In this document: in pieces, positions 1 through 64,000 of the stretch
How the letters are laid out: every line of letters starts with the position of its first letter
Numbering within the stretch: the first letter of the stretch is position 1
Virus record (IMG/VR): IMGVR_UViG_3300045988_176431
Location: 96,001 to 160,000 of that record
DNA: 64,000 nt
Reading direction: 5' to 3' (one strand)
Source of the DNA: a virus
Position numbers and translations under genes: made by a program
Notes under the pieces: model-generated
What the model saw: the letters and a program-made list of their open reading frames with translations, nothing else
The model's database searches: none
Told to the model about the DNA's origin: nothing

Positions 1-78
1 AAGTTTTCAACAAGAAAAATGTTTCAATCAGATGTAAAAAGATTAGAGAAAGATATAAACCGTAGTTTTTTAATTTAA
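1..78 (+). CDS. 3' end of an upstream gene (partial, runs off the window)
   Basis: Frame 1 is open from base 1 to TAA at 76-78. Too short to classify. Confidence 0.3.
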   Translation, partial: KFSTRKMFQSDVKRLEKDINRSFLI

Positions 79-91
79 GGAGGTAATAATT

Positions 92-964
92 ATGAAATTA
101 TTTAATAAAAAAGAAACAGAAATGTTAGAACCAATGTTGGTAAATTATGTAAAAGATGAAATATTTAATAAAAAAATTAAGGCATTTGAAGAATTGTGTC
201 CAAATAATATTATTAAAATAGAAGAGATTATCATTTTTGATATTATTTCATCTTTATTTACAACTGCTAAAAAAGAAGAACCCCATATTCAAGAACTTAA
301 AGAAAAAATTAAAATAGACATAAATAGTATCTATGAAGATAAAGGTAAAAAAATTAATCATTTAAATATTGAATGTAAAACATTCAATACACATTATAAT
401 GGTAAAGAATATAAAAAAATTGGCGACGTTAATATTCAATTTGAAGTAGAAGAAGAGAATTCTATTGAAATATATATATCATCATATTCAATAGCTGGTC
501 AAGATAATGATGCTGTATATTATATCACACCGTTTGATGTAGTTACAAAAATGAATACAAAAAATGATAAGACTTCATTTTTCTATTCATTAGAGCATAT
601 TCTTCCAAGAACAGATCATGCTTCAGATATGAAAACATTAGCTTATGTTGATCCAAAATATCAATATTTAACAGTAGAAGACATTAATAAAATTTTGGGA
701 TACTCATATAAAACAAGAAAATCTGATTCTGAGTTATATCCTATCTTTGATATTTTGTTCTATTATATGGTAAAACATCAAAGAAATAAAACAAATACCT
801 ATCCAGCACATGAATTTTTGGTTTATAATCCTGATATTGAAATTGGTGGAATTCGTGTTCCATCATATATTGATATGAGGGAGATTTTTTCTGGTGGATT
901 TGTCAATGCTTATTTTGGAGATTCTATTTGTCATAATGTATTTAACTTTATTCGTCAAGTATAA
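92..964 (+). CDS. hypothetical protein
   Basis: 290-aa ORF with AAGGAGG about 8 nt upstream of the ATG, followed by a hairpin terminator. Confidence 0.7.
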   Translation: MKLFNKKETEMLEPMLVNYVKDEIFNKKIKAFEELCPNNIIKIEEIIIFDIISSLFTTAKKEEPHIQELKEKIKIDINSIYEDKGKKINHLNIECKTFNTHYNGKEYKKIGDVNIQFEVEEENSIEIYISSYSIAGQDNDAVYYITPFDVVTKMNTKNDKTSFFYSLEHILPRTDHASDMKTLAYVDPKYQYLTVEDINKILGYSYKTRKSDSELYPIFDILFYYMVKHQRNKTNTYPAHEFLVYNPDIEIGGIRVPSYIDMREIFSGGFVNAYFGDSICHNVFNFIRQV

Positions 965-970
965 AAAAAT

Positions 971-1010
971 AAAAAAAGAATACTGGAAATTAATCCAGTA
1001 TTCTTTTTTC
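971..1010. terminator. bidirectional rho-independent terminator
   Basis: Stem AGAATACTGGA (977-987) / TCCAGTATTCT (994-1004), flanked by an A-run and a T-run, between convergent genes. Confidence 0.75.
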
Positions 1011-1013
1011 TCA

Positions 1014-1616
1014 TTACAAAGTATCAATGCAGACAGTACCATGACCATCAACAGATACTTTGTATTTGTTCTCTGGCAGGTATAAAATGAACGTAAGTTC
1101 ATTACTACCAACAATCTTGTCGTTTTCAAGATGACAAGGTTCACAATGTGTGAACGTAGCATTCGTACCAGGGAAACAATAGTCGACAATACCTTTCAAG
1201 GTATCGACATTAATAGATACTTTTTCATCAAATTTAATTGGTGATAAAGTATCTGTGAACAGTTTCATCTCAGCATCCAACTTGCTGAGATTTGATTTAG
1301 CCCCTGAATTTTTTTCATTATTCAGGGGCTCAGAATTTGATTCAGAATCATCCTCTTCTACTGATTCTGTTTCATCGTCTGAAGCATCTACTACTGAATT
1401 ACAGTTACAAGGAATTGTTGTTGCTAAATAATCCGCAACCACATCAATTGATTTAGAATTTTTGTGGTTCCAAATCATGTTGGCAATTCCAGTAACAAGA
1501 CCAACTGCTGCACTTGCACCAGTAGTAATTATTGCAACTTTTCCAACCTGTTCAAGTCCTTCAACTTTACCCTCTAAGTTACTAATTCTTGCATTCAGTT
1601 TTTTCTTTGTCATCAT
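1014..1616 (-). CDS. hypothetical protein with N-terminal hydrophobic segment and acidic linker
   Basis: 200-aa ORF with AAGGAGG 8 nt upstream of the ATG at 1616. Hydrophobic stretch VAIITTGASAAVGLVTGIANMIW. Confidence 0.7.
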   Translation of the reverse strand: MMTKKKLNARISNLEGKVEGLEQVGKVAIITTGASAAVGLVTGIANMIWNHKNSKSIDVVADYLATTIPCNCNSVVDASDDETESVEEDDSESNSEPLNNEKNSGAKSNLSKLDAEMKLFTDTLSPIKFDEKVSINVDTLKGIVDYCFPGTNATFTHCEPCHLENDKIVGSNELTFILYLPENKYKVSVDGHGTVCIDTL

Positions 1617-1696
1617 AATAATGACCTCCTTTCGTTTTCTTTAAAACTTTTTTGCAAAAAAGTTTTAAGTAAGTTTACTTTACTTACTTAACACAA

Positions 1697-1705
1697 ATAT
1701 ATTAT
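1697..1705 (+). promoter_or_regulatory. putative phage promoter core (ATATATTAT motif)
   Basis: Intergenic 9-mer shared with 7 other upstream regions; 99 nt upstream of the polymerase start. Confidence 0.35.
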
Positions 1706-1803
1706 ATAAATATGATATTTAATTATACACATAGTTTTCTCTTATCTATCTTTTTATGTTAGATTTGACAAGTTTTTAAGTAAATTTGAAAGGGGAATTG
1801 ATA

Positions 1804-3268
1804 ATGAGTCAAGAGAATTTATATTTAGAAGAATATACAAAAGAAATGACTGACTTTTTAAAGAAATCAAATCCTAATATTGATAAAAAGGAAATAAAGA
1901 AAATCGTAAAGAAAACGATAAAAGAAAGATTACAAGACCCAGAGGTTATTCTGGATAATAACTATACACACGAAACAAGAAAAACTCATTTAACATCAGT
2001 TCTTCATTGGGCTATGTTAAAGAATCCTATTATTGCAGGAAATGGTACATTTTATAAACAACATAATGTAGCCAGAAATCCAAATTCAGAAATGGTAGAT
2101 GACTTCTTGGATGATAGAAAGAAATTAAAAAAAGCAATGTTTGCAGTTGATGATGAAGCAAGTCATGCTTATAAAGATTTAGACTTAAAGCAAGGAAATA
2201 AAAAACGATTAGCAAATTCTTATTATGGTGGGTCAGGAGCAAAAACTTCAGCATTCTATTCAAAATGGAGTGGACCTGCTACAACAAAAAGTGCTCAATC
2301 AGTTATCTCAACAACAGAAACAGTATTTGAAGCATTTCTTGTGGATAATTTTATTTTTATTGATTTTAATGAATGTGTCACATGGATTGATACTGTACTT
2401 TCTGAAGATTATGAATTAGATGATTGGGTAGAAAGAATCAGTTTGGAAGATTGTCATAAACGACTTTCTAATAAGATTCTTGGTGTTACAGATGATATGA
2501 GTGAACTTCTCATGAAATATCTTTCATCTTTAACCGAAGAGGATTGGACACATCTTTATTATAAAAATAATTTAATAGAATTTACAAGAAGACATGAGAA
2601 AGTAAGAAAACTTCATGATTCTATCTTTAGTTCGATTCGTAATGATTATTATGAATTTTCAGTAAATAAAGATGGTGGATTTGAAAATGAATCCGATATT
2701 GCAAAAATCCCAACAGAAATGAGGGATGATATTTTAGGTGATAAAAAACCGGGAAAAGCATGGAATAAATTTGTATCTGTGCAAAAATTCTATGATCCAA
2801 ACAACGTTCCAGACACTATTAAAGAATACTTAGAAGAACTTTCAAATATTTATATGAAATATATATACGTGAGATTTCTTCATTTAGATAAAATCTATCG
2901 ATTAAAGAATTTTAATCGTGACGTTGTTACAGTTATTGATACAGATTCAAACATCTTATCATTAGATACATGGATGAAATTCTGTCAGACAGAATTAATG
3001 ACAAGTGATTATGGAAGAGAATATTTTGACAATGTATATATTGCAATTAATTCTATTACATACATCATTACATCAGTCGTTACTGATATTCTTTTATATT
3101 ATGGAGAATGCTCGAATGTAGAAGAAAGTCATCGACCAAGATATAATATGAAGAATGAATTCTTCTTTAGTAAATTAATTATTGCAAAAACAAAGAAACG
3201 ATATTTATCTCAGATATTACTTCGAGAAGGAAATCGACTTAAAAAACCGAAAACAGATGTTAAGGGTT
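1804..3268 (+). CDS. polB: family-B DNA polymerase, C-terminal half, exon 1
   Basis: Motif B KKRLANSYYG, motif C VIDTDSN, KKRY motif. ATG 1804 follows GAAAGGGGA. The ORF tail after 3268 (..NCGELSLCSNY*) is intron read-through. Confidence 0.85.
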
Positions 3269-3480
3269 TAACGTGTAAATTGTCAACGTTACATACAAGA
3301 CCCAATACTAAGCGATTAGTATTTAAAAACAAGGTGAATTGCGGGGAACTCTCGTTATGTTCTAACTACTAAACTAAGATGGTAACATACTTAGTGGCAA
3401 TGGGTAACTCCTAAGGTATAGTAAAAAGGTTAGAAATAGAGACAATTCGCAACCAAGTTATTTATTAAAAAGATATATTT

Positions 3481-3489
3481 ATATATTAT
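3481..3489 (+). promoter_or_regulatory. putative promoter core (ATATATTAT) inside the intron, upstream of the homing endonuclease
   Basis: Same 9-mer as other upstream regions; 24 nt upstream of ATG 3513. Confidence 0.3.
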
Positions 3490-3512
3490 ACTTCTAAAGG
3501 AAGGTGATTATA

Positions 3513-4346
3513 ATGAATAATAACGAAAAAATAAATCAAAAAGATATGAAGGAAATAATTAAGAAGATAAATTCTTCTATATGTTTTATTGATGAAAAAT
3601 TTAAGCAATTATATATTGATGAAGAATATATACCATATATAATTTCATCAACTGGTAGAATATTTAGTATTAATTATATGCATCAAAAAGGAAATGTACA
3701 TGAATTAAAAAGTAGAACAGATAAAGATGGATATAAATTAATATTAATACATTATAATCATAAAAATTATGGTTATCATATACACCGTTTAGTTGCTTTA
3801 ACATTTATCCCTATTCCTATTAAATATAGAAAGCAAGGATATAGTAGTAATGATTTACAAGTGAATCATAAAGATGGAAATAAATCTATAAATTGTGATT
3901 GGAATTTAGAATGGTTGACTTGTAAAGAAAATATTCATCATGCTTGGAAAAACAATTTAGCACATTCTATTGGTATATATAATGGAAATAGTGTATACTC
4001 TAATGAAGATATAGAAACAGTTTGTAAATTATTAGAATCAGACTATTCTATTAAACAAATTAGCAAAAAAATAAATGTTCCATATTACATAATATCTTTA
4101 GTATTAAATAAGAAAAATTGGCTACATATAAGTAATAATTATGACTTTAGTAATTATTCATATGGAAAGAAAAAAAGAAAAGATGTTATAAATGTGTGTA
4201 AACTGTTAGAGAAAGGTGAATATAGTATAAAAGAAATAAGTAAAATTTGCAATGTAAAAACTTCATTTGTAAGTGATATTTCATCTGGAAAAACATTTAA
4301 ATCAATATCTAAAGATTTTAATATAAATATATCTTGTAATAAATAA
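3513..4346 (+). CDS. HNH homing endonuclease (intron-encoded)
   Basis: HRLVA..VNHKDGNK..NLEWLTCKENIHH is an H-N-H motif. Two C-terminal HTH-like repeats (IKQISKKINV.., IKEISKICNV..). Lies in the P6 loop of the intron. RBS AAGGAAGG. Confidence 0.85.
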   Translation: MNNNEKINQKDMKEIIKKINSSICFIDEKFKQLYIDEEYIPYIISSTGRIFSINYMHQKGNVHELKSRTDKDGYKLILIHYNHKNYGYHIHRLVALTFIPIPIKYRKQGYSSNDLQVNHKDGNKSINCDWNLEWLTCKENIHHAWKNNLAHSIGIYNGNSVYSNEDIETVCKLLESDYSIKQISKKINVPYYIISLVLNKKNWLHISNNYDFSNYSYGKKKRKDVINVCKLLEKGEYSIKEISKICNVKTSFVSDISSGKTFKSISKDFNINISCNK

Positions 4347-4572
4347 AAGGTTCAACGACTATCGAAAGGATAGCATAAGAGAAATACTTATGTGAATAAC
4401 CGAGTAGAGTAGACCAGAAGTCTGGGTGCACGAAATTTGTGCTTTACAAAGTGCCTTGCATCTTCTATTTGGTAACAGAATATGAAGATGATGATATAGT
4501 CTATTCTCAATTGTAAAATTGAGGAGTTATTTATAACTCAGTATAACTTAACGAATTATACTAAATAAAAAG

Positions 4573-5231
4573 TTGACTTTAAGAAATCAGTTACATCAGA
4601 AACAGCATCGAAGTATTATATGAATATTATTAAAGAATATCTTCTTGAACCGGAAACTCCGTTATTAAAAGAAATGATTAATGAACTGCATGAATTTAAA
4701 AAACGTATCAAGAAATCTATTGAAGATGGCGAACGGATTTATTTACCAAATGCAAATGCAAAAGAACTTGGTGCTTATAAAGACCCAAGTACATCACAAG
4801 GTGTTCGTGGTGTATTAACATGGAATATGTGTGAGCCGGATAAAATGATTGAATTTCCTGCTAAAGTAAGTTTATTAAAAATGAACTTAGAAAATGAGGA
4901 ATCAATAGAAGATATGAAAGATAAATTCCCAAATCAATACAATGCAATTAAAGAGGGAATTTTTAATGATAAAACAGGTATTTTTATTAAAGAAAAGAAA
5001 GATAAAAAAACAGGTAAAAAAGAATTAAAGAAAACTGGTATGAAAGTGTTAGCAATCCCATCAAGTGAAACAATACCTGATTGGGCATTACCATATATCG
5101 ATTATAATACTATGGTAAATAATATATTAGCACCGTTTAAATCTGTTTTGGAAATCTTTAATCTTCCAGGAGTAGAAGAAGGAAAGACTGGAAGAAAATC
5201 AACAGGACTAAGTAATATTATAAAATTATAA
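4573..5231 (+). CDS. polB: family-B DNA polymerase, C-terminal half, exon 2
   Basis: Frame is open from 4569. The junction gives KG-F-DFKKSVTSE, matching T4-type KxMGLExxKSS. Exon 1 + exon 2 = 2124 nt, in frame. Confidence 0.8.
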
Positions 5232-5233
5232 GA

Positions 5234-5277
5234 ATAAGACGTGAATACTGATTAAAGTATTCACGTCTTATTTGTTT
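5234..5277 (+). terminator. rho-independent terminator
   Basis: 15-bp stem ATAAGACGTGAATAC / GTATTCACGTCTTAT followed by TTGTTT. Confidence 0.75.
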
Positions 5278-5335
5278 ATATAACATATTTGTAGTTACAT
5301 AAAGATATATTAAAAAACAAAAGGAGTTGATTATT

Positions 5336-5875
5336 ATGTATAACACAATATTTGATATGGGGTGGAGTTTAGAAAAAACAGTTGAGGAGTTCTTTATTCT
5401 TAGTATATTTAATAAAGAATCATTCGACATGAGTGTCGATATTAAACTGTTTTACCCAATGATTCTTGTAGATAAAAAAGAGATGAGTGATAATGATAAG
5501 AACTACTATATCATTCAACTCATGCAAGAGAAATTGAAAAATCTGATTGGTATGAAAAGACATGGAATCATATCAATTACAGATGGATCCGACGTATTAG
5601 GAAAATTTGATGTTGATTCTTCTGATTTCGTAATCTCATCAATGGGTAAACATCATGATATGAATATTTTGTATAATGATGTAAAAATATCATCTTATAG
5701 TTTGGAAACTAACTGTGAGATGATTGATAAGCTCATGGATATGATATCAATCTATGGCTATTCAGCCATAGAAATCTCTGATAATGGCTTCGAAAAAGAA
5801 GCATTAAAAAGAGTTTATAATGATGCCATTCATATGAAATGGTATTCATTGTTGATTAAAAGAGAACCTTATTAA
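5336..5875 (+). CDS. hypothetical protein
   Basis: ORF with AAGGAG 9 nt upstream of ATG 5336. The track start at 5327 abuts the RBS. Confidence 0.65.
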   Translation: MYNTIFDMGWSLEKTVEEFFILSIFNKESFDMSVDIKLFYPMILVDKKEMSDNDKNYYIIQLMQEKLKNLIGMKRHGIISITDGSDVLGKFDVDSSDFVISSMGKHHDMNILYNDVKISSYSLETNCEMIDKLMDMISIYGYSAIEISDNGFEKEALKRVYNDAIHMKWYSLLIKREPY

Positions 5876-5891
5876 AGGTTCTCTTTTTTTA
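5861..5891 (+). terminator. rho-independent terminator
   Basis: Stem AGAGAACCTT / AAGGTTCTCT followed by T7. The stop codon sits in the loop. Confidence 0.7.
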
Positions 5892-5952
5892 TTTTTTTAT
5901 CCTTTCTTTTACATATGAATAAGTAAATATGAAAGAAAGGATGATTTCAATT

Positions 5953-6381
5953 ATGATGCCTTTAAATAGATTTAGGGTAACTAAATTAAAATGTTTATCT
6001 TGTGGATGTAGAGATAAACGAGTAGCAATCCTTAATTCGAAAATAACACAAAAACGAATTGGGTTTGCTACCATTTGTTGTAATTGTGGACATATTAAAC
6101 GTTACAATTTTAGAAGGAAAAAAGGATGGAGAGGAAAATTACTAAATAACAATGAAATTGTTGAAATGTTAGAAAATCGTATTTATGTATCTGAGATTTT
6201 TTGTGCAATCCCAGATCCTTTTTGTCCGAATTATGAGTGTGACTTAAAGAAATCATGTCCATGTAAAGAAGATTTAACTTATGAAGATTTGTTAAAAGGA
6301 AAGTATCCTGGTGAAGTCGTAAGACAACCAGAAGAAATAGATTTAAAAAGACAAGAAAAATCCGAAGGAAAATTTATTTAG
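5953..6381 (+). CDS. Cys-rich (zinc-ribbon-like) protein
   Basis: CLSCGC..CCNCGH and CPNYEC..CPC cysteine pairs. Start uncertain (ATG 5929/5941/5953); 5953 best fits the GAAAGG spacing. Confidence 0.6.
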   Translation: MMPLNRFRVTKLKCLSCGCRDKRVAILNSKITQKRIGFATICCNCGHIKRYNFRRKKGWRGKLLNNNEIVEMLENRIYVSEIFCAIPDPFCPNYECDLKKSCPCKEDLTYEDLLKGKYPGEVVRQPEEIDLKRQEKSEGKFI

Positions 6382-6397
6382 AAAGGAAAATAAGAAA

Positions 6398-7147
6398 TTG
6401 AGTAACTTAAACGAATTTAATGATTATGGGTATAACCCAAATGAAGTGGATAGTGAAATTTTTTTATCTGATATTCCACTTTCTTTAATGAAAGAAACAA
6501 TTCGAAATCAATTTGAAGAACCCCTCGAATATCAAAAGAATGATTATTTACAGACATTCTTTAATAAGTATGAATTCACAAAAGAGAATATGACAGAAGA
6601 TGATGAAGAAGAAGTTGAAGAATTATATTCAGGATTCATCTCTTTTATGGAAGAAATATTCAAAGAGTTCTTAGGTATCGGAATTCCGAATTTAGATGAT
6701 ATGGGTGAAGAAGAACAAGAAGAAATCATCCGATTTATTTATCGTTACTTTATTATTGATATTCGAAAGAATTTCGTAAATGTAATTTATAACTATATCA
6801 AAGAACGAAAAGAAAAAATTGCAGAGAGAATGGATAAGAAAAAAGATGTTACTTATCTATCTCTAAAAAAATATGTAGATGATGAAGATGAGATTGTTAT
6901 ATTATCCAATTTAGGAGAAGTAATCAATGATATCTTATCAGAAGAATTTACGATTGATGAGTTCTTTAAATATTCAAGAACTGACAAAAACGAATTAGAA
7001 ATTGATTTTGTATCAGATCGTTATGATACTTGTGATATTACAGGTAATTTTGTTTCTCACTATATCAATATGGTAGATGAGGAATTGAAGATGGAAATCG
7101 AATGTAAAGTTCGAAATAAAATTCTCAAAAAATATAAGAAAAAGTAA
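6398..7147 (+). CDS. hypothetical acidic protein
   Basis: 249-aa ORF with TTG start after GAAAGGAAA. Contains D/E-rich segments. Confidence 0.6.
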   Translation: MSNLNEFNDYGYNPNEVDSEIFLSDIPLSLMKETIRNQFEEPLEYQKNDYLQTFFNKYEFTKENMTEDDEEEVEELYSGFISFMEEIFKEFLGIGIPNLDDMGEEEQEEIIRFIYRYFIIDIRKNFVNVIYNYIKERKEKIAERMDKKKDVTYLSLKKYVDDEDEIVILSNLGEVINDILSEEFTIDEFFKYSRTDKNELEIDFVSDRYDTCDITGNFVSHYINMVDEELKMEIECKVRNKILKKYKKK

Positions 7148-7216
7148 ATAAAAGTATTATTTATACATCATTTTATTGATATAAAAAATACATAAAAATA
7201 AAAGGAGGAAAATATT

Positions 7217-7939
7217 ATGTTTTTTGGATCAAACACAAATAATTCAGATGTTGTAAGTACAAATACAACAATTATGGTACTTTATTCTGATTTATCATCA
7301 CTTACGATTGGGGCTTGGAATGATAAAATTAATCTTAAGTTCTCCCCAAGTATTGGAAAGGATGGAAACGGATTAAATCAGTATGATAGAGAAAGGAGAG
7401 CAAATACTGCACTTTCTCAACAGAACGCTTGTACATTGTATGAGATGATTCGAAAGGAGATTCTCCCAAAACTTGAAAATAAAGAAGATATTGGTACAGG
7501 AATTAATGTAGCAGTATCGATGGGACGACCAGAAGCAAAGAATCTTTTGATTGTAGAGTATAAACCAGATGAAAATAAACAGAATCGTTTTTATCTGACC
7601 CTTGCTCAGAATGTTTCAGATACTGGTGTTGTGACAGATGAGAATAAAATTAGTTACAAATTCAATCAGACTGAGATTATGACAAATTATGACTCTGCAA
7701 CTGGTTCCGGTACAATGGAAACTATTGAATCTGAATTCTTGAACTTTGTAGAAGTTCTTAGACGTCGCATTGACATTGAGCCAATGATTGCTCATTCAAT
7801 TCGTCATTCAAATTCAATTGGTAAAAAATATGCAAATGGTTCTTCAAATTATTCAAATCAGAATAACAACCAGAACTTTGGTTCATTTAGTAATGGATTC
7901 ACAAGTGAAGATGTTCCGGATGAATTACCATTTAACTAA
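7217..7939 (+). CDS. putative ssDNA-binding protein (SSB-like tail)
   Basis: N/S/G-rich linker followed by an acidic tip ..SEDVPDELPFN*, resembling the bacterial SSB C-terminal D-D-D-I/L-P-F. Strong RBS AAGGAGG. The N-terminal fold is not recognisable by eye. Confidence 0.5.
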   Translation: MFFGSNTNNSDVVSTNTTIMVLYSDLSSLTIGAWNDKINLKFSPSIGKDGNGLNQYDRERRANTALSQQNACTLYEMIRKEILPKLENKEDIGTGINVAVSMGRPEAKNLLIVEYKPDENKQNRFYLTLAQNVSDTGVVTDENKISYKFNQTEIMTNYDSATGSGTMETIESEFLNFVEVLRRRIDIEPMIAHSIRHSNSIGKKYANGSSNYSNQNNNQNFGSFSNGFTSEDVPDELPFN

Positions 7940-7951
7940 GCAATAGAAAAA

Positions 7952-7993
7952 AGAGGAAATAATTAAATTTAATTATTTCCTCTTTTCTTTTTT
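7952..7993 (+). terminator. rho-independent terminator
   Basis: Stem AGAGGAAATAATT / AATTATTTCCTCT followed by a T-run. Confidence 0.75.
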
Positions 7994-8004
7994 CATGAAA
8001 GGAT

Positions 8005-8757
8005 GTGAATGTTTTGGATTTAGATAAAGAAGATATCTTTTCTGGTGAAACTAAACCAGTTATATTAACTCAAGATTCTATGTTCATGAATGCCAATACA
8101 TTATTCATTGAATATATTGATATTATACGTCCAATTGGATTTTTGGTCAGTATTTTTTTGAATCGGATTAAAGAAGATTACAATGGTTTATTTGATTTAT
8201 CACCAATTGACGGATTAGAATATGATGGAATCTGGGAATGGTATATCAATCGAAAGAATCAAAATGTTGTTTATGAACTTCTTAGTAAAGAAAATAAAAA
8301 TGCCATTCCATTTCACAAATTAGATGAAATTGAATCAACGGTAATTGATTCAATTGAACATGAATTTTTTCATATTGTACCAGAACTTGCTTTTTGTCAG
8401 ACATTGAGTAATTTGATTAAAGTAGCAGATGAAAACTTAATTAAACATATTATTATTTGGTATCCAATAAAGAATGAGAAAGTAGAAGAAGATGTTAAGG
8501 AATTATTTGGTGAGAAAGTACAAATTAAATTTGGACCAATTGATGAGGTTTTAAGAAAAGTACCAGAAGATTCAACCTATGTGTTCTCAGACATCACTAA
8601 TATCATACTATTAGAAGATTTAGGTAAGTTAAAATATTCTTCTGTTGTTGTACCGTATAATATTTCTTATAATATGATTGGTGACAAGTTAAAAATTAAT
8701 ATTGAAGAATATGAAAAATATAATCTTTTTAAATTCACCTTTTTCAATAACTTGTAA
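8005..8757 (+). CDS. hypothetical protein
   Basis: 250-aa ORF. Start uncertain: GTG 8005, or in-frame TTG 8014 with better RBS spacing. Confidence 0.6.
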   Translation: MNVLDLDKEDIFSGETKPVILTQDSMFMNANTLFIEYIDIIRPIGFLVSIFLNRIKEDYNGLFDLSPIDGLEYDGIWEWYINRKNQNVVYELLSKENKNAIPFHKLDEIESTVIDSIEHEFFHIVPELAFCQTLSNLIKVADENLIKHIIIWYPIKNEKVEEDVKELFGEKVQIKFGPIDEVLRKVPEDSTYVFSDITNIILLEDLGKLKYSSVVVPYNISYNMIGDKLKINIEEYEKYNLFKFTFFNNL

Positions 8758-8823
8758 CAGATAGAATCAAAAAATACAAAAAACAGAAAATTAATATATT
8801 TGTAGAAAGGAAGGATAACTTAT

Positions 8824-10932
8824 ATGCCAACAAAAATGGAACCTGTTGTAAAAACAGAAGAATTAGTTCAGAAAAGTGAACGACAATTAGAATTAGAAGA
8901 AAGAAGAAAATTCTTTCATGGAGAACCGCTTTTGAATGTGGTAAAAAAAGATGAATTTCAAAAGAGAGTTGCTAAAGTATTTAAAGAAATTTCAGATGTT
9001 TTAGCATGTTCTTTTGGTGCATCCGGAGCACCAACAATTATTTCAAAATATCCATATTCTCATGTAACAAAAGATGGATTTACAATCTTTAAAAATATTA
9101 CATGTGATATTGAATGTGGTAGTATTATCGATTCTGTCATCGCTAATTTGATTGGAGATATTTGTGGAAGACTCAATTATAAAGTTGGTGATGGTACAAC
9201 AACAGCTATTGTTGCTACGAATGCAATTTATGAAGCTTATTATGAAAATAAAGAGTTCTTTGAACGTAATAATATTCTTCCACGTGATATTGTGAAAGAA
9301 TTTGCGAAACTTAAAGATCATATTGTAGAACAGATTAAGAAAGAAGCTGTTCATTTTACAGATGACAAAGAAGAGATGTTAGATACAATTGAAAAGATTG
9401 TACGAATCTCTAGTAATGGAGATGAAGAACTTACAAGAATGATTCGTGAGATTTATGATAAAATCGGATACCCATCAATTACAGCAGAACTTTCAAAAGA
9501 TGCTGTCACTAGATATCAAATTATTGATGGTTTCCGTACTGGTGTTATGCTTACAGATAAGATTTATGAGAATACAGATGATGGGTTCTTTGATTCGAAT
9601 AATCTTGATGTAATCATCTTTGATCATCGTGTAGATACAAAGGCTTATGAAAAAATTATTAAGCCTCTTAATATTGTCTGCAAAGCACAGGGAAGAGAAC
9701 TTATGGTAATCGCACCTACTTATTCAGATAATACAATTCAGAATGAAATCCGAAAAGACATTTTATCAGAGTATAAAGAAACAAGAAAGTCAAGTTTGAT
9801 TCTTTGTGTTTGTAAAGCACAGACTGCTAATGCAAAACGTTCTTTAGCAGATTTGGCGATGCTTTTAAATACAACGATTATTGATAGAAACTTTGCACAG
9901 GATATTATTGGAGATTGTATTAATAATTCAGCAAATCCATTTTATGCTTGTACTTATTTCAATTTCAATCGAGGAATTGAAAATCTTGCTTATATTAAAC
10001 AGAGTAAAGAGGGAGTAATTCAGGCAGTATTTGATGATTCCAATTCGGAATTGGAAGAATATCCAATGAATGAAAAATGCATCGATGTAGGTTTTACCGG
10101 AAAGGTTTCAGCAGGAGAGAATTATTCCATCTTCTCAGATTTCCATTATAATGAAGCCCTTTATAACAAGTTCTTAGATGATGCAAAAACAACAATGGAT
10201 GATTTAGTTGAAAAGTATGCAAAACTCGGAACTTTCAATTATGAAGTAACAGAAGCAATGAAGCGTTATAGTTCATTACAGTTGATGACTGCTGTAATTG
10301 AAGTAGGTGGTGATTCAGAACTTTCACAGGCAATGTTGAAAGATTCTGTTGAGGATGCAATTCGTGCGGCTGAATCTGCTTATAATAATGGATATATTCT
10401 TGGTTGCAATGTAACAACAATGAAAATTATTGAGGATATTGTTCATAATGAAATTCAATCAGAAATATCAAGTAGATTATATCGTATACTTTATAGTGGA
10501 TTATCTAAAGTATATGATACAGTTCTTTCAAATGCTTTTGGTAAACCAACGTTCAGATACAATGTAGATGAAAATACAAAGGAAGATTTCTTATCTTATG
10601 TAGAAAAAACGCTTGGAATCAAATCAGATATATTCAATATGGAAACATTGGATGAAACATTTGATATTTTGAATAAAGATATGAATGATTATTTTGATGC
10701 TCACCCAAATGCAGAACGTAGTACTGAATATTGGGATATTGATATAATCGGTGTTCTTAATAATCAAAGTGTTAAAAACTCAGTCGTATTTGATTTGAGC
10801 ACAAAAGAATTTAACAAGGATGTTATTAACAGTGCGGCAACTGATATTGAGGTATTAACTGCTGTTGTTGACCTTATGAGTATTCTGATTACAGGAAATC
10901 AGTTGATTGTTACCGGTAAACATAATTTCTAG
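8824..10932 (+). CDS. phage chaperonin, GroEL/Cpn60 family (enlarged, 702 aa)
   Basis: VGDGTTTAIVATNAI (GDGTTT ATP-binding signature) and HVTKDGFTIFKNI (compare TKDGVTVAKEI). RBS GAAAGGAAGG. Confidence 0.75.
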   Translation: MPTKMEPVVKTEELVQKSERQLELEERRKFFHGEPLLNVVKKDEFQKRVAKVFKEISDVLACSFGASGAPTIISKYPYSHVTKDGFTIFKNITCDIECGSIIDSVIANLIGDICGRLNYKVGDGTTTAIVATNAIYEAYYENKEFFERNNILPRDIVKEFAKLKDHIVEQIKKEAVHFTDDKEEMLDTIEKIVRISSNGDEELTRMIREIYDKIGYPSITAELSKDAVTRYQIIDGFRTGVMLTDKIYENTDDGFFDSNNLDVIIFDHRVDTKAYEKIIKPLNIVCKAQGRELMVIAPTYSDNTIQNEIRKDILSEYKETRKSSLILCVCKAQTANAKRSLADLAMLLNTTIIDRNFAQDIIGDCINNSANPFYACTYFNFNRGIENLAYIKQSKEGVIQAVFDDSNSELEEYPMNEKCIDVGFTGKVSAGENYSIFSDFHYNEALYNKFLDDAKTTMDDLVEKYAKLGTFNYEVTEAMKRYSSLQLMTAVIEVGGDSELSQAMLKDSVEDAIRAAESAYNNGYILGCNVTTMKIIEDIVHNEIQSEISSRLYRILYSGLSKVYDTVLSNAFGKPTFRYNVDENTKEDFLSYVEKTLGIKSDIFNMETLDETFDILNKDMNDYFDAHPNAERSTEYWDIDIIGVLNNQSVKNSVVFDLSTKEFNKDVINSAATDIEVLTAVVDLMSILITGNQLIVTGKHNF

Positions 10933-10948
10933 ATTGAGGTGAAATTCT

Positions 10949-11725
10949 ATGGTCCCATTTCAAACATTAAGTGAATTCGTTGAAAATCCTTTTGGTATTT
11001 CTGATACTAAAAAACGAAATACACTAGAAGAAAAGTATGTAAAAATGAAATCAAATTCAAAATTCAAAGTAGAAGGATTTACTACGATTGATGATGATTA
11101 TTTGATTCATGTAATGGTTCCATCCGATTCGAATTCAAATCAATCTTATGATGTCGTTGTTCTTTTCTTTACTGATGATACTGTCGTAAAGAAAAGAACA
11201 ACCTTTTCAAATTATTATGTGAAGTTCTTTTCGAATTCACCTAGCTTTATTTATCAATATGCTTATCTTTATCGAGAAAATGGTTTCTTAATTGATTTTC
11301 TTTATGATAAGTTAGATGATAATTTTAGTTCTCAGGCACCAACAAAGTCAAATAAGAATATGGATTTATTTTATGATAAATCCATATATTGTGCTTCTCG
11401 TTTGATTCTTGATAATGGTGGTATTCTTTTAAGCAAACTTGGTATTATTACAAAGCATAAAAAGAATAAAGATAAATTCTTTCGAGATATTAAATCTTTT
11501 GAGAATATTAAAATGACATCGGAATTAAAATCTGTTGATAAAAAGATTAATAAAGAATTGGAAGAGAATAAAAAAATAAAGAGAAAAGAAAAGTCAAAAC
11601 AAAAGGCTCGTTCATCCAATAAGATTATGGCAAAGTCAAATACCTTGTCAAAGAATTCGAAACCAGGAATCACAAAAGTAAAAAAGAAAACAGGCAACAA
11701 AAAAGTAGTTTCTCGAAGAAAATAA
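10949..11725 (+). CDS. hypothetical protein with Lys-rich C-terminal tail
   Basis: 258-aa ORF with RBS GAGGTG. The last ~70 aa are highly basic. Confidence 0.65.
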   Translation: MVPFQTLSEFVENPFGISDTKKRNTLEEKYVKMKSNSKFKVEGFTTIDDDYLIHVMVPSDSNSNQSYDVVVLFFTDDTVVKKRTTFSNYYVKFFSNSPSFIYQYAYLYRENGFLIDFLYDKLDDNFSSQAPTKSNKNMDLFYDKSIYCASRLILDNGGILLSKLGIITKHKKNKDKFFRDIKSFENIKMTSELKSVDKKINKELEENKKIKRKEKSKQKARSSNKIMAKSNTLSKNSKPGITKVKKKTGNKKVVSRRK

Positions 11726-11741
11726 ATTTTATATAAAATTT

Positions 11742-11750
11742 ATATATTAT
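11742..11750 (+). promoter_or_regulatory. putative promoter core (ATATATTAT)
   Basis: Intergenic, 33 nt upstream of start 11783. Confidence 0.4.
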
Positions 11751-11782
11751 TTATTTGGAATAAAAAATATAAGAAAAAGGGG

Positions 11783-12610
11783 ATGAAATATTTGCCAGTT
11801 AAAAAATCTAATCCAGTAGAGGAAATTGATCGCTCAAAATTAAAGAGCAAAATCAATATCTGGAAACCAAAGAAATCTGAGATTATAGTGGAACAAGATG
11901 GAAATATTTTTGTCTGTCATTTTGACAAGATTTTCAATCAACCAAATCTCAAACCCTTAACTAAATTTATTATTAAAAAATCTAGTTATATCAACCAATT
12001 ACCAGTCATTACAAGGTATACAAACTTTTTCATGAATTGTTATGATACAGAGAATGACTTAGCAATGGCTTATTTGAAGATTAAGTATGCTCTTGATAAA
12101 GAGAGAGTATTTAATGAAACAAATACTTCTGCATTAATTGATATGATATATGAGATTCTTTTTACACCAAGGCTTTGTGAAAAGATTACTCGTATGGTAG
12201 AAGAAAATTACTTAGATGATATCGAAAAAGGGGATGGAAAGAAATATAAAAAGAATAAAGACTACTTAGAAAGTCTTGAATTCACCAATGAACATATTAA
12301 GATTCTTCTTAGAATCTCATTTGGTATTAAAATCATGTCACCGATTCTTTTTCATTATCTTACGATTAATAATATGAATAAGTTGGATAAAGACAGTGAT
12401 TTGATTTACAAGTTCTATGAAAGACTGTTTCCTTTGTTCTCCGGAAACGTCAATATGTTTAATAAGCTCTTTGTTTATTGTAAAACAAAAGTACTGGATG
12501 CATCTGCACATAACAGTACAATCTTTGAACAAAGAGAAATTTTTGGTGTAGATAAGTATTCAGTTATTGATAAATTTGTGAGAAAAGTAATTATCTCAGA
12601 AAACATGGTT
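11783..12610 (+). CDS. conserved-looking unknown protein, exon 1 of 5
   Basis: ORF is open to 12640, but the last 10 codons are intron sequence. The 5' splice site after U12610 is set by the P1 pairing. Start is ATG 11783 or TTG 11792. Confidence 0.7.
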
Positions 12611-12955
12611 AAAGTATTTGATCATGTAAAACCTCTCTAATTGCGGGGAACTCTCGTTAGGTCTTAACTACTAAACTAAGATAGTGATATACTTAGTGGC
12701 AAGGGGTAACTCCTAAGGTATAGTAAAAAGGTTAAGAATAGAGACAATCGACGCAGGGAAGTATCTCTTATGAGATATGGCTTCATCGACTAGGGAAAGA
12801 CTAATTTATATTAATTAGAATCGAGTAGGTCCAATTATAGGACGAAATGTAGGTGAGTATATATAATATATACAAAAATCCGAAACGGGAGGCATTGATA
12901 TATTTAGTAATAGAATATATTAATGAAGATATAGTCAGTGTAATATAAAAACATG
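12611..12955 (+). ncRNA. group I intron A (ORF-less, 345 nt)
   Basis: P1: ACAUGGUU (12603-10) pairs with GAUCAUGU (12620-27), U.G at U12610. P10: AAAUAC (12956-61) pairs with GUAUUU (12614-19). P3: CCUCUC pairs with GGGAGG (12887-92). P7: GACTA / TAGTC. Omega-G at 12955. Confidence 0.8.
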
Positions 12956-12982
12956 AAATACTTGTTCAATGAACACTGGGAT
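12956..12982 (+). CDS. micro-exon 2 (27 nt, KYLFNEHWD)
   Basis: Bounded by P10 of intron A and P1 of intron B. In frame with no stop. An alternative 3' splice site after G12964 would give 18 nt, also in frame. Confidence 0.6.
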
Positions 12983-13324
12983 AGACGTTTCATGTTCCAG
13001 TATAAAAACCTCTCTAATTGCGGGGAACTGTCTATAATGATTATTTACTAAACTAAGATGGTGACATACTTAGTGGCAAGGGGTAACTCCTAAGGTATAG
13101 TAAAAAGAATAATCATTGACACAATCGACGCAGCGAAGTATCTTATATGAGATATGAGTTCAACGACTATCGAAAGTATAATTATAAGAGAAATCTTATA
13201 ATGAATAAACGAGTAGAGTAGACTGATTTAATCAGGTGCATGAAATTGATGCTTTACGAAACGGGAGGTATTGATATATTTGGTAATAGAATATATCAAT
13301 AAAGATATAGTCTAATTAAAATAG
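12983..13324 (+). ncRNA. group I intron B (ORF-less, 342 nt)
   Basis: P1: ACUGGGAU (12975-82) pairs with GUUCCAGU (12994-13001), U.G at U12982. P10: GUGAAAC (13325-31) pairs with GUUUCAU (12987-93). Internal helix covaries (AATGATTATT / AATAATCATT). Omega-G at 13324. Confidence 0.8.
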
Positions 13325-13361
13325 GTGAAACAGAAAAAATACAAGGAGAACATTGTTGGAT
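13325..13361 (+). CDS. micro-exon 3 (37 nt, VKQKKYKENIVG + 1 nt)
   Basis: Bounded by P10 of intron B and P1 of intron C. No stop in frame. Confidence 0.6.
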
Positions 13362-13739
13362 CAATATTAGGTTCAACCAAAACCTCTCTAATTGCGGGGA
13401 ACTATCTATAATTAATAACTACTAAACTAAGATAGTGATATACTTAGTGGCAAAGGGTAACTCCTAAGGTATAGTAAAAAGGTTATTAATTGATACAATC
13501 GACGCAGCGAAGTATCTCTTATGAGATATGAGTTCAACGACTAGGGAAAGCTAGACAACCATATTGATAGAAATATCTAAAAGAATATAATATTCTGATG
13601 GTTTGATGTGAGTAGGTCCAATGATAGGACGAAATGTAGGTGAGTATATATAATATATACAAAAATCCAAAACGGGAGGTATTGATATATTTGGTAATAG
13701 AATATATCAATAAAGATATAGTCTACATTGAAAAATGTG
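13362..13739 (+). ncRNA. group I intron C (ORF-less, 378 nt)
   Basis: P1: GUUGGAU (13355-61) pairs with GUUCAAC (13371-77), U.G at U13361. P10: UUAAUA (13740-45) pairs with UAUUAG (13365-70). P9 GNRA hairpin ACATT-GAAA-AATGT. Omega-G at 13739. Helix covariation AATTAATAAC / GTTATTAATT. Confidence 0.8.
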
Positions 13740-13752
13740 TTAATAAAACGAT
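13740..13752 (+). CDS. micro-exon 4 (13 nt)
   Basis: TTAATAAAACGAT. The first 6 nt form P10 of intron C; the last 4 nt form P1 of intron D. Completes the codons F-N-K-T-I(..). Confidence 0.55.
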
Positions 13753-14223
13753 TAATTTAATAGTCGCAATGATATAAAGAAATTTATATCTGGACAAACC
13801 ATCCTAATTGCGGGGAACTCTCGTTAGGTCTTAACTACTAAACTAAGATAGTGATATACTTAGTGGCAAGGGGTAACTCCTAAGGTATAGTAAAAAGGTT
13901 AAGAATAGAGACAATCGACGCAGCGAATATGCTTTGAAATAAATAATAACATGTAAAGAAATAGGAGATAGATTAGGAATGACAAGAAATGCTGTTTGGA
14001 ATATTAAACAAAAAATAAATTAAACAAAATCAAAGCATAATGTTCAACGACTATCGAAAGTATAGGTTAAGAGAAATACTTAACTGAATAAACGAGTAGA
14101 GTAGACTGATTTAATCAGGTGCACGAAATTGGTGCTTTACGAAACGGATGGCGTATTATATTTGGTAACAGAATATAATACGAAGATATAGTCTAACCTA
14201 TGTAGTGATATATGGTATAAGTG
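13753..14223 (+). ncRNA. group I intron D (471 nt, with a decayed endonuclease remnant)
   Basis: P1: CGAU (13749-52) pairs with GUCG (13763-66), U.G at U13752. 7-bp perfect P10: UAUUAAA (14224-30) pairs with UUUAAUA (13756-62). P2 GNRA hairpin 13771-90. P3: CCAUCC pairs with GGAUGG (14146-51), a compensatory change. Omega-G at 14223. Confidence 0.75.
13943..14023 (+). pseudogene. remnant of a homing-endonuclease C-terminal HTH (26 codons) in the P6 loop of intron D
   Basis: Open frame IITCKEIGDRLGMTRNAVWNIKQKIN* at the position where the three intact HNH genes sit in their introns. Resembles their C-terminal HTH repeats. Confidence 0.45.
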
Positions 14224-14941
14224 TATTAAATTTCAGATGAATTATTTTCTTAAGGAGCAGTATGAGAAAACAATGACCGAGATTTCTAACACAAAAAATA
14301 GTGATGGATTATCCGGTCAAGATAAAATGGAAATGAATTTGACTAAGATTGATGAAGGTATCACAACTCTTAGTGAGTTCAATATTAAGAATTGTATTGA
14401 ACGTATTCAAAGAGAGATTGATATTCCAATCTCAGATGAAGAAATTCAATATTATAGGGACCATCATATTCCTAGCCCTATTCAGATTCAATTGGTATAT
14501 TCGTACTTTGCAGAATATTTTACGGATTATCGTGATTTGAACCTTTTAACAAGAAGAGATTATCTTCATTTATTACTTTTATTAAAGAAGAAACTCTTAA
14601 TTGAGGCTGGATATGATGAGAAAGAAAATGAATTTACAGATGCGATTCTTCCATATATTCTAACAGGAAATTTGGAAGAAAAAGTTTCTACTCGAATGAT
14701 TCGAAACAACAAGTTTATTTCAAAGATTGAAACGAATTATATGTATCAACAGTTAGTAGAAAAGAAGTATAAGCATCTGCAAGAATTAAAGAAAGACTAC
14801 ATATTACAAGTATTATCTTCGATTATCAATACGAATTTTACTTATGTAGTTTATGAGGAACCTGAAATGTTAGGAAAACCAATTGTTTATAATGAAGATA
14901 AAATCTCGGATGAACTCTTGTTTTTCTTAAAATGTATTTAA
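14224..14941 (+). CDS. conserved-looking unknown protein, exon 5 of 5
   Basis: Frame is open from 14192. There is no RBS before ATG 14237. The five exons total 1623 nt (541 codons), in frame with no stop. Confidence 0.7.
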
Positions 14942-15019
14942 TGTAAAGAAGAATTATGATAGAAAGTTTTTACTTCTATCATAATTCTTTATTTTATGGA
15001 GGAAAGGAATGAATGAAAT

Positions 15020-15742
15020 ATGTTATACTATGTAGACACAGAATTTACAAATTTAGGAAAAGATGCAGAACTTATTAGTATTGGAGTGATTAGTGAAAAA
15101 GGAGATTCCTTTTATGCAATTTTAAGTGATTATAATAAGGAAAAATGCTCTGACTTTGTAAAAGAGAATATTCTTCCAAAATTAGGAAAACCAGGAATTA
15201 GTGAAAGAATTGTAAGTAGTAAAAAATTTATACTTAAAAGTTACAATACTGTGGATAGTACTAAGAAAAATGTAAGAGAAAGATTACTTAAGTTTTTAAG
15301 TAGAATAAGTGATTATACCACTTTTGTTTCAGATGTTTGTCATTATGATGGTGTATTAATATTTGACTTACTGATGGATGAAAGAACAAAAGAATTACCA
15401 AAAAATATCAATCCGATGGTAATTGATATATCAACGGTTCTTTTCTATCAGAGATTTAGAGTAGAAAAAGAATTGGAGAAAAATGGTGTAAAAGAAAAAT
15501 CGACTGATACAAGTGAAATTGAAAAATATGCTTTTGATAAGACAAGAGAAGACCTTGTGGAAAATCTGGAAATATTTGGTACAAAAACTGAAAATAACGA
15601 AGATTACAAACATAATGCATTGTGGGATGCTTTTGTGATTTCATCAATTTCTAAAAAGTTCATATCAAATACAGTAAATCTTGCATTTGAGTCAGTATTG
15701 TATGGTGATATTATGGAATTAATCAAAGAAAGGATGAATTAA
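15020..15742 (+). CDS. DEDDh-type 3'-5' exonuclease (DnaQ-like)
   Basis: Exo I YVDTEFT and Exo III HNALWDA motifs. RBS GGAGGAAAGG. Confidence 0.7.
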   Translation: MLYYVDTEFTNLGKDAELISIGVISEKGDSFYAILSDYNKEKCSDFVKENILPKLGKPGISERIVSSKKFILKSYNTVDSTKKNVRERLLKFLSRISDYTTFVSDVCHYDGVLIFDLLMDERTKELPKNINPMVIDISTVLFYQRFRVEKELEKNGVKEKSTDTSEIEKYAFDKTREDLVENLEIFGTKTENNEDYKHNALWDAFVISSISKKFISNTVNLAFESVLYGDIMELIKERMN

Positions 15743-15743
15743 T

Positions 15744-16157
15744 ATGTCAGATCAATTGAAAAATTTAAAACCAATTACTGCTATGGAGGTTTCAGATAAA
15801 TTTAATATTATGATAAATAAACGATTGGAAGCATGTGGATGTGATTATGAATCTTTAATACGAATAGCAGCAACTATTATTGAAATAATATTCTTTGAAG
15901 AAGGAATATATAAAACGGTTGAAAAGATTCAATATCGAGATGGAATTTCAAAATATTTTGTAGTAATAAAAAAGTATAATAGCATGGGTTTTTCAAATAA
16001 TGATATCAAGATTTTAGAATTGATTGATGATTTATTAGGAGCAGATATTACTATAAATAAATTTAGATTTATTGGTGAAATCATTACTTTATTGAGAGGT
16101 GATGGATATACATCATATATCAAAGAAGATACTTTATATATTAAATTTAAACAATAA
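15744..16157 (+). CDS. hypothetical protein
   Basis: 137-aa ORF with RBS AGAAAGGATGAATTAAT-ATG. Confidence 0.6.
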   Translation: MSDQLKNLKPITAMEVSDKFNIMINKRLEACGCDYESLIRIAATIIEIIFFEEGIYKTVEKIQYRDGISKYFVVIKKYNSMGFSNNDIKILELIDDLLGADITINKFRFIGEIITLLRGDGYTSYIKEDTLYIKFKQ

Positions 16158-16180
16158 TCAAATTTAGGAGGTATAATAAA

Positions 16181-17377
16181 ATGGATGTAAAAAATTTTGA
16201 AAGACTCCGATATACAAATAATTTTTATAAGAGAATCATTGATCAGATGAGTGTTCAAATTATTGGTGCTGAAGAAACAGATAAAGAATTGATGGATTAC
16301 TTGTGTGAATCCATCAATAAGTTTGGATTCAAAACACTTATAGGAAATCTTGACCCGGATATAAAAAATACATATAGGGAGTCAAGTATTATAGGTTACA
16401 GCTTTTCTCAATTGTATAATGAAAGTTCTCTCACAGGTAATATCACAATGAATCTACTTACTATATTCATTTTAAATGATAAGACTCGTTGTGTGTATGA
16501 TAAAACAAAAAAAGCGGATGAACTTATTGTGCTTAATTCAAAAGACTATGAGAATGGTTTCCCTTCAAGTGAAGATATATATAATATTTTGAATAATGAA
16601 ATATTTTCTAAAGTAAATATTATTATACCTTGGAGTGGTGGCTGGGATTCTACTCTAGTATACTTAAAAGTATTAGGTACTAAATTATTTAAAAGAATTT
16701 CAGTACCGTTTTGTAGTTCAGAAAACTTACAAACACAAAAACAAAGAGAAGCACGTGATATGATATCAGAAGAATTAAAGAAGCTTATTGATTCTTTATA
16801 TAGTGAAGAACTTGAAAAAATCGATGATGTAGGTGATTGTGATATATGTGAAATTTTAGATAATGAAATAAATATCAATATTCCAGATGCAAGTCATATG
16901 CCTTCCATGCCTACAAGAAATCAACTACCAATGATATTTACTACTATGATGTATTCTTGTTCTTGTAGTAAAAATATAGTATTATACCCGATTATAAAAC
17001 AAGACAATTGGAGTAAAGATGATATTACTTCTTTTAAAGAGGGTTTCATTAATTTTTGTTCAGCGTATTCAGGAAATAATATTGCTGCTATAGTTGATTT
17101 TCCTCTTATTGAGTATGATAAAGTTGATGTTATTGAAGAAATATTTAAATTCGAAAAAGATTATGACATTTCTATTCATGACAAGATTTATACTTGTGAA
17201 TGTGGATATAATATTTGTAGTTATGATCCGTGTAAATCATGTAAAGTTGAACGTGAAGCTTTAGAATCTAGTAAAAATCCTGATGTTCATGAATATTTTC
17301 TTGAGAAGTATGAAAAAGAAGGACTTACGAAAAAAGAAGAATATTTTGAAAAATTACAAGAAGGGTTAAAAAAGTGA
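16181..17377 (+). CDS. PP-loop ATP pyrophosphatase, QueC-like, with ~150-aa N-terminal extension
   Basis: SGGWDS PP-loop (IIIPWSGGWDSTLV) and a C-terminal Cys cluster CECGYNICSYDPCKSCKVER, like the QueC zinc site. Confidence 0.55.
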   Translation: MDVKNFERLRYTNNFYKRIIDQMSVQIIGAEETDKELMDYLCESINKFGFKTLIGNLDPDIKNTYRESSIIGYSFSQLYNESSLTGNITMNLLTIFILNDKTRCVYDKTKKADELIVLNSKDYENGFPSSEDIYNILNNEIFSKVNIIIPWSGGWDSTLVYLKVLGTKLFKRISVPFCSSENLQTQKQREARDMISEELKKLIDSLYSEELEKIDDVGDCDICEILDNEININIPDASHMPSMPTRNQLPMIFTTMMYSCSCSKNIVLYPIIKQDNWSKDDITSFKEGFINFCSAYSGNNIAAIVDFPLIEYDKVDVIEEIFKFEKDYDISIHDKIYTCECGYNICSYDPCKSCKVEREALESSKNPDVHEYFLEKYEKEGLTKKEEYFEKLQEGLKK

Positions 17378-17410
17378 ATGAAATATTGATTCATATTGAT
17401 TCATAAAGTT

Positions 17411-17419
17411 ATATATTAT
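17411..17419 (+). promoter_or_regulatory. putative promoter core (ATATATTAT)
   Basis: Intergenic, 82 nt upstream of ATG 17501. Followed by a 15-bp hairpin at 17433-17467. Confidence 0.35.
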
Positions 17420-17500
17420 TTATATGAGTGATAAAATGAGTAGAAATTTAATATTTCTACTCATTTTCATATGAATAAAGAAAGGATGATGTAAAAATTT

Positions 17501-18208
17501 ATGAAAAAGACTTTAGTAAAAGTAACTGATTATCTCAATCATTTAAAGAAAGGAGAAATACTAGATAGTGTTCCGAAAATGATTTATGGTCAATTTAAAG
17601 ACTATGACCATGATGCAGATATAGCATTAATAAATGCAAGAGAGTATTACATACATCACTATGGTTTTTCTTTAATCACTAATTCATGGATAGAGCCATT
17701 GGCAAAATTTATTGGTGATGCTAGATGTCTTGAAATTATGGGAGGAACCGGATTTCTTAGTTATGTATTGAGTAAGAAAGGAGTAAATGTTATATGTACT
17801 GATGATTATTCATGGGAAGAATTACCAGATTCAAACGTTGATGGTTGGGTAGGTAATCATTTTTGTGATATAGAAAGGTTAGACGCAGTAAAAGCTGTAG
17901 AAAAATATGGAAAGGAAATTAAGTACTTAATTGTATCATGGGCATATATGGATGATACATTAGTTAGAGTATATAGAAAACTAAAGGAAATAAATCCAGA
18001 ATGCTTAATCATTTACATTGGAGAAAGACAAGGGGGTTGCTGCTCTTGTGATGAATTCTTTGATATTTCTAAGAATTCAATGGATGATATGTATAATTAT
18101 TATGATGATAAAGTATTCAGTAATGAAATTATTGAAATGACAAAAAAGTTAAATGATGGATTTACATCATGGATGTTAGTTGAAGATGTGATATTTTTTG
18201 TAAAGTAA
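17501..18208 (+). CDS. class I SAM-dependent methyltransferase
   Basis: Motif I CLEIMGGTGFLS and an acidic motif II VICTDD. Confidence 0.65.
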   Translation: MKKTLVKVTDYLNHLKKGEILDSVPKMIYGQFKDYDHDADIALINAREYYIHHYGFSLITNSWIEPLAKFIGDARCLEIMGGTGFLSYVLSKKGVNVICTDDYSWEELPDSNVDGWVGNHFCDIERLDAVKAVEKYGKEIKYLIVSWAYMDDTLVRVYRKLKEINPECLIIYIGERQGGCCSCDEFFDISKNSMDDMYNYYDDKVFSNEIIEMTKKLNDGFTSWMLVEDVIFFVK

Positions 18209-18225
18209 AGAAAGGAGATTATATT

Positions 18226-19335
18226 ATGAATCTTAACACAAATCCTGAAAATGCTACTTCTAGTATTAGTGACAATAAACTTCTTAAAGAGCATATTGAT
18301 TCTTTAAAGAAAACTATTGATGATTTGAATTTAAAAATAACATATCCTTTTGAATTCCAAGAATCAATTCGAAAATTCAATGCTGGTGAATCCCGTAAAA
18401 TATTTTCAAAGAATAATTCATCGATGCTGATTGAATCAAATAATTGTCGTGTTGTTTTTCATCTCTATGATGAGAATGTTGGAGTTATTTTGAGATCTGA
18501 TTTATGCTTATACATAAGGATCAATAATGACGATAGTAATGCTAGTGCTTATGAAAAATATATAACAGAAGCTTTTTATGTTTTTAAATCAAGTACGTTG
18601 TGTAATGCAGAATCATTTGTAATGAAAGTAGATAATACTCCATATGAGGAGTATAAAATTATTGGATTTTCATTTTGTGAAAATATATATTATTTAGATA
18701 AAAAACTTTTTTATGAGTTTTTAACATTTGAAAAATCATTATTTGATTTTCCTTATGTATTAAGTGATATTATCGAGCAGGTAGATATATTCGAAAGATT
18801 TGTCAGATCTATTTCTTATGAAAAAAGTCCTGACTATTTACAAAAGATAGGAAAAATACTAAATGTACCATGTGTTAAGTTTGTGAATGATCTTAGAACT
18901 ACTGAAACTATTAAAAAATTACACAAACGTTTTGGATGTATGGTTGATGAATATCTTCCACATTTCAACTCAGAAATTATTAAGAAACCATCAATTATTA
19001 CTGATTCTTCGAATGTAAAAAAATATATTGATGATGTATATTCTGTGATTCATTCAATAGGATATACTGCTGTTGAACTTAAAATTCCGTGTTTAATTTT
19101 TAAACATATTACCAAAGAAATGATTGATCAAATTTACCAGTGTGTTGACGAAGATGCTTCATTAACATATCATACTACTACTCATAAAGGCGAGTTATTT
19201 ATTACTTATGAAAGAATATATCATTCTAAATCTTTAGATAAAGTATGTGCTAGCATTGAAACTGACTTTATAAGAACTGTGAGAGTTTTTCTTGAAAGCC
19301 TGTTATGCACTTTAATAAATAAGGAGGAAGAGTAA
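18226..19335 (+). CDS. hypothetical protein
   Basis: 369-aa ORF with RBS AGAAAGGAG. Confidence 0.65.
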   Translation: MNLNTNPENATSSISDNKLLKEHIDSLKKTIDDLNLKITYPFEFQESIRKFNAGESRKIFSKNNSSMLIESNNCRVVFHLYDENVGVILRSDLCLYIRINNDDSNASAYEKYITEAFYVFKSSTLCNAESFVMKVDNTPYEEYKIIGFSFCENIYYLDKKLFYEFLTFEKSLFDFPYVLSDIIEQVDIFERFVRSISYEKSPDYLQKIGKILNVPCVKFVNDLRTTETIKKLHKRFGCMVDEYLPHFNSEIIKKPSIITDSSNVKKYIDDVYSVIHSIGYTAVELKIPCLIFKHITKEMIDQIYQCVDEDASLTYHTTTHKGELFITYERIYHSKSLDKVCASIETDFIRTVRVFLESLLCTLINKEEE

Positions 19336-20750
19336 TGAGTAAAGAATTAAAAAATAATATTGAAGAAAGAATCCAACGTAAAATTAGTAGACTTATAGAC
19401 TTACATCATGCGTCACCTGAAATTGCAGTTTATCCTGCAAAAAGTGAATTTCCATATATTGATGGACTTAAAATATCTAAAATTCACTTTAATAAACCAA
19501 AAAAACAAGATTTTATTACAGATGAATCCAATTATTCTATAGAATATTATTATGATGGAGTAACTGGTTCTCTTTCTAACATTAAGATTGGATGTGATGG
19601 ATATTTAGTATTTGATGATATTAAGTTATCAATAATATCATCAGAGTTAATTATAAAGTCATTGATTGATACAAATGAAATTTATAAAGATACTCTTACT
19701 ATGGTATGTGAAGATGGATACACATATATAACACCAAAAAATATTACTGTTGATACTAGTATGTATTATCGTTTTATACATGAAGCAGATGATGAAATTA
19801 TTTGTTCTTTAGATGGAATATTACTCAAACATCTGCAGGCAATGGATGCGTTCTTACATACTTACATTAAGTTAGTCAAAGAAAAACGACGAGAAATTGA
19901 TGAAAACTCTGAATTTAATATCGCGAAACAAATGAGAGAGATGTTTTCAGAATATATTAATATACAGAATATTGATATGAAAACCAGTTTATCAAATGTG
20001 AAAGAGCAATTAAGAAAATCATTATTAGATAAAACTTTACCATCCATAGATGGTAAACCAATCATTATGAGTACGGATGAAGTGACACATGTTTCTCCAT
20101 TATTTATTGAGAGATGGAATGATTTATCAAATAAAGAAGAAACAAAAAATAAGGAGGAAAAGAAAATGATAGTAAATAAAATGTATTACGATGCAATAGC
20201 TGATGATGAAAAACGAATTGAAAAGATTGAAAAAGAGATTGAAACCAATTTAGAAAAATTAAAGGAACTTGGTTTTGCAGAAAAGGTCATTTACTCAAAT
20301 GTAGCACTTCAGGAACCTCTTCATGAAGTTTTGAAATTACAAGAAAAACCAAATAGTGAAGAGAATAAATTTGTGAGTTTTATTCCAAATAGTAATGAAT
20401 ATGAATTATATATACTAGAAGATGGTAATTATACGCTTAATGTAAAACCAAAAGGGTCAATTACTTTTATTGGAATTGACTTAAATAAATTGGAAAAAAT
20501 CTTAACGATTGTAAAAAGAATTAATGATCCTTCTCCAAATATGCGATTGACTGTAGATTATACAAGTTTTACTTGTTCTATTATGCCAGCTCCATATGGT
20601 AAGAAATTAACAGAAAAAGAAACTCTTGATATTTTATTTGGAAGAGCCAAGAAAATCAATCGTGAGATTCAGACTGCAATCTTTGATGTCAACGATCTTC
20701 TCTTAGTTACTAAAAGATTATTAGAGGCAGTGACATCAGAAGAAGAGTAA
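19335..20750 (+). CDS. hypothetical protein (with in-frame internal SD+ATG at 20166)
   Basis: 471-aa ORF with RBS AAGGAGGAAGAG. Overlaps the upstream stop by 1 nt. Confidence 0.65.
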   Translation: MSKELKNNIEERIQRKISRLIDLHHASPEIAVYPAKSEFPYIDGLKISKIHFNKPKKQDFITDESNYSIEYYYDGVTGSLSNIKIGCDGYLVFDDIKLSIISSELIIKSLIDTNEIYKDTLTMVCEDGYTYITPKNITVDTSMYYRFIHEADDEIICSLDGILLKHLQAMDAFLHTYIKLVKEKRREIDENSEFNIAKQMREMFSEYINIQNIDMKTSLSNVKEQLRKSLLDKTLPSIDGKPIIMSTDEVTHVSPLFIERWNDLSNKEETKNKEEKKMIVNKMYYDAIADDEKRIEKIEKEIETNLEKLKELGFAEKVIYSNVALQEPLHEVLKLQEKPNSEENKFVSFIPNSNEYELYILEDGNYTLNVKPKGSITFIGIDLNKLEKILTIVKRINDPSPNMRLTVDYTSFTCSIMPAPYGKKLTEKETLDILFGRAKKINREIQTAIFDVNDLLLVTKRLLEAVTSEEE

Positions 20751-20855
20751 TTTAAAGTTAATTAAAATGAGATGATTATCATACGTCTTGTGAAGAATAC
20801 TTCAGAATTAAACAGTAAGTTTTCTTTATGTAATATTATTATGAGACTGAAATAT

Positions 20856-20900
20856 GTGAAGTCAAATATCTATAATTGGATATTTGACTTCACATTATTT
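20856..20900 (+). terminator. rho-independent terminator
   Basis: 15-bp stem GTGAAGTCAAATATC / GATATTTGACTTCAC followed by ATTATTTT. Covers the track's nominal start at 20884. Confidence 0.75.
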
Positions 20901-20937
20901 TAAAATTTTATTTAATAAAAGGAGTGTGATTTTTGTT

Positions 20938-21794
20938 TTGGGTAAACAAATTGTAAGAATCAATCGACTCAGTTGGGATATTTTATTTTATGATGATATG
21001 ATAAATGGTGATGGTTTTATCATATCAGAACCTGCTGAAGTAAAAATCGATCGAGAAAGAAAAAAGTCTCTTTATGGTCCACAATCTCCACTCTATGGTA
21101 CAACGTATTCAGATGAGCAGGCATTTATTGAACGTTATCGTTGTGAGTGTGGAAATTTTAAAGGAAGACAATTTGCAGGGGAAGTATGCCCCATTTGTAA
21201 AACAAAAATTGAAAGTAAAGGAAGTAATGTAAAAACAACAGGATGGATTTGTACCGGAAATGCAAGATTTATTAATCCATTCTTTTATCAGCTTCTTGTA
21301 AAAGCGATTGGAAAGAAAATCTTTCCAGATATTATTGATTGTAAACAACGTGTCGATACAGATGGACACCGAAGTCAATATGTACCAGAAGATACAGAAC
21401 CACTTTCTCCTTATTCTGGATTTGGTATTGAAGAATTCATGAACCAATATGAAAATATTCTTACTTATTTTCAGACAGTAAGAAAACAAAAATACGATGA
21501 TCTTCAATATCTAAAAGAGAACAAATCTAAAGTATTTGCTTCTCATATTCCGATTTATACGACAATGTTACGTCCGCAAAGTGTCACAAGTGATACTTTT
21601 TATTTTAATGGTATTGATCGAGAAATCAATCCTCTCTTTAATCTTTCAGAAAGTATTAAAGATTGTAATCCAATTGAGCGTCCATTTATCTTACAAAGAA
21701 TACAAGAGCGTGTAAACAACATCTTTGAATTTAACTTTGATATGATTAATGGTAAAGAAGGATGGATTCGAGGAAAACTATTAGGTGGCTCGTT
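20938..21794 (+). CDS. multisubunit RNA polymerase beta' N-terminal-half subunit, exon 1
   Basis: Zn ribbon CECGNFKGRQFAGEVCPIC. GKEGWIRGKLLGGS matches GKQGRFRQNLLGKR. Start uncertain (TTG 20938 after AAAGGAG). The tail ..NCGELSLSLNY* is intron read-through. Confidence 0.8.
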
Positions 21795-23085
21795 AGTGCG
21801 TTATAATTTGACGAGCTTTATAAACTCATCTAATTGCGGGGAACTCTCGTTAAGTCTTAACTACTAAACTAAGATGGTAACATACTTAGTGGCAAGGGGT
21901 AACTCCTAAGGTATAGTAAAAAGGTTAAGAATAGAGACAATCGACGCATCGAAGTATCTTAATATTATTATATATTTATAAGAAAGGTGGTGAGATAATG
22001 ACGTCACATATTATAAAATTTAACAACATGGACAGTGATTATGTCATTTATGAAGATTGCACAATTATTAATATAAAAACTAATCATATTATGAAACATC
22101 GAATAAGTAAAAGTACAGGACGAGTGTATGTTCGTTTAACTAATAATAAAAAAAGAAAAGAATATAGATTATCAAGATTAATGGCTACATATTTTGTAGA
22201 AAATCCTGATCCAAAAAATAAAGTTGATGTTCATCATAAAGATAAAAATGTATTAAATAATGTACCAAGTAATTTGCAATGGGTTACAAAAGAAGAACAT
22301 TATTTGATACATAAAGGTGATAAAAATCATCCATTTTCTAGTGGTGAAAATCATAGTGGTGCTATATTAACTAATGATCAAGTACATGAAATATGTAAAT
22401 TGATTCAAGATAACATTATGTCTCAAAATGATATTGCGAGAAAATATAAAGTAATGCCACATGTTATTCATGAGATTCGTTTAAAACATAATTGGAATGA
22501 AATAACAAAATATTACGATTTTTCAAAATATTCGTATGGGAATAATTTTCTAAAAGATGATAAAGTAAAAGAAATTTGTTATCTGATTGAATCAAATAAG
22601 TATACATTGATGGAAATATCAAAAAAATCAAAAGTTACTTATTCTACAATTCTTGATATTTATCATAAAAAACGATATAAAAGACTAAGTGATAATTATG
22701 ATTTTGATAGATTCAATAAGTTAACAAGATATAGCAAAGGACTTAAGAAAAAAATAAATTTTTTAATTAATGAAGGAAAATCAAATAATGAAATTAAAAA
22801 TATATTAAAATTAGATAATTGTGCAAAAACGAATACTCTATTGTGTAGAGAAAGAAAGAAATCAAATCAATAAAAAAATAATATTAAGATATGAGTTCAA
22901 CGACTATCGAAAGTATAGCATAAGAGAAATACTTATGTGAATAAACGAGTAGAGTAGACTAGTATATATTATACTAGGTGCATGAAAATTGATGCTTTAC
23001 GAAACGGTGAGTGTATTATATTTGGTAACAGAATATAATATAATGATATAGTCTAAACTTCTATGGATAACATAGAGAATATTTG
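21795..23085 (+). mobile_element. group I intron with HNH homing endonuclease (beta' intron 1)
   Basis: P1: GCUCGUU (21788-94) pairs with GACGAGC (21810-16), U.G at U21794. 7-bp perfect P10: AAAUUAU (23086-92) pairs with AUAAUUU (21803-09). Omega-G at 23085. Same core as the other introns. Confidence 0.85.
21998..22873 (+). CDS. HNH homing endonuclease (intron-encoded)
   Basis: RLSRLMA..VHHKDKN..NLQWVTKEEHYLIH, with two HTH-like C-terminal repeats. RBS AAAGGTGGTG. Confidence 0.85.
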   Translation: MTSHIIKFNNMDSDYVIYEDCTIINIKTNHIMKHRISKSTGRVYVRLTNNKKRKEYRLSRLMATYFVENPDPKNKVDVHHKDKNVLNNVPSNLQWVTKEEHYLIHKGDKNHPFSSGENHSGAILTNDQVHEICKLIQDNIMSQNDIARKYKVMPHVIHEIRLKHNWNEITKYYDFSKYSYGNNFLKDDKVKEICYLIESNKYTLMEISKKSKVTYSTILDIYHKKRYKRLSDNYDFDRFNKLTRYSKGLKKKINFLINEGKSNNEIKNILKLDNCAKTNTLLCRERKKSNQ

Positions 23086-23343
23086 AAATTATACGGCTCG
23101 TAACGTAATTATTCCAGATCCATCTTTACATGATGGGGAAATTGATGTATCTTATCATACATTTAGAATCTTATTTAAATATAAGATTATTTATTATATG
23201 ATGAAGATTAACGACATACAGTTATCAAAAGCATATCATAAATGGAAGAATAGTTATAAGTTTAATCAACACATTTATGAAATTATGTTGTACATCTTAA
23301 AGAAAGAAAAACCAAGAATATTAATCAATCGAAATCCGACACT
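23086..23343 (+). CDS. RNA polymerase beta' N-half, exon 2
   Basis: L-NYTARNVIIPDPSLH.. matches YSGRSVIVVGPxL. Ends ..ILINRNPT(L), matching LLNRAPTL. Confidence 0.8.
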
Positions 23344-24479
23344 AATAGAAGTTTGGTGTCATTAAACTCTTCTAATTGCGGGGAACTCTCGTTAAGTCTT
23401 AACTACTAAACTAAGATGGTAACATACTTAGTGGCAAAGGGTAACTCCTAAGGTATAGTAAAAATGTTAAGAATAGAGACAATCGACGCAGCGAAGTATC
23501 TTCAATATATAAAAATACTATAGTAATTGAGAGGTGATAAATATTGCCAAAGAAAAGAAAGAAATTAAGTGAATTTCTTTTATCATATTATAAATTAATA
23601 GAAGAAAGTGATGAAAAAGAATTATGGAAAGATATTAATTTAGGAGACTTCCCAATATACCAAATAAGTAATCATGGTAGAGTTCGAAGGAAAGATAGTA
23701 AATTCATAATTAATCCTTTTCATTCTTATCGAAAAGATAATAATGGTAACTTTAGATATGATAGACCAACTTATCTCAGAGTTCAATTATATTATTACAC
23801 TAATGGGGTAAGAATGAAAAAACATATGGAAATAAGTAGGCTTGTTGCAATAAATTTTATACCTATACCAAAAATATATACTGATAAGGGATTAGATGAG
23901 AATTCTTTAGAAGTAAATCATATAAAAGGTGGTTATGAAATTTACAATAATTTTGTATCAAATTTAGAATTGTGTACAACAAAAGAAAATGTAAAAAAAT
24001 CAATTGAAACAGGTTTGAGACATTCACCGTATGGAGAGAATCATCATAATACATTTTTTACAGAATATGATGTGATGCAAATATGTGAATGTATTGAAAA
24101 AGGTTTTAATGCAAAGTATACTTATTATAATATTGATTTATCTGATAAATCAATAACATATGATCATTTTAAACAAAATTTTTATAGTATAAAATATAAG
24201 AAATCTTGGAAATTTATAAGTCAAAATTATAATTTTTAATTTATTGAAGATATGAGTTCATCGACTAGGGAAAGCTAGACAACCATATTGATAGAAATAT
24301 CTAAAAGGACTCCACATCCTGATGGTTTGATAAGCGAGTAGGTCCAATCATAGGACGAAATGTAGGTGAGTATATATAATATATACAAAAATCCGAAATG
24401 GAGAGCAATGATATATTTGGTAACAGAATATATTAATGAAGATATAGTCAAACTGTATAGAGATATACTAGATTTATTG
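23344..24479 (+). mobile_element. group I intron with HNH homing endonuclease (beta' intron 2)
   Basis: P1: GACACU (23338-43) pairs with GGUGUC (23355-60), U.G at U23343. P10: GAAUUUC (24480-86) pairs with GAAGUUU (23348-54). P9 GNRA hairpin GTATA-GAGA-TATAC. Omega-G at 24479. Confidence 0.8.
23544..24239 (+). CDS. HNH homing endonuclease (intron-encoded)
   Basis: WKDI..YQISNHGRVRR N-terminal motif; ISRLVA..VNHIKGG..NLELCTTKEN. TTG start after GAGAGGTG. Confidence 0.8.
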   Translation: MPKKRKKLSEFLLSYYKLIEESDEKELWKDINLGDFPIYQISNHGRVRRKDSKFIINPFHSYRKDNNGNFRYDRPTYLRVQLYYYTNGVRMKKHMEISRLVAINFIPIPKIYTDKGLDENSLEVNHIKGGYEIYNNFVSNLELCTTKENVKKSIETGLRHSPYGENHHNTFFTEYDVMQICECIEKGFNAKYTYYNIDLSDKSITYDHFKQNFYSIKYKKSWKFISQNYNF

Positions 24480-24762
24480 GAATTTCTATTCATTACTTTT
24501 AATGAAAATAAGAAATGTAAAAAAGGATGATACAGATTTTACATTATCGGTTCCACTTGCGATTTTACCGGGATTAAATGCCGATTTCGATGGAGATGTT
24601 CTTAATATGCTTGGTATGATGAATGAAGAATTCGTGAGAATGTTCAGAAAGTTTGACCCAATTAAGCGAATGATTATTTCAAGAGATACCGGACTTATCA
24701 ATAATTATTTTACAATTGAAAAGTCACAATTGATTGATTTATATCATTTTGCTACAGTATAG
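24480..24762 (+). CDS. RNA polymerase beta' N-half, exon 3 (catalytic loop)
   Basis: ..LPGLNADFDGDVLNML contains the universal NADFDGD Mg-binding motif. The gene ends about 40 aa later, consistent with a split beta'. Confidence 0.85.
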
Positions 24763-24785
24763 AAACTATATCAGTAATTTCCTTT

Positions 24786-24794
24786 ATATATTAT
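24786..24794 (+). promoter_or_regulatory. putative promoter core (ATATATTAT)
   Basis: Intergenic, 106 nt upstream of ATG 24900. Confidence 0.35.
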
Positions 24795-24899
24795 CTTTTA
24801 GAATAATTATATGAAAGGAGGTTACTGATATATTCATTACATAAAGATTCACATAGCATTTAGTAATGTATAATAATGAAGAAGAAAGGATGAATTAAT

Positions 24900-25637
24900 A
24901 TGAGTAAGAAATATGAATTGACAGATGAAACTATGGAATTTGATGGTCACACTCTACATAGAATTAGAGCGTTGAAGAGTTTTTCTGATGTAATGAAAGG
25001 TGATCTTGGAGGATGGGTAGAATCTGAAGAAAACCTGTGGCAATCAGAGAATTGTTGGGTTTATGATAACGCAAAAGTATATGATGAGGCAAACGTGGAA
25101 ATAGATGCTGTTGTACGAAATGAAGCATGTGTTTGTAATAAGGCAAGAGTTACAGATTCAAAGGTTATGGATAAAGCATTTGTTTCAGGTCTTCTCGATG
25201 TTGACCGTAATGCAATTATTAAAGGTTCAGCAAAAGTTACTGGTGTTGGACCAATTCACAAAGCCGTTATTAAAGATAACGCAGTTATCAGAGGATCCAT
25301 ATTCATCGATGGACAAATTACAATTGGAGATAATGCGATAATTGATTCATCAAAGATAGTATATTTAGAGCATTATTATGAAATTGGAAAAGATGCTTAC
25401 ATCCAAGATAATTCTGATATAATCGAAATATCAATGATGGATGATCATCAAGATTTTTATACATTTTATCGTACAAAAAATAAAGAAACAGTTAATGTGA
25501 TATCTAACGTTTATTCTGGTTCATTATCTGATTTTGAAAACAAAATGAAATTGGAAGATAAAAAGATACCAGATAAAGTAAAATCAATGTTAGATATGGT
25601 AAAAGGATATTTTGAATTACACAAATTATCTGATTAA
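24900..25637 (+). CDS. beta-solenoid (hexapeptide-like repeat) protein, paralog family member 1
   Basis: N-terminus MSKKYELTDET..RIRALK..GDLGGWVESEENL..CWVYDNAKV, followed by 6-residue periodic N/D-A-x-V/I repeats. Confidence 0.7.
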   Translation: MSKKYELTDETMEFDGHTLHRIRALKSFSDVMKGDLGGWVESEENLWQSENCWVYDNAKVYDEANVEIDAVVRNEACVCNKARVTDSKVMDKAFVSGLLDVDRNAIIKGSAKVTGVGPIHKAVIKDNAVIRGSIFIDGQITIGDNAIIDSSKIVYLEHYYEIGKDAYIQDNSDIIEISMMDDHQDFYTFYRTKNKETVNVISNVYSGSLSDFENKMKLEDKKIPDKVKSMLDMVKGYFELHKLSD

Positions 25638-25651
25638 AATATAGGTTTATT

Positions 25652-25684
25652 AGGGGTATTATTATAATACCCCTTTATTTTTTA
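25652..25684 (+). terminator. rho-independent terminator
   Basis: Stem AGGGGTATTA / TAATACCCCT followed by a T-run. Confidence 0.7.
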
Positions 25685-25920
25685 TAAGGAGTTGATATTT
25701 CATGTTAATTAAAAAGATAACATTACGACTTTTTCATCCTCATAAACCAAAAAGAAATCTAACGAACCTGAACTAATTGATATTACTTTTAAAGCAAAAC
25801 CATTCTATTCAAAAGATCTTGAGGAAAAAGCAGATATTTTAGATAAAAGATTTAATGGTTTTATGGATTATTCATCATCTTTAAAGAAAAATAATAATGA
25901 AGAAGAAAGGATGAATTAAT

Positions 25921-26689
25921 ATGAGTAAGAAATATGAATTGACAGAAGAAACAATTGAAACAGATGATGGTATTACTTTATATCAAATCAAAGCATTAAA
26001 AGACTTTAATTATGTATATAAAGGGTGACCTTGGAGGTTATGTTGAAAGTGAAGATAATCTTTCCCAGATGGGTGATTGTTGGATTTATGATAATTCAAA
26101 AGTATTTGGTAGAGCATGTGTATATGAAAATGCAAAAGTATCTGGAAGTTCTATTATAAATGATCAAGCACATATAGAAGGGAATGCTCAGGTAATGGAA
26201 TCATCTAAAATCAGAGGTTTCTGTTCAGTAATAAAGGATAATGCTATTATTCGAGACAAATCAATTATTGATAATTCATGTATAGGAGATAATGCCGTTA
26301 TAAAAAAATCTAAATTAGAATGGTCATCTGTTTATTATGATTCTGTAATTAAAGATGTTGCGTTATTATTTAATGCTAATATAAAATGGGATGGATATAT
26401 TACAAAAGATGAGGATTGTGTTACAATTTCTGGTCTTAGAGTTCCTAATTACAATGATTCATCACTTAGACATCCACATTACACTGATGATATTACTTTT
26501 TATAGAAAAAAGTATAATCAAGTTGGTGTAGTTATTCATCATGGAACTTGTTATAATACTTTGAAAGAATTTGATAAAGTGATTAAAGAGAATCATGAAA
26601 AAGGAAACTACACTTATGATCAGGCATTTCCTTTTATTATAGAAGCAATGAAACGACATTTTTATCCTTATAATTATTGCAGAAAGTGA
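25921..26689 (+). pseudogene. beta-solenoid paralog 2, frameshifted
   Basis: ATG 25921 gives MSKKYELTEET..ALKDFNYVYKG*, stopping at 26026-28. The rest (GDLGGYVESEDNL..) continues in another frame. An extra G in AAAGGGTGAC versus the expected AAAGGTGAC explains the shift. Confidence 0.7.
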
Positions 26690-26699
26690 GGTTGAAAAT

Positions 26700-26942
26700 A
26701 TGACTGTAAAAGCATGTGTATTTATCATAATATTTTTCTTGATTTTATTAGGTATTACTCTTTTATGGGTATTTAATATAGCATTTAAAATGATTCGTGA
26801 TTCTTATAAAGAATCAAAAGAATTAGAAAAAATGAGTTTAGAAGAGTATGCTAAACGAAGATCAGAAAGAACTAGTAAAGTAAGTGATTTAAATGAATGT
26901 GTTAAGCAAGCAGTAAAAAAAAGTAAGGGAGGGGTTAAATGA
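26700..26942 (+). CDS. small membrane protein
   Basis: 80 aa with one N-terminal TM segment. RBS GTGAGG. Confidence 0.6.
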   Translation: MTVKACVFIIIFFLILLGITLLWVFNIAFKMIRDSYKESKELEKMSLEEYAKRRSERTSKVSDLNECVKQAVKKSKGGVK

Positions 26943-27220
26943 ATTTGGATTTATTATTGATTATTATAATGATATTGGATGTCATTATAATAGTGGGATT
27001 ATATGTGGCATTATATGTAGTTTATGTAATATTAGGTTTGAAACACGATAATTCGATTAATAAAAATCGTAAAATAGAGTCTTTAGAAGAAGAAATATTA
27101 AAAAATACTGAAAAATATAATATTGGAAAAGTGCGTTATATTATAACAGAACCTAATGGTGATGTGATAGAAACAGTTGAGATACCAAAAGAATCGAACA
27201 ATGACAAAAAAAGGAAATAA
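26939..27220 (+). CDS. small membrane protein
   Basis: 93 aa with an N-terminal TM segment. ATGA overlap with the upstream gene. RBS AAGGGAGGGG. Confidence 0.6.
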   Translation: MNLDLLLIIIMILDVIIIVGLYVALYVVYVILGLKHDNSINKNRKIESLEEEILKNTEKYNIGKVRYIITEPNGDVIETVEIPKESNNDKKRK

Positions 27221-27225
27221 CCAAT

Positions 27226-27864
27226 ATGAACAAAAAATATGAATTGACAGATGAAACTTTGGAATATGAGGGTCATATTATACTACATAGAATCCGGGCA
27301 TTGAAAAATGTAAATGATTCTGTGAAGGAAGGTGATCTTGGAGGATATGTAGAATCTGAAAGAAATCTTTCACAATATAATGAATGCTGGATTTATGATA
27401 ATGCAAAAGTTTTCGGAAATGGTAAGGTTTTTGATAAAGCTACAATACATAATGCGGCTATTGTAAAAGATGATGTTATCATATATAATAAAGCAAGTAT
27501 AAATGACTATGTAATGGTATATGATAATGCCAGAATTCATGGATTTGCTAAAATTTATGATGATGCTCAAATATATGGTAACGCTAATATCTTCGATCAT
27601 TCTAGAATATATAATAATAGTAAAATATCTGGTAACGCTATCGTACATGAATATGCCAGTATTCAAGATAATTCCATTGTCAGTGGACATGCTGATATAT
27701 TTGGACATGCTAAAATACAGGATAATTCTTCAATATTAGGTAATACTATTGTTTGTGGTGAAAATGTATTAAGATTTAATACTGAACTAACTGGTAATTC
27801 ATATATTAGTTCATCATTTAAAGAATTGGGAATTGATCCTTCTCAATATAATTTTAAAGAATGA
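27226..27864 (+). CDS. beta-solenoid paralog 3
   Basis: MNKKYELTDETLEYEG..RIRALK..GDLGGYVESERNLSQ..CWIYDNAKV, followed by long hexapeptide-periodic repeats. Confidence 0.7.
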   Translation: MNKKYELTDETLEYEGHIILHRIRALKNVNDSVKEGDLGGYVESERNLSQYNECWIYDNAKVFGNGKVFDKATIHNAAIVKDDVIIYNKASINDYVMVYDNARIHGFAKIYDDAQIYGNANIFDHSRIYNNSKISGNAIVHEYASIQDNSIVSGHADIFGHAKIQDNSSILGNTIVCGENVLRFNTELTGNSYISSSFKELGIDPSQYNFKE

Positions 27865-27901
27865 TCTTAATGTCTTTTAAAAAGACATATTTGTAATTAA
27901 A

Positions 27902-27943
27902 AATAAGAATGTAATACAATTATTATTACATTCTTATTTTTTT
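27902..27943 (+). terminator. rho-independent terminator
   Basis: 15-bp stem AATAAGAATGTAATA / TATTACATTCTTATT followed by T-run. Confidence 0.75.
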
Positions 27944-27991
27944 GATATTTAAATGAAAATTGTAAATTTAGTATGTTCCTCTACTGTATTT

Positions 27992-28000
27992 ATATATTAT
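27992..28000 (+). promoter_or_regulatory. putative promoter core (ATATATTAT)
   Basis: Intergenic, 48 nt upstream of ATG 28048. Confidence 0.4.
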
Positions 28001-28047
28001 TTTCATAGAATCGATGATTAATAAAAAATAATATAGGAGGTGAAAAA

Positions 28048-28185
28048 ATGAGGTATTTAGTTTATTCTGATGAAGATGGTGAAACAAATATATTAGAAAT
28101 AGACCATTGTGATGAGAATGAAAGAGTATGTGAATTAAAAAATCAAGGAATCGATGATTATGATATTATCGATATTCCGTTTTAA
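28048..28185 (+). CDS. 45-aa acidic protein ending in ..DIPF (SSB-tail-like)
   Basis: Not in the ORF track (under 60 aa). AGGAGGTG lies 7 nt upstream of the ATG. Sequence MRYLVYSDEDGETNILEIDHCDENERVCELKNQGIDDYDIIDIPF*. Confidence 0.55.
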   Translation: MRYLVYSDEDGETNILEIDHCDENERVCELKNQGIDDYDIIDIPF

Positions 28186-28201
28186 GAAAGAAGGTTATAT
28201 T

Positions 28202-28825
28202 ATGTGTGATACATTTATGTTTAAAACTAATGAAAATATAAAGAAGGGGATAAAGATTATGAAATCTTATATCGATCAAATCGAAAAAGAATCTCAAAAT
28301 AAGTATACTTTTTGTATTAACTTGGGATTTACTGCATTTGATGGTAATAAAGATTTCCATGTAACACCAGTTGAAAATGATGATATAATTAGAATATCAT
28401 CATCATATAGTGATATGACATTAGAATGTTGGTTTTTACATTCTACAAAAATGTCATTTAATGCTAAAAATATTATCAGTATTAAAGCTATTGTGAAGAA
28501 AGGAAGTGATGAAGAGAGAAAACTAAAAGAAGTTTTCAATATATACAGCTCGGCATCTGTGCTATTCAATAATTTATTTATTTATGAAAATGATGAAGCA
28601 GGTCATCGTTATAAAGAAATTAAATTTGGATTCAATGCGTCAGGTGCATTATTTTCAGAAAGTGATTTTTACCGTTTTTTAGCATTAAGAAAATCATGGT
28701 CAGACATTCCAATGTTAACTCAGACTATAATGATTAATATTGCTATTTTAAATGGTTTTTTGGCATCATTACTTGATTCCTTAGAATCTACTGTGATAAT
28801 ACCAATAGATTCATCATTTGAATAG
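28202..28825 (+). CDS. hypothetical protein (paralog of 28894..29862)
   Basis: ATG 28202 follows AAGAAAGAAGG. Shares ..YSDM.L.C.., GS(D/E)E..KLKEVF and FY.FL.LRK.W.DIPM..ILNGFL with the next gene. Confidence 0.6.
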   Translation: MCDTFMFKTNENIKKGIKIMKSYIDQIEKESQNKYTFCINLGFTAFDGNKDFHVTPVENDDIIRISSSYSDMTLECWFLHSTKMSFNAKNIISIKAIVKKGSDEERKLKEVFNIYSSASVLFNNLFIYENDEAGHRYKEIKFGFNASGALFSESDFYRFLALRKSWSDIPMLTQTIMINIAILNGFLASLLDSLESTVIIPIDSSFE

Positions 28826-28893
28826 CAGGGTTGCTCTTTTATGGGTTATTTGATACAAGATTTAAAATGGATAATAAAAGAAAGGTGATAATT

Positions 28894-29862
28894 ATGAGTG
28901 AAAAAATAATTGAAATAATGGAATATGTTAAAGAAATTGAGGATAAAATTAATCTTATTCAAAAAGAATCTAAATATATACTTATATTTAGATATTCATT
29001 CTCATCTTTTAACAATTCTAAAGATTATCGTGTGTCTTCTAAAGATAAGAATAATAATATTTTTACAATTGATGCACAATATAGTGATATGAAACTACAA
29101 TGTTGTTTTGATGCTGATGAATCTGAAAAAGGGAACTTTGATGAATTATTGGTAAGCGTTGAGAATAACTTTATTCTTGATATTATTGTAAAGGATGGAA
29201 GTGAAGAAGATCAAAAACTAAAAGAAGTTTTTGATCGATTTCTATCAAAAATAATATCAAAAATACCAAGTTATTATAACAGATTAGTTTGGCATAAAAA
29301 CAATACATTCGTACCAATAGAGCCTGAAGACAAGGAAATCCGTTTTTCTCTTAAACCGATGTTTGATTCAATTTCAAAAGATGATTTCTATCAGTTTTTG
29401 ACATTAAGAAAAGATTGGTTAGATATCCCGATGGCACAGAGGGAAATAACAACAGATCTTTATATTTTAAATGGATTTCTGACATATTTACTTCATTTTC
29501 TGATGATGAATGTTGTAAGCAATATGTCAATTTTAAAAATAAAAAAAGAAATCAAAAACTGTAGCAGAATTATATTTGAGACTGCTACAGGTTGTGAAGA
29601 AAGGTTGGTAAATTATGATGGATATTTTAGAGTAGAGCATTATAATCCATCCGCATTGTCATATTGTCCAGTGTGTGGTGAATTTGAGGACCATTGGTTT
29701 TATGATAAAGAATCAAATACTGAAAAGTATTCATGTGGAGATTTTAGAAAGATCTCCTTGATTAGGGCAGCGTACATGATCAGAAGGTACAAAAAACATG
29801 GATACACTAGTTACCATATTCTAGATAAGGAGGAAGAAAGTTATGCCTCCACATCCAAATGA
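28894..29862 (+). CDS. hypothetical protein (paralog of 28202..28825) with Cys-containing C-terminal extension
   Basis: ATG 28894 follows AAAGGTG. Extra C-terminal ~110 aa with CPVCGEF..YSCGDF. Confidence 0.6.
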   Translation: MSEKIIEIMEYVKEIEDKINLIQKESKYILIFRYSFSSFNNSKDYRVSSKDKNNNIFTIDAQYSDMKLQCCFDADESEKGNFDELLVSVENNFILDIIVKDGSEEDQKLKEVFDRFLSKIISKIPSYYNRLVWHKNNTFVPIEPEDKEIRFSLKPMFDSISKDDFYQFLTLRKDWLDIPMAQREITTDLYILNGFLTYLLHFLMMNVVSNMSILKIKKEIKNCSRIIFETATGCEERLVNYDGYFRVEHYNPSALSYCPVCGEFEDHWFYDKESNTEKYSCGDFRKISLIRAAYMIRRYKKHGYTSYHILDKEEESYASTSK

Positions 29863-29908
29863 TATAGATGTTATTATTGAATAAAAACAAGAAAGGTAGG
29901 TAACAATT

Positions 29909-30586
29909 ATGAAGTATTATGATGCAGAAGAATTTAGAGGGAAATTATTATCCCAAGTATCAGCAAATGATATTAAGGAGGTCAAAGATGTCTTTTCAAA
30001 TCGGAAATCAGGACAAACTACTGAGATTGATAAGATAATCATAGAATTCATGGAGATGATGATCCGTGAAAAAGAAAAGATAGTACGTGGATATTCAACG
30101 GGTATCTTTACTAATGAGTATCTTTTGGACATTGCAACAAAAGATACTTGTCCATTAATCATTAATGAGTTCATTACAAGTATCTTTGCAGGTGGACTTG
30201 AAATTGATGATTTTTCTGAAATCCGTAAAGGAAAATATGGTTATACTTTTAAAACATATAACGAGAACGGTTCAGAAGTAATAAGTCCTGAATACACAAA
30301 AGAAATGCTACTTGATGCTTTAAGAGGGAAAAGTATTAAATTCTCAGTTGAAGTAGCTGAGAAAGAAACAGAAAATAAGGAGGAAAAGAAAATGAAGATG
30401 AAGGTGAAAGAAGAACGAAGAATTTCTTCTTCAGTAACTTTAAATAAAGGAGAAGTTATCGAGTTGATACCTATGAAAAGTATAAATGGTGTAACGGTCG
30501 GATATGAATTTCTCCATAAAGGTGGAGACTTTGTAATTGTGCCAGGAGAATTATATGAGATATTTGAAGATTTAGAATCAGCATAA
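29909..30586 (+). CDS. hypothetical protein (with in-frame internal SD+ATG at 30392)
   Basis: 225-aa ORF with RBS AGAAAGGTAGG. Confidence 0.6.
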   Translation: MKYYDAEEFRGKLLSQVSANDIKEVKDVFSNRKSGQTTEIDKIIIEFMEMMIREKEKIVRGYSTGIFTNEYLLDIATKDTCPLIINEFITSIFAGGLEIDDFSEIRKGKYGYTFKTYNENGSEVISPEYTKEMLLDALRGKSIKFSVEVAEKETENKEEKKMKMKVKEERRISSSVTLNKGEVIELIPMKSINGVTVGYEFLHKGGDFVIVPGELYEIFEDLESA

Positions 30587-30624
30587 CTATCTCATAAAAA
30601 CAAAAAAAAGGAGGATATTAAATT

Positions 30625-31266
30625 ATGGCTAAATTTTTGAAACAGGGGTATGAAATTATTGATAATTTGTGCCCTGCTCATATTATGAGAAAAATTGAAA
30701 GGATTGGTCGAGTCTGTTATAAGAGTGAGGATAAGATTACAGATGACTCGGCTGAGAGATTTGTAAAAATGATTATCAAAAGGGGACATGAATCAGTTCT
30801 TGAGCATGTCTCATTTTCTGTCCGTTTTACAACAGACAGAGGTGTGTCTCATGAGATTGTAAGACATCGTATTGCCTCGTTTAGTCAGGAGAGTACTAGA
30901 TACTGTAATTACTCTTCTGATAAATTCGGTGGTGATGTGAGTTTTATCATCCCGACATTCTTCGAAGAATCACATCTAAAAGATGATGATAAGAAGTATG
31001 AAAAATGGGTCGAAGAAATGATGAATATTGAAAGGACCTATTTGAATCTTCTCGAAGATGGTGCTAGTCCTCAGGAAGCACGTACAGTACTTCCAAACTC
31101 TTTGAAAACAGAAATCGTAGTTACGATGAATTTAAGAGAATGGAGACATTTCTTTAAATTGAGAACTGCACCAGCAGCTCATCCTCAGATGAGGGAGTTA
31201 GTTTGTCCGTTACTTAGTGAAATGAAAGAAATTCTTCCTGCTGTATTTGAGGATATTGAGGAGTGA
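30625..31266 (+). CDS. thyX: flavin-dependent thymidylate synthase ThyX
   Basis: ThyX signature RHRIASFSQESTRY (RHRxxSxxxxSxRY). RBS AAGGAGG. Confidence 0.9.
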   Translation: MAKFLKQGYEIIDNLCPAHIMRKIERIGRVCYKSEDKITDDSAERFVKMIIKRGHESVLEHVSFSVRFTTDRGVSHEIVRHRIASFSQESTRYCNYSSDKFGGDVSFIIPTFFEESHLKDDDKKYEKWVEEMMNIERTYLNLLEDGASPQEARTVLPNSLKTEIVVTMNLREWRHFFKLRTAPAAHPQMRELVCPLLSEMKEILPAVFEDIEE

Positions 31267-31270
31267 TGAT

Positions 31271-31912
31271 ATGAAACAAAAACAAATTAGATTAGTGGTC
31301 CTTGCCGGAATGTCAGGTTCTGGCAAGGATACTATAAAGAATCTCTTGGTTAATGATGGATATAAAGAACTTGAAATATTCACAACAAGACCAAAAAGAT
31401 CTGATGATGAATCAGGATATGATTTCATTTCATATGAAGAGTATACTGAAAAGTTAGCAGATGGTGTTGTTCTTGAATCACGTGAATATCACATTGCGAC
31501 AAGTGGTGAAACGTGGTATTATGGAACATATATACCTGATATGAGTCAAGTTAATGATGGTGATAACTATGTGGTTATTGGAACAATTGATAACTTCAAA
31601 ACCATTAAAGGAATGCTCAATCTAAAGGCACTCGAAAATGACATCATAATCAGATTTATTCCGATTTTTCTCAATGTTCATTATTATGAAAGATTAAAAC
31701 GAATTTTAAATCGTTCAGATAAATCGGATTATACAAAAGAAGAGATATCTGAAGTGCTTGAAAGAGAGCATAAAGATAATTTGTTGTGTGACATTTATTC
31801 ATATGGATGTTATACTCGGATTGACATCGATGATGAACAGACTATGAATCAAGTGTATGAAAATGTAAAATATACTATTGATTATATCGTCTTTCAGTCT
31901 CTTTGTGACTAG
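31271..31912 (+). CDS. guanylate-kinase-family nucleotide kinase
   Basis: P-loop GMSGSGKDT and TTRPKRSDDESGYDFISYEEY (GK-like TTRxPRxxExxGxDYxF). ATG 31271 follows GAGGAG. Confidence 0.7.
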   Translation: MKQKQIRLVVLAGMSGSGKDTIKNLLVNDGYKELEIFTTRPKRSDDESGYDFISYEEYTEKLADGVVLESREYHIATSGETWYYGTYIPDMSQVNDGDNYVVIGTIDNFKTIKGMLNLKALENDIIIRFIPIFLNVHYYERLKRILNRSDKSDYTKEEISEVLEREHKDNLLCDIYSYGCYTRIDIDDEQTMNQVYENVKYTIDYIVFQSLCD

Positions 31913-31968
31913 CTGCTTTTCTAGTTTCGCAGTACAATTAGATAAAGAAACTAGAAAGGGTGAATGAC

Positions 31969-32343
31969 ATGAATCAATGCAATAAACTAGTATTGATGAT
32001 TTTCTGTCATTTTGTATCTGATTTTTATTTACAGAGCAAAAGCAATAGTTTGATTAAGAAAAAGGACTGGTGGGAAAATCGGCATAAGAAATCAAATGAT
32101 AGGAAGTATAACTATATTTTTGGTTTACTCTTACATTCCTTTGTTTGGGGAATATCTATCTTATTACCGTTTTTCTTTGAAACAGGTAATTTATATTATC
32201 CAGTCTTGCTTTTTAATGTTATGATACATGCTTATATTGATAATTTGAAATCAAATAAAAAATCAATTAGTTCTGTTCTCGATCAGGTACTACACTTGAT
32301 ACAAATTATTATTACTTGGTTAGTGATAAGTATACTTTATTAG
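31969..32343 (+). CDS. integral membrane protein (HxxxDFxLQ motif)
   Basis: Multi-TM protein with HFVSDFYLQS near the N-terminus. ATG 31969 follows GAAAGGG. Confidence 0.55.
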   Translation: MNQCNKLVLMIFCHFVSDFYLQSKSNSLIKKKDWWENRHKKSNDRKYNYIFGLLLHSFVWGISILLPFFFETGNLYYPVLLFNVMIHAYIDNLKSNKKSISSVLDQVLHLIQIIITWLVISILY

Positions 32344-32386
32344 AAGTATACTTATCACTAACTTTTATTCAGAAAGGAGAAATGAT

Positions 32387-32785
32387 ATGGATGAATTGAT
32401 AATCATCATAGTTTTTGTATCATTAGCATTTCTAATGGTAGTTAGTTTTATAATTGATCGTGAAAAATCGATTTCAGCAGATTTAGTGCATACCTTCGAT
32501 CAAACGTCTATATTAATAGACGCTATTGAAGAAGCAATCTCAACAAATCCTGAAGAATTAAATAAATATTATCATGATTTGTATGAGTTACTGAAAGATG
32601 ATACTTTAATAAATGGAATAAGACATCTTTCAGACGCACAAAAGATAAAATACTTGTTACATAAACAAGTTGAGTTATATTCTCTGTATAAAAAGATTAT
32701 ACGAGAAATACCAATATCTAAAGGAGGTGACTTGGATGATACCAAAAAATACGATGTTGAGGAACAACATCAAGAAAATAATTAA
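32387..32785 (+). CDS. hypothetical protein with N-terminal TM segment
   Basis: 132-aa ORF with RBS GAAAGGAG. Confidence 0.6.
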   Translation: MDELIIIIVFVSLAFLMVVSFIIDREKSISADLVHTFDQTSILIDAIEEAISTNPEELNKYYHDLYELLKDDTLINGIRHLSDAQKIKYLLHKQVELYSLYKKIIREIPISKGGDLDDTKKYDVEEQHQENN

Positions 32786-33179
32786 AGGACGATGTCCTGA
32801 ATGTTTAGAAGACATTAAGAAAATGAATGTTGATGATTTTCAAGGACTTTATCATGTTACTAGACGTTTGAACCAAATGATTAAGAAAAGGACAAATTCT
32901 ATGTTGGCTGGTTCTAGTATTAACTTAGAAGAAGTCGGTGACCTTTTAGGTTTAATTGAAGAACGATTAATTCTTGAGGGTCATGATTTGAATGATGCTA
33001 TGAATTATCATAAATCTCTTGTTAATCATTATGGTAGTTATTCAAAGCATTACACATCAACTTCTTCTATTGATTTAGATTGTAAGATTTTCTTACCATA
33101 CGTAGACAGAGGTAAAATTGTTACAGATGGTGATTATGTTTCAAGAAAATCACGAATACAAGATGGAAAGGAGTACTAA
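32736..33179 (+). CDS. hypothetical protein
   Basis: ATG 32736 is 8 nt after AAGGAGGTG. Overlaps the upstream gene by 50 nt. Confidence 0.55.
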   Translation: MIPKNTMLRNNIKKIIKGRCPECLEDIKKMNVDDFQGLYHVTRRLNQMIKKRTNSMLAGSSINLEEVGDLLGLIEERLILEGHDLNDAMNYHKSLVNHYGSYSKHYTSTSSIDLDCKIFLPYVDRGKIVTDGDYVSRKSRIQDGKEY

Positions 33180-33593
33180 ATGTTAGGAACATTATTACTT
33201 ATATGCGGAATTACATTTGCCGTATATTTTCTTGAAGAAATCTTAAAACTTCTTGCAAAACCAAGAATTGATCAGATTTCTAATATAGATTACGACGATG
33301 AAGACGATTTCAAAAAATCGTTGCGAATAGCTAGATTTTATGCAACTATGATTCCTTTTTTGGCAATCATAATTAATTTAATCATTTTTGAAATGATAAT
33401 TCGATTTAGTAGTGTAAAATTAGTCGTTCCACCATTAGCAGTATTTTTTACATTTTTAGTAATAGGATTTTCTTATCCTGTATTATGTCGTTCCTATGCT
33501 AAAATATCACGTGGTATTAAATACTACTCATTTTTACGAATTATCACATTATTTACATGGAATTTTGTGATAATCAATAATTATATAGTATAA
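33180..33593 (+). CDS. membrane protein (3-4 TM)
   Basis: 137-aa hydrophobic ORF with RBS GAAAGGAG. Directly abuts the upstream stop. Confidence 0.6.
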   Translation: MLGTLLLICGITFAVYFLEEILKLLAKPRIDQISNIDYDDEDDFKKSLRIARFYATMIPFLAIIINLIIFEMIIRFSSVKLVVPPLAVFFTFLVIGFSYPVLCRSYAKISRGIKYYSFLRIITLFTWNFVIINNYIV

Positions 33594-33684
33594 ATAGTTT
33601 TTTCAATTATATACTATATTTGTGAATCTAAATAAATAATATAGAGATGGTAAACTCTTATAAAACCAGAAAGGTGGTCTTATT

Positions 33685-33867
33685 ATGAAAAAGACAACAT
33701 ATGAAAATTTAACAAAAGTCAGCAAGGGAGCTGGAATTGTTGCTGGCATTGGAACTTGTATTGGAGCAGGTATTGGTGTTATCATGAACATCTTCTCTGA
33801 CAAAGTAGAAGAAGAAGTTCCTGTCGAAGAGACAAAGAAGTCTCGTAAAACAAAGGAGGCAAAATAA
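33685..33867 (+). CDS. small single-pass membrane protein
   Basis: 60 aa with TM GAGIVAGIGTCIGAGIGVIMNIF. RBS GAAAGGTGG. Confidence 0.55.
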   Translation: MKKTTYENLTKVSKGAGIVAGIGTCIGAGIGVIMNIFSDKVEEEVPVEETKKSRKTKEAK

Positions 33868-34037
33868 TGAAAATTCTGAAAACAGTTGTAGCGGGTGCAT
33901 TGACGCTCGTGTGTGCAGCTTCGATTTATGAGGCATCATATATCGGAGTAAGAGCATTGGATTCAGATATTCAGTGCTTAAAGAAACCAGAAGAACCGCC
34001 AGTGAAAAAACATTGGTGGTCAAGAAAGGAGAAGTAA
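33867..34037 (+). CDS. small single-pass membrane/secreted protein (56 aa)
   Basis: Not in the track. ATG overlaps the upstream stop (TAATGA). AAGGAGG is 8 nt upstream. Sequence MKILKTVVAGALTLVCAASIY... Confidence 0.5.
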   Translation: MKILKTVVAGALTLVCAASIYEASYIGVRALDSDIQCLKKPEEPPVKKHWWSRKEK

Positions 34038-34038
34038 C

Positions 34039-34206
34039 ATGAAAGGAAAAACTATGTTCCAGCATGTAATTGCTGGAACAATTACGGCAGTTTCGATTCC
34101 TTTGTTATATAAAGGAATCGAAAGTCTCATTGGATTACCGATGAGAAAAAGAGATCTTGACCTTGATGATATTGAGGATGATTTCGAATTTGATGATGAA
34201 GACTAA
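34039..34206 (+). CDS. small membrane protein with acidic tail (55 aa)
   Basis: Not in the track. AAGGAGAAG upstream. Sequence MKGKTMFQHVIAGTITAVSIPLLY...DDIEDDFEFDDED*. Confidence 0.5.
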   Translation: MKGKTMFQHVIAGTITAVSIPLLYKGIESLIGLPMRKRDLDLDDIEDDFEFDDED

Positions 34207-34227
34207 CTATCTTCATCATCAATTTAA

Positions 34228-34267
34228 AAGAAGAGTCATTTTATCTATATGAACTCTTCTTTTTTTC
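34228..34267 (+). terminator. rho-independent terminator
   Basis: Stem AAGAAGAGTCAT / ATGAACTCTTCTT followed by T7. Confidence 0.7.
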
Positions 34268-34311
34268 TTCACATTATATTAAAACAATTTATAATGAAAG
34301 GAGACATGATT

Positions 34312-34665
34312 ATGAAATATTATGCTTATCTATTATCTAAAGAAGATATAAAAGATGGTAGAAAAAAGGGCTTAGCATATGCTATTAAAAACAAAAATAA
34401 ATGGGTTGATATTTCTGCAGTGAAAGATGAAATAAATACATATGATAAAGGTACCACTGTATTATCTTATAAACAAACAGCCTATAATATTTATAAAGAC
34501 TATGTTTCAATTGATGAACAGTATCGTGTTTATATTTGTGAAGAAAGAGGATATGATTACGATAATAAAGAATTTATTGAAAATACTTTTTATCCAAAAA
34601 AAGAAACTGAAACAACTACACCAGATAAATCCGATTCATCTAAAGATTCTAACACTGGAAAATAA
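34312..34665 (+). CDS. hypothetical protein
   Basis: ATG 34312 follows AAAGGAGA. The track start at 34249 lies inside the terminator. Confidence 0.6.
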   Translation: MKYYAYLLSKEDIKDGRKKGLAYAIKNKNKWVDISAVKDEINTYDKGTTVLSYKQTAYNIYKDYVSIDEQYRVYICEERGYDYDNKEFIENTFYPKKETETTTPDKSDSSKDSNTGK

Positions 34666-34670
34666 TTTTA

Positions 34671-34704
34671 AAAGTTGCAGTAGATTTTTTCTACTGCAAC
34701 TTTT
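34671..34704 (+). terminator. rho-independent terminator
   Basis: 13-bp stem AAAGTTGCAGTAG / CTACTGCAACTTT followed by a T-run. Confidence 0.75.
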
Positions 34705-34731
34705 AATTCACTGGTTTTCTTATATATTATA

Positions 34732-34740
34732 TTTATAGTA
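34732..34740 (+). promoter_or_regulatory. putative promoter core (ATATATTAT)
   Basis: Intergenic, 33 nt upstream of ATG 34773, just after a terminator. Confidence 0.4.
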
Positions 34741-34772
34741 ATTATAGATAATATAAGAAAGGATGATTAATT

Positions 34773-35519
34773 ATGGTAAATGAAATGTTTAATATGTATA
34801 AATACACAATAAAAAATATATTCCCTATATTTGATTTTTGTGTATTAAATAAAGGAATTAAAAAGATTGAGTTAATAACAAGTAAAGAAACTGATAAAGC
34901 GGTTGGATTTGATATAACAACAAATGATGAAAGAAGTCTTTATATTATTAATGATGAGAACTATGATTATACACAACATGATAAATACAGCTCTACATCT
35001 ATACTTATAAAATCTAAACTTTTTACATCTTATTATCAAGTTACAAATGAGATATATCGTGAGAAAAAATATTATGAATACACAAATGAAGATGTTGCAA
35101 ATGGAAAAGACAAGGAATTATTTATATCTAAGATATTAGAAAGACAACCTTGTTTAAAGAATAAAGAAATAACTCTTATTGATGATTGTTTATCATCTGG
35201 TTGTATTGAACGTTATAAATATCATATTAAGATGTTAAATAAAATAAATCAGGCTATATCTGAAGGATTTGTATACAAGTTATTAACTGAAAAAAGGTAT
35301 CTTACAGTCCAATATAAAGAAGGAATTTTAGTTGGTGATTATTTATTACCAATTAATTTTGCATTATTTATTGATAATGATTGTGAAGATGCCAGACTCA
35401 AATTAACAAAGTATGAAAAACAAGCATTAAAGAAAAAATCTTGTAAATTAAAAATAAATATGAAGAAACCTGATTGCATAGGTGCTTATGTATTTGAAAT
35501 TGTAAAGGAAGGTGAATAA
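34773..35519 (+). CDS. hypothetical protein
   Basis: 248-aa ORF with RBS AGAAAGGATGATTAATT-ATG. Confidence 0.65.
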   Translation: MVNEMFNMYKYTIKNIFPIFDFCVLNKGIKKIELITSKETDKAVGFDITTNDERSLYIINDENYDYTQHDKYSSTSILIKSKLFTSYYQVTNEIYREKKYYEYTNEDVANGKDKELFISKILERQPCLKNKEITLIDDCLSSGCIERYKYHIKMLNKINQAISEGFVYKLLTEKRYLTVQYKEGILVGDYLLPINFALFIDNDCEDARLKLTKYEKQALKKKSCKLKINMKKPDCIGAYVFEIVKEGE

Positions 35520-35520
35520 T

Positions 35521-37782
35521 ATGTTAGAAGAAGTAAATAACTTAAAAACAATTGGACAAAAATTTGAGTACATGAAATCTCATTTATCTCGTAAAAATAT
35601 GAAAGATATTCGTTTCTTATTAGAAACACCTGAGGTAAAACGATATGTACAGTTTATGGTGAATCGCGGAAGAAGTAATATGAAAGATTTTTCAGAAGAA
35701 GAGTATATTCCTCTTTCTGATTTAGTCTTTATATTACAATCTCTTTATAATTATTCGACTGAAGAATCACCAATTTCAGATGAAGATTATGATGTATTAT
35801 ATGAAATTCTTGAAAATAAAGACATCAATATTATTACAACACCTGTTTTACGAAAAGATGTTGTTCATCATAAATATACTCATTTAAGAGGAACTCTTGA
35901 AAAGATTTATGCCTTAGATGATGAGGAGAATATTTCAAATGAAACAAGAAGAAGACTTAGTGATTGGATTAAAACATCAGAAAAGTCAATTAAGGATTCA
36001 ACAGGTGAAGATGTAAATTTATCAAAAGAAGAAGTGTATATCTTTCCTAAATGGGATGGAGTTTCTATCATTTTTGAGATTGACGAGAATAATAAGATAC
36101 AAAGATCCCTTACTCGAGGGAATACTGAGTTAAATGAAGCAGAAGATGTTACCTTTATTTTTAAACTAATTGAAAGTAAAGTTGTATGCCCTGAAATGAA
36201 AGGAAAAGCATATGGCTTAAAAACAGAGGTAATGATGAAAGAAGATGATTTAGCAAAGTATAACAAAGAACACAATACAGATTATAAATCAACTCGTTCA
36301 ATTGTATCTTCTATTATTAATAGTGATGAGGCAGATGGACGAGAACAACTTTTGGAAATCGTAAAATTAAGAACTAGTATTTTAGATAAGGATGGAAATG
36401 AATCCATTGAAACATTAGTTGATGAAGTATTTGATCGTCCATTTTTAGTATGTTCCTTAGAGGATGTAGAAGCAATTCGTAAGTTTTCATTTCAACATCG
36501 ATATGTTGATGGATTACGATGTGATGGCTCTGTTATCTATCTAAAGAATAAAAAACTTCAAAAAGTGTTAGGTCGTAAAGATGCTAAAAATAAATTTGAA
36601 GTTGCTTACAAATTCAATGAAGAATTTGAATATACAAAACTAAAAGACATCATCTTTCAAGTAGGAACTTTTGGTACAATTAACCCAATTGCAATTATTG
36701 ATCCAGTTGTTATTAAAGGAAACACGATTCAGAGAATCTCACTAGGGTCTATGTATCGATTCTGGGATTTGAAATTATCAAAAGGAGATACTGTAAAAGT
36801 AATCTATGAAATCATTCCTTATCTTGTCTTTGATGAAAATGATGAAAAATGTAAAAAGAGTAAGAATCCTTTAATCGAAGCACCAAAGAGATGCCCTGAA
36901 TGTGGGCATAAATTATCTTATAAAATTGATGAAGAGACTGGAAAACCTGTTTTACCAAAATGTGAGAATCCAGATTGTGATTATATAAAGAAAAAGAAGA
37001 TTGTAAATTATATTCAGAAAATGAATATGAGTGGAATTTCTTATGAGACAATTTCTACTTTATATAATTATAAACTCTTAAAATCAATTAAAGATTTATA
37101 TAAGTTAAAGAAGAAAGACATCAAAAATATTCCAGGATTTGCTGAAATATCGGCAAATCATATCATTGATGAAATTAATAATCATCGAAAAGTTGTAGAT
37201 GCAGATTTACTTGGTTCGATTGGAATTGCACATGCTTCTAAGAAATTATTTCAAAAGATATTCAAAATTTATACAATTGATGAATTAATGGATTTTGCAG
37301 ATGCTGATGAAATTGTTCCTCTCACCTGTATCAATGGAATCAAAGATGCGAAAGCAAAGATTGTATTAAAAGGTGTTCAAAAGAATCGTAGTTTGATATT
37401 ATTCCTTATGGATGAATTAGAGATTATTAGTGCTAGAGATTCTAGAACATTTCAGTGTAGATTCAAAGCATGTTTCACTAAGATACGAAGTGAATCCATT
37501 AAACAGTTGATTGAGAGTTTCAATGGCATTGTTGTAGATAATGTAACAAAAGATACAGATTTTCTTATTGTACCAAGTAAGAATACAGAATCATCTTCTG
37601 TTACAAAAGCAAAGAAATATAAAATTCCAATTATTCCAATTGATAATGTTGAATCATATATAAAAGATAGATTTAACATGAAGAAAACTAAAAAACCTAT
37701 GAGTAATGAAGACATGCTTAAGAAAATTTTTAATAATAAAGATGGAATTCATTTTGAAAACGGGGAACTTTTCTTTGATTAA
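35521..37782 (+). CDS. ligA: NAD+-dependent DNA ligase (LigA-like)
   Basis: Adenylation motif KWDG (FPKWDGVSI). Four-Cys Zn finger CPECGHKL..CENPDC. HhH-like region. BRCT-like C-terminus (DFLIVPS..KAKKYKIPII). Confidence 0.8.
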   Translation: MLEEVNNLKTIGQKFEYMKSHLSRKNMKDIRFLLETPEVKRYVQFMVNRGRSNMKDFSEEEYIPLSDLVFILQSLYNYSTEESPISDEDYDVLYEILENKDINIITTPVLRKDVVHHKYTHLRGTLEKIYALDDEENISNETRRRLSDWIKTSEKSIKDSTGEDVNLSKEEVYIFPKWDGVSIIFEIDENNKIQRSLTRGNTELNEAEDVTFIFKLIESKVVCPEMKGKAYGLKTEVMMKEDDLAKYNKEHNTDYKSTRSIVSSIINSDEADGREQLLEIVKLRTSILDKDGNESIETLVDEVFDRPFLVCSLEDVEAIRKFSFQHRYVDGLRCDGSVIYLKNKKLQKVLGRKDAKNKFEVAYKFNEEFEYTKLKDIIFQVGTFGTINPIAIIDPVVIKGNTIQRISLGSMYRFWDLKLSKGDTVKVIYEIIPYLVFDENDEKCKKSKNPLIEAPKRCPECGHKLSYKIDEETGKPVLPKCENPDCDYIKKKKIVNYIQKMNMSGISYETISTLYNYKLLKSIKDLYKLKKKDIKNIPGFAEISANHIIDEINNHRKVVDADLLGSIGIAHASKKLFQKIFKIYTIDELMDFADADEIVPLTCINGIKDAKAKIVLKGVQKNRSLILFLMDELEIISARDSRTFQCRFKACFTKIRSESIKQLIESFNGIVVDNVTKDTDFLIVPSKNTESSSVTKAKKYKIPIIPIDNVESYIKDRFNMKKTKKPMSNEDMLKKIFNNKDGIHFENGELFFD

Positions 37783-37796
37783 TCTCATTTCAATAT

Positions 37797-37843
37797 GATA
37801 AAAAAGAAGAACAGAGAATTTACTCTCTGTTCTTCTTTTTTTT
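37797..37843. terminator. bidirectional terminator
   Basis: 14-bp stem AAGAAGAACAGAGA / TCTCTGTTCTTCTT flanked by A- and T-runs, between convergent genes. Confidence 0.75.
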
Positions 37844-37846
37844 ATT

Positions 37847-38431
37847 TTATAAGTAATATTTTGGATAAGATTCATTAAATAATTTATGACGAATCACATC
37901 ATCAACAACGATTCCTACTAATGATAATAAGAACCATAAATTTGAAAATAATAAACAAATTTGTCCAAGTAGATTATATGCTTGATTAGAATAATCCCAA
38001 ACATCTAAGTGTAACCATAAATTTAGAACACATCCTGATACAAATTCTAATCCTGTAATAATTAAAGATGAAATAACCATTTGTGTTACAATACTCATAG
38101 TTACTAATTCATTGATTAAACCAATAAGAACAAAACATAATCCACCACAAATAAGCATTGATATATGTGTTCGTCCTCGAAAAGCAACTTCGATAGAACC
38201 ATAGATTGCAGATCCAATAATGAATAACATACAACCTTTAAAAAATCGCTTAACTGAAAGAGGAGTTTCTTTTTCACTTCCTACCTGAAATTGCATTACA
38301 AATAAAAATCCCCATAAGATACCCATAAGAAGACATCCTATAAATTTTATATTTATCATATACATAGATATGATTCCAGATAAAAATCCTGCAATAAAGA
38401 AACTAATAAATTCTTTCATATTTTTTTTCAT
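37847..38431 (-). CDS. polytopic membrane protein (..DVWDYS.. motif)
   Basis: 194 aa with about 6 TM segments. The motif LHLDVWDYSNQAYNLLGQICL recalls the 'putative ABC-transporter type IV' membrane family; this is from memory, not searched. Confidence 0.55.
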   Translation of the reverse strand: MKKNMKEFISFFIAGFLSGIISMYMINIKFIGCLLMGILWGFLFVMQFQVGSEKETPLSVKRFFKGCMLFIIGSAIYGSIEVAFRGRTHISMLICGGLCFVLIGLINELVTMSIVTQMVISSLIITGLEFVSGCVLNLWLHLDVWDYSNQAYNLLGQICLLFSNLWFLLSLVGIVVDDVIRHKLFNESYPKYYL

Positions 38432-38440
38432 AAAACCACC

Positions 38441-38701
38441 TCAGACAATCACAATATCACTTACTGCTTGTGTTGCAGCAGATATTAATAATACCTCACG
38501 ACCTGTTACAGATGGCTTCTCTCTTTCTGGAAGTGATGTAGAGACAACAACTTTTGGTCCAATATCATCCTTTAAAGTTGTTCCATCTGTACGTGTTACA
38601 ACACTTTCAATATTTGTTTCAGGATATATAACATCTCTATCTAATGGTTTACTAGCATTAGCTGGAGGTGCATAAATTCTACCTTTTGTAATTACTGCCA
38701 T
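38441..38701 (-). CDS. small structural-module protein
   Basis: ATG 38701 (MAVITKGRIYAPP..) follows GGAAAGGAAGGTG. Shares a 25-nt leader with the giant gene. Confidence 0.6.
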   Translation of the reverse strand: MAVITKGRIYAPPANASKPLDRDVIYPETNIESVVTRTDGTTLKDDIGPKVVVSTSLPEREKPSVTGREVLLISAATQAVSDIVIV

Positions 38702-38741
38702 AATTGACACCTTCCTTTCCTAATTTTTTAATATATTGTCT

Positions 38742-38984
38742 TTACCAATCTTGTTTAAACATTTTAAAAATATCAGCATCAGGTACCTCTTCTTCACCTG
38801 TTGGTACTAACATGAAATCTGAATTATTGGATTCTTTTATAGAAGATGTAATAGTTGGACGATTTAATACATTATCATATCTTGTTGTTGGAAAGATAAT
38901 TCTTTTTTTCTTTTTTGCACCATCTTCTTCAATAATCTCATGAAAAAAACTGTCAGAATATCCAACATTCTTTAATTTACCCAT
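38742..38984 (-). CDS. hypothetical protein
   Basis: 80-aa ORF with RBS GAAAGGAAGTG. Confidence 0.55.
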   Translation of the reverse strand: MGKLKNVGYSDSFFHEIIEEDGAKKKKRIIFPTTRYDNVLNRPTITSSIKESNNSDFMLVPTGEEEVPDADIFKMFKQDW

Positions 38985-39003
38985 ATAGATTCACTTCCTT
39001 TCT

Positions 39004-39180
39004 CTATTCCCCAGTCAAGTAAACATGCTTAATAGAATTATCAAGATTTAATTGATAATTTTCTACTGTACCATCATTTGGCGTGGCAATCATGAAATGA
39101 TCTGTTGGAATATTTTCCATATTAGATTTTTTATCTACAATTGCGTTACTTACATTAAAGTCACGAACATCACTACTCAT
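39004..39180 (-). CDS. hypothetical small protein (58 aa)
   Basis: Not in the track. ATG 39180 follows GAGGTG. Fills an otherwise empty gap in the operon. Confidence 0.45.
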   Translation of the reverse strand: MSSDVRDFNVSNAIVDKKSNMENIPTDHFMIATPNDGTVENYQLNLDNSIKHVYLTGE

Positions 39181-39194
39181 ATTATCACCTCATT

Positions 39195-40496
39195 CTACCA
39201 TTTTAATGTACTATTAATTGTGTAATTGGTTAATTCTTCCGTATCTGAGAAGTTTCCAGATGCATTCTTCAAACCAACAAAGAATCCACTCAAATCTGTA
39301 GAATCTTTTGTAAGTCTACCATCAATTGTTTCAACTCTTCCAAATAAATCTTCTAAGTCTTTCATTGAAGTTTCTGCATCTTCAATATCCTCAGTAATAC
39401 CTTTTGCATATACATTACGGAATCTTTCAATCCATAAAGTAATACCGTTAACAATTTCTTCACCTGGTTCTGAAGGATTAACATAAACAGCACCAGAAAA
39501 ACCAACTTTAGCAATTGTTTTTAAAGCAGATTCATAAGCTGGTAATTGAATAAAGTTAATAATACGATTATATGGATTATTATAATCCGTTGGTAAAATT
39601 GTATAATTATCTTTTGTTACAAAGGAACCAATGTAAAGATGAGTAAGAGCAATGATTCTTTCATTCATTTTATCATCATCAATTAATGATTTATAAACTT
39701 TTAAAGCATTTTCATCTTTTACAACATAATCAAGAGCAAGTTTCATTTTATGTAATGAAACATTCATGATTTTAATTGTACAATATTTGGAATTTTCACG
39801 TGTAATATTGAGTTCATCAAATACAGAAAGACTGAATTGATTTAATCTTACATATCCATTCTTTAAAAATGTTGTAACTCCACCATTTTGATCATAACTC
39901 GTGATCAAATATTGTACTTTTGCATTAGATTCTTCGTATCCTTTTTCATCAAAAAGTTTTTTCTCAGAAAGTAAAGTTTCATCTTCACCATCATAATTCT
40001 TTACAATCTGATTATAGATACCTGCACAAAAATCAATTAATGCAAGGTCTCTTGGACGAGCCATAAGATTTAAATAAATACCATTCATTTCTTGTGAGAA
40101 TGTAAATGAACCATTCTTCTCTAATAAGTTATTACTGTAAATTCCACCTGCACCATATTCGATTTTATTTGAATTTTGAATAAAATCCTGTAAATCAATC
40201 ATAGTTGTCATAAAGAACGTGTTTTCAACATCTTTACAATTATAAGAAGCAGGATATTTGAATTTTGGATAATCATTTTTTAAAGCACTTAATTGTGCAA
40301 TATAATCATCTAATTTTAATTTTTCACGATCAAAATAAATAAGAGAACCATCAGATACTCTTTTATAAGCAACTTCACCTGTTCTTTTATCCATTAACGA
40401 TTCACCATTTACTCCACGTTCTCGGTACTTCGTATCTAAGAACGAAGTACCGAAACGCAAGTTTGGTTGAATTGATGATACTGATGTGTTAGCCAC
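39195..40496 (-). CDS. virion structural protein candidate
   Basis: 433-aa ORF with GTG start after GAAAGGAG. Lies directly downstream of the giant fibre-like gene. Confidence 0.6.
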   Translation of the reverse strand: MANTSVSSIQPNLRFGTSFLDTKYRERGVNGESLMDKRTGEVAYKRVSDGSLIYFDREKLKLDDYIAQLSALKNDYPKFKYPASYNCKDVENTFFMTTMIDLQDFIQNSNKIEYGAGGIYSNNLLEKNGSFTFSQEMNGIYLNLMARPRDLALIDFCAGIYNQIVKNYDGEDETLLSEKKLFDEKGYEESNAKVQYLITSYDQNGGVTTFLKNGYVRLNQFSLSVFDELNITRENSKYCTIKIMNVSLHKMKLALDYVVKDENALKVYKSLIDDDKMNERIIALTHLYIGSFVTKDNYTILPTDYNNPYNRIINFIQLPAYESALKTIAKVGFSGAVYVNPSEPGEEIVNGITLWIERFRNVYAKGITEDIEDAETSMKDLEDLFGRVETIDGRLTKDSTDLSGFFVGLKNASGNFSDTEELTNYTINSTLKW

Positions 40497-40509
40497 AATA
40501 TCACTCCTT

Positions 40510-43500
40510 TCAAACTTTTGTTTTTTCAGATTCTATTTCTGTTTCAATAAATTCATCATCATTTCCAGTCATATAAACATTCCATCTATCATGGTCATCT
40601 CCATGATAATAAACATCAGGGTCTAATAAAAGAACATGTGATGGATCTGGATGTTTAACTCCTTCATGAATTTGCTTTACAACATTAATTGCATAAGCAG
40701 TTTTTGTATTTCTAGTTTTCTCATAATCGAAAAGATAGAAATTATTTGTATTTTCATCTTGATATAAATCGAATGTATTATTTGCATTCGTTATTTCTGG
40801 TATATCCGGGTCATATTCTTCAATATGAATACCATCTTTTGAAATATAGTATTCATATCTTGCTACACTTTTTCTTCGAACTTGATAGAAGAATATCCCA
40901 TTAGTGTAACTCATCATAATTTGATTGTAATCTTTTATAGTATCAGTATTCCAATCATAGAAATTTAATCCATTTGTAGAATACATAACTTTATCAGAAA
41001 GTACAATATAAACCATATTTTCAATGGAATGAATCATATCAAATTGAACTTCTTCTGTACAGTTCGGGTAAATATTTAGTTGAGTAATATCATAAGTTTT
41101 ATCTACTAAGTAAATTGAATTTTCTTTCTTCGCATATACTTTATCGATATTATAAAAATATGGAGAATATACCAAGTTTTGATTAATTTCTTCATCTGTT
41201 AATACTTTTGAAATAACCCAATGTTTTCCATCTTGTGTTTCAGCAACTGCCCGATTTACTCGAATTGGATTATCATTTTTATACACATCACCAAAAACAG
41301 CAAGTCTATCTTCAAAAGATAAAACTGCTTCTGGGTATAAGTGATAACGATTTGATAATTTATCTTTTACCGTTATTTTTTTACGATACCAAGATTCTGC
41401 ATCTGTACTCATATAATAATATACTGAATACAATGAGAAGATATACCATTCTCCTTTATTATAAACAACCTTGATATCTTTATTATTTGTTTTTTCTTCA
41501 ATTCCAAAATCAGTAAATGTTAATTTCTTAGAAAGACCATTGAATCCGTTATTGATAAACATCTCAATTCTATCAGGACATCCATAAGAAACAAATCGTT
41601 TACCATTGATTTCTTCATTAAATATAATTGATTCATAATCTTCCGGTTCATCATTAACATTGATTAATTCTTCATAAAGATCTCTCATAATAATATCACA
41701 TTGATCAATCGTTACTTCATGTGAGTCATACCGATAGAAGAGTTTATAAATCAATGAGAAATTGTATCGAATATCATCATGAATGAAAGTTGTTAACTCA
41801 CCAACAGCTAATTTCTTAGGAAGAAGTCTATTATAATAGAATGCTTCAAAGAAATAAGTTTCAATACTTAAATCACGTTCATATTCTTCTGGCTCTTCAC
41901 AAATATGATTATCTGGTGTTTTTCCAGTAATGTCAGTGATTACTCGGTCACGAACTTCATCTTCCATAAAAATTTCATTTAATAAATCAGAAATTGTATA
42001 GTAATTCTTAGCATCACAACCATAATATTCCCAATCCCTATCTTTTTCATAGATTTCTAAGTTGTGAAGAGAATGTACACCAGCAAGTTTAAGTTCAAAA
42101 GGACCAACTGGATAAATGTTATTTCTGCTGATTCTTCGACCGTTTAAATATACTTCAAAATAGCGAATATCAAATGGTTTATCAATGTATCCACGTAAAT
42201 CAATAGTTAGAATATTTGGATTTAAATCATCATCCGTTTTATCATATTTTAATTCTCGTTGATAATAAACTAACTTATTACGATATGGTGTCACATCAAC
42301 TGCAATATCGCTTTCTTTTTTGATAATATCAAGTAACTGAACTCTAGGATATCCGTATCTAAATTGTCCTTCATTCAAAAGTAATTCATAACGATTCTTC
42401 GAAATCAAACGACCATCACGGAATACTCGAATATATTCATTACTTCCACTATCTTTCTTAAATACATAATTTGGATCATCACCAACCTTATCAAGAACTT
42501 CATCTGTTGTATAATATATGTAAGTATCTTGAATTGGATTAGGTTCTGGTTCATCTTTATACCCAAGCGAATTAAAATGATAATAAATAGAATAGTAATC
42601 ATCTCTACCATAATAATCACCAGTTATTTGATTTTCAAATCGGTCTATAAAAAGAGTTTGATTAGATAAAGCAATATCAAAGCATGGATAATTCGTATAC
42701 TCCATTTTTTTATGAATTAAAGAAGATTCTTTTTTCAAAGAAATCTCAATCTCTTTATCTAAGAAATCATCATCAAGGCAAGTAATTCTTACTTTTGAGA
42801 CATTTGCTAATAATACTCCGTTTGTCCGATCAAGTGAACTCTTTCCTTTAGCAACTTTATCATATGAAATATATGATTGATTTCTTTTAATTATCATTGC
42901 ATCATTTGTTTCATAAACCGATATTGGAACATAAAGATTTCCTTTTTCATCTCCATAATGAATCAAACGATATAATTCATCGATTGTAATATCTTTTTCT
43001 CGAATTCTTTGACCATTAAAAGTATAATAACTTCCATCTTCTAAATAATATCCCTGTCCAACATGTAAGAAATAAATCTTTCCATCTTCAATATTATAAT
43101 TACCACCATCTGCAATGATTTGATTTACTTCTTCTACTGTGTACTTTGTTTCTGAAAGTTTTTTACCTTTACTATCGTAATGATAGAAATAATCATAAGA
43201 ATAATCTTTTGCATAGTAATCCAAATCAGTTGGATTCTTATACACAATTGTTGTATATTGTCTTTGAATCAACCCTTCAGGTAAATCAATTTCGATCAAA
43301 GTTTCAATACATTCACCAGCACTATTAAAATGAACATAATATCGATTTACAACCAAGTTATTATTAATATCAAACTCATCTTTCATGACAGGAACATAGA
43401 TATCTTCAGTTGTCGGGTCAATTAATGTAGCATATAAATAAACTTTTTCTTCCCGTTTCACATAGGCTGTAATCATCTTTTCTGTGTCTACATAATAATT

Positions 43501-45990
43501 TTCTTTATCCGATAAGAATTCTACCTGAAAACTATTTTTATCATAATATTCGTTATCATTTAACGGGTTCTTAAAATATAAATCAGATAGACTTGGTTTA
43601 ATTAATTCATTATCCGGAAATTCTAAAATGACACTATCATTTTTTTCTGTAAATGTAATTGAATATTTTTTCGTGTATGTTGGAAACGTTTCTATTTCAA
43701 CAAATGAATCTTCATTAATTAATCTTGTCGGAATATAAATATAATCTTGATAATCATATGCTTTCTGATAGTATTCTGTACATAAGAAACCATCAATAAA
43801 GATTCGACAAGAGAAATAATTTGTATCCTGTAAGTGTTCGAAAATGAATAAGTAACATGATTCTGGTAATGAACCAATATTTTGTCCTTCATATTCTGTT
43901 CGTAAACGTTTTTCCATCTGTTCCTTATCAAAATAGAAATCATATTTAATTGATGTCTTATTTTGACAAAGCACATATTTTCTTAATGCTTCTGGGTCGT
44001 CTTTAATAAATTCTTTTAATTTACGAATACGATATTCAAAAGCAGTCATTGTATTTTCATAATGCTTATCAACTGGAAGAATACCAGTTTCATCAGTAGT
44101 TCCATCTTGATAAGTACCCATCATATAATCAATATCGTCATATACATAATTTACAATATCATGAAACACGATAGCATTAAATACAGTATAAAATTGATAA
44201 GCAATCAAGGTATGTTTTTCTTCATCTGTTAAATCACCACTTAAATATAAATCATTATCTTTTAATTGATTCAAATCACCAAAGAATAATTTATAAATGG
44301 AATTAATAGATTTGATTTCTACATCATCTAACATGATATAAGCATCCCTTGTTGTAATCATTTCTTTTAACTTCTCATCATCAATTGAGAATTGATTGTC
44401 TACATCTAAATCCCCAAAATAAATAGCATTGATAACTTTTTCAATACTTAAATTATTTTCTGGATTACGACACCATTTCTCATAAAGATAATAGTAGAAG
44501 AATTTATACATATTCTCATAATGAAGATCATATTCTGGATAATAGAAGAAATAAACACGGATTTTATCATTCGGTTCAATATTTCTTATTTTATATCTGG
44601 ATTTTATTTTAACTTTTCCATCATCAATTAACTTATCCAATTCTTCTACAGTAATATCTTCTGTAAGCATATACTGATCATCTTCATCATATTTTTTACC
44701 ATCACTTGTATAGTAATAGCCATTACTCAGAATATAAATAGTTTCCTGTTCATTTAATATCTGATAATTATTCGGATAATAACAAGAAACTTTTTCATTC
44801 GAAACAATCTCCCATTCTTTATATCCATCTTCCGTGATGTTATCTTCACTTACTTTAAAGATCATTAAGTCTTCTTTTGGAATTGGCATTCCGTAGTTTG
44901 TAAATTGATTATTTTTAAAAAGCATGAAAATATTAGAAGAAGCTTTCATCTCTTCATCAATCATTTTCTCTCTACAATCAATAAATTTACCAAGAGTACC
45001 ATTATATTTCTTTAAATAACGATAGAAAATAAATCGGATTGTAAAATTACCATTGTGATTTTTAATTTGTTCTTTTGTAGTTTCATCAAGGTCTAAGATT
45101 ATTTCATCTCCGTTTACAGTAACATCAATTAAGTTAGAACCTAATTGGTTATTACCAAAATATACAACTGCAAAATAAGAACCTTTATCTTCTGAATATA
45201 ATCCAAAATTGGAGAAATCACTTCCATAAATATCTCCATAATCCGCAATCAAAGAATTCTTTATATAAGTCATACTTAAACGACCAAATGGCTTTTTTTC
45301 ACCTGCTTGTAAGGTCATCATTCCCTGATTTGTTGACATCTCAAAGAAACCGATTTCTTTTTTTAATTTTATCTTATCAATATAATTTGTATTATTGATT
45401 ACTTGTAATACATAGTTATGACCAGCATAATAGTTTTCTTTATGAGTAATATCGTATTTCTTTTCTCTCATAAAGTATTCACCCAATGGTAGGATTGCTA
45501 CAAAATGGTCATCATATACTCTTACCTTAAAATCCCGTAAAACTTTATTATCAAAGATTAAAATAGGGATACGGTAAAAAAGCTCGTTATGAGAAATCAA
45601 ATCCATATAATCAATTTCTTTCCCATAAAAGTCAACATCGCTTTGTGATACACCATTAATATTATACATTTTTGGTGCACGATATTTTTCTCTCTTATCA
45701 ACAGGTATCAATTCTACATTAAAGTCAATACAAACTCTTCGTTTGTCATCAAAATACATATCACCGTATTCTGGACTATCAGCAATCACATTATTCTCAA
45801 AGAAGTTCTTCACAGTATTTCTTGTTGTATAAGAAAATTCTTCGTATTGAATAAGATTTTTTTGTAATCGATACAGATAGGAAAAAGAATTATCAAGAGT
45901 AGCTCTTAATCCAATATCTGTTGATTTATTATCAAAGGTATTATTAGTTAGAGCTTCTGTTAAAAACTCTTTCGTTGGTTTTAACACCAT
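40510..45990 (-). CDS. giant (1826 aa) tail fibre / baseplate-like structural protein
   Basis: Uninterrupted 5.5-kb ORF, Y/N/D-rich, with internal ~45-aa repeats (..YT(V/I)EE(L/V)..(L/I)I.(D/Y)G..). RBS GGAAAGGAAGGTG. The function is inferred from size and context only. Confidence 0.6.
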   Translation of the reverse strand: MVLKPTKEFLTEALTNNTFDNKSTDIGLRATLDNSFSYLYRLQKNLIQYEEFSYTTRNTVKNFFENNVIADSPEYGDMYFDDKRRVCIDFNVELIPVDKREKYRAPKMYNINGVSQSDVDFYGKEIDYMDLISHNELFYRIPILIFDNKVLRDFKVRVYDDHFVAILPLGEYFMREKKYDITHKENYYAGHNYVLQVINNTNYIDKIKLKKEIGFFEMSTNQGMMTLQAGEKKPFGRLSMTYIKNSLIADYGDIYGSDFSNFGLYSEDKGSYFAVVYFGNNQLGSNLIDVTVNGDEIILDLDETTKEQIKNHNGNFTIRFIFYRYLKKYNGTLGKFIDCREKMIDEEMKASSNIFMLFKNNQFTNYGMPIPKEDLMIFKVSEDNITEDGYKEWEIVSNEKVSCYYPNNYQILNEQETIYILSNGYYYTSDGKKYDEDDQYMLTEDITVEELDKLIDDGKVKIKSRYKIRNIEPNDKIRVYFFYYPEYDLHYENMYKFFYYYLYEKWCRNPENNLSIEKVINAIYFGDLDVDNQFSIDDEKLKEMITTRDAYIMLDDVEIKSINSIYKLFFGDLNQLKDNDLYLSGDLTDEEKHTLIAYQFYTVFNAIVFHDIVNYVYDDIDYMMGTYQDGTTDETGILPVDKHYENTMTAFEYRIRKLKEFIKDDPEALRKYVLCQNKTSIKYDFYFDKEQMEKRLRTEYEGQNIGSLPESCYLFIFEHLQDTNYFSCRIFIDGFLCTEYYQKAYDYQDYIYIPTRLINEDSFVEIETFPTYTKKYSITFTEKNDSVILEFPDNELIKPSLSDLYFKNPLNDNEYYDKNSFQVEFLSDKENYYVDTEKMITAYVKREEKVYLYATLIDPTTEDIYVPVMKDEFDINNNLVVNRYYVHFNSAGECIETLIEIDLPEGLIQRQYTTIVYKNPTDLDYYAKDYSYDYFYHYDSKGKKLSETKYTVEEVNQIIADGGNYNIEDGKIYFLHVGQGYYLEDGSYYTFNGQRIREKDITIDELYRLIHYGDEKGNLYVPISVYETNDAMIIKRNQSYISYDKVAKGKSSLDRTNGVLLANVSKVRITCLDDDFLDKEIEISLKKESSLIHKKMEYTNYPCFDIALSNQTLFIDRFENQITGDYYGRDDYYSIYYHFNSLGYKDEPEPNPIQDTYIYYTTDEVLDKVGDDPNYVFKKDSGSNEYIRVFRDGRLISKNRYELLLNEGQFRYGYPRVQLLDIIKKESDIAVDVTPYRNKLVYYQRELKYDKTDDDLNPNILTIDLRGYIDKPFDIRYFEVYLNGRRISRNNIYPVGPFELKLAGVHSLHNLEIYEKDRDWEYYGCDAKNYYTISDLLNEIFMEDEVRDRVITDITGKTPDNHICEEPEEYERDLSIETYFFEAFYYNRLLPKKLAVGELTTFIHDDIRYNFSLIYKLFYRYDSHEVTIDQCDIIMRDLYEELINVNDEPEDYESIIFNEEINGKRFVSYGCPDRIEMFINNGFNGLSKKLTFTDFGIEEKTNNKDIKVVYNKGEWYIFSLYSVYYYMSTDAESWYRKKITVKDKLSNRYHLYPEAVLSFEDRLAVFGDVYKNDNPIRVNRAVAETQDGKHWVISKVLTDEEINQNLVYSPYFYNIDKVYAKKENSIYLVDKTYDITQLNIYPNCTEEVQFDMIHSIENMVYIVLSDKVMYSTNGLNFYDWNTDTIKDYNQIMMSYTNGIFFYQVRRKSVARYEYYISKDGIHIEEYDPDIPEITNANNTFDLYQDENTNNFYLFDYEKTRNTKTAYAINVVKQIHEGVKHPDPSHVLLLDPDVYYHGDDHDRWNVYMTGNDDEFIETEIESEKTKV

Positions 45991-46120
45991 CCGAATCTCA
46001 CCTTCCTTTCCTAATTTTTTAATTATACTAATGTTTTTTGGGATAAAATATATGAAATTTGAAAGAATACAATTGAATCAACTCTTATATAAAAAGACAT
46101 ATATGAAAGGAGTAAACTAC

Positions 46121-46405
46121 ATGTTTGCTGAAAATGAAATACTAATTTATAAATCAATTATTAAAGAAATTAAAGAATTATGGTGGGCTTGTAATTTAAA
46201 AGAACAAGCAAAAGTTCTTAGTAATAAATTACATCCTTGGTTAATAAGAAATCTAAATGCTGAGAATTTAGATAAACAGATAGAACATTTAAATAATTTG
46301 AATTTAGGTATAATATTAAAACCGGAAAATTCATTTATTGTTTTATATATTAAAACTCGAAATATGAGATATTATCAGATTGATGAGTTTTTATTAAATT
46401 TGTAA
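46121..46405 (+). CDS. hypothetical protein
   Basis: ATG 46121 follows GAAAGGAG; 94 aa. Confidence 0.55.
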   Translation: MFAENEILIYKSIIKEIKELWWACNLKEQAKVLSNKLHPWLIRNLNAENLDKQIEHLNNLNLGIILKPENSFIVLYIKTRNMRYYQIDEFLLNL

Positions 46406-46447
46406 GCCAGTTATGTTTTTGCGTAACCTCTTATTTTATTTTTTGGG

Positions 46448-46482
46448 TTGACCTAGTGAAGATTTATACTTCACTAGGTCAA
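46448..46482 (+). terminator. hairpin terminator (weak T-run)
   Basis: 14-bp stem TTGACCTAGTGAAG / CTTCACTAGGTCAA. Confidence 0.55.
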
Positions 46483-46547
46483 TTTACCGTTATATTTTAT
46501 TATAAAAAACAGTAATTTAAGAATTTTAAAGAAAGTTGGTGAATAAA

Positions 46548-47504
46548 ATGTCAGAATATATGACAGAGGCTAGTTTATCAGATTCTATGATATATAACCA
46601 ATTAAATCGTACGTCAAATGTATCCAGTACAGTAGTACGAGCATTAAGAACTGGTGTAAAATTAGACCGTTCTTATATTGAAGAGCAATATATTCAAGCA
46701 AAGAGAAGTAGAATTTCACCATTAGTAGATGATGTCTTGGAGGCTTTCGATAATGGAGAAATTGTTCTTATTTATAATAAACAAGTAAAAGTATCCATAG
46801 CAATTCCATTTATTGTTATGAATTCAGGAGGAAAGACTTGTTCCTATATCTTCATTTCAGATTTCTCAGGCATTACAAAAGATGGTGAAGCACTTACGGT
46901 TGAAATGAAGAAATTATATGTATTGATGGAATCTGCTTATATTGGAAAGATATTCTATACTTATCCGAATAAGTTTAAAAAGAGTGGTGCTCTCTTAAAA
47001 GTAACTGCTAACATTTATGCGTCGATGGGAATGAGAATCTTTAATAAAGAATTTGCTTTATCATTAGATAAAGACATCTATGATAAAGTTAATTATTCAA
47101 TGGCTCGATTCTTTTTAGAGAATATGATGGAAATTAAAAATACTCAAGTATCTCATGCTTATGCAAGTGCTTGTTGCTTAAATCCATCAAATATGACAAT
47201 TAAGGGAGTAGAAGATGAATATACAGCTGCTAATATCACAAAAGTTGATGAATTGATTAAATTTGTATCATCCATTAGTCCAAAGATGACAAAATTAAAT
47301 TTCCGTTATTTCTTTGAACGATGGATTTCAACTTATGGAACAAGTGCATGTTTATCAGTAGATGCTGTTCCATATTTATATTTAGTCATTATCAATGTAT
47401 TATTAGGAGCATTTCTTGTAAATACAACAACTCTTAATGATATGATTAAGAATACAAAACAAATTAATCTTTTTTATCCAGAGATTAAAAAGACTATTAT
47501 ATAG
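46548..47504 (+). CDS. hypothetical protein
   Basis: 318-aa ORF starting at ATG 46548. Confidence 0.6.
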   Translation: MSEYMTEASLSDSMIYNQLNRTSNVSSTVVRALRTGVKLDRSYIEEQYIQAKRSRISPLVDDVLEAFDNGEIVLIYNKQVKVSIAIPFIVMNSGGKTCSYIFISDFSGITKDGEALTVEMKKLYVLMESAYIGKIFYTYPNKFKKSGALLKVTANIYASMGMRIFNKEFALSLDKDIYDKVNYSMARFFLENMMEIKNTQVSHAYASACCLNPSNMTIKGVEDEYTAANITKVDELIKFVSSISPKMTKLNFRYFFERWISTYGTSACLSVDAVPYLYLVIINVLLGAFLVNTTTLNDMIKNTKQINLFYPEIKKTII

Positions 47505-47520
47505 AAAGGAGTAAATATTT

Positions 47521-48234
47521 ATGAAGTGTAAAAACGGTTTTATTACAATAAAAGATCCTTTAACAAAAAGACAAGTTCCTTTTTTTTTAAAATTCCGCTC
47601 ACAAGATGTTGTAGTAACAGATGCAGTTGATATTGAAGAGTATATGGTTAAAACCAGTGGATTATATGACTTAAAAAATTCAAAGCATGTAAATGAATAT
47701 TCTATGTATCATTATACTGCAGATGTTCATACAGATGGTGGTATGTATAATACAGAAAGTGTTTTTGGTAATCACTTAGTTTCCGATGTAACATATCTTT
47801 TTTATAAAGATGGACGATTAGAAATTTATGGTAATGCAAGAACAAAAGTTGCCAGTATTAAAGATCCGTTGACACATTCTTATCCAAGCATTTCAGGTGT
47901 TCGTATTCCTCTTCCTTATGGATTTACAAATGAATGGGAAAATAAACATGTTTCAAAGAATCTTGGTGTTAAAATGAATTATACAGAACTTTATAATGTG
48001 TTATACCATCCAGTTTATATAGACTCAGGAGATGATGCTAAAATTGAACATTATGATGGTGTATCAGACTCAGTTAACTCAGCTTTCTTAGGAAAGTATA
48101 AAGTAACAAATGCAAACTTGAATCCACCAGATAACAGTACAGTACGTTACATGATAGAATCTATGATGTTAGGTAAACCAACAGGTAATAATTGCGTTGA
48201 TTTATCCTTTAACATACGTACAACTTTCCGATAA
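47521..48234 (+). CDS. hypothetical protein
   Basis: 237-aa ORF with RBS GAAAGGAG. Confidence 0.6.
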   Translation: MKCKNGFITIKDPLTKRQVPFFLKFRSQDVVVTDAVDIEEYMVKTSGLYDLKNSKHVNEYSMYHYTADVHTDGGMYNTESVFGNHLVSDVTYLFYKDGRLEIYGNARTKVASIKDPLTHSYPSISGVRIPLPYGFTNEWENKHVSKNLGVKMNYTELYNVLYHPVYIDSGDDAKIEHYDGVSDSVNSAFLGKYKVTNANLNPPDNSTVRYMIESMMLGKPTGNNCVDLSFNIRTTFR

Positions 48235-48274
48235 AAAAAGAAGACAATGTAGAATTTCTACATTGTCTTCTTTA
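48233..48274. terminator. bidirectional terminator
   Basis: 13-bp stem GAAGACAATGTAG / CTACATTGTCTTC flanked by A7 and a T-run. Confidence 0.75.
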
Positions 48275-48281
48275 TTGTCCT

Positions 48282-49232
48282 TTAAATATACTCAACAGGA
48301 TATTTTCTACTATATTTATCTGTTGCTATATTTGTACTTCGGTTAATGTTAATTCCTTCTACTTTCGGTAATGGGTAATCTGGAATTACTTCATCATTGC
48401 TGTTTCTTGCTTCAAAATATACTTCGCCTGTTGATTGTTCTTCGATTGCATAAACAGTAACATCTTCTTTTTCATACTTAAGGTATTTATCAACCTCTTC
48501 ATTATTTTGAATATCGAGATTTTCTGAAATATCTTCAAAAAGGTCATCACTGTCACCATCTTCTACAATATCATATTCACCACCCATAATATTGGTGCGT
48601 CCCTCATTCAACATCTGTTTTAAGAATTTTGCAGAATATAAGTTCATATCTTCAATGTCACCATCTACAGATTTCATTTCTTTCTTTTCTTTCATAGAAA
48701 GATCTGCAATTGTTTTCTTTGTTGAAATTAAATTATTGATGATTTGCATGGATACACTACGACCGCTATTAATAGAAGCAATTAAATCTGTAGTAAATTT
48801 ACCAACACCTTTTGCTGCTGATTTATTTACTTCCATTAAGTTATATTTTTTCTGCAAGTCTTCTACAAATCGATTCTGATCAATTAAAAGATTTTTAAGA
48901 ATTGCTGTTTCATTTTCAAATTCTTTATTGTAATCTGTTAATTCACCATCTTTTTTCTTTTTCTTTTTTTTCTTCTTTTTACCATCTTCTGAATAATAAT
49001 CAAAGATACTAGTTTTTCGTTTCCCTTTTCTCTTTATTGGTTCTACTTTAAACGAAGAAATGGTAGATAACCACTCGTCTTCAGCTTCTTGTTCCAAGCG
49101 AGCTTTCTCTGCTTCTTTTTCTTTATCTTTTTTCTTTCCCTCTTTTACTGGTCGATTGGAAGATATAATCGAAGCAGGCTCCATATCTAATTCATCTAAT
49201 TCTGCAAGAATTAATTTTTTTTTCTTACCCAT
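48282..49232 (-). CDS. hypothetical protein with K9 run and acidic segments
   Basis: 316-aa ORF with RBS AAGGAAGGTG. Contains GKKKKKKKKKKDG encoded by a long A/G homopurine tract. Confidence 0.6.
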   Translation of the reverse strand: MGKKKKLILAELDELDMEPASIISSNRPVKEGKKKDKEKEAEKARLEQEAEDEWLSTISSFKVEPIKRKGKRKTSIFDYYSEDGKKKKKKKKKKDGELTDYNKEFENETAILKNLLIDQNRFVEDLQKKYNLMEVNKSAAKGVGKFTTDLIASINSGRSVSMQIINNLISTKKTIADLSMKEKKEMKSVDGDIEDMNLYSAKFLKQMLNEGRTNIMGGEYDIVEDGDSDDLFEDISENLDIQNNEEVDKYLKYEKEDVTVYAIEEQSTGEVYFEARNSNDEVIPDYPLPKVEGININRSTNIATDKYSRKYPVEYI

Positions 49233-49360
49233 CTAAGTTCACCTTCCTTTTTTACTTTTTATATCTGTGTTTTTTTAATGACTTTCTATGTATTGACAGT
49301 ATCTATATTTCTATAATATTTTTGACAAATCCTTAACGTAAAAATAGTGAGGTGAATAAA

Positions 49361-51247
49361 ATGATTGACTTTAATAATGATCATACATTACTGATTGATG
49401 TTCAGTATGTAAATGGAAATAAAAAAGAAAAACAACCGGATATGTTATATGTCATTTGGAAAGATACAAGAAAAAATGAAAAACATCTGGAAATTATCCC
49501 AGAACCTAAAATGACAATATATTTTGAAAAAGAAGAATTTAGAAATCATGATTATAATTTAAATTATCAAGAAAAAAAGAAAATGGTTCCTCTTACCTGT
49601 AAATATAAAGATATTAAATTTGCAATCGCAAATGAAATGGGTGAACCAGGAAAAAGATTTTTAGAGAATGTATTCTCAACAAAACGATATGGTGATTTAA
49701 GAGAATTAAATCGATATCCATTCGTGTTTGGACATGATTTTGATATTCGTACTTATTATCGATATCATTGGAGTAAATCCTGTCCAGAACCAAAAGAAAA
49801 GAAATTTAGTATTGGATTTTTGGATATCGAGACAGATTCTTTCGATATTGAAGGGTTCACAGATTCTGCAACTTGTCCAGTAGACTTGGTAACAATTATT
49901 GATTCAGAACATATGAAATCATATACATTAGCACTTACTGGACAAATTTATGAAGAGAAAGATTTTTCTCATATTCCAGATAGTGACCCAAATAAAAAAA
50001 GATTAATTGAAGAGGAACATGAAAGAAAAAAATGGCACGATTACAGAAATCAACAAGAAGATGAGTTGATTAATAACTTAGATAAATTAAAAGATGAACT
50101 TCATGAGATGTTTGATGAAACTTATGGAGAATTAGAATATAATTTTTATTTTTATAAGAGTGAAAAGAAGTTATTGATTCATTTATTTCAGTTGATTAAT
50201 CAATTAAAACTTGATTTTATGTTAATTTGGAATATGTCATTCGATATTCCTTATCTTATTGATCGAATGATGATCAATGGATTAGACCCAAAAGAAATTA
50301 TGTGTCATCCAGATTTTCCAGTTAAAGAGTGCCGCTTTAATAAAGATACGAGAAATTTTGAAGTTAAAAATAAATCCGATAACTTCCAATTAAGTTCTTA
50401 TACTATTTTTTATGACCAAATGATTCTATATGCAGCAATTCGTAAAGGACAAGAAGAACTTCGTTCTCATAAATTGAATTATATTGGTGAACGTGAAGTA
50501 GGTGATAAAAAATTAGATTACTCGGAAGAAGGAAATATCAAAAAACTTCCTTATGTGAATTATTGGAAATATGTTATTTACAATATTAAGGACGTTCTTC
50601 TTCAGATGGGAATTGAAAGAGCGACAGATGATATTAGTACTCTTTATGTAACATCTTATGAAAACTTAACTAGTTACAAAGATGTATTTAAACAAACCGT
50701 TGTACTTCGTAATGTACAATATAAATCTTTCTTATCAAAAGGATTGGTGCCAGGTGCAAATATTAACCAATTGGATATATTCTCAAATAAAAATAAGAAT
50801 ACTTTTGATGATGGTGAAAAAGAGGATGATGATGGAGTAAACTTTGAGGGTGCTCTTGTAGGTAATCCTTTATTAATTAACAAATTTGGGTCTGAGATTT
50901 ATGGAAAAAAGACAAATTATTTGTTTGATTTCTCAATTGATATGGATATGTCAGCATTTTATCCAAATACAATTCATGTATTAAATATTGATGCATCTAC
51001 CTTAATATTCAAAGCAATTGTTGACCCGAGACAATATGATGTAAGAGGTGGAAAAATTCCTTTTAAAGGAATTACTGATGTCCAATTAGTAAAAGAAAAT
51101 GATGATAGTTTTAAGGATGATATTGGTGGAGAAATCTTTGATAACTTCCACTCTAAGAATTATCTATCCTTAGGATATAAATTTTTAAATTTACCATCAG
51201 CAGAAGAAATGCAAAAAATATTAGAAAATGAGGTAGATAAAGGATGA
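49361..51247 (+). CDS. polB: family-B DNA polymerase, N-terminal half (3'-5' exonuclease + motif A)
   Basis: Exo I FLDIETDS, Exo II IWNMSFDIPYL, Exo III YVIYNIKDV, motif A DMDMSAFYPN. Stops before motif B. Confidence 0.8.
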   Translation: MIDFNNDHTLLIDVQYVNGNKKEKQPDMLYVIWKDTRKNEKHLEIIPEPKMTIYFEKEEFRNHDYNLNYQEKKKMVPLTCKYKDIKFAIANEMGEPGKRFLENVFSTKRYGDLRELNRYPFVFGHDFDIRTYYRYHWSKSCPEPKEKKFSIGFLDIETDSFDIEGFTDSATCPVDLVTIIDSEHMKSYTLALTGQIYEEKDFSHIPDSDPNKKRLIEEEHERKKWHDYRNQQEDELINNLDKLKDELHEMFDETYGELEYNFYFYKSEKKLLIHLFQLINQLKLDFMLIWNMSFDIPYLIDRMMINGLDPKEIMCHPDFPVKECRFNKDTRNFEVKNKSDNFQLSSYTIFYDQMILYAAIRKGQEELRSHKLNYIGEREVGDKKLDYSEEGNIKKLPYVNYWKYVIYNIKDVLLQMGIERATDDISTLYVTSYENLTSYKDVFKQTVVLRNVQYKSFLSKGLVPGANINQLDIFSNKNKNTFDDGEKEDDDGVNFEGALVGNPLLINKFGSEIYGKKTNYLFDFSIDMDMSAFYPNTIHVLNIDASTLIFKAIVDPRQYDVRGGKIPFKGITDVQLVKENDDSFKDDIGGEIFDNFHSKNYLSLGYKFLNLPSAEEMQKILENEVDKG

Positions 51248-51840
51248 AACAAAAAAGTGATAAAGACATTATAAGAGATTTATTTGTAAAACTAAAACCA
51301 ATCTTTTTTTCTGATGTATATATTTATGATTGGAAATATATTATTGAAGGAGAAGATTCTGATAAAAGAATTAGCGGAAGATACTTATGTATATTAAAAG
51401 ATAAATACGTAGATGCATTGAAAGTATTATTTCCAAATGCTAAAGTTTTATATATTGAAGATTTGATAAAGATAAAAGATGATATGGACCAATATTATCA
51501 AGAGAAAAACGATAAAAGTCTTCTATATGAATTAATCGTTAAAAAAAGATTGCAAGAGAGTGAAAAAAATAATTGGAAAAAAATAATTGAAGAGTGTGAA
51601 GGAATTGATCATATCATTTATGATTTAAATCACATTTATACAATTAAAACAAAACGAAATGATGAATGTATTGAAGTTGGGAAACCATTACTACCAACGA
51701 TAACAGCAAAAAGTATTCAAGAACTTCTATTTTGTATTAATTATGATACAGAGAGAGAACTATATGATATTAATTTCAAACATAATCATTCACATTTTGA
51801 ATTATTTATGAAATATTATGCAGTTCCTATGAAGGAATAA
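51244..51840 (+). CDS. hypothetical protein
   Basis: 198-aa ORF. ATGA overlap with the upstream gene. Confidence 0.6.
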   Translation: MKQKSDKDIIRDLFVKLKPIFFSDVYIYDWKYIIEGEDSDKRISGRYLCILKDKYVDALKVLFPNAKVLYIEDLIKIKDDMDQYYQEKNDKSLLYELIVKKRLQESEKNNWKKIIEECEGIDHIIYDLNHIYTIKTKRNDECIEVGKPLLPTITAKSIQELLFCINYDTERELYDINFKHNHSHFELFMKYYAVPMKE

Positions 51841-51886
51841 GTAAATAGAGATAGACAGATTTTCCTGTCTATCTCTATTTACTTTT
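51841..51886. terminator. bidirectional terminator
   Basis: 18-bp stem GTAAATAGAGATAGACAG / CTGTCTATCTCTATTTAC. Confidence 0.8.
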
Positions 51887-51888
51887 AA

Positions 51889-52746
51889 TCATGAGGTAAT
51901 ATTTCTTGAGAGATTTAATGAGTAACATCTAACTGAACGATTAGAACTTGGAGTTATAAAAACACCAGTACCCAAAGGATATCCTGTTTTGGATCCATCT
52001 TCATTACTATCGATAGATATTCCAACTGCTGAATTCCAAGCATTTGATATAAAATTTCTACCAGATTTTGTTAAATATGCTACAGGCATTATACCATATT
52101 CAGCGAATATTGGGTGTGTTAAATCAAGGAAAAAAATATTTTTTTCCGATGTATGATTATCAATTATATGAATACAAAATACTTTTTGTACATCTTGATT
52201 ACTTGAAATATCGTTCCAATGAATTTTACCGTCAGACCAATCTCCTGAATTTGCTAATTGTATAAGATATCCCTTGCTATTATCTCCTGTTACCAATTGA
52301 TCTTCATTTATTTCGCTAAATGAATCGGTTAAAGCTAATATTTTTGCAGTATGTGCTGATATTACAGCAGAATTAGAACCAGAGCTTGAGCTAGAAGATA
52401 AATCTTTTATCTTATTATTAAGAGTTGTTATCTTAGTATTTAAGTCCTGTTGTACTTGATATACCATGTTAGGAGTTACTACAGCGGAATCTCCAGGATA
52501 AGGAGTTGTAGTAGTAACTTTAGGGAGAAATGCTCCATCCTTTAAATCATAAACAGCCTTGTTAATCACCTTTAATGCATTACGTAATGTTAAAGGAGAA
52601 GAGGATTTCACGATATTATGTGAAGTACCTATAAGGTCGTCGTAACCATTTTGAGAATAAACAGCATCCATATCTGTATATGGTAAATATGTGTTTTTTT
52701 CATCATTTTCATTGTATAAGTTTAAAAAAGCACGATAAGTTGCCAT
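51889..52746 (-). CDS. fibre/receptor-binding-like protein, currently expressed form of the switch locus
   Basis: 285-aa ORF with RBS AGAAAGGAATG. Codons 39-107 lie in the inverted repeat. Has a coiled-coil-like segment, a poly-Ser linker, then a unique C-terminal domain. Confidence 0.65.
   Translation of the reverse strand: MATYRAFLNLYNENDEKNTYLPYTDMDAVYSQNGYDDLIGTSHNIVKSSSPLTLRNALKVINKAVYDLKDGAFLPKVTTTTPYPGDSAVVTPNMVYQVQQDLNTKITTLNNKIKDLSSSSSSGSNSAVISAHTAKILALTDSFSEINEDQLVTGDNSKGYLIQLANSGDWSDGKIHWNDISSNQDVQKVFCIHIIDNHTSEKNIFFLDLTHPIFAEYGIMPVAYLTKSGRNFISNAWNSAVGISIDSNEDGSKTGYPLGTGVFITPSSNRSVRCYSLNLSRNITS
52427..52632 (-). repeat. inverted repeat, left copy (206 bp, 100% identical to 52889-53094)
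   Basis: Base-by-base reverse-complement comparison by eye shows no mismatch. Identity stops abruptly at both ends. Confidence 0.9.
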
Positions 52747-52888
52747 TAATAATCATTCCTTTCTTTATAAAAATTTCCTATATTTATTATAGGATTGTTT
52801 TTATACAAAATATGATACATTTTTATTGTATTTTTTGTCCCATACTTTTAAAAAACTGTCTTTTGAAGTCTATTAATATCATAAATAC

Positions 52889-53094
52889 ATAGGTACTTCA
52901 CATAATATCGTGAAATCCTCTTCTCCTTTAACATTACGTAATGCATTAAAGGTGATTAACAAGGCTGTTTATGATTTAAAGGATGGAGCATTTCTCCCTA
53001 AAGTTACTACTACAACTCCTTATCCTGGAGATTCCGCTGTAGTAACTCCTAACATGGTATATCAAGTACAACAGGACTTAAATACTAAGATAAC
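52889..53094 (+). repeat. inverted repeat, right copy
   Basis: Encodes the same 68 aa (IGTSHNIVKSSSPLTLRNALKVINKAVYDLKDGAFLPKVTTTTPYPGDSAVVTPNMVYQVQQDLNTKIT). Confidence 0.9.
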
Positions 53095-53653
53095 TGCTAT
53101 GACCAATCGAATTTCTAAATTAGAAAGTAATGAAATAACAGAAGAAACTATTTATGATATAAATTCTAGAGTAAATTGGATATATAGTTCATTGATTAGT
53201 AAGTTACCTGAACCAATTGATGACTCTGGTGAAATTACTGAAACAGAATCATCATATGATGTTGTTCTTGGAAAAACGTCAAATATAGAAGTTAAGTATA
53301 GTGACTTATATGAACATTATAAAGGAAAAATTATTTTTGTTCATGTACGTGCTGTTCTTCAAGATCATAGTACATCTTTTAATGCGTATTATTCGTTAGA
53401 CCTTACAAATAAATTAAGCAAATTCGGACAACAAAAATTAAGGTTTTTATTTGGTACTGATAATAATTTAAATATTATATTAGATAAGGATTATTTTGAA
53501 TCAGAAACGACGATGAAAAATATCTTTAAGAATTCTACTATTGTGGGTTCTAAAAATGCTGCTACTATAACATTTAATGTAGATAATAGTGGAGAGATTT
53601 GGAAATTTCAAGTTAAAACATATAATGAAAATATTTTCAAATCAAGAATATAA
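52889..53653 (+). other. promoterless, start-less alternative C-terminal cassette
   Basis: Reading frame is open through the repeat into a different 186-aa C-terminal domain. No RBS or N-terminal 38 codons in this orientation. Has its own downstream terminator. Confidence 0.6.
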
Positions 53654-53661
53654 AAATAAAG

Positions 53662-53698
53662 AAAATCAGACGGTGAATTATTTTCACCGTCTGATTTT
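53662..53698. terminator. bidirectional terminator
   Basis: 16-bp stem AAAATCAGACGGTGAA / TTCACCGTCTGATTTT. Confidence 0.8.
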
Positions 53699-53704
53699 AT
53701 ATTC

Positions 53705-54433
53705 CTATAAACTGTCAATATATAAATCATCAATAACTGATTCTAATGTAACATCTTTTTCTTTTTCTCCTTGTTTTGGAAGTTTGTCTACCCATGTCCG
53801 TAAACTGTTCATATATTTTGCTTTCCATTTATTAAAAGCATCTACAGGAAGTCCATCTGTAATTTTATAACTTGGTGGTTTTACATAGATTGCTGACTTA
53901 TCTTCATCTAAAACTTTTAATTCCCAATGTTTTGGAGCTGTAGAAAAGTCATAGTCTTTTGCAAACACAACTCTTGCAGTAGAATATAATTTTTTGTGTA
54001 AAACTCCATCACGAAACACATCCTTTTTAACTCTTCCTGATGGATGTCCTGAACAAGAATATTTCGTTACATATCCTTTCTCATTCAGTTTATCAATAAC
54101 ATCTTTAATGTCTTCATCAATATCTTTTTTTGATTCTGTAAAGATATCTTCCTCTTCATCAAAAAAGCAATATCCTTCTAATGTAGGAACTTCTTCTTCA
54201 CAATCTTTACATTCTTCTTTTTTCGTAGATAAATCTAAAGAATCAAATACTTTATTGATAGATTTTGTTAATGTATTATCTCCATCACTTTCTTTATCAA
54301 ATTCTTCATTATTAGAATCAATCATTTCTTCAATGCTTGTATCTGATAAAGAATTTTCTTTTTGGTCAGAATTTATTGGAACAACTGGAAGCATTTGTCC
54401 AACAGAAAATTCTTCCATTGCATTATTAGCCAT
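53705..54433 (-). CDS. hypothetical protein (acidic N-terminal half)
   Basis: 242-aa ORF with RBS AGAAAGGACGTG. Confidence 0.6.
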   Translation of the reverse strand: MANNAMEEFSVGQMLPVVPINSDQKENSLSDTSIEEMIDSNNEEFDKESDGDNTLTKSINKVFDSLDLSTKKEECKDCEEEVPTLEGYCFFDEEEDIFTESKKDIDEDIKDVIDKLNEKGYVTKYSCSGHPSGRVKKDVFRDGVLHKKLYSTARVVFAKDYDFSTAPKHWELKVLDEDKSAIYVKPPSYKITDGLPVDAFNKWKAKYMNSLRTWVDKLPKQGEKEKDVTLESVIDDLYIDSL

Positions 54434-54589
54434 TTAATTCACGTCCTTTCTTAATTTCTTTTTCATTAAGATAATGTTTTTATGGATAAAATATACTAGA
54501 ATTTATTTTATTTTTCTTTTTTTATACTTGATACATTCTTATAAAAAACATTAAATTAATGAAATTAATTTTAAAAGGAGGTACTATAA

Positions 54590-55735
54590 ATGTCTAGTTT
54601 TGATGATATTTTAGCACAACCTCTTCCATCTCAGAGACACTTATTTGAGAGTGCTGAAGATGAGAAGAAAGAGGAAAAAGATAAGGAAGTAGATCGTCAG
54701 GCAATTGTAGATGCAATTGGAGAAGTTTTAGATGACTTTGAAGATATCGAAGCAGATACTGATGATTTCTTATCTGGTGATGAAGACAAAATCGAAATTG
54801 ATGATGCAGATGATGATTTCATTAAGAAATTAAAATCAGCATTAAAAGATTATAAAGAAATTGAGATTGAAAAAGATGATGATGAGGTTACAATTTCTTT
54901 AAAACAGGAAAGTGTAGAAGATTTCATTAATAGTCTCGATTTCTTTGGTGAAAGTGAAGAAGATAATTCTGATTTATCAGAAGATGGTGAAGAAGACGAT
55001 ATGTCGGAAGACGGAGAAGATGATAACTCTGCTGATGTCGCTGAAGGAACTGATGATATGGAAGAATTCGGTGAAGATGATGAAGCCAAAGAGTGTGGCT
55101 CCCAAGAGGAATGTGGTGATACAGATCTTGACGAAGACTTCGGTGAAGATGATGACGAAGATGAAGATGACGAAGATATCGATAATGCCTTAGATGATTT
55201 AGAAGATCAATCAGAGGATGATATTGAAACTGGTCTTATGAATGCAGATGATAATAGTGAGGAAAATGAAGACCTCACCCCTGCAGAAGACCAGAAAGCA
55301 GATGACATGTTAGCAATGGTAGCAACACCAATGTTAATTAAAGATGAATTAACAGCAGAAGAATCTGTTAACTTCTATGAAAGTGCTGATTCTGATATCG
55401 CTGTCGATGAGGGTCTTATTATGGAATCTGATTTAGATGAAATCTTTACGGAAGGCGTATTCGCTTCACCAAATCGTCCATTCAAGATGACAAAAAAAGC
55501 TCGTTTTAAACAGCTTTATGAACTTTCTGTTCAGATTGAAGCAAGAGCACATCGTGACCCTAAGATGAAACAGTTAGATCGTGCTTATAAGATTGAGCGT
55601 AAGATTAAAGCTGAACTTAGAAATAAGTATGGTACAGCTGCTAAGAAACGTGCTATGATTTACTTGAAGAGATTGATGAAATCGAAATCAGGTGTTCTGA
55701 AAAACTTAGGAAGAAAGATGTTACCTAAGAAATAA
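54590..55735 (+). CDS. extremely acidic protein with basic C-terminal helix region
   Basis: 381 aa; long D/E tracts (e.g. GEDDDEDEDDEDID); the last ~80 aa are K/R-rich. RBS AAGGAGG. Confidence 0.65.
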   Translation: MSSFDDILAQPLPSQRHLFESAEDEKKEEKDKEVDRQAIVDAIGEVLDDFEDIEADTDDFLSGDEDKIEIDDADDDFIKKLKSALKDYKEIEIEKDDDEVTISLKQESVEDFINSLDFFGESEEDNSDLSEDGEEDDMSEDGEDDNSADVAEGTDDMEEFGEDDEAKECGSQEECGDTDLDEDFGEDDDEDEDDEDIDNALDDLEDQSEDDIETGLMNADDNSEENEDLTPAEDQKADDMLAMVATPMLIKDELTAEESVNFYESADSDIAVDEGLIMESDLDEIFTEGVFASPNRPFKMTKKARFKQLYELSVQIEARAHRDPKMKQLDRAYKIERKIKAELRNKYGTAAKKRAMIYLKRLMKSKSGVLKNLGRKMLPKK

Positions 55736-55743
55736 AAAAATAA

Positions 55744-55776
55744 AGAGAGAAGTATGAATCATTCATACTTCTCTCT
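55744..55776. terminator. bidirectional terminator
   Basis: 15-bp stem AGAGAGAAGTATGAA / TTCATACTTCTCTCT. A second hairpin at 55780-55812 overlaps the minus-gene stop. Confidence 0.7.
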
Positions 55777-55794
55777 TATGTGCCGGATGAGAGT

Positions 55795-55980
55795 TTAGTT
55801 CTCATCCGGCACATATCTTTTCTTTAATTTTTCGATCTCTTCATCTAAGAGATCATTGGTTTTCTGCATCGAATCAATTGCATCATCAATTGTCCGATTA
55901 CAATCTCTGATATATGCAATAGTTCCTGCTACACCAGTTACCAACATTGTTATTCCTGCTCCAATAATAAGTCCTTTCAT
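55795..55980 (-). CDS. small single-pass membrane protein
   Basis: ATG 55980 is 9 nt after AGAAAGG. TM segment GLIIGAGITMLVTGVAGTIAYI. Confidence 0.55.
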   Translation of the reverse strand: MKGLIIGAGITMLVTGVAGTIAYIRDCNRTIDDAIDSMQKTNDLLDEEIEKLKKRYVPDEN

Positions 55981-56379
55981 ATTTATCATCCTTTCTAGTT
56001 TTATAAGAGTTATTCCTTCTCTTTATTTTTATTATATTCACGAATATAGTGTATAAATATTATTAATGAAAATACGATAAAAAATATGAGAGAAAAGGGA
56101 GGAAATCCTTTTCTCTCATGAATAAAGAGTATCGCCTGATTTGTTTTCTGTCGAGTACTGTAAACATATTACTTTTATAATAGGAGATAGTCGTCTTGGT
56201 CATTACATCTGTGACAATAGTATAAAACCTTAACGAAGGGACCAAAATTCCAAAAAGGAACCTTATGATAAAGTCATTTCGATACTCTTTATTAATTAAT
56301 AAGTTTATACTATAATTAATAATAATTTTACCTAAAAAACAATGAATTAACAATTAATCTATAAAGGTGGTGAAAACCA

Positions 56380-57597
56380 ATGAGTGTTGTGATTAATGAA
56401 AAAAAGATGATGGATGATGCCTTATTTAAATATGAAGAACGCGTAAAATCTCCATTAAGTCGATTTATAGATAAATCTTTTACACCTGTAAATTATTTTC
56501 ATATCAATAATCTAGAATCTACAATGGATGCTGGATTTAATAGTCCTGAAAATGTTTTAGGTGATAATTCACCATTTCGTTTTCAAGAGATTAAAGATTT
56601 TCCAATCTATGGATTAGAGCAGATGGTAATTGCTTTACAAGATACAGATCAAGGATTGGATGGTGGATATGAAGGAGAAGCAACCATTTTACCGGGAACT
56701 CTTGTTCCTTTACAAAATGATTACTTTACTATTCCTTCATTAAAAGAACCATATATCTTTCAGATTACATCTGTTGATTATGATAGTATTATGCCAGATA
56801 ATTTTTATAAGATATCCTTTACACTAGAATATATTGACGATGAGAAGAAAGATGCTTTAAATACACAGGCAAATGAAAAATTTACTTGCGTAATGGAAAA
56901 TATTGGAACAACAGACCGTTGTTTAATTGAGGATGAATATTATAATGAACTTCAATCCATTGATTCTATCTATAATGAAATGATAAGGACATATCTTACA
57001 TTTTTCTATAATGAAAGATATAATTGCTTATTAGGGGATTTTTATCATGGACAAAAATTGTATGATCCTTTACAGGTAGAATTTATTAATAAGCATTCTT
57101 TATTTAATAAAAAGACTGATTTAAAAGCCATTATACTAAATGATATGTTTGAAGATAATCGTAGAAAAGTAAAATACGAAAAATCTATTTATCGATTTAT
57201 TGAAAAGAGAGATTGGAAGAAACTTTCTAATTTTAGTTATATTACTTTTCCGGGATCGAATAATAAACAAACATCATTTTATCATTGGGCAGATAGAAAT
57301 GTGCAGATTCTTGATATTACAAATTATATGGGACAAATGCCTCATTATGATATGATATCAGAAGACTTTTTAAATGTAATTAAATTAAATGGTCCAACTG
57401 AATCTGCTTATGCAAAATTAATTAAAAAATATGTACGAAATGAAGAACCAATCAGTTTTTCTGATATTAAGGATGATTTACTAGATGAATTGCTTCAATT
57501 AGATGATGCAAATCTTGAAATTTTCTTCTATACACCAATTATCCTATACATCATCAAAGACACTGTTTCTTCTTTTATGAAACGTAGAAAAGAATAA
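56380..57597 (+). CDS. hypothetical protein (virion-module candidate)
   Basis: 405-aa ORF with RBS AAAGGTGGTG. Confidence 0.6.
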   Translation: MSVVINEKKMMDDALFKYEERVKSPLSRFIDKSFTPVNYFHINNLESTMDAGFNSPENVLGDNSPFRFQEIKDFPIYGLEQMVIALQDTDQGLDGGYEGEATILPGTLVPLQNDYFTIPSLKEPYIFQITSVDYDSIMPDNFYKISFTLEYIDDEKKDALNTQANEKFTCVMENIGTTDRCLIEDEYYNELQSIDSIYNEMIRTYLTFFYNERYNCLLGDFYHGQKLYDPLQVEFINKHSLFNKKTDLKAIILNDMFEDNRRKVKYEKSIYRFIEKRDWKKLSNFSYITFPGSNNKQTSFYHWADRNVQILDITNYMGQMPHYDMISEDFLNVIKLNGPTESAYAKLIKKYVRNEEPISFSDIKDDLLDELLQLDDANLEIFFYTPIILYIIKDTVSSFMKRRKE

Positions 57598-57631
57598 TAG
57601 AGAGAATAGGAATTTTCCTATTCTCTCTATT
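57596..57631. terminator. bidirectional terminator
   Basis: 15-bp stem AATAGAGAGAATAGG / CCTATTCTCTCTATT. Confidence 0.8.
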
Positions 57632-57634
57632 ATT

Positions 57635-58555
57635 TTATAATCTATTTTCTAAGGAATATAGTAGATTCTCTTTCTCTTGAAGAGTCGTTACATACTCTTT
57701 ATAATAGTTTGCCATATTTCGAGATATAGCATCATCTTCAACAGCCATTTCAATGTATGCAAAACACTTATCCATATCATCATTTAATAATACAGATTCT
57801 TTAATGGCTTTATCTGTTGTTTTTTTATAATTATTCCATTGTTTAATACACCAAGAAATTACTTTCTGGTCAATGAAAGAAGCATATCCTGTTGTAAGTG
57901 CAACTGAAAGAGCATAAAACTCTTTGTTCGTCGAAGATGTGAATTTTGATTTAACTACGTCATCTTCTTTCCAAACAACAGCAATCACTGTATTAGAACC
58001 AGACACATACTTTTTAGCTGAAAGAATTTTACAATTTTCTGATTTACATCCAGAAAATTTATGTGCTTCTTCTTGTGTCATTTTTTCTTTTTTAAATTTT
58101 CCAAGAAGAACTAAATCTGACTGAATCTTTGTTAAGCATTTAATACGTCTTCTTAACCAAGTTTTATCAGAAACATTTAATTTTTCTTTATCTTTCATAT
58201 TCAGAATTCTCTTAACTTCTGAACTATTGTATTCTTTTAATTCTACTCTTGAAAGAGCTACATTAATTGCTTTTGCAGCTTCTGTCATATATGGATAAAC
58301 AATTTTTTCTGTTTCAGATTCTGCTTCTGTTAAATATGAATTTGCTTCTTCATATTCTTCTTCTGTAATAGAGCCAGATTCATAAAGACTCTCTACCTTT
58401 CTCTTTGCATCCTGAATTGCATCATATTTTTCTTCATATAATGCTAATTCTGATTCATAAAAAGAATCTTTTTTATCATCTAACATAGATTCTGTAATCG
58501 ACGTTAATGTATCAATCTTTTGATCAATGTCATTCATACGATCCATTAATCCCAT
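57635..58555 (-). CDS. hypothetical protein (coiled-coil-rich N-terminus; scaffold-like by context)
   Basis: ATG 58555 is 6 nt after AAGGAAGGTG. Confidence 0.55.
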   Translation of the reverse strand: MGLMDRMNDIDQKIDTLTSITESMLDDKKDSFYESELALYEEKYDAIQDAKRKVESLYESGSITEEEYEEANSYLTEAESETEKIVYPYMTEAAKAINVALSRVELKEYNSSEVKRILNMKDKEKLNVSDKTWLRRRIKCLTKIQSDLVLLGKFKKEKMTQEEAHKFSGCKSENCKILSAKKYVSGSNTVIAVVWKEDDVVKSKFTSSTNKEFYALSVALTTGYASFIDQKVISWCIKQWNNYKKTTDKAIKESVLLNDDMDKCFAYIEMAVEDDAISRNMANYYKEYVTTLQEKENLLYSLENRL

Positions 58556-58573
58556 TTTTTTCACCTTCCTTTT

Positions 58574-59761
58574 TTAAACTTTATTTGATTTGAATAATCG
58601 ATGGAATATTGCAGGTCTACCTCGAAAGATAATCCCGTTTATTTTTCTCCATATAGTGCAAAGAACCATTCGTTCACTTTCTGAGAAACTTCTAAGTTCT
58701 TTATACTTCTTATTCAGTGATTCAATTTCATTTAATAATTCTTGCTTTAATTCTGGAGGAAAATCATTCTTTTTTAAATCATCCATAAGTTTCTTTTTAC
58801 ACTCTATACAACGTTCCTGATTTGTACCATGAACATCATTAAAAGCATTGAATATTTCTGTTTGTAATTGACCAAAATCTTGAAAGAATTTGGCAATACC
58901 ACTTTTTGGATTATAATATTTTTTTACTTTGCTAAGTTTTTGCAACGCCGTTATTAAATCAGTTCCATAACCATATGCTGTTGCAAAACTATCAGCAAAG
59001 ATTTCACTTTTCTTACCAGCAAGTGTTACTGTTTGAGTTAACGGTGCAAATAAAACATCATAAAGAAGAAATCCTAATGCAGCACAAGGAAACATAATAA
59101 AATGAAAAATACCTTTCACTTTTTCATTATTCTTAATACTTTCCAAGTATCTTTTACTTTCTTTTTTTCTTCTTTCCGTATTATCATAATACTTATTATT
59201 TTCTTTTTTAATTTGTTTATCATATTTCTCTTTTTGCTTGTTTATATAATCCATATTCTTATATTTTTCTCTTATTGTACAAAGTCCCAAGTTAAGAATA
59301 TTTGTTATATGATAATTTAACATATGATATCCAGATTCATCAAAATTGTGTCCAATTTCATGAAGAATACAAGCAAGTAATTCCCTAGCAGTTACATTGG
59401 ATAATGTAACTAAACCAATTCCTAAATATACTGTAAGAATTGATGTATGAGAAGTATCATAAAATCCATGATCTGTTTTTTGAATCCAATCTTTTCCTTT
59501 ATGAGCAAAAATAACTAATGTATTCATAGGGATTGTATAAGCATTTTCAACCTCTAATGCTTCCCAATAAATAATGCTCTTTTTAAACCCAAATACCTTA
59601 GAAAAGATATTCTGAATTTTTCTCATTTCTGGGAATTTATTTGGATTGGAATTTTTTTGTTTCTTTATCTTCTTTATCACAGAATCTAATAATTCTTCTA
59701 ATTGATTAAATTCTGGAAGTTTTCCATAATAGGCTTCTTGTATTAATAATTCATTTTCCAT
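58574..59761 (-). CDS. putative zinc metallopeptidase (HExxH)
   Basis: LACILHEIGHNF contains an HExxH motif. Has hydrophobic segments and a K-rich insert. ATG 59761 follows AGGTG. Confidence 0.5.
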   Translation of the reverse strand: MENELLIQEAYYGKLPEFNQLEELLDSVIKKIKKQKNSNPNKFPEMRKIQNIFSKVFGFKKSIIYWEALEVENAYTIPMNTLVIFAHKGKDWIQKTDHGFYDTSHTSILTVYLGIGLVTLSNVTARELLACILHEIGHNFDESGYHMLNYHITNILNLGLCTIREKYKNMDYINKQKEKYDKQIKKENNKYYDNTERRKKESKRYLESIKNNEKVKGIFHFIMFPCAALGFLLYDVLFAPLTQTVTLAGKKSEIFADSFATAYGYGTDLITALQKLSKVKKYYNPKSGIAKFFQDFGQLQTEIFNAFNDVHGTNQERCIECKKKLMDDLKKNDFPPELKQELLNEIESLNKKYKELRSFSESERMVLCTIWRKINGIIFRGRPAIFHRLFKSNKV

Positions 59762-59776
59762 ATAATTCACCTACTT

Positions 59777-60646
59777 TCAATTATTAAAAGAAGAATAAAA
59801 ATCTTTTACTTCATTTACAGAATTTGGATCTAATTTACAATAAATCATATTATTTCCATCTTTTATAATACCATATTCTTTGGAAACATCGAATCCTACA
59901 AATTCGTCTTTTGATAATTCAAAGGATTCCATAATAAGATTCATATTAATGTCTTTATGACCAACATTTTCAAGAATCTCTTTCAATGGTAATAATACAT
60001 CTTTCGAGTATTCTCTTACTTTATCAACTGCAGATTCTGTTACTGTTTGAATTGCTTTCATAACACCCTTTGCTTCAGATGTAGCATGTGCTTCTTTATG
60101 AGATGGATATAATACCCAATCATAAGTAATTACTTTTCTTGCAATAACAGTTGGTTTATTTTTAATCAACTGAAGACCAGCAAGAGCACGACAACTGAAA
60201 GCAGGATTTAATCCTTGAATAATCTCAGATGCAAATCCACGACCTGCTTTTGTTCCAGAAGCTGTTTCAATATGTGCATATAACATATTATCTTTAAAAA
60301 CAGGTCTCATAATTTTATGAGACCGACGACTCATTTCAATCGTATTAATACGTTCTGGTGTTAATGGTTGATTTTTGTATTTTTGTAACGGATGATCCAT
60401 CTCTCCATACCAAGCATTATCTGCTAATAATGATTGAAGTCTCTCTGTTTTAAAACATTCTTCAATATTAGAAGAAATATATTGTCGAGAATTACGGTTA
60501 ATTACTTCAAAAGATTGTAAGCATGTATCAAAACTTACAAAGAATACACCATGTTTATCAACTGCATCAACATTTTGGATTTTGTAATCTTCAGGACTTG
60601 TTTGTTCTGCGATATACATAAATCCTAAATCATTTATATCTTGCAT
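59777..60646 (-). CDS. possible prohead maturation protease (T4 gp21-like?)
   Basis: Motifs WYGEMDHP and YDWVLYPSHKEAH recall prohead serine proteases. This is recognition from memory only. ATG 60646 follows GAGGTG. Confidence 0.4.
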   Translation of the reverse strand: MQDINDLGFMYIAEQTSPEDYKIQNVDAVDKHGVFFVSFDTCLQSFEVINRNSRQYISSNIEECFKTERLQSLLADNAWYGEMDHPLQKYKNQPLTPERINTIEMSRRSHKIMRPVFKDNMLYAHIETASGTKAGRGFASEIIQGLNPAFSCRALAGLQLIKNKPTVIARKVITYDWVLYPSHKEAHATSEAKGVMKAIQTVTESAVDKVREYSKDVLLPLKEILENVGHKDINMNLIMESFELSKDEFVGFDVSKEYGIIKDGNNMIYCKLDPNSVNEVKDFYSSFNN

Positions 60647-60789
60647 TGATGTCACCTCAATTCTTTTTTCTTAATTTCTATTAAACTAATGTTTTTTCAA
60701 TAAATCATACAACTCTGGTAATTTTCATCAGATAGATTTTAGATACTCATAAGACATTTAGATAATTATTTTGATAAAGGAGAATCAAA

Positions 60790-62027
60790 ATGGTAAATAA
60801 TATTAAAAAAGAACAAAGAGCAAATATCTTAAAGAATCTAAAAGATATTAAAATGTCCAAATTAAAGATCAAAATGGATATTACGACATTAGATATGATT
60901 ATATCGTTCTTATATAAAGATAGCGTATTAAGAACAAGAAAAACCATGAATAACATTATGAAATTAATGAATTCATTGGATTATCGAATTTATGAAAATG
61001 ATGATAATGAACCATATATCATGTCACGTATTTGGATTATACAAAAAACGTTAGAAGCAAGATTAATTGAGGGTTTTGCAAACGATGACATGATTAAACA
61101 ATATTGTTTTGACCATCCAGATTGTGATGAGTATAAAAAAGAAATATTAGAAGATGTTCTAAAACATGGAGCAAAGATTACTCATGATGAGAGTAAATAC
61201 TTAATTAAGCAAATTGATGACCGTTTAAATTTTGGTTATACGATTACCTTAAAAGAAATTTTTATGGAACTTCTAAATCGTTTGGATGAAGGAGATTTTA
61301 GAAGTTATAAAGCAATATCAGAAGATTTATATCAAATTGCATCTTCTGTAATAAATATCAGACGTTCCACAAGCAGTCTTGGTGCAGACCAAACATTTTC
61401 ATTACAAGATGAGATATTCCAAACAGTAATTCCAGATGCATTGAATCGATTAAAAGATAGGAATCGAATTTTTATTACTGGAATACGTCGTTGGAATACT
61501 ATTTTATCCCCTGGATATATGAGTAAACGTCTCTATACATATTTAGCATTTCCGGGTGGTGGTAAAAGTCAAATCTTATTAAAAACAGCACTTGATGTTA
61601 GAAAATATAATACAAGGATTCAAACAAAGAATCCAGATAAAAGACCTGCTGTTTTATTTATTACAATGGAAAATAGTATTGAAGAAACAGTAGAGCGAAT
61701 TTTTAATATGACAGCTTCGAATGATGACATTCGAAATTATACAGAAAAACAAGTAATAAAGAAATTAAAAACAGAGGGTGGACTTACTTTAACAGAGAAA
61801 AATAATATTGATATTATCATTCAATATTATGATAATAGAAGTATTGATACAAATGATTTATATGGTATCATACAGGATTTAGAGGATGAAGGAATTGAAA
61901 CAGTAATGCTTATCCTCGATTATGTAAAACGTATTCGTCCAGCAGAAAAAGGAGAAAGCGAAAAAATAGAATTAAAAAATATTACAAATGAATTAAAATC
62001 ACTTGCAAATTATTTCGACATACCCGT
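60790..62027 (+). CDS. dnaB: DnaB-like replicative helicase, exon 1
   Basis: Walker A AFPGGGKSQILLK, Walker B-like MLILDYVKR. Ends ..LANYFDIPV. The tail DNTAA* is intron read-through. Confidence 0.75.
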
Positions 62028-62398
62028 TGACAACACAGCGGCATAAATTTTATATTTATGAAAACCTATCTAATTGCGGGGAACTATCTATAATTAATAA
62101 CTACTAACTTATGATGGTGACATACATAAGGGCAAGGGTTAACTCCTAAGGTATAGTAAAAAGGTTATTGATTGATACAATCGACGCAGCGAAGTATCTT
62201 ATATAATAATATATTAAGATATGAGTTCAACGACTATCGAAAGTATAGGTTAAGAGAAATACTTAACTGAATAAACGAGTAGAGTAGACCAGAATATCTG
62301 GGTGCATGAAATTGATGCTTTACGAAACGGTAGGGATATTATATTTGGTGGCAGAATATAATATCATGATATAGTCTATTTAATTAAAAAATTAAATG
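62028..62398 (+). ncRNA. group I intron (ORF-less, 371 nt) in the helicase gene
   Basis: P1: CCGU (62024-27) pairs with GCGG (62038-41), U.G at U62027. Hairpin CATAAAT / ATTTATG. P3: CCTATC pairs with GGTAGG. Same core with compensatory changes (CTTATG / CATAAG). Omega-G at 62398. Restores ..IPV-V-VTAQQLNR. Confidence 0.8.
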
Positions 62399-62885
62399 TG
62401 TAACAGCACAACAGTTAAATCGTGTAGCGGCTAGTGTAGTAGATGCTGCTATCCAAGCAAAAAAAGAAGATGTAACACGATTAGTTGGTCGAGATGGTAT
62501 TGCAGGTGCATGGGAAATTATTGAGAATTCAGATTTTGTTTGTATTTTGAATCAAGAAGTAAAGATGGATACTGGTGATTTATATATGACATTTAAATTA
62601 CTAAAACGCCGTTATCGTTCAGCAGAAGAAAGCGAGAAATTAAGGAAACTTGAATATTTCAACCATCCTTACTCAAAAGAAAATGAAATTCAACTTATTG
62701 ATGATGTATATTTAGAAAAATCCGTATCATTAACAAGTCTTGCTACTCAATTTATGGGTGCTGAAGAAATTAGTAAGCGTGGAAAGAAAAATGCTGTAGA
62801 AAGAAAGAATACAAAAGATAAGAAAAATGATACATTATATGATTTGGAATTTGAACCTTTTGATTTTAATAAATCACTCAATTAA
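62399..62885 (+). CDS. dnaB: DnaB-like helicase, exon 2
   Basis: VTAQQLNRVAAS matches DnaB (I)ALSQLNR. Exon 1 + exon 2 = 1725 nt, in frame. Confidence 0.75.
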
Positions 62886-62899
62886 AAGGAAAATATATA

Positions 62900-62931
62900 A
62901 AAGAGATAAAAAATAAATACTTATCTCTTTT
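62900..62931 (+). terminator. hairpin terminator
   Basis: Stem AAGAGATAA / TTATCTCTT followed by T-rich sequence, immediately before a promoter motif. Confidence 0.55.
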
Positions 62932-62940
62932 ATATATTAT
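62932..62940 (+). promoter_or_regulatory. putative promoter core (ATATATTAT)
   Basis: Intergenic, 37 nt upstream of ATG 62977. Confidence 0.4.
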
Positions 62941-62976
62941 TTTTATGAATTTAATAAAGAAAGGATGAATAAAAAA

Positions 62977-63810
62977 ATGGAAAGAAAATATGAATTATTA
63001 ACAGATCAAACTAAAGAATTTCACAATGGTACGGTATATCGTATTCAAGCATTAAAAGATATAAATGATTATATTAAGAAAGGTGATATTGGAGGATGGG
63101 TATCATCTGAGAATAATCTTTCTCATGATGGAACATGTTGGATTGATAATAATGCAGTTGTTTGTGAAAAGGCACGTGTAAAAGATAACGCATATGTTTA
63201 TGATAATGCTATGATTTATGGTCATGCAATTATCTCTGGTAATGCAAAAGTATCAGGTAATGCTGATGTTCATAATTTTGCATTAGTATCTGAAAATGCA
63301 AATGTATCAGATAATGCTTTTTTAGAGGATGAATGTCATGTACACGGGAATGCACGTGTTTTTGGTACACCTATAATATGTGATAGTGCAAATATCTATG
63401 GAAATAGTGCGATTTTTGATGTAGCTACAATTTATGAAAATGCCATTGTAGAAGAATTCGGTAGTGTAAAAGAAAATGCAAGAGTTCATGGTAATTGTAG
63501 GATTACGGGCATCGCTTCAATATCTGGAGATGCAGATGTGAAGGGTGGAATTATAGATGTTGGTGATATATCAACATATGCAGTCATTCGGTCTAATAAT
63601 GATTATTTATCATTATTATCTGTTGATTATGATTTAACAGCTTATCGATCATCTGGTGATCATATTTATATCAATTATATACAATATGATGATATGCGTG
63701 CAATTTTTAAATTAGAAGAATTTGAGAAAAGGATAAAAAAATATAAACGTAAAATTAGAAAAGAATATATGTGCATCATTAAAATAATTAAGAATAATCT
63801 TAAAAAATAA
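62977..63810 (+). CDS. beta-solenoid paralog 4
   Basis: MERKYELLTDQ..RIQALK..GDIGGWVSSENNLSH..CWIDNNA, followed by GNAxVxGNAxV hexapeptide-periodic repeats. Confidence 0.7.
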   Translation: MERKYELLTDQTKEFHNGTVYRIQALKDINDYIKKGDIGGWVSSENNLSHDGTCWIDNNAVVCEKARVKDNAYVYDNAMIYGHAIISGNAKVSGNADVHNFALVSENANVSDNAFLEDECHVHGNARVFGTPIICDSANIYGNSAIFDVATIYENAIVEEFGSVKENARVHGNCRITGIASISGDADVKGGIIDVGDISTYAVIRSNNDYLSLLSVDYDLTAYRSSGDHIYINYIQYDDMRAIFKLEEFEKRIKKYKRKIRKEYMCIIKIIKNNLKK

Positions 63811-63823
63811 GGAGGATAAGAAA

Positions 63824-64000
63824 ATGGATAAGAAATATAAAATTTTACCAGAAACAAAACGTAAACTTGCAAATGGAAGAACTGTTTTCAGGATTCAAGC
63901 ATTACGGAATTTTAGTGATGTGAAAGAGGGTGATATTGGTGGTTGGATAGAATCTGAAAAGAATCTTTCACAGAAAGGAAATTGCTGGATTTATGATAAC
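63824..64000 (+). CDS. beta-solenoid paralog 5 (partial, runs off the window)
   Basis: AAGGAGG 8 nt upstream. Sequence MDKKYKILPET..RIQALRNFSDVKEGDIGGWIESEKNLSQKGNCWIYDN. Confidence 0.65.
   Translation, partial: MDKKYKILPETKRKLANGRTVFRIQALRNFSDVKEGDIGGWIESEKNLSQKGNCWIYDN

Follow-up and report, generated by a model that had tools for sequence, protein, structure and literature searches.

The window, by which we mean the whole 64,000-nt stretch of DNA analyzed here, comes from an uncultured, AT-rich jumbo phage that has AR9/PBS1, Staphylococcus S6-like and phiR1-37 phages as distant relatives. Very probably, four of its replication and transcription genes are interrupted by eight closely related group I introns, whose splicing is predicted from the DNA sequence. 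The exons, the introns (a, b1 to b4, c, d and e) and the genes carried by the introns are as follows.

1786-3268 (+): divergent family B DNA polymerase gene, exon 1 (PF20286 divDNApol, E = 3e-28; phrog_2927, E = 2e-60)
3269-4572 (+): intron a, 1304 nt, HNH ORF in P6; U·G splice site, terminal G at 4572
3513-4346 (+): HNH homing endonuclease gene of intron a, 277 aa (phrog_59, E = 4e-38; PDB 1U3E, E = 1e-8)
4573-5231 (+): DNA polymerase exon 2 (PF20286 profile positions 534-690)
11783-12610 (+): gp226-like RNA polymerase subunit gene, exon 1 (profile match to PDB 7S01 chain A)
12611-12955 (+): intron b1, 345 nt, no ORF, no P2; P1 8 bp, P10 7 bp
12956-12982 (+): micro-exon 2, 27 nt, KYLFNEHWD, corresponding to the conserved KYKFNEHWD of uninterrupted homologs
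12983-13324 (+): intron b2, 342 nt; RF00028 43.6 bits, full length; P1 8 bp, P10 7 bp
13325-13361 (+): micro-exon 3, 37 nt, VKQKKYKENIVG plus 1 nt (homolog consensus xKQKKYKENIVG)
13362-13739 (+): intron b3, 378 nt; RF00028 34.4 bits; P1 7 bp, P10 6 bp
13740-13752 (+): micro-exon 4, 13 nt, completing F, then NKT, and starting I (homologs GFNKTII)
13753-14223 (+): intron b4, 471 nt; RF00028 37.3 bits; P10 8 bp
14224-14941 (+): gp226-like gene, exon 5 (phrog_25005 'RNA polymerase', E = 7e-8)
20884-21794 (+): phage multisubunit RNA polymerase β' N-terminal subunit gene, exon 1, true start uncertain (phrog_2987, E = 8e-21)
21795-23085 (+): intron c, 1291 nt, HNH ORF in P6; P1 8 bp, P10 8 bp
21998-22873 (+): HNH homing endonuclease gene of intron c, 291 aa (PF13392 HNH_3, phrog_59, PDB 1U3E)
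23086-23343 (+): β' exon 2, 258 nt (protein 100% identical to relative L018, 3412-3669)
23344-24479 (+): intron d, 1136 nt, HNH ORF in P6; P1 GACACU/GGUGUC 6 bp, P10 9 bp
23544-24239 (+): HNH-family endonuclease gene of intron d, 231 aa, TTG start (PF07463 NUMOD4, phrog_59)
24480-24762 (+): β' exon 3, containing NADFDGD (spliced β' aligns with phiR1-37 g274 and AR9 g270)
60790-62027 (+): DnaB-like helicase gene, exon 1 (PF20307 divDNAB, E = 1e-16; PF03796, E = 1e-9; phrog_19, E = 6e-23)
62028-62398 (+): intron e, 371 nt, no ORF; U·G at 62027, terminal G at 62398
62399-62885 (+): DnaB-like helicase exon 2 (junction IPV/VTAQQLNR)

The first-pass annotation had placed introns at 3269-4572, 12611-14223, 21795-23085, 23344-24479 and 62028-62398, and all of these outer limits are exact to the base; for 12611-14223 it had counted four copies and given no internal boundaries, which are supplied above. 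The introns total 5638 nt, that is, 8.8% of the window, in agreement with the earlier estimate of about 5.6 kb and 9%.

Two kinds of search bear out the earlier view that there are eight introns of a single family. The 13-mer AATTGCGGGGAAC has exactly eight matches in the window, all on the plus strand (positions 3337, 12639, 13016, 13390, 13806, 21832, 23374 and 62072), when by our own estimate about 0.002 exact matches are expected by chance in 128 kb; the sole further match has three mismatches and looks random. Each copy is followed downstream by the P7' motif (A/T)GATATAGTC. In addition, nhmmer searches with one profile for each half of the ribozyme (5' and 3') matched the same eight places with E = 1e-22 to 1e-39 (3e-34 and 3e-37 for the halves of intron e), and no ninth copy was found by nhmmer with either profile.

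Host genes and restored reading frames

The gene with four introns had not been named before. A profile built from its protein and 15 homologs matches PDB 7S01 chain A (E = 2e-23, residues 19-462 of 464), which we take to be AR9 gp226 because the paper on 7S01 gives gp226 as 464 residues. Judged by this match, the gene product is homologous to AR9 gp226, the subunit that gives the non-virion RNA polymerase its promoter specificity. The claim that the hosts are all information-processing genes stands. The protein has 519 homologs at E <= 0.001, and the best 120 of these 519 are nearly all full-length. Exons of 27, 37 and 13 nt (77 coding bases) separate the four introns. The spliced coding sequence (CDS) has 1623 nt, stays in frame and contains no stop codon before the terminal one, and its product matches 39 aligned homologs over all four junctions. 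In exon 5, the in-frame ATG at 14237 has no ribosome-binding site ahead of it.

The other three genes behave in the same way. The DNA polymerase ORF begins with TTG at 1786, ahead of the first ATG (1804), its junction is in frame (..DVKG/FDFKKS..), and residues 1-707 of the spliced product form a single HSP with the uninterrupted polymerases of L002 (71%) and L120 (45%). For β', exon 1 matches phiR1-37 g274 by tblastn, and the E-value of the match goes from 3e-18 with exon 1 alone to 3e-45 with the spliced protein, residues 46-477 of which align in one piece; residues 118-431 align with AR9 g270, and the junction LLGGS-L-NYTARNVI aligns to AR9 IMGSRINFSARNVI. A single HSP from L078 covers helicase residues 247-423, across the junction at residue 412.7. 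Removing the introns thus restores conserved motifs, as had been claimed, in four spliced products that are in frame and colinear with uninterrupted homologs. The helicase motif is also restored, but it had been written with one V too many; the correct form is the one listed above.

Ribozyme structure and covariation

The architecture is the phage-typical, IA2-like one: P1, an optional P2, P3 to P9, and the extra helices P7.1 and P7.2, which are placed between P7 and the 3' strand of P3. All eight introns have U immediately before them and G as their last base. In each intron, an internal guide forms pairs with the 4-8 nt at the end of the preceding exon, giving a P1 of 4-8 bp with a U·G wobble at the 5' splice site (8/8); usually it also pairs with 6-9 nt at the start of the following exon, giving a P10 of 6-9 bp that abuts the guide G (6/8) and that in each case is matched by <2% of random positions. 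The P10 of introns a and e has only 3 bp, and the P1 of b4 and e has only 4 bp plus 1-2 bp reaching into the intron. For example, the 5' exon end GGGUU of intron a pairs with the guide GACCC, giving U·G; P1 is ACAUGGUU/GAUCAUGU in b1, ACUGGGAU/GUUCCAGU in b2 (with P10 GUGAAAC/GUUUCAU), GGCUCGUU/GACGAGCU in c, and CCGU/GCGG with 2 bp reaching into the intron in e. The first 6 nt of micro-exon 4 serve as P10 of b3 and the last 4 nt as P1 of b4. The minimum free energy fold of b2 regains P1, P3-P6, P7.1, P7.2 and P8 (z = -4.4).

In the proposed check with RF00028, cmscan reports b2, b3 and b4 among the window copies and none of the other five, and no copy attains the gathering score (best 43.6 versus 50 bits), which we attribute to the large P6, P7.1 and P7.2 insertions. 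Copies of the same family in a near relative do pass: 14 matches at E <= 0.001 lie at four loci, eight of them at or above the gathering score (53.6-71.5 bits), and these eight include the copies at the b4, c and d sites that lack an endonuclease gene (56.6-68.1 bits). The RF00028 alignments are full-length, with canonical J3/4-P4, J6/7-P7 and J8/7-P7' sequences. These alignments, together with the relatives above the gathering score, bear out the assignment to group I.

Covariation was tested in a MAFFT alignment of 27 family members. Since an exact match to the P4 and P7' motifs was the criterion for choosing members, the lack of variation in P4 and P7 is uninformative. Paired cells amount to 93.0%, against 36-45% with slid partners, in cell counts that are inflated because many of the sequences are closely related. 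Pairs changed on both sides number 34 of 52, against 12-17 with slid partners and 18.3±2.2 after shuffling, and none of 500 shuffles reached the observed value on any measure. All six P3 pairs covary, and compensatory variants are also seen in P7.1 and P7.2. The compensatory changes reported earlier thus hold in a formal test, and the pairings quoted for P3 (CAAGGU/GCCUUG in intron a), for the long internal helix (= P5a) and for a hairpin (= P5b) are all present.

Endonucleases, mobility and alternative explanations

The first-pass annotation was also right about three divergent HNH endonuclease genes in P6. The ORFs lie between P6 strands (UUAUUUAUU/AAUAAAUAA in intron a, GUAUCUUAAUAUUAU/AUAAUAUUAAGAUAU in intron c), and all three match phrog_59 (E = 4e-22 to 4e-38). 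That of intron c matches HNH_3 (31.2 bits, cut-off 24.8), phrog_59 (E = 2e-29) and 1U3E (E = 8.5e-7); that of intron d matches NUMOD4 (25.3 bits, cut-off 23.4) and phrog_59 (E = 4e-22). Ribosome-binding sites are AGGAAGGTGA in a and GAGAGGTGA in d. The intron d ORF is 26-30% identical to the other two and has the HNH motif NHIKG, versus NHKDG and HHKDK. The other five introns carry no endonuclease gene; the P6 loop of b4 has an 89-nt insert, reading ..KEIGDRLGMTRNAVWNIKQKIN and then a stop, that looks like a decayed one.

In near-identical relatives, some sites are empty, additional introns occur, some copies lack the endonuclease gene and modules have been swapped. At the b1 site, L001 has no intron, with exon 1 running directly into exon 2, and L122 has one; three of the nine CDS differences between the window and L001 fall within 6 nt of this site. 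At the intron a site, L094 has an intron of about 470 nt without an ORF; at the c site, L018 has one of 373 nt, also without an ORF (RF00028 58.2 bits), and at the d site one with the other P7.1/P7.2 module type (56.6 bits). The L122 intron at the b4 site scores 68.1 bits. One relative has insertions of 358, 405 and 420 nt where the window is contiguous. Within the window, the copies share stretches of the P4-P6 domain at 86-100% identity. Because the relatives differ in occupancy, endonuclease content and modules, we regard the family, on comparative grounds, as mobile and recombining.

After transcription, the ribozymes would fold and bind an exogenous guanosine in the P7 pocket, which would attack the 5' splice site; the pocket would then be taken over by the terminal G, and the released 5' exon would attack the 3' splice site. 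Splicing of this kind would restore the mRNAs of all four host genes. The three intact, I-HmuI-like HNH endonucleases presumably cleave or nick intron-less alleles of relatives infecting the same cell, leading to homing, and the five copies without ORFs may be decayed versions (b4 with a remnant) or may have spread by other routes. The conserved ribozyme bodies recombine among copies, and the ends remain site-specific.

Are the elements instead dead relics, with the host genes being pseudogenes or expressed as separate fragments? The β and β' genes of jumbo phages are naturally split into separate genes, the window copies stay under the Rfam gathering score, and the endonuclease gene is lost from five of the eight introns. 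Nevertheless, we consider this very improbable: exons of 13, 27 and 37 nt are not translatable alone, the downstream exons have no start codons and ribosome-binding sites, and the exons are kept under protein-level conservation against the 519 homologs. Moreover, the catalytic-core strands are all intact, the guides fit the local exons at P1 and P10, and compensatory change maintains the helices. An independent IMG/VR assembly, 97.5% identical over 4.6 kb, conserves b1 to b3 and the start of b4. This assembly also speaks against an artefact at 12611-14223, in which a single intron would have been mis-joined or expanded by repeats; short-read assemblers can mis-join repeats as similar as the P4-P6 stretches, but each copy has unique ends (P1, guide and P9) that fit its own micro-exon, the micro-exons jointly encode a conserved peptide, and an independent contig from ENA backs exon 2 as well as the 5' end of the intron at the b2 site, so that we give the artefact practically no credence.

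A different possibility accepts splicing and makes the phage the main beneficiary of the array, either as a splicing-dependent timer acting through the specificity subunit of late transcription or through endonucleases used as weapons against co-infecting relatives. The introns do cluster in RNA polymerase and replication genes, near-identical co-occurring genomes do differ in intron content, and PhiPA3 gp210 is a reported precedent (PMC11620839). However, selfish homing elements are equally expected to target conserved motifs of essential genes, and five of the eight introns have no endonuclease gene; we therefore think a main benefit to the phage unlikely, and prefer the reading of a mobile, recombining family of introns predicted to splice.

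Comparison with known systems

The closest system is AR9 g270, the gene for the N-terminal β' subunit of the non-virion RNA polymerase, in which the same kind of element interrupts the same host gene family. Its CDS is annotated as two joined pieces around the HNH endonuclease gene g271 (PF13392 and PF07463), and the 3' ribozyme domain of its intron is ~70% identical to b2 over 160 nt. In AR9, however, it is the DYDG catalytic motif that the intron interrupts, ~30 codons beyond the position of intron d, and neither the c nor the d site has an intron; β' has one intron in AR9 (two-piece join, in the stretch fetched), two in the window and three in the near relative.

The ORFs of introns a and c match PDB 1U3E, deposited as 'HNH homing endonuclease', and NUMOD4 and HNH_3 domains are present. 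We take 1U3E to be I-HmuI, from the DNA polymerase intron of Bacillus phage SPO1. Like that type, the endonuclease genes of the window lie within group I introns of replication and transcription genes; they differ in being only ~30% identical to each other and in having longer C-terminal helix-turn-helix regions, and their activity is predicted. In the nucleus-forming Pseudomonas phage PhiPA3, likewise a jumbo phage with an intron-borne homing endonuclease, the HNH endonuclease gp210 is reported to matter in competition between co-infecting phages (PMC11620839); that phage has a single intron, and the role shown there is conjectured for the window.

Twort orf142 has three group I introns, with a 23-nt exon between introns 2 and 3 and exon skipping (PMC10136302, PMC11878797). 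It shares with the window the presence of several IA2 introns of one family in one gene and very short exons between similar ribozymes. The numbers differ, with three introns per gene in Twort versus four in the window and six in the near relative, and a shortest exon of 23 nt versus 13 nt, as does the host gene, which encodes a tail tube protein in Twort and a σ-like RNA polymerase subunit in the window.

The gut jumbo phages called Jug have 2513 introns in 136 genomes (mean 18.5 per genome), partly validated by metatranscriptomes (PMC12880540). They share with crAss-like phages and the window many group I introns per genome and the interruption of essential genes. Jug introns average ~206 nt and leave terL in two or three fragments and nrdD in several, whereas the window introns without ORFs have 342-471 nt, and unlike those of Jug, the introns here belong to one recombining family with arrays of four to six per gene. 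The lineage also differs, with AR9-like RNA polymerase genes and related contigs of ~250-290 kb.

The intron load had been called unusually high for a phage region. This is true against classical phages, in which up to three introns per gene were found, but it is normal within the clade of the window: in a relative with 93-98% DNA identity, the same gene holds six introns and another gene five, and 249 kb of it contain at least 18, in line with the Jug phages. The kind of element is already known from AR9 β', Twort orf142 and the Jug phages; what is unusual is its local density, with an extreme packing of four introns within 77 bases of coding sequence.

Intron copies and host genes

The window carries eight copies of a single group I intron family, as the first-pass annotation had proposed. 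These are intron a (3269-4572) in the gene for the PolB polymerase, b1 to b4 (12611-14223) in a gene related to AR9 gp226, c (21795-23085) and d (23344-24479) in the RNA polymerase β' gene, and e (62028-62398) in a helicase gene. The 13-mer AATTGCGGGGAAC, which spans J3/4 and the 5' strand of helix P4, occurs exactly eight times, on the + strand only (3337, 12639, 13016, 13390, 13806, 21832, 23374 and 62072), and every copy has the P7' motif (A/T)GATATAGTC 150-1220 nt to its 3' side. When the window is searched with nhmmer, profiles of the 5' half and of the 3' half of the ribozyme each match only those eight places (E = 1e-22 to 1e-39); therefore, there are eight copies and zero degenerate extras. 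The outer coordinates in the annotation are right to the base, and its estimate of about 9% intronic sequence compares with 5638 nt, or 8.8% of the window. Its observation is real and its interpretation is supported.

The suggested check with the Rfam model RF00028 gave a mixed result. At the curated gathering threshold of 50 bits, this model has zero matches in the window. At a permissive E-value, full-length alignments are obtained for b2, b4 and b3 (43.6, 37.3 and 34.4 bits; E = 9e-8 to 5e-5), which carry the canonical core strings AAUUGCGGG, GUUCAACGACUA and AAGAUAUAGUC, and the remaining five introns are still unreported. We attribute the sub-threshold scores of the window copies to the long segments inserted in P5, in P6 and around P7.1/P7.2. 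The cut-off is exceeded by endonuclease-free copies at the same sites in a near relative, the 249-kb contig IMGVR_UViG_3300045988_176405, which is 93-98% identical to the window (68.1 bits at the b4 site, 58.2 at c and 56.6 at d), and the best other family members score up to 71.5 bits.

The host of intron a is a divergent family B DNA polymerase (PF20286, phrog_2927), that of introns c and d is the N-terminal β' subunit of a jumbo-phage multisubunit RNA polymerase (phrog_2987), and that of intron e is a divergent DnaB-like helicase (PF20307, phrog_19). The claim that intron removal restores conserved genes is confirmed by colinearity with uninterrupted homologs and by empty sites in close relatives. 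In particular, residues 1-707 of the spliced PolB fall in a single HSP with uninterrupted homologs at two other loci, L002 (71% identity) and L120 (45%). Residues 46-477 of the spliced β' subunit form a single unbroken alignment with phiR1-37 g274 at E = 3e-45, an improvement over the 3e-18 obtained with only exon 1, and the alignment of the subunit with AR9 g270 spans both junctions; the helicase alignment with the uninterrupted homolog at locus L078 crosses the junction of intron e. The junctions sit in highly conserved motifs, namely KG|FDFKKS, LLGGS-L-NYTARNVI (IMGSRINFSARNVI in AR9), NRNPT-L-NF just upstream of NADFDGD, and IPV|VTAQQLNR. Intronic segments occur as protein in none of the homologs compared, and the claim stands against this attempt at refutation. 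Note that gene callers will truncate or fragment the PolB, β', helicase and gp226-like genes of this clade unless the introns are removed.

Several other features of the window were recorded. Two paralogous repeat-rich ORFs with similar N-termini (..YELTD..GGWV..), at 24900-25637 (phrog_7964) and 62965-63810 (phrog_5070), lie directly downstream of the intron-bearing β' and DnaB genes, respectively. A GroEL/Cpn60-like chaperonin gene at 8824-10932 (phrog_5725, E = 1.5e-62; PF00118 in the homologs of relatives) lies two genes upstream of the gp226-like gene in conserved synteny. Long near-perfect AT-rich intergenic hairpins at 17418-17478 and 34655-34716, whose Rfam microRNA matches are spurious, are probably terminators or other regulatory hairpins.

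The four-intron array in the gp226-like gene

The annotation left the host of b1 to b4 unnamed. A profile of the gene and its homologs matches PDB 7S01 chain A with E = 2e-23 over residues 19-462 of 464, and the gene also matches phrog_25005 (E = 7e-8). The structure 7S01 is the promoter complex of the AR9 non-virion RNA polymerase (nvRNAP), in which the promoter-specificity subunit gp226 has 464 residues (PMC9209446). On these matches, the host is predicted to encode an AR9 gp226-like promoter-specificity subunit. AR9 DNA contains deoxyuridine, a feature with a bearing on promoter recognition by gp226-like subunits. The exon structure was set by aligning the predicted product to 39 uninterrupted homologs.

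Exons and introns of the gp226-like gene
11783-12610, + strand: exon 1, 828 nt
12611-12955, + strand: intron b1, 345 nt
12956-12982, + strand: exon 2, 27 nt
12983-13324, + strand: intron b2, 342 nt
13325-13361, + strand: exon 3, 37 nt
13362-13739, + strand: intron b3, 378 nt
13740-13752, + strand: exon 4, 13 nt
13753-14223, + strand: intron b4, 471 nt
14224-14941, + strand: exon 5, 718 nt

The spliced product reads ..ENMV|KYLFNEHWD|VKQKKYKENIVG|FNKT|IIKFQ.. (bars approximate, the third and fourth junctions lying inside the F and I codons), which agrees with the family consensus ..ENMVKYKFNEHWDxKQKKYKENIVGFNKTIIKYQ... An alternative 5' splice site for b2 at 12959, based on the helix CAUGAAAU/GUUUCAUG, leaves a 4-nt exon and also gives an in-frame product; it was rejected since eight residues are then missing relative to the homologs. 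The actual length of exon 2 is 27 nt, and GUUUCAU serves as the P10 guide of b2. We also considered that b1 arose as a tandem duplication of exon 2, since the 10 nt that open b1 are the same as those that open exon 2 in the related ENA contig L001. This was mostly rejected: the Lys-Tyr-Leu codons are nearly palindromic, so that a P10 guide complementary to the exon is expected to resemble a synonymous variant of it.

The 13-nt exon 4 just suffices for its flanking ribozymes, 6 nt forming the P10 of b3 and 4 nt the P1 of b4, with 3 nt between them. Micro-exons down to this size double as the P10 partner of one ribozyme and the P1 partner of the next. The P10 guide of b2, GUUUCAU(G), has an alternative 8-bp helix with CAUG|AAAU, where b1 contributes its final 4 nt and exon 2 its initial 4 nt (window 12952-12994). 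Introns b1, b2 and b3 have identical P3, P4, P6 and P7 strands. Either this alternative pairing or the common strands could impose an order of splicing or permit exon skipping; skipping of exon 2 alone keeps the reading frame.

Guide pairing and covariation

All eight introns are preceded by U and closed by a terminal G, and in each a P1 of 4-8 bp places a U·G wobble at the 5' splice site. In six of them, the guide G is immediately preceded on its 5' side by a P10 of 6-9 bp, each being matched at 0.1-1.6% of random positions; in a and e, P10 has 3 bp only. Each guide, the internal sequence that pairs with the 5' exon in P1 and with the 3' exon in P10, thus fits the exons flanking its own intron. 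We infer that these introns would splice by themselves in a guanosine-dependent manner.

For the analysis of covariation, the eight window cores were combined with 19 family members obtained from IMG/VR by a 14-mer, among the matches listed (n = 27), and scored against a hand-drawn structure of P3 to P8 that includes the P7 pseudoknot. Slid pairing partners and 500 shuffles served as controls.

Covariation in 27 sequences (observed; slid partners; shuffles)
Cells with a standard pair: 93.0%; 36-45%; 77.8%
Pairs with changes in both partners (52 in total): 34; 12-17; 18.3±2.2
Covariation score: 0.364; 0.05-0.08; 0.116

None of the 500 shuffles equalled the observed value on any of the three measures, which bears out the compensatory changes reported in the annotation; its P3, P5a and P5b pairings are present exactly as quoted. 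All six pairs of P3 covary, as do P5, P5a, P5b, P6 and P8, and compensatory variants exist in P7.1, P7.2a and P7.2b. P4 and P7 are invariant across the 27 sequences, but this is uninformative because the sequences were picked by those motifs. An unconstrained minimum free energy fold of b2 recovers P1, P3 to P6, P7.1, P7.2 and P8 (z = -4.4). With P7.1 and P7.2 between P7 and the 3' strand of P3, and with an extended P5, the introns would be assigned to phage-type IA2, a label taken from the architecture; two alternative types of P7.1/P7.2 module occur in the family.

The ORFs of introns a, c and d (277, 291 and 231 aa) lie between the P6 strands, each with a GGTG-type ribosome-binding site. 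All three match phrog_59 (E = 4e-22 to 4e-38). The c ORF matches PF13392 with 31.2 bits (cut-off 24.8) and the d ORF matches PF07463 with 25.3 bits (cut-off 23.4). The a ORF reaches 16.6 bits on PF13392, below the cut-off, and has E = 4e-38 on phrog_59 and 1e-8 on PDB 1U3E; this entry, deposited as an HNH homing endonuclease, is resembled by the a and c ORFs. These matches and the P6 position uphold the reading of the three as divergent HNH endonucleases, and the HNH_3/NUMOD4 and 1U3E similarities class them as putative I-HmuI-like homing endonucleases, which presumably cleave or nick intron-less alleles site-specifically. The occurrence of empty and occupied alleles, and the cluster of synonymous differences at the b1 site described below, speak for this indirectly. 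The ORFs are 26-32% identical among themselves, whereas the P4-P6 domains of the ribozymes are 79-100% identical; therefore, the endonuclease genes and the ribozymes have separate histories.

The P6 loop of b4 (window 13935-14030) holds an 89-nt insert with an AGGAG-like ribosome-binding site and a short ORF reading ..KEIGDRLGMTRNAVWNIKQKIN*, which probably encodes the helix-turn-helix tail left over from a homing endonuclease gene that has decayed. No relative of this insert was found outside the window among the loci searched. The alignment with the near relative (locus L122) ends at 13927, just 5' of the loop, and its same-site intron is about 383 nt long vs 471.

Variation among relatives and comparison with known systems

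By megablast, the array has zero matches in 50,697 phage records; there is no close isolate, and the best protein identities are 25-32%. In the near relative, the PolB intron (about 470 nt) and intron c (373 nt) contain no ORF, and a third intron, of 358 nt, interrupts the β' gene at a point that is unbroken in the window (24551|24552). The notion that its gp226-like gene is free of introns is wrong: the gene (L122 3300-5831) has six, with internal exons of 27, 37, 13, 19 and 81 nt, the two extra introns (405 and 420 nt) corresponding to the uninterrupted window positions 14242|14243 and 14323|14324. Upstream of the region matching the window, a polymerase-like gene (phrog_2943; L027 361-2413) contains five tandem RF00028 matches in 2.1 kb, and the contig as a whole has at least 18 family copies in 249 kb. 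More distant relatives have introns at other sites of the same genes. In the gp226-like gene of one of them (IMGVR_UViG_3300039335_000151; L146 1200-2500), a family member of 1.3 kb that contains a 292-aa ORF follows ..YVYVNQK, a further site that lies close to residue 235 in the window protein.

The contig L001, which is about 97% identical, lacks b1 (6580-6627 vs window 12600-12982). Three of the nine nucleotide differences in 855 nt of coding sequence fall within 6 nt of this empty site, at -1, +3 and +6, all synonymous, a clustering of the kind expected from a co-conversion tract or from a change conferring immunity to cleavage. The intron at the b2 site of L001 has a b1-like body, and P0070, a protein in the database, results from a gene caller having continued the exon's reading frame into this intron. 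Introns b1 and b4 are 100% identical in P4-P6 vs 49% in the P7-P7' domain; likewise, intron d and the same-site intron of the near relative (L018 3659-4021) are 92% identical in P4-P6 vs 49% in P7-P7', and differ in P7.1/P7.2 type. The introns are mosaic, with modules swapped between copies.

The elements are of a known kind, group I introns, in an uncultured AR9-like jumbo phage lineage, and the understanding of what such introns are is unchanged. It is conceivable, and in our judgement rather improbable, that one ribozyme body recently multiplied in this lineage by acquiring new guides and that the gp226-like arrays of four to six introns within 77-177 nt act as a splicing gate or a source of exon-skipped isoforms instead of being neutral selfish DNA. 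If so, expression of the σ-like subunit for late transcription would depend on the ordered, non-interfering folding of tandem near-identical ribozymes. The family is in addition a natural experiment on how group I introns reach new sites, because it combines near-identical bodies, retargeted guides, empty and occupied alleles in close relatives, and swapped modules. Tandem look-alike ribozymes also raise a problem of folding specificity and exon skipping, for which, to our knowledge, Twort orf142 and engineered Tetrahymena tandems are the only systems studied so far.

The local density, with four introns in 77 nt of coding sequence, six in 177 nt in the relative, and exons as short as 13 nt, is above any published phage example that we found; a search of the literature turned up no phage gene with at least four group I introns, which is not proof of absence. 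Twort orf142, as described in a secondary source, contains three introns, one of its internal exons is only 23 nt long, and it undergoes exon skipping (PMC10136302), and a 34-nt exon separates two introns in the Coxiella 23S rRNA (PMC10136302). Bastillevirinae have up to three introns per gene (PMC11878797). Jug gut jumbo phages have a mean of 18.5 group I introns per genome, with metatranscriptomic confirmation of splicing for about half (PMC12880540). In PhiPA3, an endonuclease encoded in an intron is reported to mediate the competition of phages that infect the same cell (PMC11620839). The closest described case is AR9 itself, in which g270, the gene for the N-terminal part of nvRNAP β', is annotated as a CDS in two pieces that flank g271, an HNH endonuclease gene; the 3' domain of its ribozyme is about 70% identical to b2, although the intron lies at the DYDG motif, a site unlike those of c and d.

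Follow-up and report, generated by a model that had tools for sequence, protein, structure and literature searches.

The window analysed here, a 64 000-nt stretch of a virus genome (IMG/VR record IMGVR_UViG_3300045988_176431, positions 96 001 to 160 000), contains at positions 12611-14223 four group I introns without ORFs, of 345, 342, 378 and 471 nt (1536 nt in total), located between the ORFs 11783-12640 and 14237-14941, which appear to be the two ends of one gene. All features of the locus are on the plus strand. Exon 1 of this gp226-like RNA polymerase subunit gene (11783-12610, 828 nt, codons 1-276) is the first ORF up to U12610, which pairs with G12620 in P1, and the alignment of homologues crosses its junction. 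Intron 1 (12611-12955; P10 guide 12612-12619, P1 guide 12620-12627, terminal G12955) is followed by exon 2 (12956-12982), the 27 nt of which encode KYLFNEHWD, matching the conserved KYKFNEHWD of uninterrupted homologues, and intron 2 (12983-13324; P1 guide 12994-13001, terminal G13324) is followed by exon 3 (13325-13361), with 37 nt that encode VKQKKYKENIVG plus one nucleotide, align without gaps with the homologues and are identical in a sister genome (L002, see below). After intron 3 (13362-13739; P1 guide 13371-13377, terminal G13739), exon 4 consists of only 13 nt (13740-13752, TTAATAAAACGAT) that complete the codon for F, encode N, K and T and provide two bases of the codon for I, restoring the invariant GFNKTIIKFQ block. 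Intron 4 (13753-14223) combines a P10 guide (13754-13762), a P1 guide (13763-13766), a P2 hairpin and the terminal G14223 with a 92-nt insertion in the loop of P6 (13938-14029), closed by the stem 13929-13937/14030-14038, and exon 5 (14224-14941, 718 nt including the stop codon) continues in frame with exon 4. When joined, the five exons form a stop-free reading frame of 1623 nt that encodes 540 amino acids followed by the stop codon. Recomputation thus gives the same exon lengths of 27, 37 and 13 nt, the same open frame of 1623 nt and the same 1536 nt removed as an earlier note on this DNA, which had counted 541 residues in the spliced protein, one too many.

The introns are visible in the DNA as four direct repeats (12628-12799, 13005-13176, 13379-13550 and 13795-13966), the later ones 79-91% identical to the first, and the repeat units share their 3' halves as well, with a mean column identity of 65% over the common core. 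All core strings that the earlier note had quoted for its four ribozyme copies are present in each of the four, and a 13-mer from the core occurs eight times in the window, compared with 0.43 occurrences expected by chance. Inside the four introns, there is no plus-strand ORF of 60 or more amino acids and hence no ORF for a homing endonuclease. A reading of the sequence upstream of ATG 14237 reveals no run resembling a Shine-Dalgarno motif, in agreement with the earlier note. No plus-strand terminator was detected within the region, promoter-like matches occur in it at the chance level, and a terminator-like hairpin follows exon 5 (14949-14989). The 92-nt insertion in P6 of intron 4 encodes a peptide resembling a helix-turn-helix (HTH) and is missing from the orthologous intron of L002, which is 382 nt long; a comparison with the HNH genes of the window, of which it might have been a remnant, showed no significant similarity.

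The spliced protein matches PHROG 25005, 'RNA polymerase', in a single stretch (residues 41-539, E = 1e-20), and a database search with this protein retrieved 497 homologues, many of them uninterrupted proteins of 520-620 amino acids that cover 96-99% of the query. In a MAFFT alignment with about 60 such uninterrupted homologues, which addresses the colinearity proposed as a check in the earlier note, residues 255-325 are free of gaps across all four junctions; for example, the junction block VIISENMV/KYLFNEHWD/VKQKKYKENIVG/FNKT/IIKFQ aligns with VIISENMVKYQFPEHWDAKQKKYKENIIGFNKTIIKFQ in homologue P0001. The junctions at the predicted sites are exactly those that restore colinearity, which supports the interpretation of the two ORFs as parts of one gene. 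A homologue from a human gut metagenome is a single uninterrupted ORF with the same neighbouring genes. The profile of the family matches chain A of the PDB entry 7S01 (E = 1.2e-19) over residues 19-162 and 166-461 of the 464 in the chain; this chain is AR9 gp226, the promoter-specificity subunit of the non-virion RNA polymerase (nvRNAP) (PMC9209446), which is homologous to phiKZ gp68 (PMC7598289). By homology, therefore, the interrupted gene is predicted to encode the fifth subunit, for promoter specificity, of the multisubunit nvRNAP of a jumbo phage. All six sites at which introns are known in this lineage map to one 66-residue segment of the protein, which ranks 1 of 475 in conservation. 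Megablast of positions 11000-15800 against the phage collection produced no match, tblastn only a weak one, to Bacillus phage BpSp, and a scan of metagenomes four relatives.

The assignment of the four elements to group I introns does not follow from a routine Rfam scan. Each intron matches the full RF00028 model (positions 1-253), with scores of 37.4 bits for intron 1 when searched alone (E = 3.6e-8), 43.6 bits for intron 2 (E = 2.5e-9, the match ending at 13324), 34.4 bits for intron 3 (E = 1.4e-6) and 37.3 bits for intron 4 (E = 1.8e-7), but all these scores are below the curated gathering score of 50 bits. Accordingly, a scan of the whole window at the default gathering threshold reported nothing, and a relaxed scan with E-value reporting detected introns 2, 3 and 4 and missed intron 1, so that the RF00028 search suggested in the earlier note has a mixed outcome, a full-length match in all four cases and an empty default scan. 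The low scores result from about 60 nt of extra structure in P5 and from 60-130 nt between P7 and the 3' strand of P3 that the model treats as insertions. These 60-130 nt, which separate GACUA from AAACGG, fold into two or three hairpins and belong to two interchangeable types of module; as extra P7.1/P7.2 hairpins occupy this place in the phage-type introns of subgroup IA, the family, which also has an extended P5 domain, may be described as IA-like.

Because the RF00028 scores are below the cut-off, the structure was tested directly by covariation, in an alignment of 24 family members collected in the window and at related loci, with the variable module and the ORFs removed and with helices P3, P4, P5, P5a-c, P6, P6a, P7 and P8 placed on the alignment. 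Among the 1531 cells, 96.3% contain standard pairs, compared with 33-45% after a shift of the partners by 1-3 columns, and compensatory changes, with both sides altered, are seen in 29 of the 65 pairs. Covariation scores 0.340, compared with no more than 0.076 for slid partners, and none of 500 shuffles reached the observed values. The signal comes mostly from P3, P5a, P5b and P8, with P4 and P7 being invariant and hence uninformative; the core from P3 to P8, including the P3/P7 pseudoknot, is backed by covariation. All core helices pair in all four introns of the array, and P1, P3 to P6, the peripheral hairpins and P8 also emerge when intron 1 and its flanks are folded by minimum free energy without constraints (z = -3.2). 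The full-model matches, the covariation across the family and the colinearity with homologues jointly support the original identification of four group I introns devoid of ORFs.

The splice sites were located with a script that searches the first 40 intron bases for a G that pairs with the last U of the exon and then extends both helices. For introns 1, 2, 3 and 4, respectively, the pairs at the 5' splice site are U12610.G12620, U12982.G12994, U13361.G13371 and U13752.G13763; P1 consists of 8, 8 and 7 bp in the first three introns and of 4 bp with the exon plus 2 intronic bp in intron 4, and P10 consists of 8, 7, 6 and 9 bp. All four introns thus have a U.G pair at the 5' splice site and a G as the last base, and the script reproduces each of the eight boundary positions of the earlier note, whose P10 lengths of 6, 7, 6 and 7 bp hold for introns 2 and 3 and are slightly low for introns 1 and 4. 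For intron 4, the Rfam alignment ends at G14215, but a 3' splice site at this position would break the reading frame and the GFNKTIIKFQ block; only G14223, with the 9-bp P10, preserves both the frame and the conserved peptide. The guides in the array are site-specific: combinations of guides with non-cognate exons yield P1 and P10 pairings far below the cognate 8 + 8, 8 + 7, 7 + 6 and 4 + 9 bp. A single guide common to the whole intron family was rejected as a possibility because the guides are diverse and site-specific. In exon 4, nucleotides 1-6 participate in P10 of intron 3 and nucleotides 10-13 in P1 of intron 4. Thus, 10 of the 13 nt are paired, in accord with the description of this exon as nearly consumed by the two helices; the pairings do not overlap, however, so that a fixed order of splicing, which had been thought to follow, is not required by the sequence.

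Natural alleles of the gene provide independent evidence on the boundaries. An ENA contig that was reached via protein P0059 (L001), 96.7% identical to the window, has exons 1 and 2 contiguous in the DNA, with intron 1 absent exactly at the predicted junction and three synonymous differences flanking the vacant site. The sister genome L002 (IMG/VR contig 3300045988_176405, 249 kb), 97-98% identical to the window, carries this gene with six introns (340, 342, 376, 382, 405 and 420 nt), separated by internal exons of 27, 37, 13, 19 and 81 nt, and its spliced protein is identical to that of the window at 538 of the 540 residues. The window represents the intron-less allele at the two additional sites: at vacant site 5 (14242-14243, CAGATGAAT/TATTTTC), removal of the 405-nt intron of L002 yields the exact window sequence, and vacant site 6 (14323-14324, CAAGAT/AAAATGG) is occupied by the 420-nt intron in L002. 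Intron-less alleles accordingly exist at sites 1, 5 and 6, and excision restores a gene that is colinear with the homologues. The spliced coding sequences of the window and L002 differ at 27 nucleotides, 24 of which are synonymous changes, which indicates that selection acts on the spliced product in each of the two genomes; five of the 27 differences are within 10 nt of site 6. Orthologous introns of the two genomes are 91-99% identical, with 99% for intron 3, compared with 64-84% for the paralogous introns, so that the array does not stem from a recent tandem duplication. A more distant homologue (L008, with 51% protein identity) contains a single intron of the same family in the same codon phase as intron 4. 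Taken together, the alleles back the predicted boundaries and support the view that the array is real and unusually dense.

The family is not confined to this gene. There are exactly eight copies in the window. Of the other four, one interrupts a gene for a divergent family B DNA polymerase, two an RNAP beta'-like gene and one a gene for a DnaB-like helicase. HNH_3/NUMOD4/HTH proteins are encoded by three of these sibling introns (3504-4346, 21998-22873 and 23544-24239), and L002 contains ORF-less versions of at least two of these three, along with further tandem arrays of five, three and two introns. A 15-nt core motif is found in about 40 other IMG/VR contigs, once per stretch. Within the array, the strands of P3 and P7 are identical from one copy to its neighbour, and so is P8 in introns 2 and 3.

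The combined evidence is best explained by a single gene interrupted by four self-splicing group I introns, with micro-exons of 27, 37 and 13 nt, in an array that is still changing, a reading to which we assign a probability of about 0.9. Judging from the sequence, the internal guide of each intron would form two helices, P1 with the final 4-8 nt of the exon upstream, where the U.G pair marks the point of cleavage, and P10 with the initial 6-9 nt of the exon downstream, and excision would proceed by the standard two-step transesterification initiated by guanosine. Splicing most likely would occur during transcription, in the 5' to 3' direction, to yield the 1623-nt mRNA. The micro-exons appear to be long enough for this process because P10 and the next P1 use non-overlapping bases.

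A different account accepts the introns as real and makes their excision dependent on a protein that assists folding in the crowded array, for example, an HNH protein of the family acting like a maturase or an RNA chaperone of the host. The three HNH/NUMOD4 intron proteins encoded in the window are potential sources of such an activity, and the adjacent copies with identical P3 and P7 strands are prone to mispairing, which seems a more plausible hazard for the array than the order of splicing: pairing between copies could lead to misfolding or exon skipping, and a host or phage factor may be needed. We regard an obligatory protein cofactor as rather unlikely, although none of the present results speaks directly against it; self-splicing in vitro is a property of phage IA introns, those of T4 and Twort among them, and L002 has at least two of the ORF-containing introns of the window in ORF-less form.

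Decay of at least one copy into a ribozyme that no longer splices, which would turn the gene into a pseudogene or leave a separate N-terminal and C-terminal fragment to assemble in the absence of the 26 residues of the micro-exons, is considerably less probable still. The sub-threshold Rfam scores, with intron 1 missed in two scans, and the 92-nt insertion and short P1 (4 bp with the exon) of intron 4 are compatible with decay, and RNA polymerase genes of jumbo phages are often naturally split (PMC7598289). Against this possibility, no core helix is disrupted in any of the four copies, intron 1 shows a compensatory change in P6, the micro-exons are in frame and encode part of the top-ranking conserved block, the excess of synonymous differences from L002 extends to the exons downstream of the introns, and ATG 14237 lacks a ribosome-binding site. 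An assembly artefact, with reads from dispersed copies of a repeated intron joined incorrectly, might be suspected given that the window is rich in repeats, contains eight members of one family, is not matched in the reference phage collection and probably comes from a metagenome assembly, but is hardly credible because identity among the copies is only 64-84%, the unique guide of each fits its own flanking exon, and the independent assemblies L001 (ENA) and L002 (IMG/VR) have the same order of exons and introns.

The array probably grew as one family member after another inserted into the part of the gene that is most conserved, and the number of introns in this gene varies from three to six among close relatives. 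One tentative and, on balance, improbable route is a local, guide-directed spread of one ORF-less lineage, for example, by reverse splicing into G-R-A-U sequences nearby in the same transcript, followed by recombination. The guides of introns 2, 3, 5 and 6 start with GUUC and their insertion sites follow GGAU or GAAU, a combination found in none of the 21 copies outside this gene, although the pattern was noticed post hoc (Fisher p ~8.5e-4). In addition, intron 6 has the P5a variant and the peripheral module of intron 2, and its guide can still form 7 bp with the exon at site 2. Homing assisted by the HNH enzymes of the family is an equal option.

Crowding of related group I introns in a phage gene is not without precedent. 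The gene orf142 of Staphylococcus phage Twort reportedly contains several related ORF-less group I introns close together. The Twort gene resembles the present one in this crowding of ORF-less relatives, which is what the comparison covers. Here, four introns, and six in L002, are inserted within 78-177 nt of coding sequence and the exons shrink to 13 nt.

Multi-intron genes and intron-saturated genomes of gut phages have already been described (PMC7886860, PMC12880540, PMC11878797). Zeta crAss-like phages have a capsid gene in five fragments and up to 14 introns per genome (PMC7886860), and the Jug jumbo phages carry on average 18.5 group I introns per genome, with nrdD in four fragments and some of the splicing confirmed from metatranscriptomes (PMC12880540). 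As in the present case, these are AT-rich genomes of gut phages with core genes full of group I introns and at least four fragments per gene; in contrast to it, the examples given for them are ORF-sized fragments that mostly are separated by endonuclease-bearing insertions, and the passages considered make no mention of micro-exon arrays of ORF-less introns. In another jumbo phage, PhiPA3, an RNA polymerase gene is interrupted by a group I intron that encodes the endonuclease gp210 (PMC11620839); the type of host gene is the same, but PhiPA3 has a single ORF-bearing intron, the endonuclease of which targets the RNAP subunit gene of a jumbo phage in the course of competition between phages, whereas the array described here consists of four ORF-less introns. 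The host protein itself is a near full-length match to AR9 gp226/phiKZ gp68 (PDB 7S01, 7UM0, 7UM1; E = 1.2e-19), and differs from AR9 gp226 in length (about 540 compared with 464 amino acids) and in the low sequence identity; promoter specificity, and any dependence on uracil-containing DNA, would here be predictions from homology.

In mitochondrial genes, self-splicing introns are known to flank exons that range in length from a few nucleotides to a few tens, as seen in the MFannot analysis (PMC10352661) and in the cox1 micro-exon of placozoans (PMC5436844), which indicates that very short exons are compatible with splicing. The mitochondrial introns are organellar and often protein-assisted, whereas the present array belongs to a bacteriophage and involves one recently proliferating family. 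An incomplete search of the literature yielded no phage array in which ORF-less introns are separated by comparably short exons. The array is, thus, an extreme form of a known phenomenon, and the initial characterization of four introns within 78 nt of coding sequence as exceptional needs to be tempered in view of the known intron-rich phages and of the six introns in L002.

The array comes across as a limit case of gene fragmentation that is kept by selection, with exons as short as 13 nt between ribozymes of 340-470 nt, and the gene that is fragmented to this extent is one needed for the phage's own transcription. For genome annotation, it carries a warning, in that default Rfam thresholds combined with ORF callers miss the four introns and yield two unrelated 'hypothetical proteins'. 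The existence of alleles with three to six introns in genomes that are 97% identical makes this gene a tractable subject for studying how ORF-less group I introns reach new sites and how tandem, nearly identical ribozymes avoid mutual misfolding. Should the local guide-directed spread prove true, no intron array so far described in a virus would be as dense as this one, and the genomes that differ at sites 1, 5 and 6 would constitute a natural system for addressing the long-unproven RNA-mediated transposition of group I introns.

The group I intron family of the tandem array, in which four ORF-less copies interrupt the gene for a gp226-like RNA polymerase promoter-specificity subunit, also occupies other genes of the window. 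The gene for a divergent family B DNA polymerase (1786-3372 / 4620-5231) is split by a group I intron of this family at 3335-4501, which contains an ORF for a 280 aa HNH_3/HTH protein (3504-4346); the same intron is present in the sister genome (locus L011), minus ~800 nt of this ORF. The RNAP beta'-like gene contains two introns of the family, at 21795-23060 and 23344-24460, each with one HNH_3 or NUMOD4 ORF (21998-22873, 23544-24239), and its exons span 20884-~21794, ~23198-23343 and 24502-24762, with the NADFDGD motif encoded in the last one. At L009, the sister genome carries an ORF-less version of the first of these introns, as well as a third intron, not found in the window, immediately upstream of NADFDGD. 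The eighth copy of the family, also ORF-less and with approximate bounds (~62050-62400), interrupts the DnaB-like helicase gene (60790-62046 / 62547-62885); here, the P1 call is weak.

Two features of the gene neighborhood of the array can be noted. A gene for a GroEL-like chaperonin (Cpn60_TCP1, 702 aa; 8824-10932) is located two genes upstream, a placement shared with the human-gut relatives L016-L019. A segment of ~3.1 kb (16170-19313) that includes a QueC-like gene (16181-17377) is missing from the sister locus L009, which is otherwise 94-99% identical.

Within the array, the P6 loop of intron 4 carries a 92-nt insertion (13938-14029) that is lacking in the orthologue from the sister genome (L002). 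The insertion encodes an HTH-like peptide, ITCKEIGDRLGMTRNAVWNIKQKIN, and may be an endonuclease remnant; no significant similarity was detected between it and the HNH ORFs of the window.

Tandem arrangement of this family is found again in the sister genome (IMGVR_UViG_3300045988_176405), where five copies spaced by 375-463 nt follow one another in L010 (1-3019), in a host gene that lies outside the window. Between the fourth and fifth copies, the stretch from the P7 end of the former to the core motif of the latter measures only 66 nt, leaving room for a candidate exon of ~10 nt, CCAGGCACAT. In the relative contig L001, the site 2 intron (6627-6901) combines the P1 and guide of intron 2 with a peripheral module of the type present in introns 1 and 3 of the window, a combination which indicates that intron copies have exchanged modules.

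Follow-up and report, generated by a model that had tools for sequence, protein, structure and literature searches.

Switching of host range by DNA inversion is textbook biology in bacteriophages, although it is known only from temperate Mu/P1-type elements that carry an adjacent serine invertase. In the Mu G, P1 C, e14 P and p15B Min systems (invertases Gin, Cin, Pin and Min), the promoter and the constant N-terminal part of a virion host-recognition protein lie outside the invertible segment, while the alternative C-terminal parts lie inside it, and the outcome is a mixed progeny population with two host specificities (summarised for Mu in bioRxiv 10.64898/2026.02.14.705889). Crossover occurs at short (~26-bp), imperfectly palindromic gix/cix sites, and a Fis enhancer is needed; the C segment of P1 also has long (about 0.6-kb) inverted repeats. 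A promoter inversion was described for the sap (S-layer) locus of Campylobacter fetus (Dworkin & Blaser 1996-97; context in PMC3887049). There, a single promoter sits on an invertible segment of 6 kb or more between oppositely oriented homologous genes, whose shared conserved 5' coding region of about 600 bp acts as the inverted repeat and contains the start codon. Up to 8-9 cassettes take part with nested inversions, the silent copies are complete except for the expression signals, and inversion reportedly depends on general recombination (RecA) rather than on a dedicated invertase. In the vsa locus of Mycoplasma pulmonis and the vpma locus of M. agalactiae, the promoter and the amino-terminal coding DNA of the expression site are joined by inversion to previously silent lipoprotein genes that lack a promoter and 5' end, by means of site-specific recombinases (HvsR, Xer1) acting at short vrs/RS sites in many cassettes (PMC4534519). 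Finally, the lytic cyanophages A-1(L), N-1 and Elbi form genomic isomers of a ~30-kb module flanked by 400-700-bp inverted repeats; both orientations occur among close isolates regardless of phylogeny, no dedicated recombinase has been identified, and the authors raise a caveat about assembly artefacts (bioRxiv 10.64898/2026.02.14.705889).

The locus analysed here lies in a 64-kb stretch of DNA (hereafter the window) of a roughly 220-254-kb human-gut jumbo phage distantly related to PBS1, AR9 and phiR1-37. Its features are the following.

51840-51883, no strand assigned: terminator-like hairpin (20-bp stem) just downstream of cassette A, between the convergent 198-aa gene (plus strand) and the switch gene (minus strand).
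51889-52426, minus strand: cassette A, the C-terminal 178 codons plus stop, fused in the window's state to the expressed N-terminus (285-aa product, gene 51889-52746).
52427-52632, minus strand: left arm of the perfect 206-bp inverted repeat, encoding residues 39-107 of the constant N-terminal region.
52633-52888, minus strand: the 256-bp spacer, or invertible segment, with codons 1-38 (52746-52633), the ATG (52746-52744), the RBS AGGA (52757-52760), the AR9-type late-promoter motif and upstream DNA.
52788-52799, minus strand: the AACA-N6-TA motif, AACAATCCTATA (52799-52788), 53 nt upstream of the ATG.
52889-53094, plus strand: right arm of the perfect 206-bp inverted repeat.
53095-53653, plus strand: cassette B, 185 codons plus stop (53651-53653), in frame with the right arm and silent in the window's state, with no promoter motif, RBS or ATG of its own.
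53662-53698, no strand assigned: terminator-like hairpin (16-bp stem) downstream of cassette B, shared with the convergent 242-aa gene.

The sequence-only reading had reported a perfect 206-bp inverted repeat around a 256-bp segment carrying the upstream region and the start of the gene, and this observation was confirmed exactly. The two arms are complementary at 206 of 206 positions, and identity collapses at once on both sides, since only 6 of the next 13 outer bases match and the inner extension is at random level. This is the only long inverted repeat in the window, and a perfect match of 206 bp cannot arise by chance. The only possible start of the right copy is a GTG at 52910, which lies inside the arm and is therefore also present in the left copy, and which has no Shine-Dalgarno sequence at normal spacing.

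The AACA-N6-TA motif is the consensus of AR9 late promoters (PMC5312081). It is invariant in all relatives and is the only such motif in the spacer upstream of the ATG, and no copy faces the silent cassette. The motif AACA-N6-TR is enriched 3.7-fold upstream of window genes (Poisson P = 8e-5) and sits at -38 to -53 for neighbouring genes, whereas a generic sigma-70 promoter scan was uninformative (13 hits against 13.8 expected). A single putative promoter is present on the invertible segment, and the silent cassette lacks expression signals of its own.

Comparison with syntenic relatives (contigs designated L001 onwards) shows that every two-cassette relative, all of them human-gut contigs of up to 254 kb, has the same 204-206-bp perfect repeat and 256-bp spacer. 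Contigs that cross the whole switch occur in both states. In L006, a 99%-identical strain (61 kb; cassette A 99.1% and spacer 99.6% identical to the window), the spacer is flipped, with cassette A truncated to 240 aa and cassette B full-length at 292 aa; B is also the expressed C-terminus in the sequences P0004/6/7/36/39. L002-L005 (four assemblies of up to 221 kb, L002 being a 95% relative) are flipped as well, while L011 (91 kb) matches the window. When flipped, the spacer is 97.7-99.6% identical to L001, L002, L006 and L008; cassette A is 99% identical in L006, L011 and L012 and 80% identical in L002. The state does not follow relatedness, since the left flank of the window is 99.1% identical to L006 (opposite state) and 98.8% to L011 (same state). 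However, the orientation of a spacer between perfect 206-bp repeats cannot be fixed by k-mers shorter than 206, so that the orientation of the long contigs relies on read-pair resolution and is not direct proof; the contigs L012, L014 and L015, which end inside the second arm, were discarded as evidence on orientation. Assembly-independent proof of both orientations is given by two natural deletion variants. L008 lacks the left cassette and arm, the deletion joining at a 5-nt ACGAT microhomology, and its spacer reads rightwards; L010 lacks the right arm and cassette, with the junction at the 5-nt microhomology TATTT, and its spacer reads leftwards. As neither has an inverted repeat left, neither orientation is an assembler's choice, and the two are locked in opposite orientations.

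The arms evolve in concert: no difference between them was found in each of 5 genomes, against 17 variable arm positions between genomes (up to 11 of 206 between two genomes), which means ongoing gene conversion. A fixed-site recombinase cannot homogenise 206 bp, whereas gene conversion can. The silent cassettes are intact ORFs at dS up to 0.43, with dN/dS of 0.5-0.66 over long distances and at least 1 between close strains. This is typical of host-contact domains, although values of 1 or more in close pairs are also what neutral drift of a silent copy would give. Three cassette types (A, B and C) are exchanged on a backbone about 99% identical. In strains with cassettes C and B, all long contigs have C expressed; the switch there is either strongly selected to one side or flips rarely.

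The product has no recognisable relatives outside this phage clade. Searches of both forms against PHROGs and Pfam, a PDB sequence profile search and tblastn against 50,697 phage records gave no hit, and megablast of the locus against phage records found no match. The spacer pattern was not found in 185,579 species genomes, leaving no prophage or host clue. A HMMER profile search of 1.84 billion representatives found only the A and B types, plus one 4062-aa Ig-repeat protein. Detectable homology between A and B was considered and rejected, since hhalign of the A and B/C C-terminal domains aligned only the linker (probability 14%); the C-terminal domains are unrelated at the sequence level, as the sequence-only reading had stated. 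The C-terminal domain of the B form was modelled at pLDDT 72-89, whereas the N-terminus was modelled poorly and the A-form model was too poor to use (pLDDT 40.8). The best fold matches of the B-form domain are a Klebsiella phage KP1 baseplate chain, T4 gp9 (probability 0.99, E = 3e-3), baseplate-wedge proteins, and tail fibres or tailspikes; the best Foldseek matches include 1qex_A, 9f4a_LA, a phiAS4 baseplate wedge and a Vibrio phage Ceto tail fibre. These matches are weak (TM about 0.2-0.37, E 1e-4 to 1e-2): for the gp9-like fold the Foldseek probability is 0.96-0.99, but with E of 2-3e-3 and TM of about 0.22 over the C-terminal domain only, and the baseplate-wedge and tail-fibre matches in BFVD have E of 1e-4 to 1e-2. 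The size (285-292 aa against 288 aa for gp9) and the predicted helical N-terminal part followed by a beta-sandwich C-terminal domain are also comparable with T4 gp9/gp10-type baseplate-wedge proteins and tail-fibre C-terminal domains, from which the protein differs in having no sequence similarity. The tail-fibre or receptor-binding role suggested by the sequence-only reading therefore has only moderate support.

Pfam scans of 59 window ORFs, including all neighbours of the switch, found no Resolvase (PF00239) hit at E below about 8e-4, no Phage_integrase and no reverse-transcriptase (RVT) domain, which agrees, for this quarter of the genome, with the earlier remark that no invertase is nearby. 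The only HTH_7 hit belongs to an intron-borne HNH homing endonuclease (3504-4346). No gix/hix-like AAACC-NN-GGTTT core (up to 2 mismatches) lies between 52427 and 53094, and window-wide matches equal the chance expectation, although this is a weak test. A 28-nt near-palindrome in the arm (52925-52952), the only notable one there, was considered as a recombinase site and rejected, since L002 differs at 52933, 52936 and 52945. A diversity-generating retroelement, another way for a phage to vary a receptor-binding C-terminus, would need a reverse transcriptase and a template and variable repeat pair, but the only long repeat at the locus is the inverted coding repeat.

The interpretation offered by the sequence-only reading, an inversion of promoter and N-terminus between two C-terminal cassettes, is supported by the opposite spacer orientation in syntenic relatives, the two locked deletion variants, the concerted evolution of the arms and the intact silent cassettes. 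The most probable explanation, to which we assign a probability of about 0.6, is a two-state switch in which recombination between the arms flips the 256-bp segment and joins the single promoter and N-terminus to cassette A (285 aa) or to cassette B (292 aa). The recombination is most likely general homologous recombination, as that reading had suggested, or gene conversion, or replication template-switching, during phage replication. In this view, the product is probably a late virion protein of the baseplate periphery or tail-fibre class, whose constant N-terminus would anchor it in the virion and whose exchangeable C-terminal domain would contact the host, so that the switch would give a mixed progeny population with two adsorption specificities. 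The anatomy, both orientations in nature, the concerted evolution of the arms, the intactness of the silent cassettes and cassette turnover rest directly on the sequences, whereas flipping within one population and its rate, the dependence on homologous recombination, the virion location and the receptor-binding role are inferred.

Another explanation, which appears unlikely, could be that the switch logic is the same but inversion is catalysed by a dedicated site-specific recombinase, encoded elsewhere in the roughly 250-kb genome or by the host and acting at a short site inside the arms, the long identity being a by-product of coding constraint and occasional conversion. All classical phage tail-fibre inversion systems use an invertase, the long repeats of the P1 C segment offer a parallel, and the screen covered only a quarter of the genome. 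However, neither a recombinase domain in the window nor a conserved candidate site in the arms was found, and perfect identity over all 206 bp in every genome, despite the 17 positions that differ between genomes, needs gene conversion in any case. Somewhat less likely still, the locus might not be an operating switch but an old inverted partial duplication kept identical by gene conversion, in which inversion has happened only a few times in evolution and the silent cassette is mainly a reservoir or landing pad for exchanging cassettes with co-infecting relatives. This would fit the single state of the C/B strains, the dN/dS of 1 or more between close strains, the dispensability of the silent cassette, deleted in L008 and L010, and the cassette replacement on a nearly identical backbone. 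On the other hand, frequent gene conversion between inverted repeats 256 bp apart is expected to bring crossovers, and so inversions, with it; both states are seen among strains at least 99% identical; silent cassettes remain open over 185 codons in 28%-GC DNA at dS 0.43; and both deletion variants removed exactly the silent copy, which fits selection acting on whichever copy is not in use. An assembly artefact, such as a fold-back chimera or strain-variant mis-join, can be dismissed although metagenome assemblies can create hairpin-like contig ends and some short contigs here end inside the second arm, because the identical architecture with both flanks is present in more than 10 independent assemblies from different samples and assemblers (SPAdes NODE contigs, k127/k141 contigs, Logan and IMG/VR) and sequence differences between lineages are mirrored in both arms.

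It is possible, though tentative, that a virulent-type jumbo phage uses its own recombination-rich replication, with no invertase, to keep flipping a promoter plus "first exon" between two, and at population level at least three, exchangeable host-contact domains, and that the same arms also serve as landing pads for swapping cassettes between co-infecting strains. This would be the first recombinase-free gene-fusion inversion switch described in a virus. If a large, probably lytic gut phage does reach the outcome of the Mu/P1-type systems in this way, such switches are invisible to current inverton finders, which look for short repeats next to recombinases, and to annotation pipelines; short-read assemblies report an arbitrary or majority state, and gene callers report a "truncated" paralogue. 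The natural locked variants, the three cassette types and the many human-gut samples make the idea directly testable by read mapping. The locus also marks this protein as the likely host-specificity determinant of an uncultured phage clade that has no other annotation.

Compared with the described systems, the locus shares with the cyanophage isomers long inverted repeats, both orientations among close relatives regardless of phylogeny and the absence of an identified recombinase, here within the window, but the cyanophage module inversion has no gene-fusion logic and is not a promoter plus 5'-exon switch between alternative C-termini. With the Mycoplasma expression sites it shares the joining of a promoter and amino-terminal coding DNA to silent genes, but no Phage_integrase hit adjoins it in the window, and it has two cassettes in a virus rather than many in a bacterium. 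With the Mu, P1, e14 and p15B systems it shares the fusion of one constant N-terminal part to alternative C-terminal parts, in a protein whose host-recognition role is inferred here, but the arrangement is inside-out, with the promoter, ATG and 38 codons inside the segment and both cassettes outside; no serine recombinase gene was found in the window, and the arms are long coding repeats that are kept identical. The sap system of C. fetus is bacterial and chromosomal, with a much longer segment and more cassettes, whereas here the host of the switch is a virus and the segment of only 256 bp also carries the first 38 codons. Nevertheless, the single promoter on the invertible segment, the oppositely oriented cassettes whose shared 5' coding region serves as the inverted repeat, the lack of expression signals in the silent cassette and the occurrence of both orientations are found in this locus as well, and with homologous recombination as the most likely, though inferred, mechanism it is closest in logic to the sap promoter inversion, applied to a Mu/P1-style choice of a putative virion protein.

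The repeat noticed in the sequence-only reading proved to be exactly as described: the left arm is the perfect reverse complement of the right arm (206/206), and the spacer between them is 256 bp long. Similarity stops abruptly at both ends, with only 6 of the next 13 outer bases matching and the inner extension at random level, and this is the only long inverted repeat in the window. The elements of the locus are as follows.

51889..52746 (minus strand), 285-aa ORF starting at the ATG at 52746; codons 1-38 lie in the spacer, the arm encodes residues 39-107 and the left flank adds 178 aa
52427-52632, left arm of the 206-bp inverted repeat
52757-52760, AGGA preceding the ATG
52799-52788 (minus strand), AR9-type late-promoter motif in the spacer, 53 nt upstream of the ATG
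52889-53094, right arm of the repeat, continuing in frame into a different cassette of 185 codons that ends at 53653
52910, GTG inside the right arm, used as a start by ORF finders

Hairpin terminators follow both cassettes. The right copy has no ATG and no Shine-Dalgarno sequence, and the GTG at 52910, as it lies inside the arm, is also present in the left copy.

The window has a GC content of 28%, contains no tRNA genes and looks like phage DNA. Its family-B DNA polymerase (49352-51247) is 26-31% identical to those of the jumbo phages PBS1, AR9, vB_BpuM-BpSp, Staphylococcus S6/MarsHill and Yersinia phiR1-37, and related contigs of 212-258 kb come from human-gut metagenomes, including Hadza samples. 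A second, divergent family-B DNA polymerase gene (PF20286; 1786-5231) is split into 1786-3372 and 4620-5231 by an intron carrying an HNH/HTH homing-endonuclease ORF (3504-4346), and other intron-borne HNH_3 and NUMOD4 ORFs are located at 21998-22873 and 23544-24239. Repeated intergenic families of 172-nt and ~80-nt units (8 copies; 12590-14215, 3326-4521, 21821-23055, 23363-24460 and 62061-62378) are group I introns that score just below the Rfam threshold (RF00028, full-length matches at 12957-13324, 13352-13740 and 13743-14215; E 2e-9 to 1e-6). Three or four ORF-less introns lie head to tail, only ~27 nt and ~2 nt apart, between the ORFs 11783-12640 and 14237-14941, an unusual tandem arrangement that implies tiny exons. 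The window also encodes ThyX, an NAD-dependent DNA ligase with a BRCT domain, a Cpn60/GroEL-like chaperonin and a guanylate kinase; the presence of ThyX raises the question of whether this relative of AR9 and PBS1 has thymine rather than uracil in its DNA. A paralogous family of at least five genes of ~215-280 aa with hexapeptide/left-handed beta-helix repeats (Pfam Hexapep, LbH_EIF2B; 24900-27864 and 62965-64000) shares conserved 5' regions, including near-identical upstream sequences (92% between 24870-24945 and 25891-25966).

The consensus of AR9 late promoters, AACA-N6-TA/G (PMC5312081), is enriched 3.7-fold in the 100 nt upstream of the window genes (13 observed against 3.5 expected, P = 8e-5), and for the genes around the switch it sits at a consistent -38 to -53 from the start codon. 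Examples are found upstream of 40510-45990 (-), 48282-49232 (-), 53705-54433 (-), 54590-55735 (+), 56380-57597 (+) and 59777-60655 (-), suggesting that this uncultured gut phage shares the promoter specificity of the AR9 non-virion RNA polymerase despite only ~28% identity of the PolB. The spacer contains one such motif and no copy faces the silent cassette, thus the invertible piece carries a plausible late promoter that points one way only.

A protein search found only 13 clusters, all from this phage clade. Some are full-length proteins (285-294 aa, starting with MATYRAF) with one of three C-terminal types, A, B or C, while others are 'truncated' versions (240-249 aa) that start at the in-arm GTG. 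The encoding contigs showed the same locus everywhere: DNA polymerase, a 198-aa gene, the switch, a 242-aa gene, an acidic protein and a head-tail joining protein. In the window, the 242-aa neighbour (53705-54433, minus strand) has a weak TYW3-like match around an SCSGHPSGR motif (E = 7e-4, below the Pfam cut-off), and the next gene (54590-55735, plus strand) encodes an extremely acidic 381-aa protein with D/E-rich repeats and a weak PHROG 'virion structural protein' hit at its C-terminus. Every two-cassette genome has a 204-206-bp perfect repeat and a 256-bp spacer. In L002-L005 (four assemblies, up to 221 kb), the spacer matches that of the window at 250/256 positions only when reverse-complemented (71/256 otherwise), the A-type cassette being the truncated one and the B-type being full-length. 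The 61-kb contig L006 represents nearly the same strain as the window (cassette A 99.1%, arms 99.5%, spacer 99.6%, flanks 98.4-99.1%) but is in the flipped state, whereas the 91-kb contig L011 is in the state of the window, although its left flank is slightly less similar (98.8%). The state therefore does not track relatedness.

With k-mers shorter than 206, the de Bruijn graph of flank-arm-spacer-arm-flank is the same for both orientations, and only read pairs or long reads can orient the spacer. Consistent with this, several short contigs run through one arm and the spacer and then stop inside the second arm: L012 (50 nt in), L015 (108 nt in, from a k127 assembly) and L014. Their orientation is arbitrary and they were discarded as evidence. 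Long contigs crossing the whole structure must have been resolved with read pairs, and their orientations are clearly not coin flips, since all long contigs of the strains with cassettes C and B have C expressed (at least 8 distinct sequences on dozens of contigs) and all 6 contigs carrying the protein P0003 are in one state. The strongest evidence does not depend on assembly at all and comes from two natural variants that have lost the silent cassette together with its arm. In L008, the sequence just inside the 3' end of cassette A is joined to the last 18-23 nt of the left arm at a 5-nt ACGAT microhomology, and the spacer then reads rightwards into a C-type cassette. In L010, the last 31 nt of cassette B (1513-1543 of L010) are joined to the promoter end of the spacer at TATTT, and the spacer reads leftwards. 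With no repeat left these orientations are unambiguous, and they are opposite; a 5-nt junction cannot be a k-mer chimera. Both orientations therefore exist in nature, and in both variants it is the unexpressed copy that was lost.

Across six genomes the arm varies at 17 positions, with up to 11 of 206 differences between two genomes, while in each of the five two-cassette genomes the two arms differ at 0 positions. As the architecture predates the split of these lineages, independent evolution of the arms would have produced differences between them, and the arms must be homogenised continually by gene conversion, that is, by homologous recombination acting on exactly these sequences. A recombinase that cuts at one fixed site would exchange, but not homogenise, the DNA on either side of the site. 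Recombination between inverted repeats 256 bp apart yields inversion whenever it resolves as a crossover, and for this reason inversion driven by homologous recombination (or by replication template-switching) is favoured here. In addition, no Resolvase, Phage_integrase or reverse-transcriptase domain is present in 59 ORFs of the window, no gix/hix-like core occurs in the arms, and the one palindrome in the arm is not conserved, although a recombinase encoded in the ~190 kb outside the window remains possible.

Cassettes B and C are homologous, while A is not detectably related to them beyond the linker. All silent cassettes are intact. The dN/dS ratio is 0.5-0.66 at dS 0.3-0.9 and at least 1 between close strains; for example, there are 17.3 nonsynonymous against 0.7 synonymous differences between the B cassette of the window and that of the related contig L007. 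This pattern is typical of host-contact domains, although the close-pair values are also compatible with drift. The cassette type changes on a backbone that is about 99% identical: A is replaced by C on the left in L007 and in another related contig, L001, and in L008 a C-type cassette on the right is followed by decayed B remnants, two fragments (3788-3858 and 4874-5081 of L008) that are 72-89% identical and persist downstream of its stop codon. The locus is therefore a recombination hot spot, and these remnants, together with the microhomology deletions in L008 and L010, point to cassette replacement by insertion followed by decay. The family is confined to this clade; a profile search of 1.84 billion representatives returned only A, B and one protein of 4062 aa (P0014). 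The latter, the only relative of the B-type C-terminal domain outside this clade, is a giant protein of Big_13/Big_7 Ig-like repeats that matches residues 150-216 of the B form seven times (E = 2.7e-12), which hints that part of the cassette is an adhesin-like Ig module.

No sequence-family hits were found for the product. The AlphaFold model of the B form is confident only for the C-terminal beta-sandwich (residues ~145-288, pLDDT 72-89), the N-terminal part is predicted to be helical at low confidence, and no usable model of the A form was obtained. The best Foldseek matches in the PDB are a baseplate chain of Klebsiella phage KP1 and T4 gp9, the 288-aa long-tail-fibre connector, followed by tailspikes and tail fibres, and BFVD gives baseplate-wedge, gp9+10 and tail-fibre proteins at E 1e-4 to 1e-2. 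Taken together with the late-promoter motif, the position next to virion genes and the pattern of diversification, this supports a baseplate-peripheral or tail-fibre-like host-contact protein, although that assignment is inference.

The observation made from the sequence alone is thus confirmed in full. Its interpretation as a switch, in which the flipping of the spacer would join the same promoter and N-terminus to either C-terminal domain, is supported by the comparative evidence. The structure of the locus, the existence of both orientations in nature, the concerted evolution of the arms, the intact silent cassettes and the turnover of cassettes are shown, while the operation of the locus as a switch within one population, the dependence of inversion on homologous recombination and the host-contact role of the protein are inferred. 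That inversion has occurred repeatedly at this locus is very likely, and the probability that it operates as a population-level switch can be put at roughly 0.7-0.8. That it is driven by homologous recombination, and that the product is a host-contact virion protein, are each somewhat more likely than not.

In its inferred outcome, this locus works like the G inversion of Mu or the C inversion of P1, but it lacks the features of that family that were tested: no invertase is adjacent, no short crossover sites were found and the layout is inside-out. Recombinase-less inversion between long repeats in lytic phages has just been reported for cyanophage modules of ~30 kb, without gene-fusion logic, and literature searches found no phage example of a promoter/5'-exon flip. 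In its logic, by which the promoter and the N-terminal coding DNA would move to a silent gene, the locus resembles the vsa/vpma systems of Mycoplasma (PMC4534519). In its inferred mechanism and in its layout, it is closest to the sap locus of Campylobacter fetus, where a single promoter lies on an invertible segment between opposed homologues that share a long conserved 5' region, and inversion depends on RecA.
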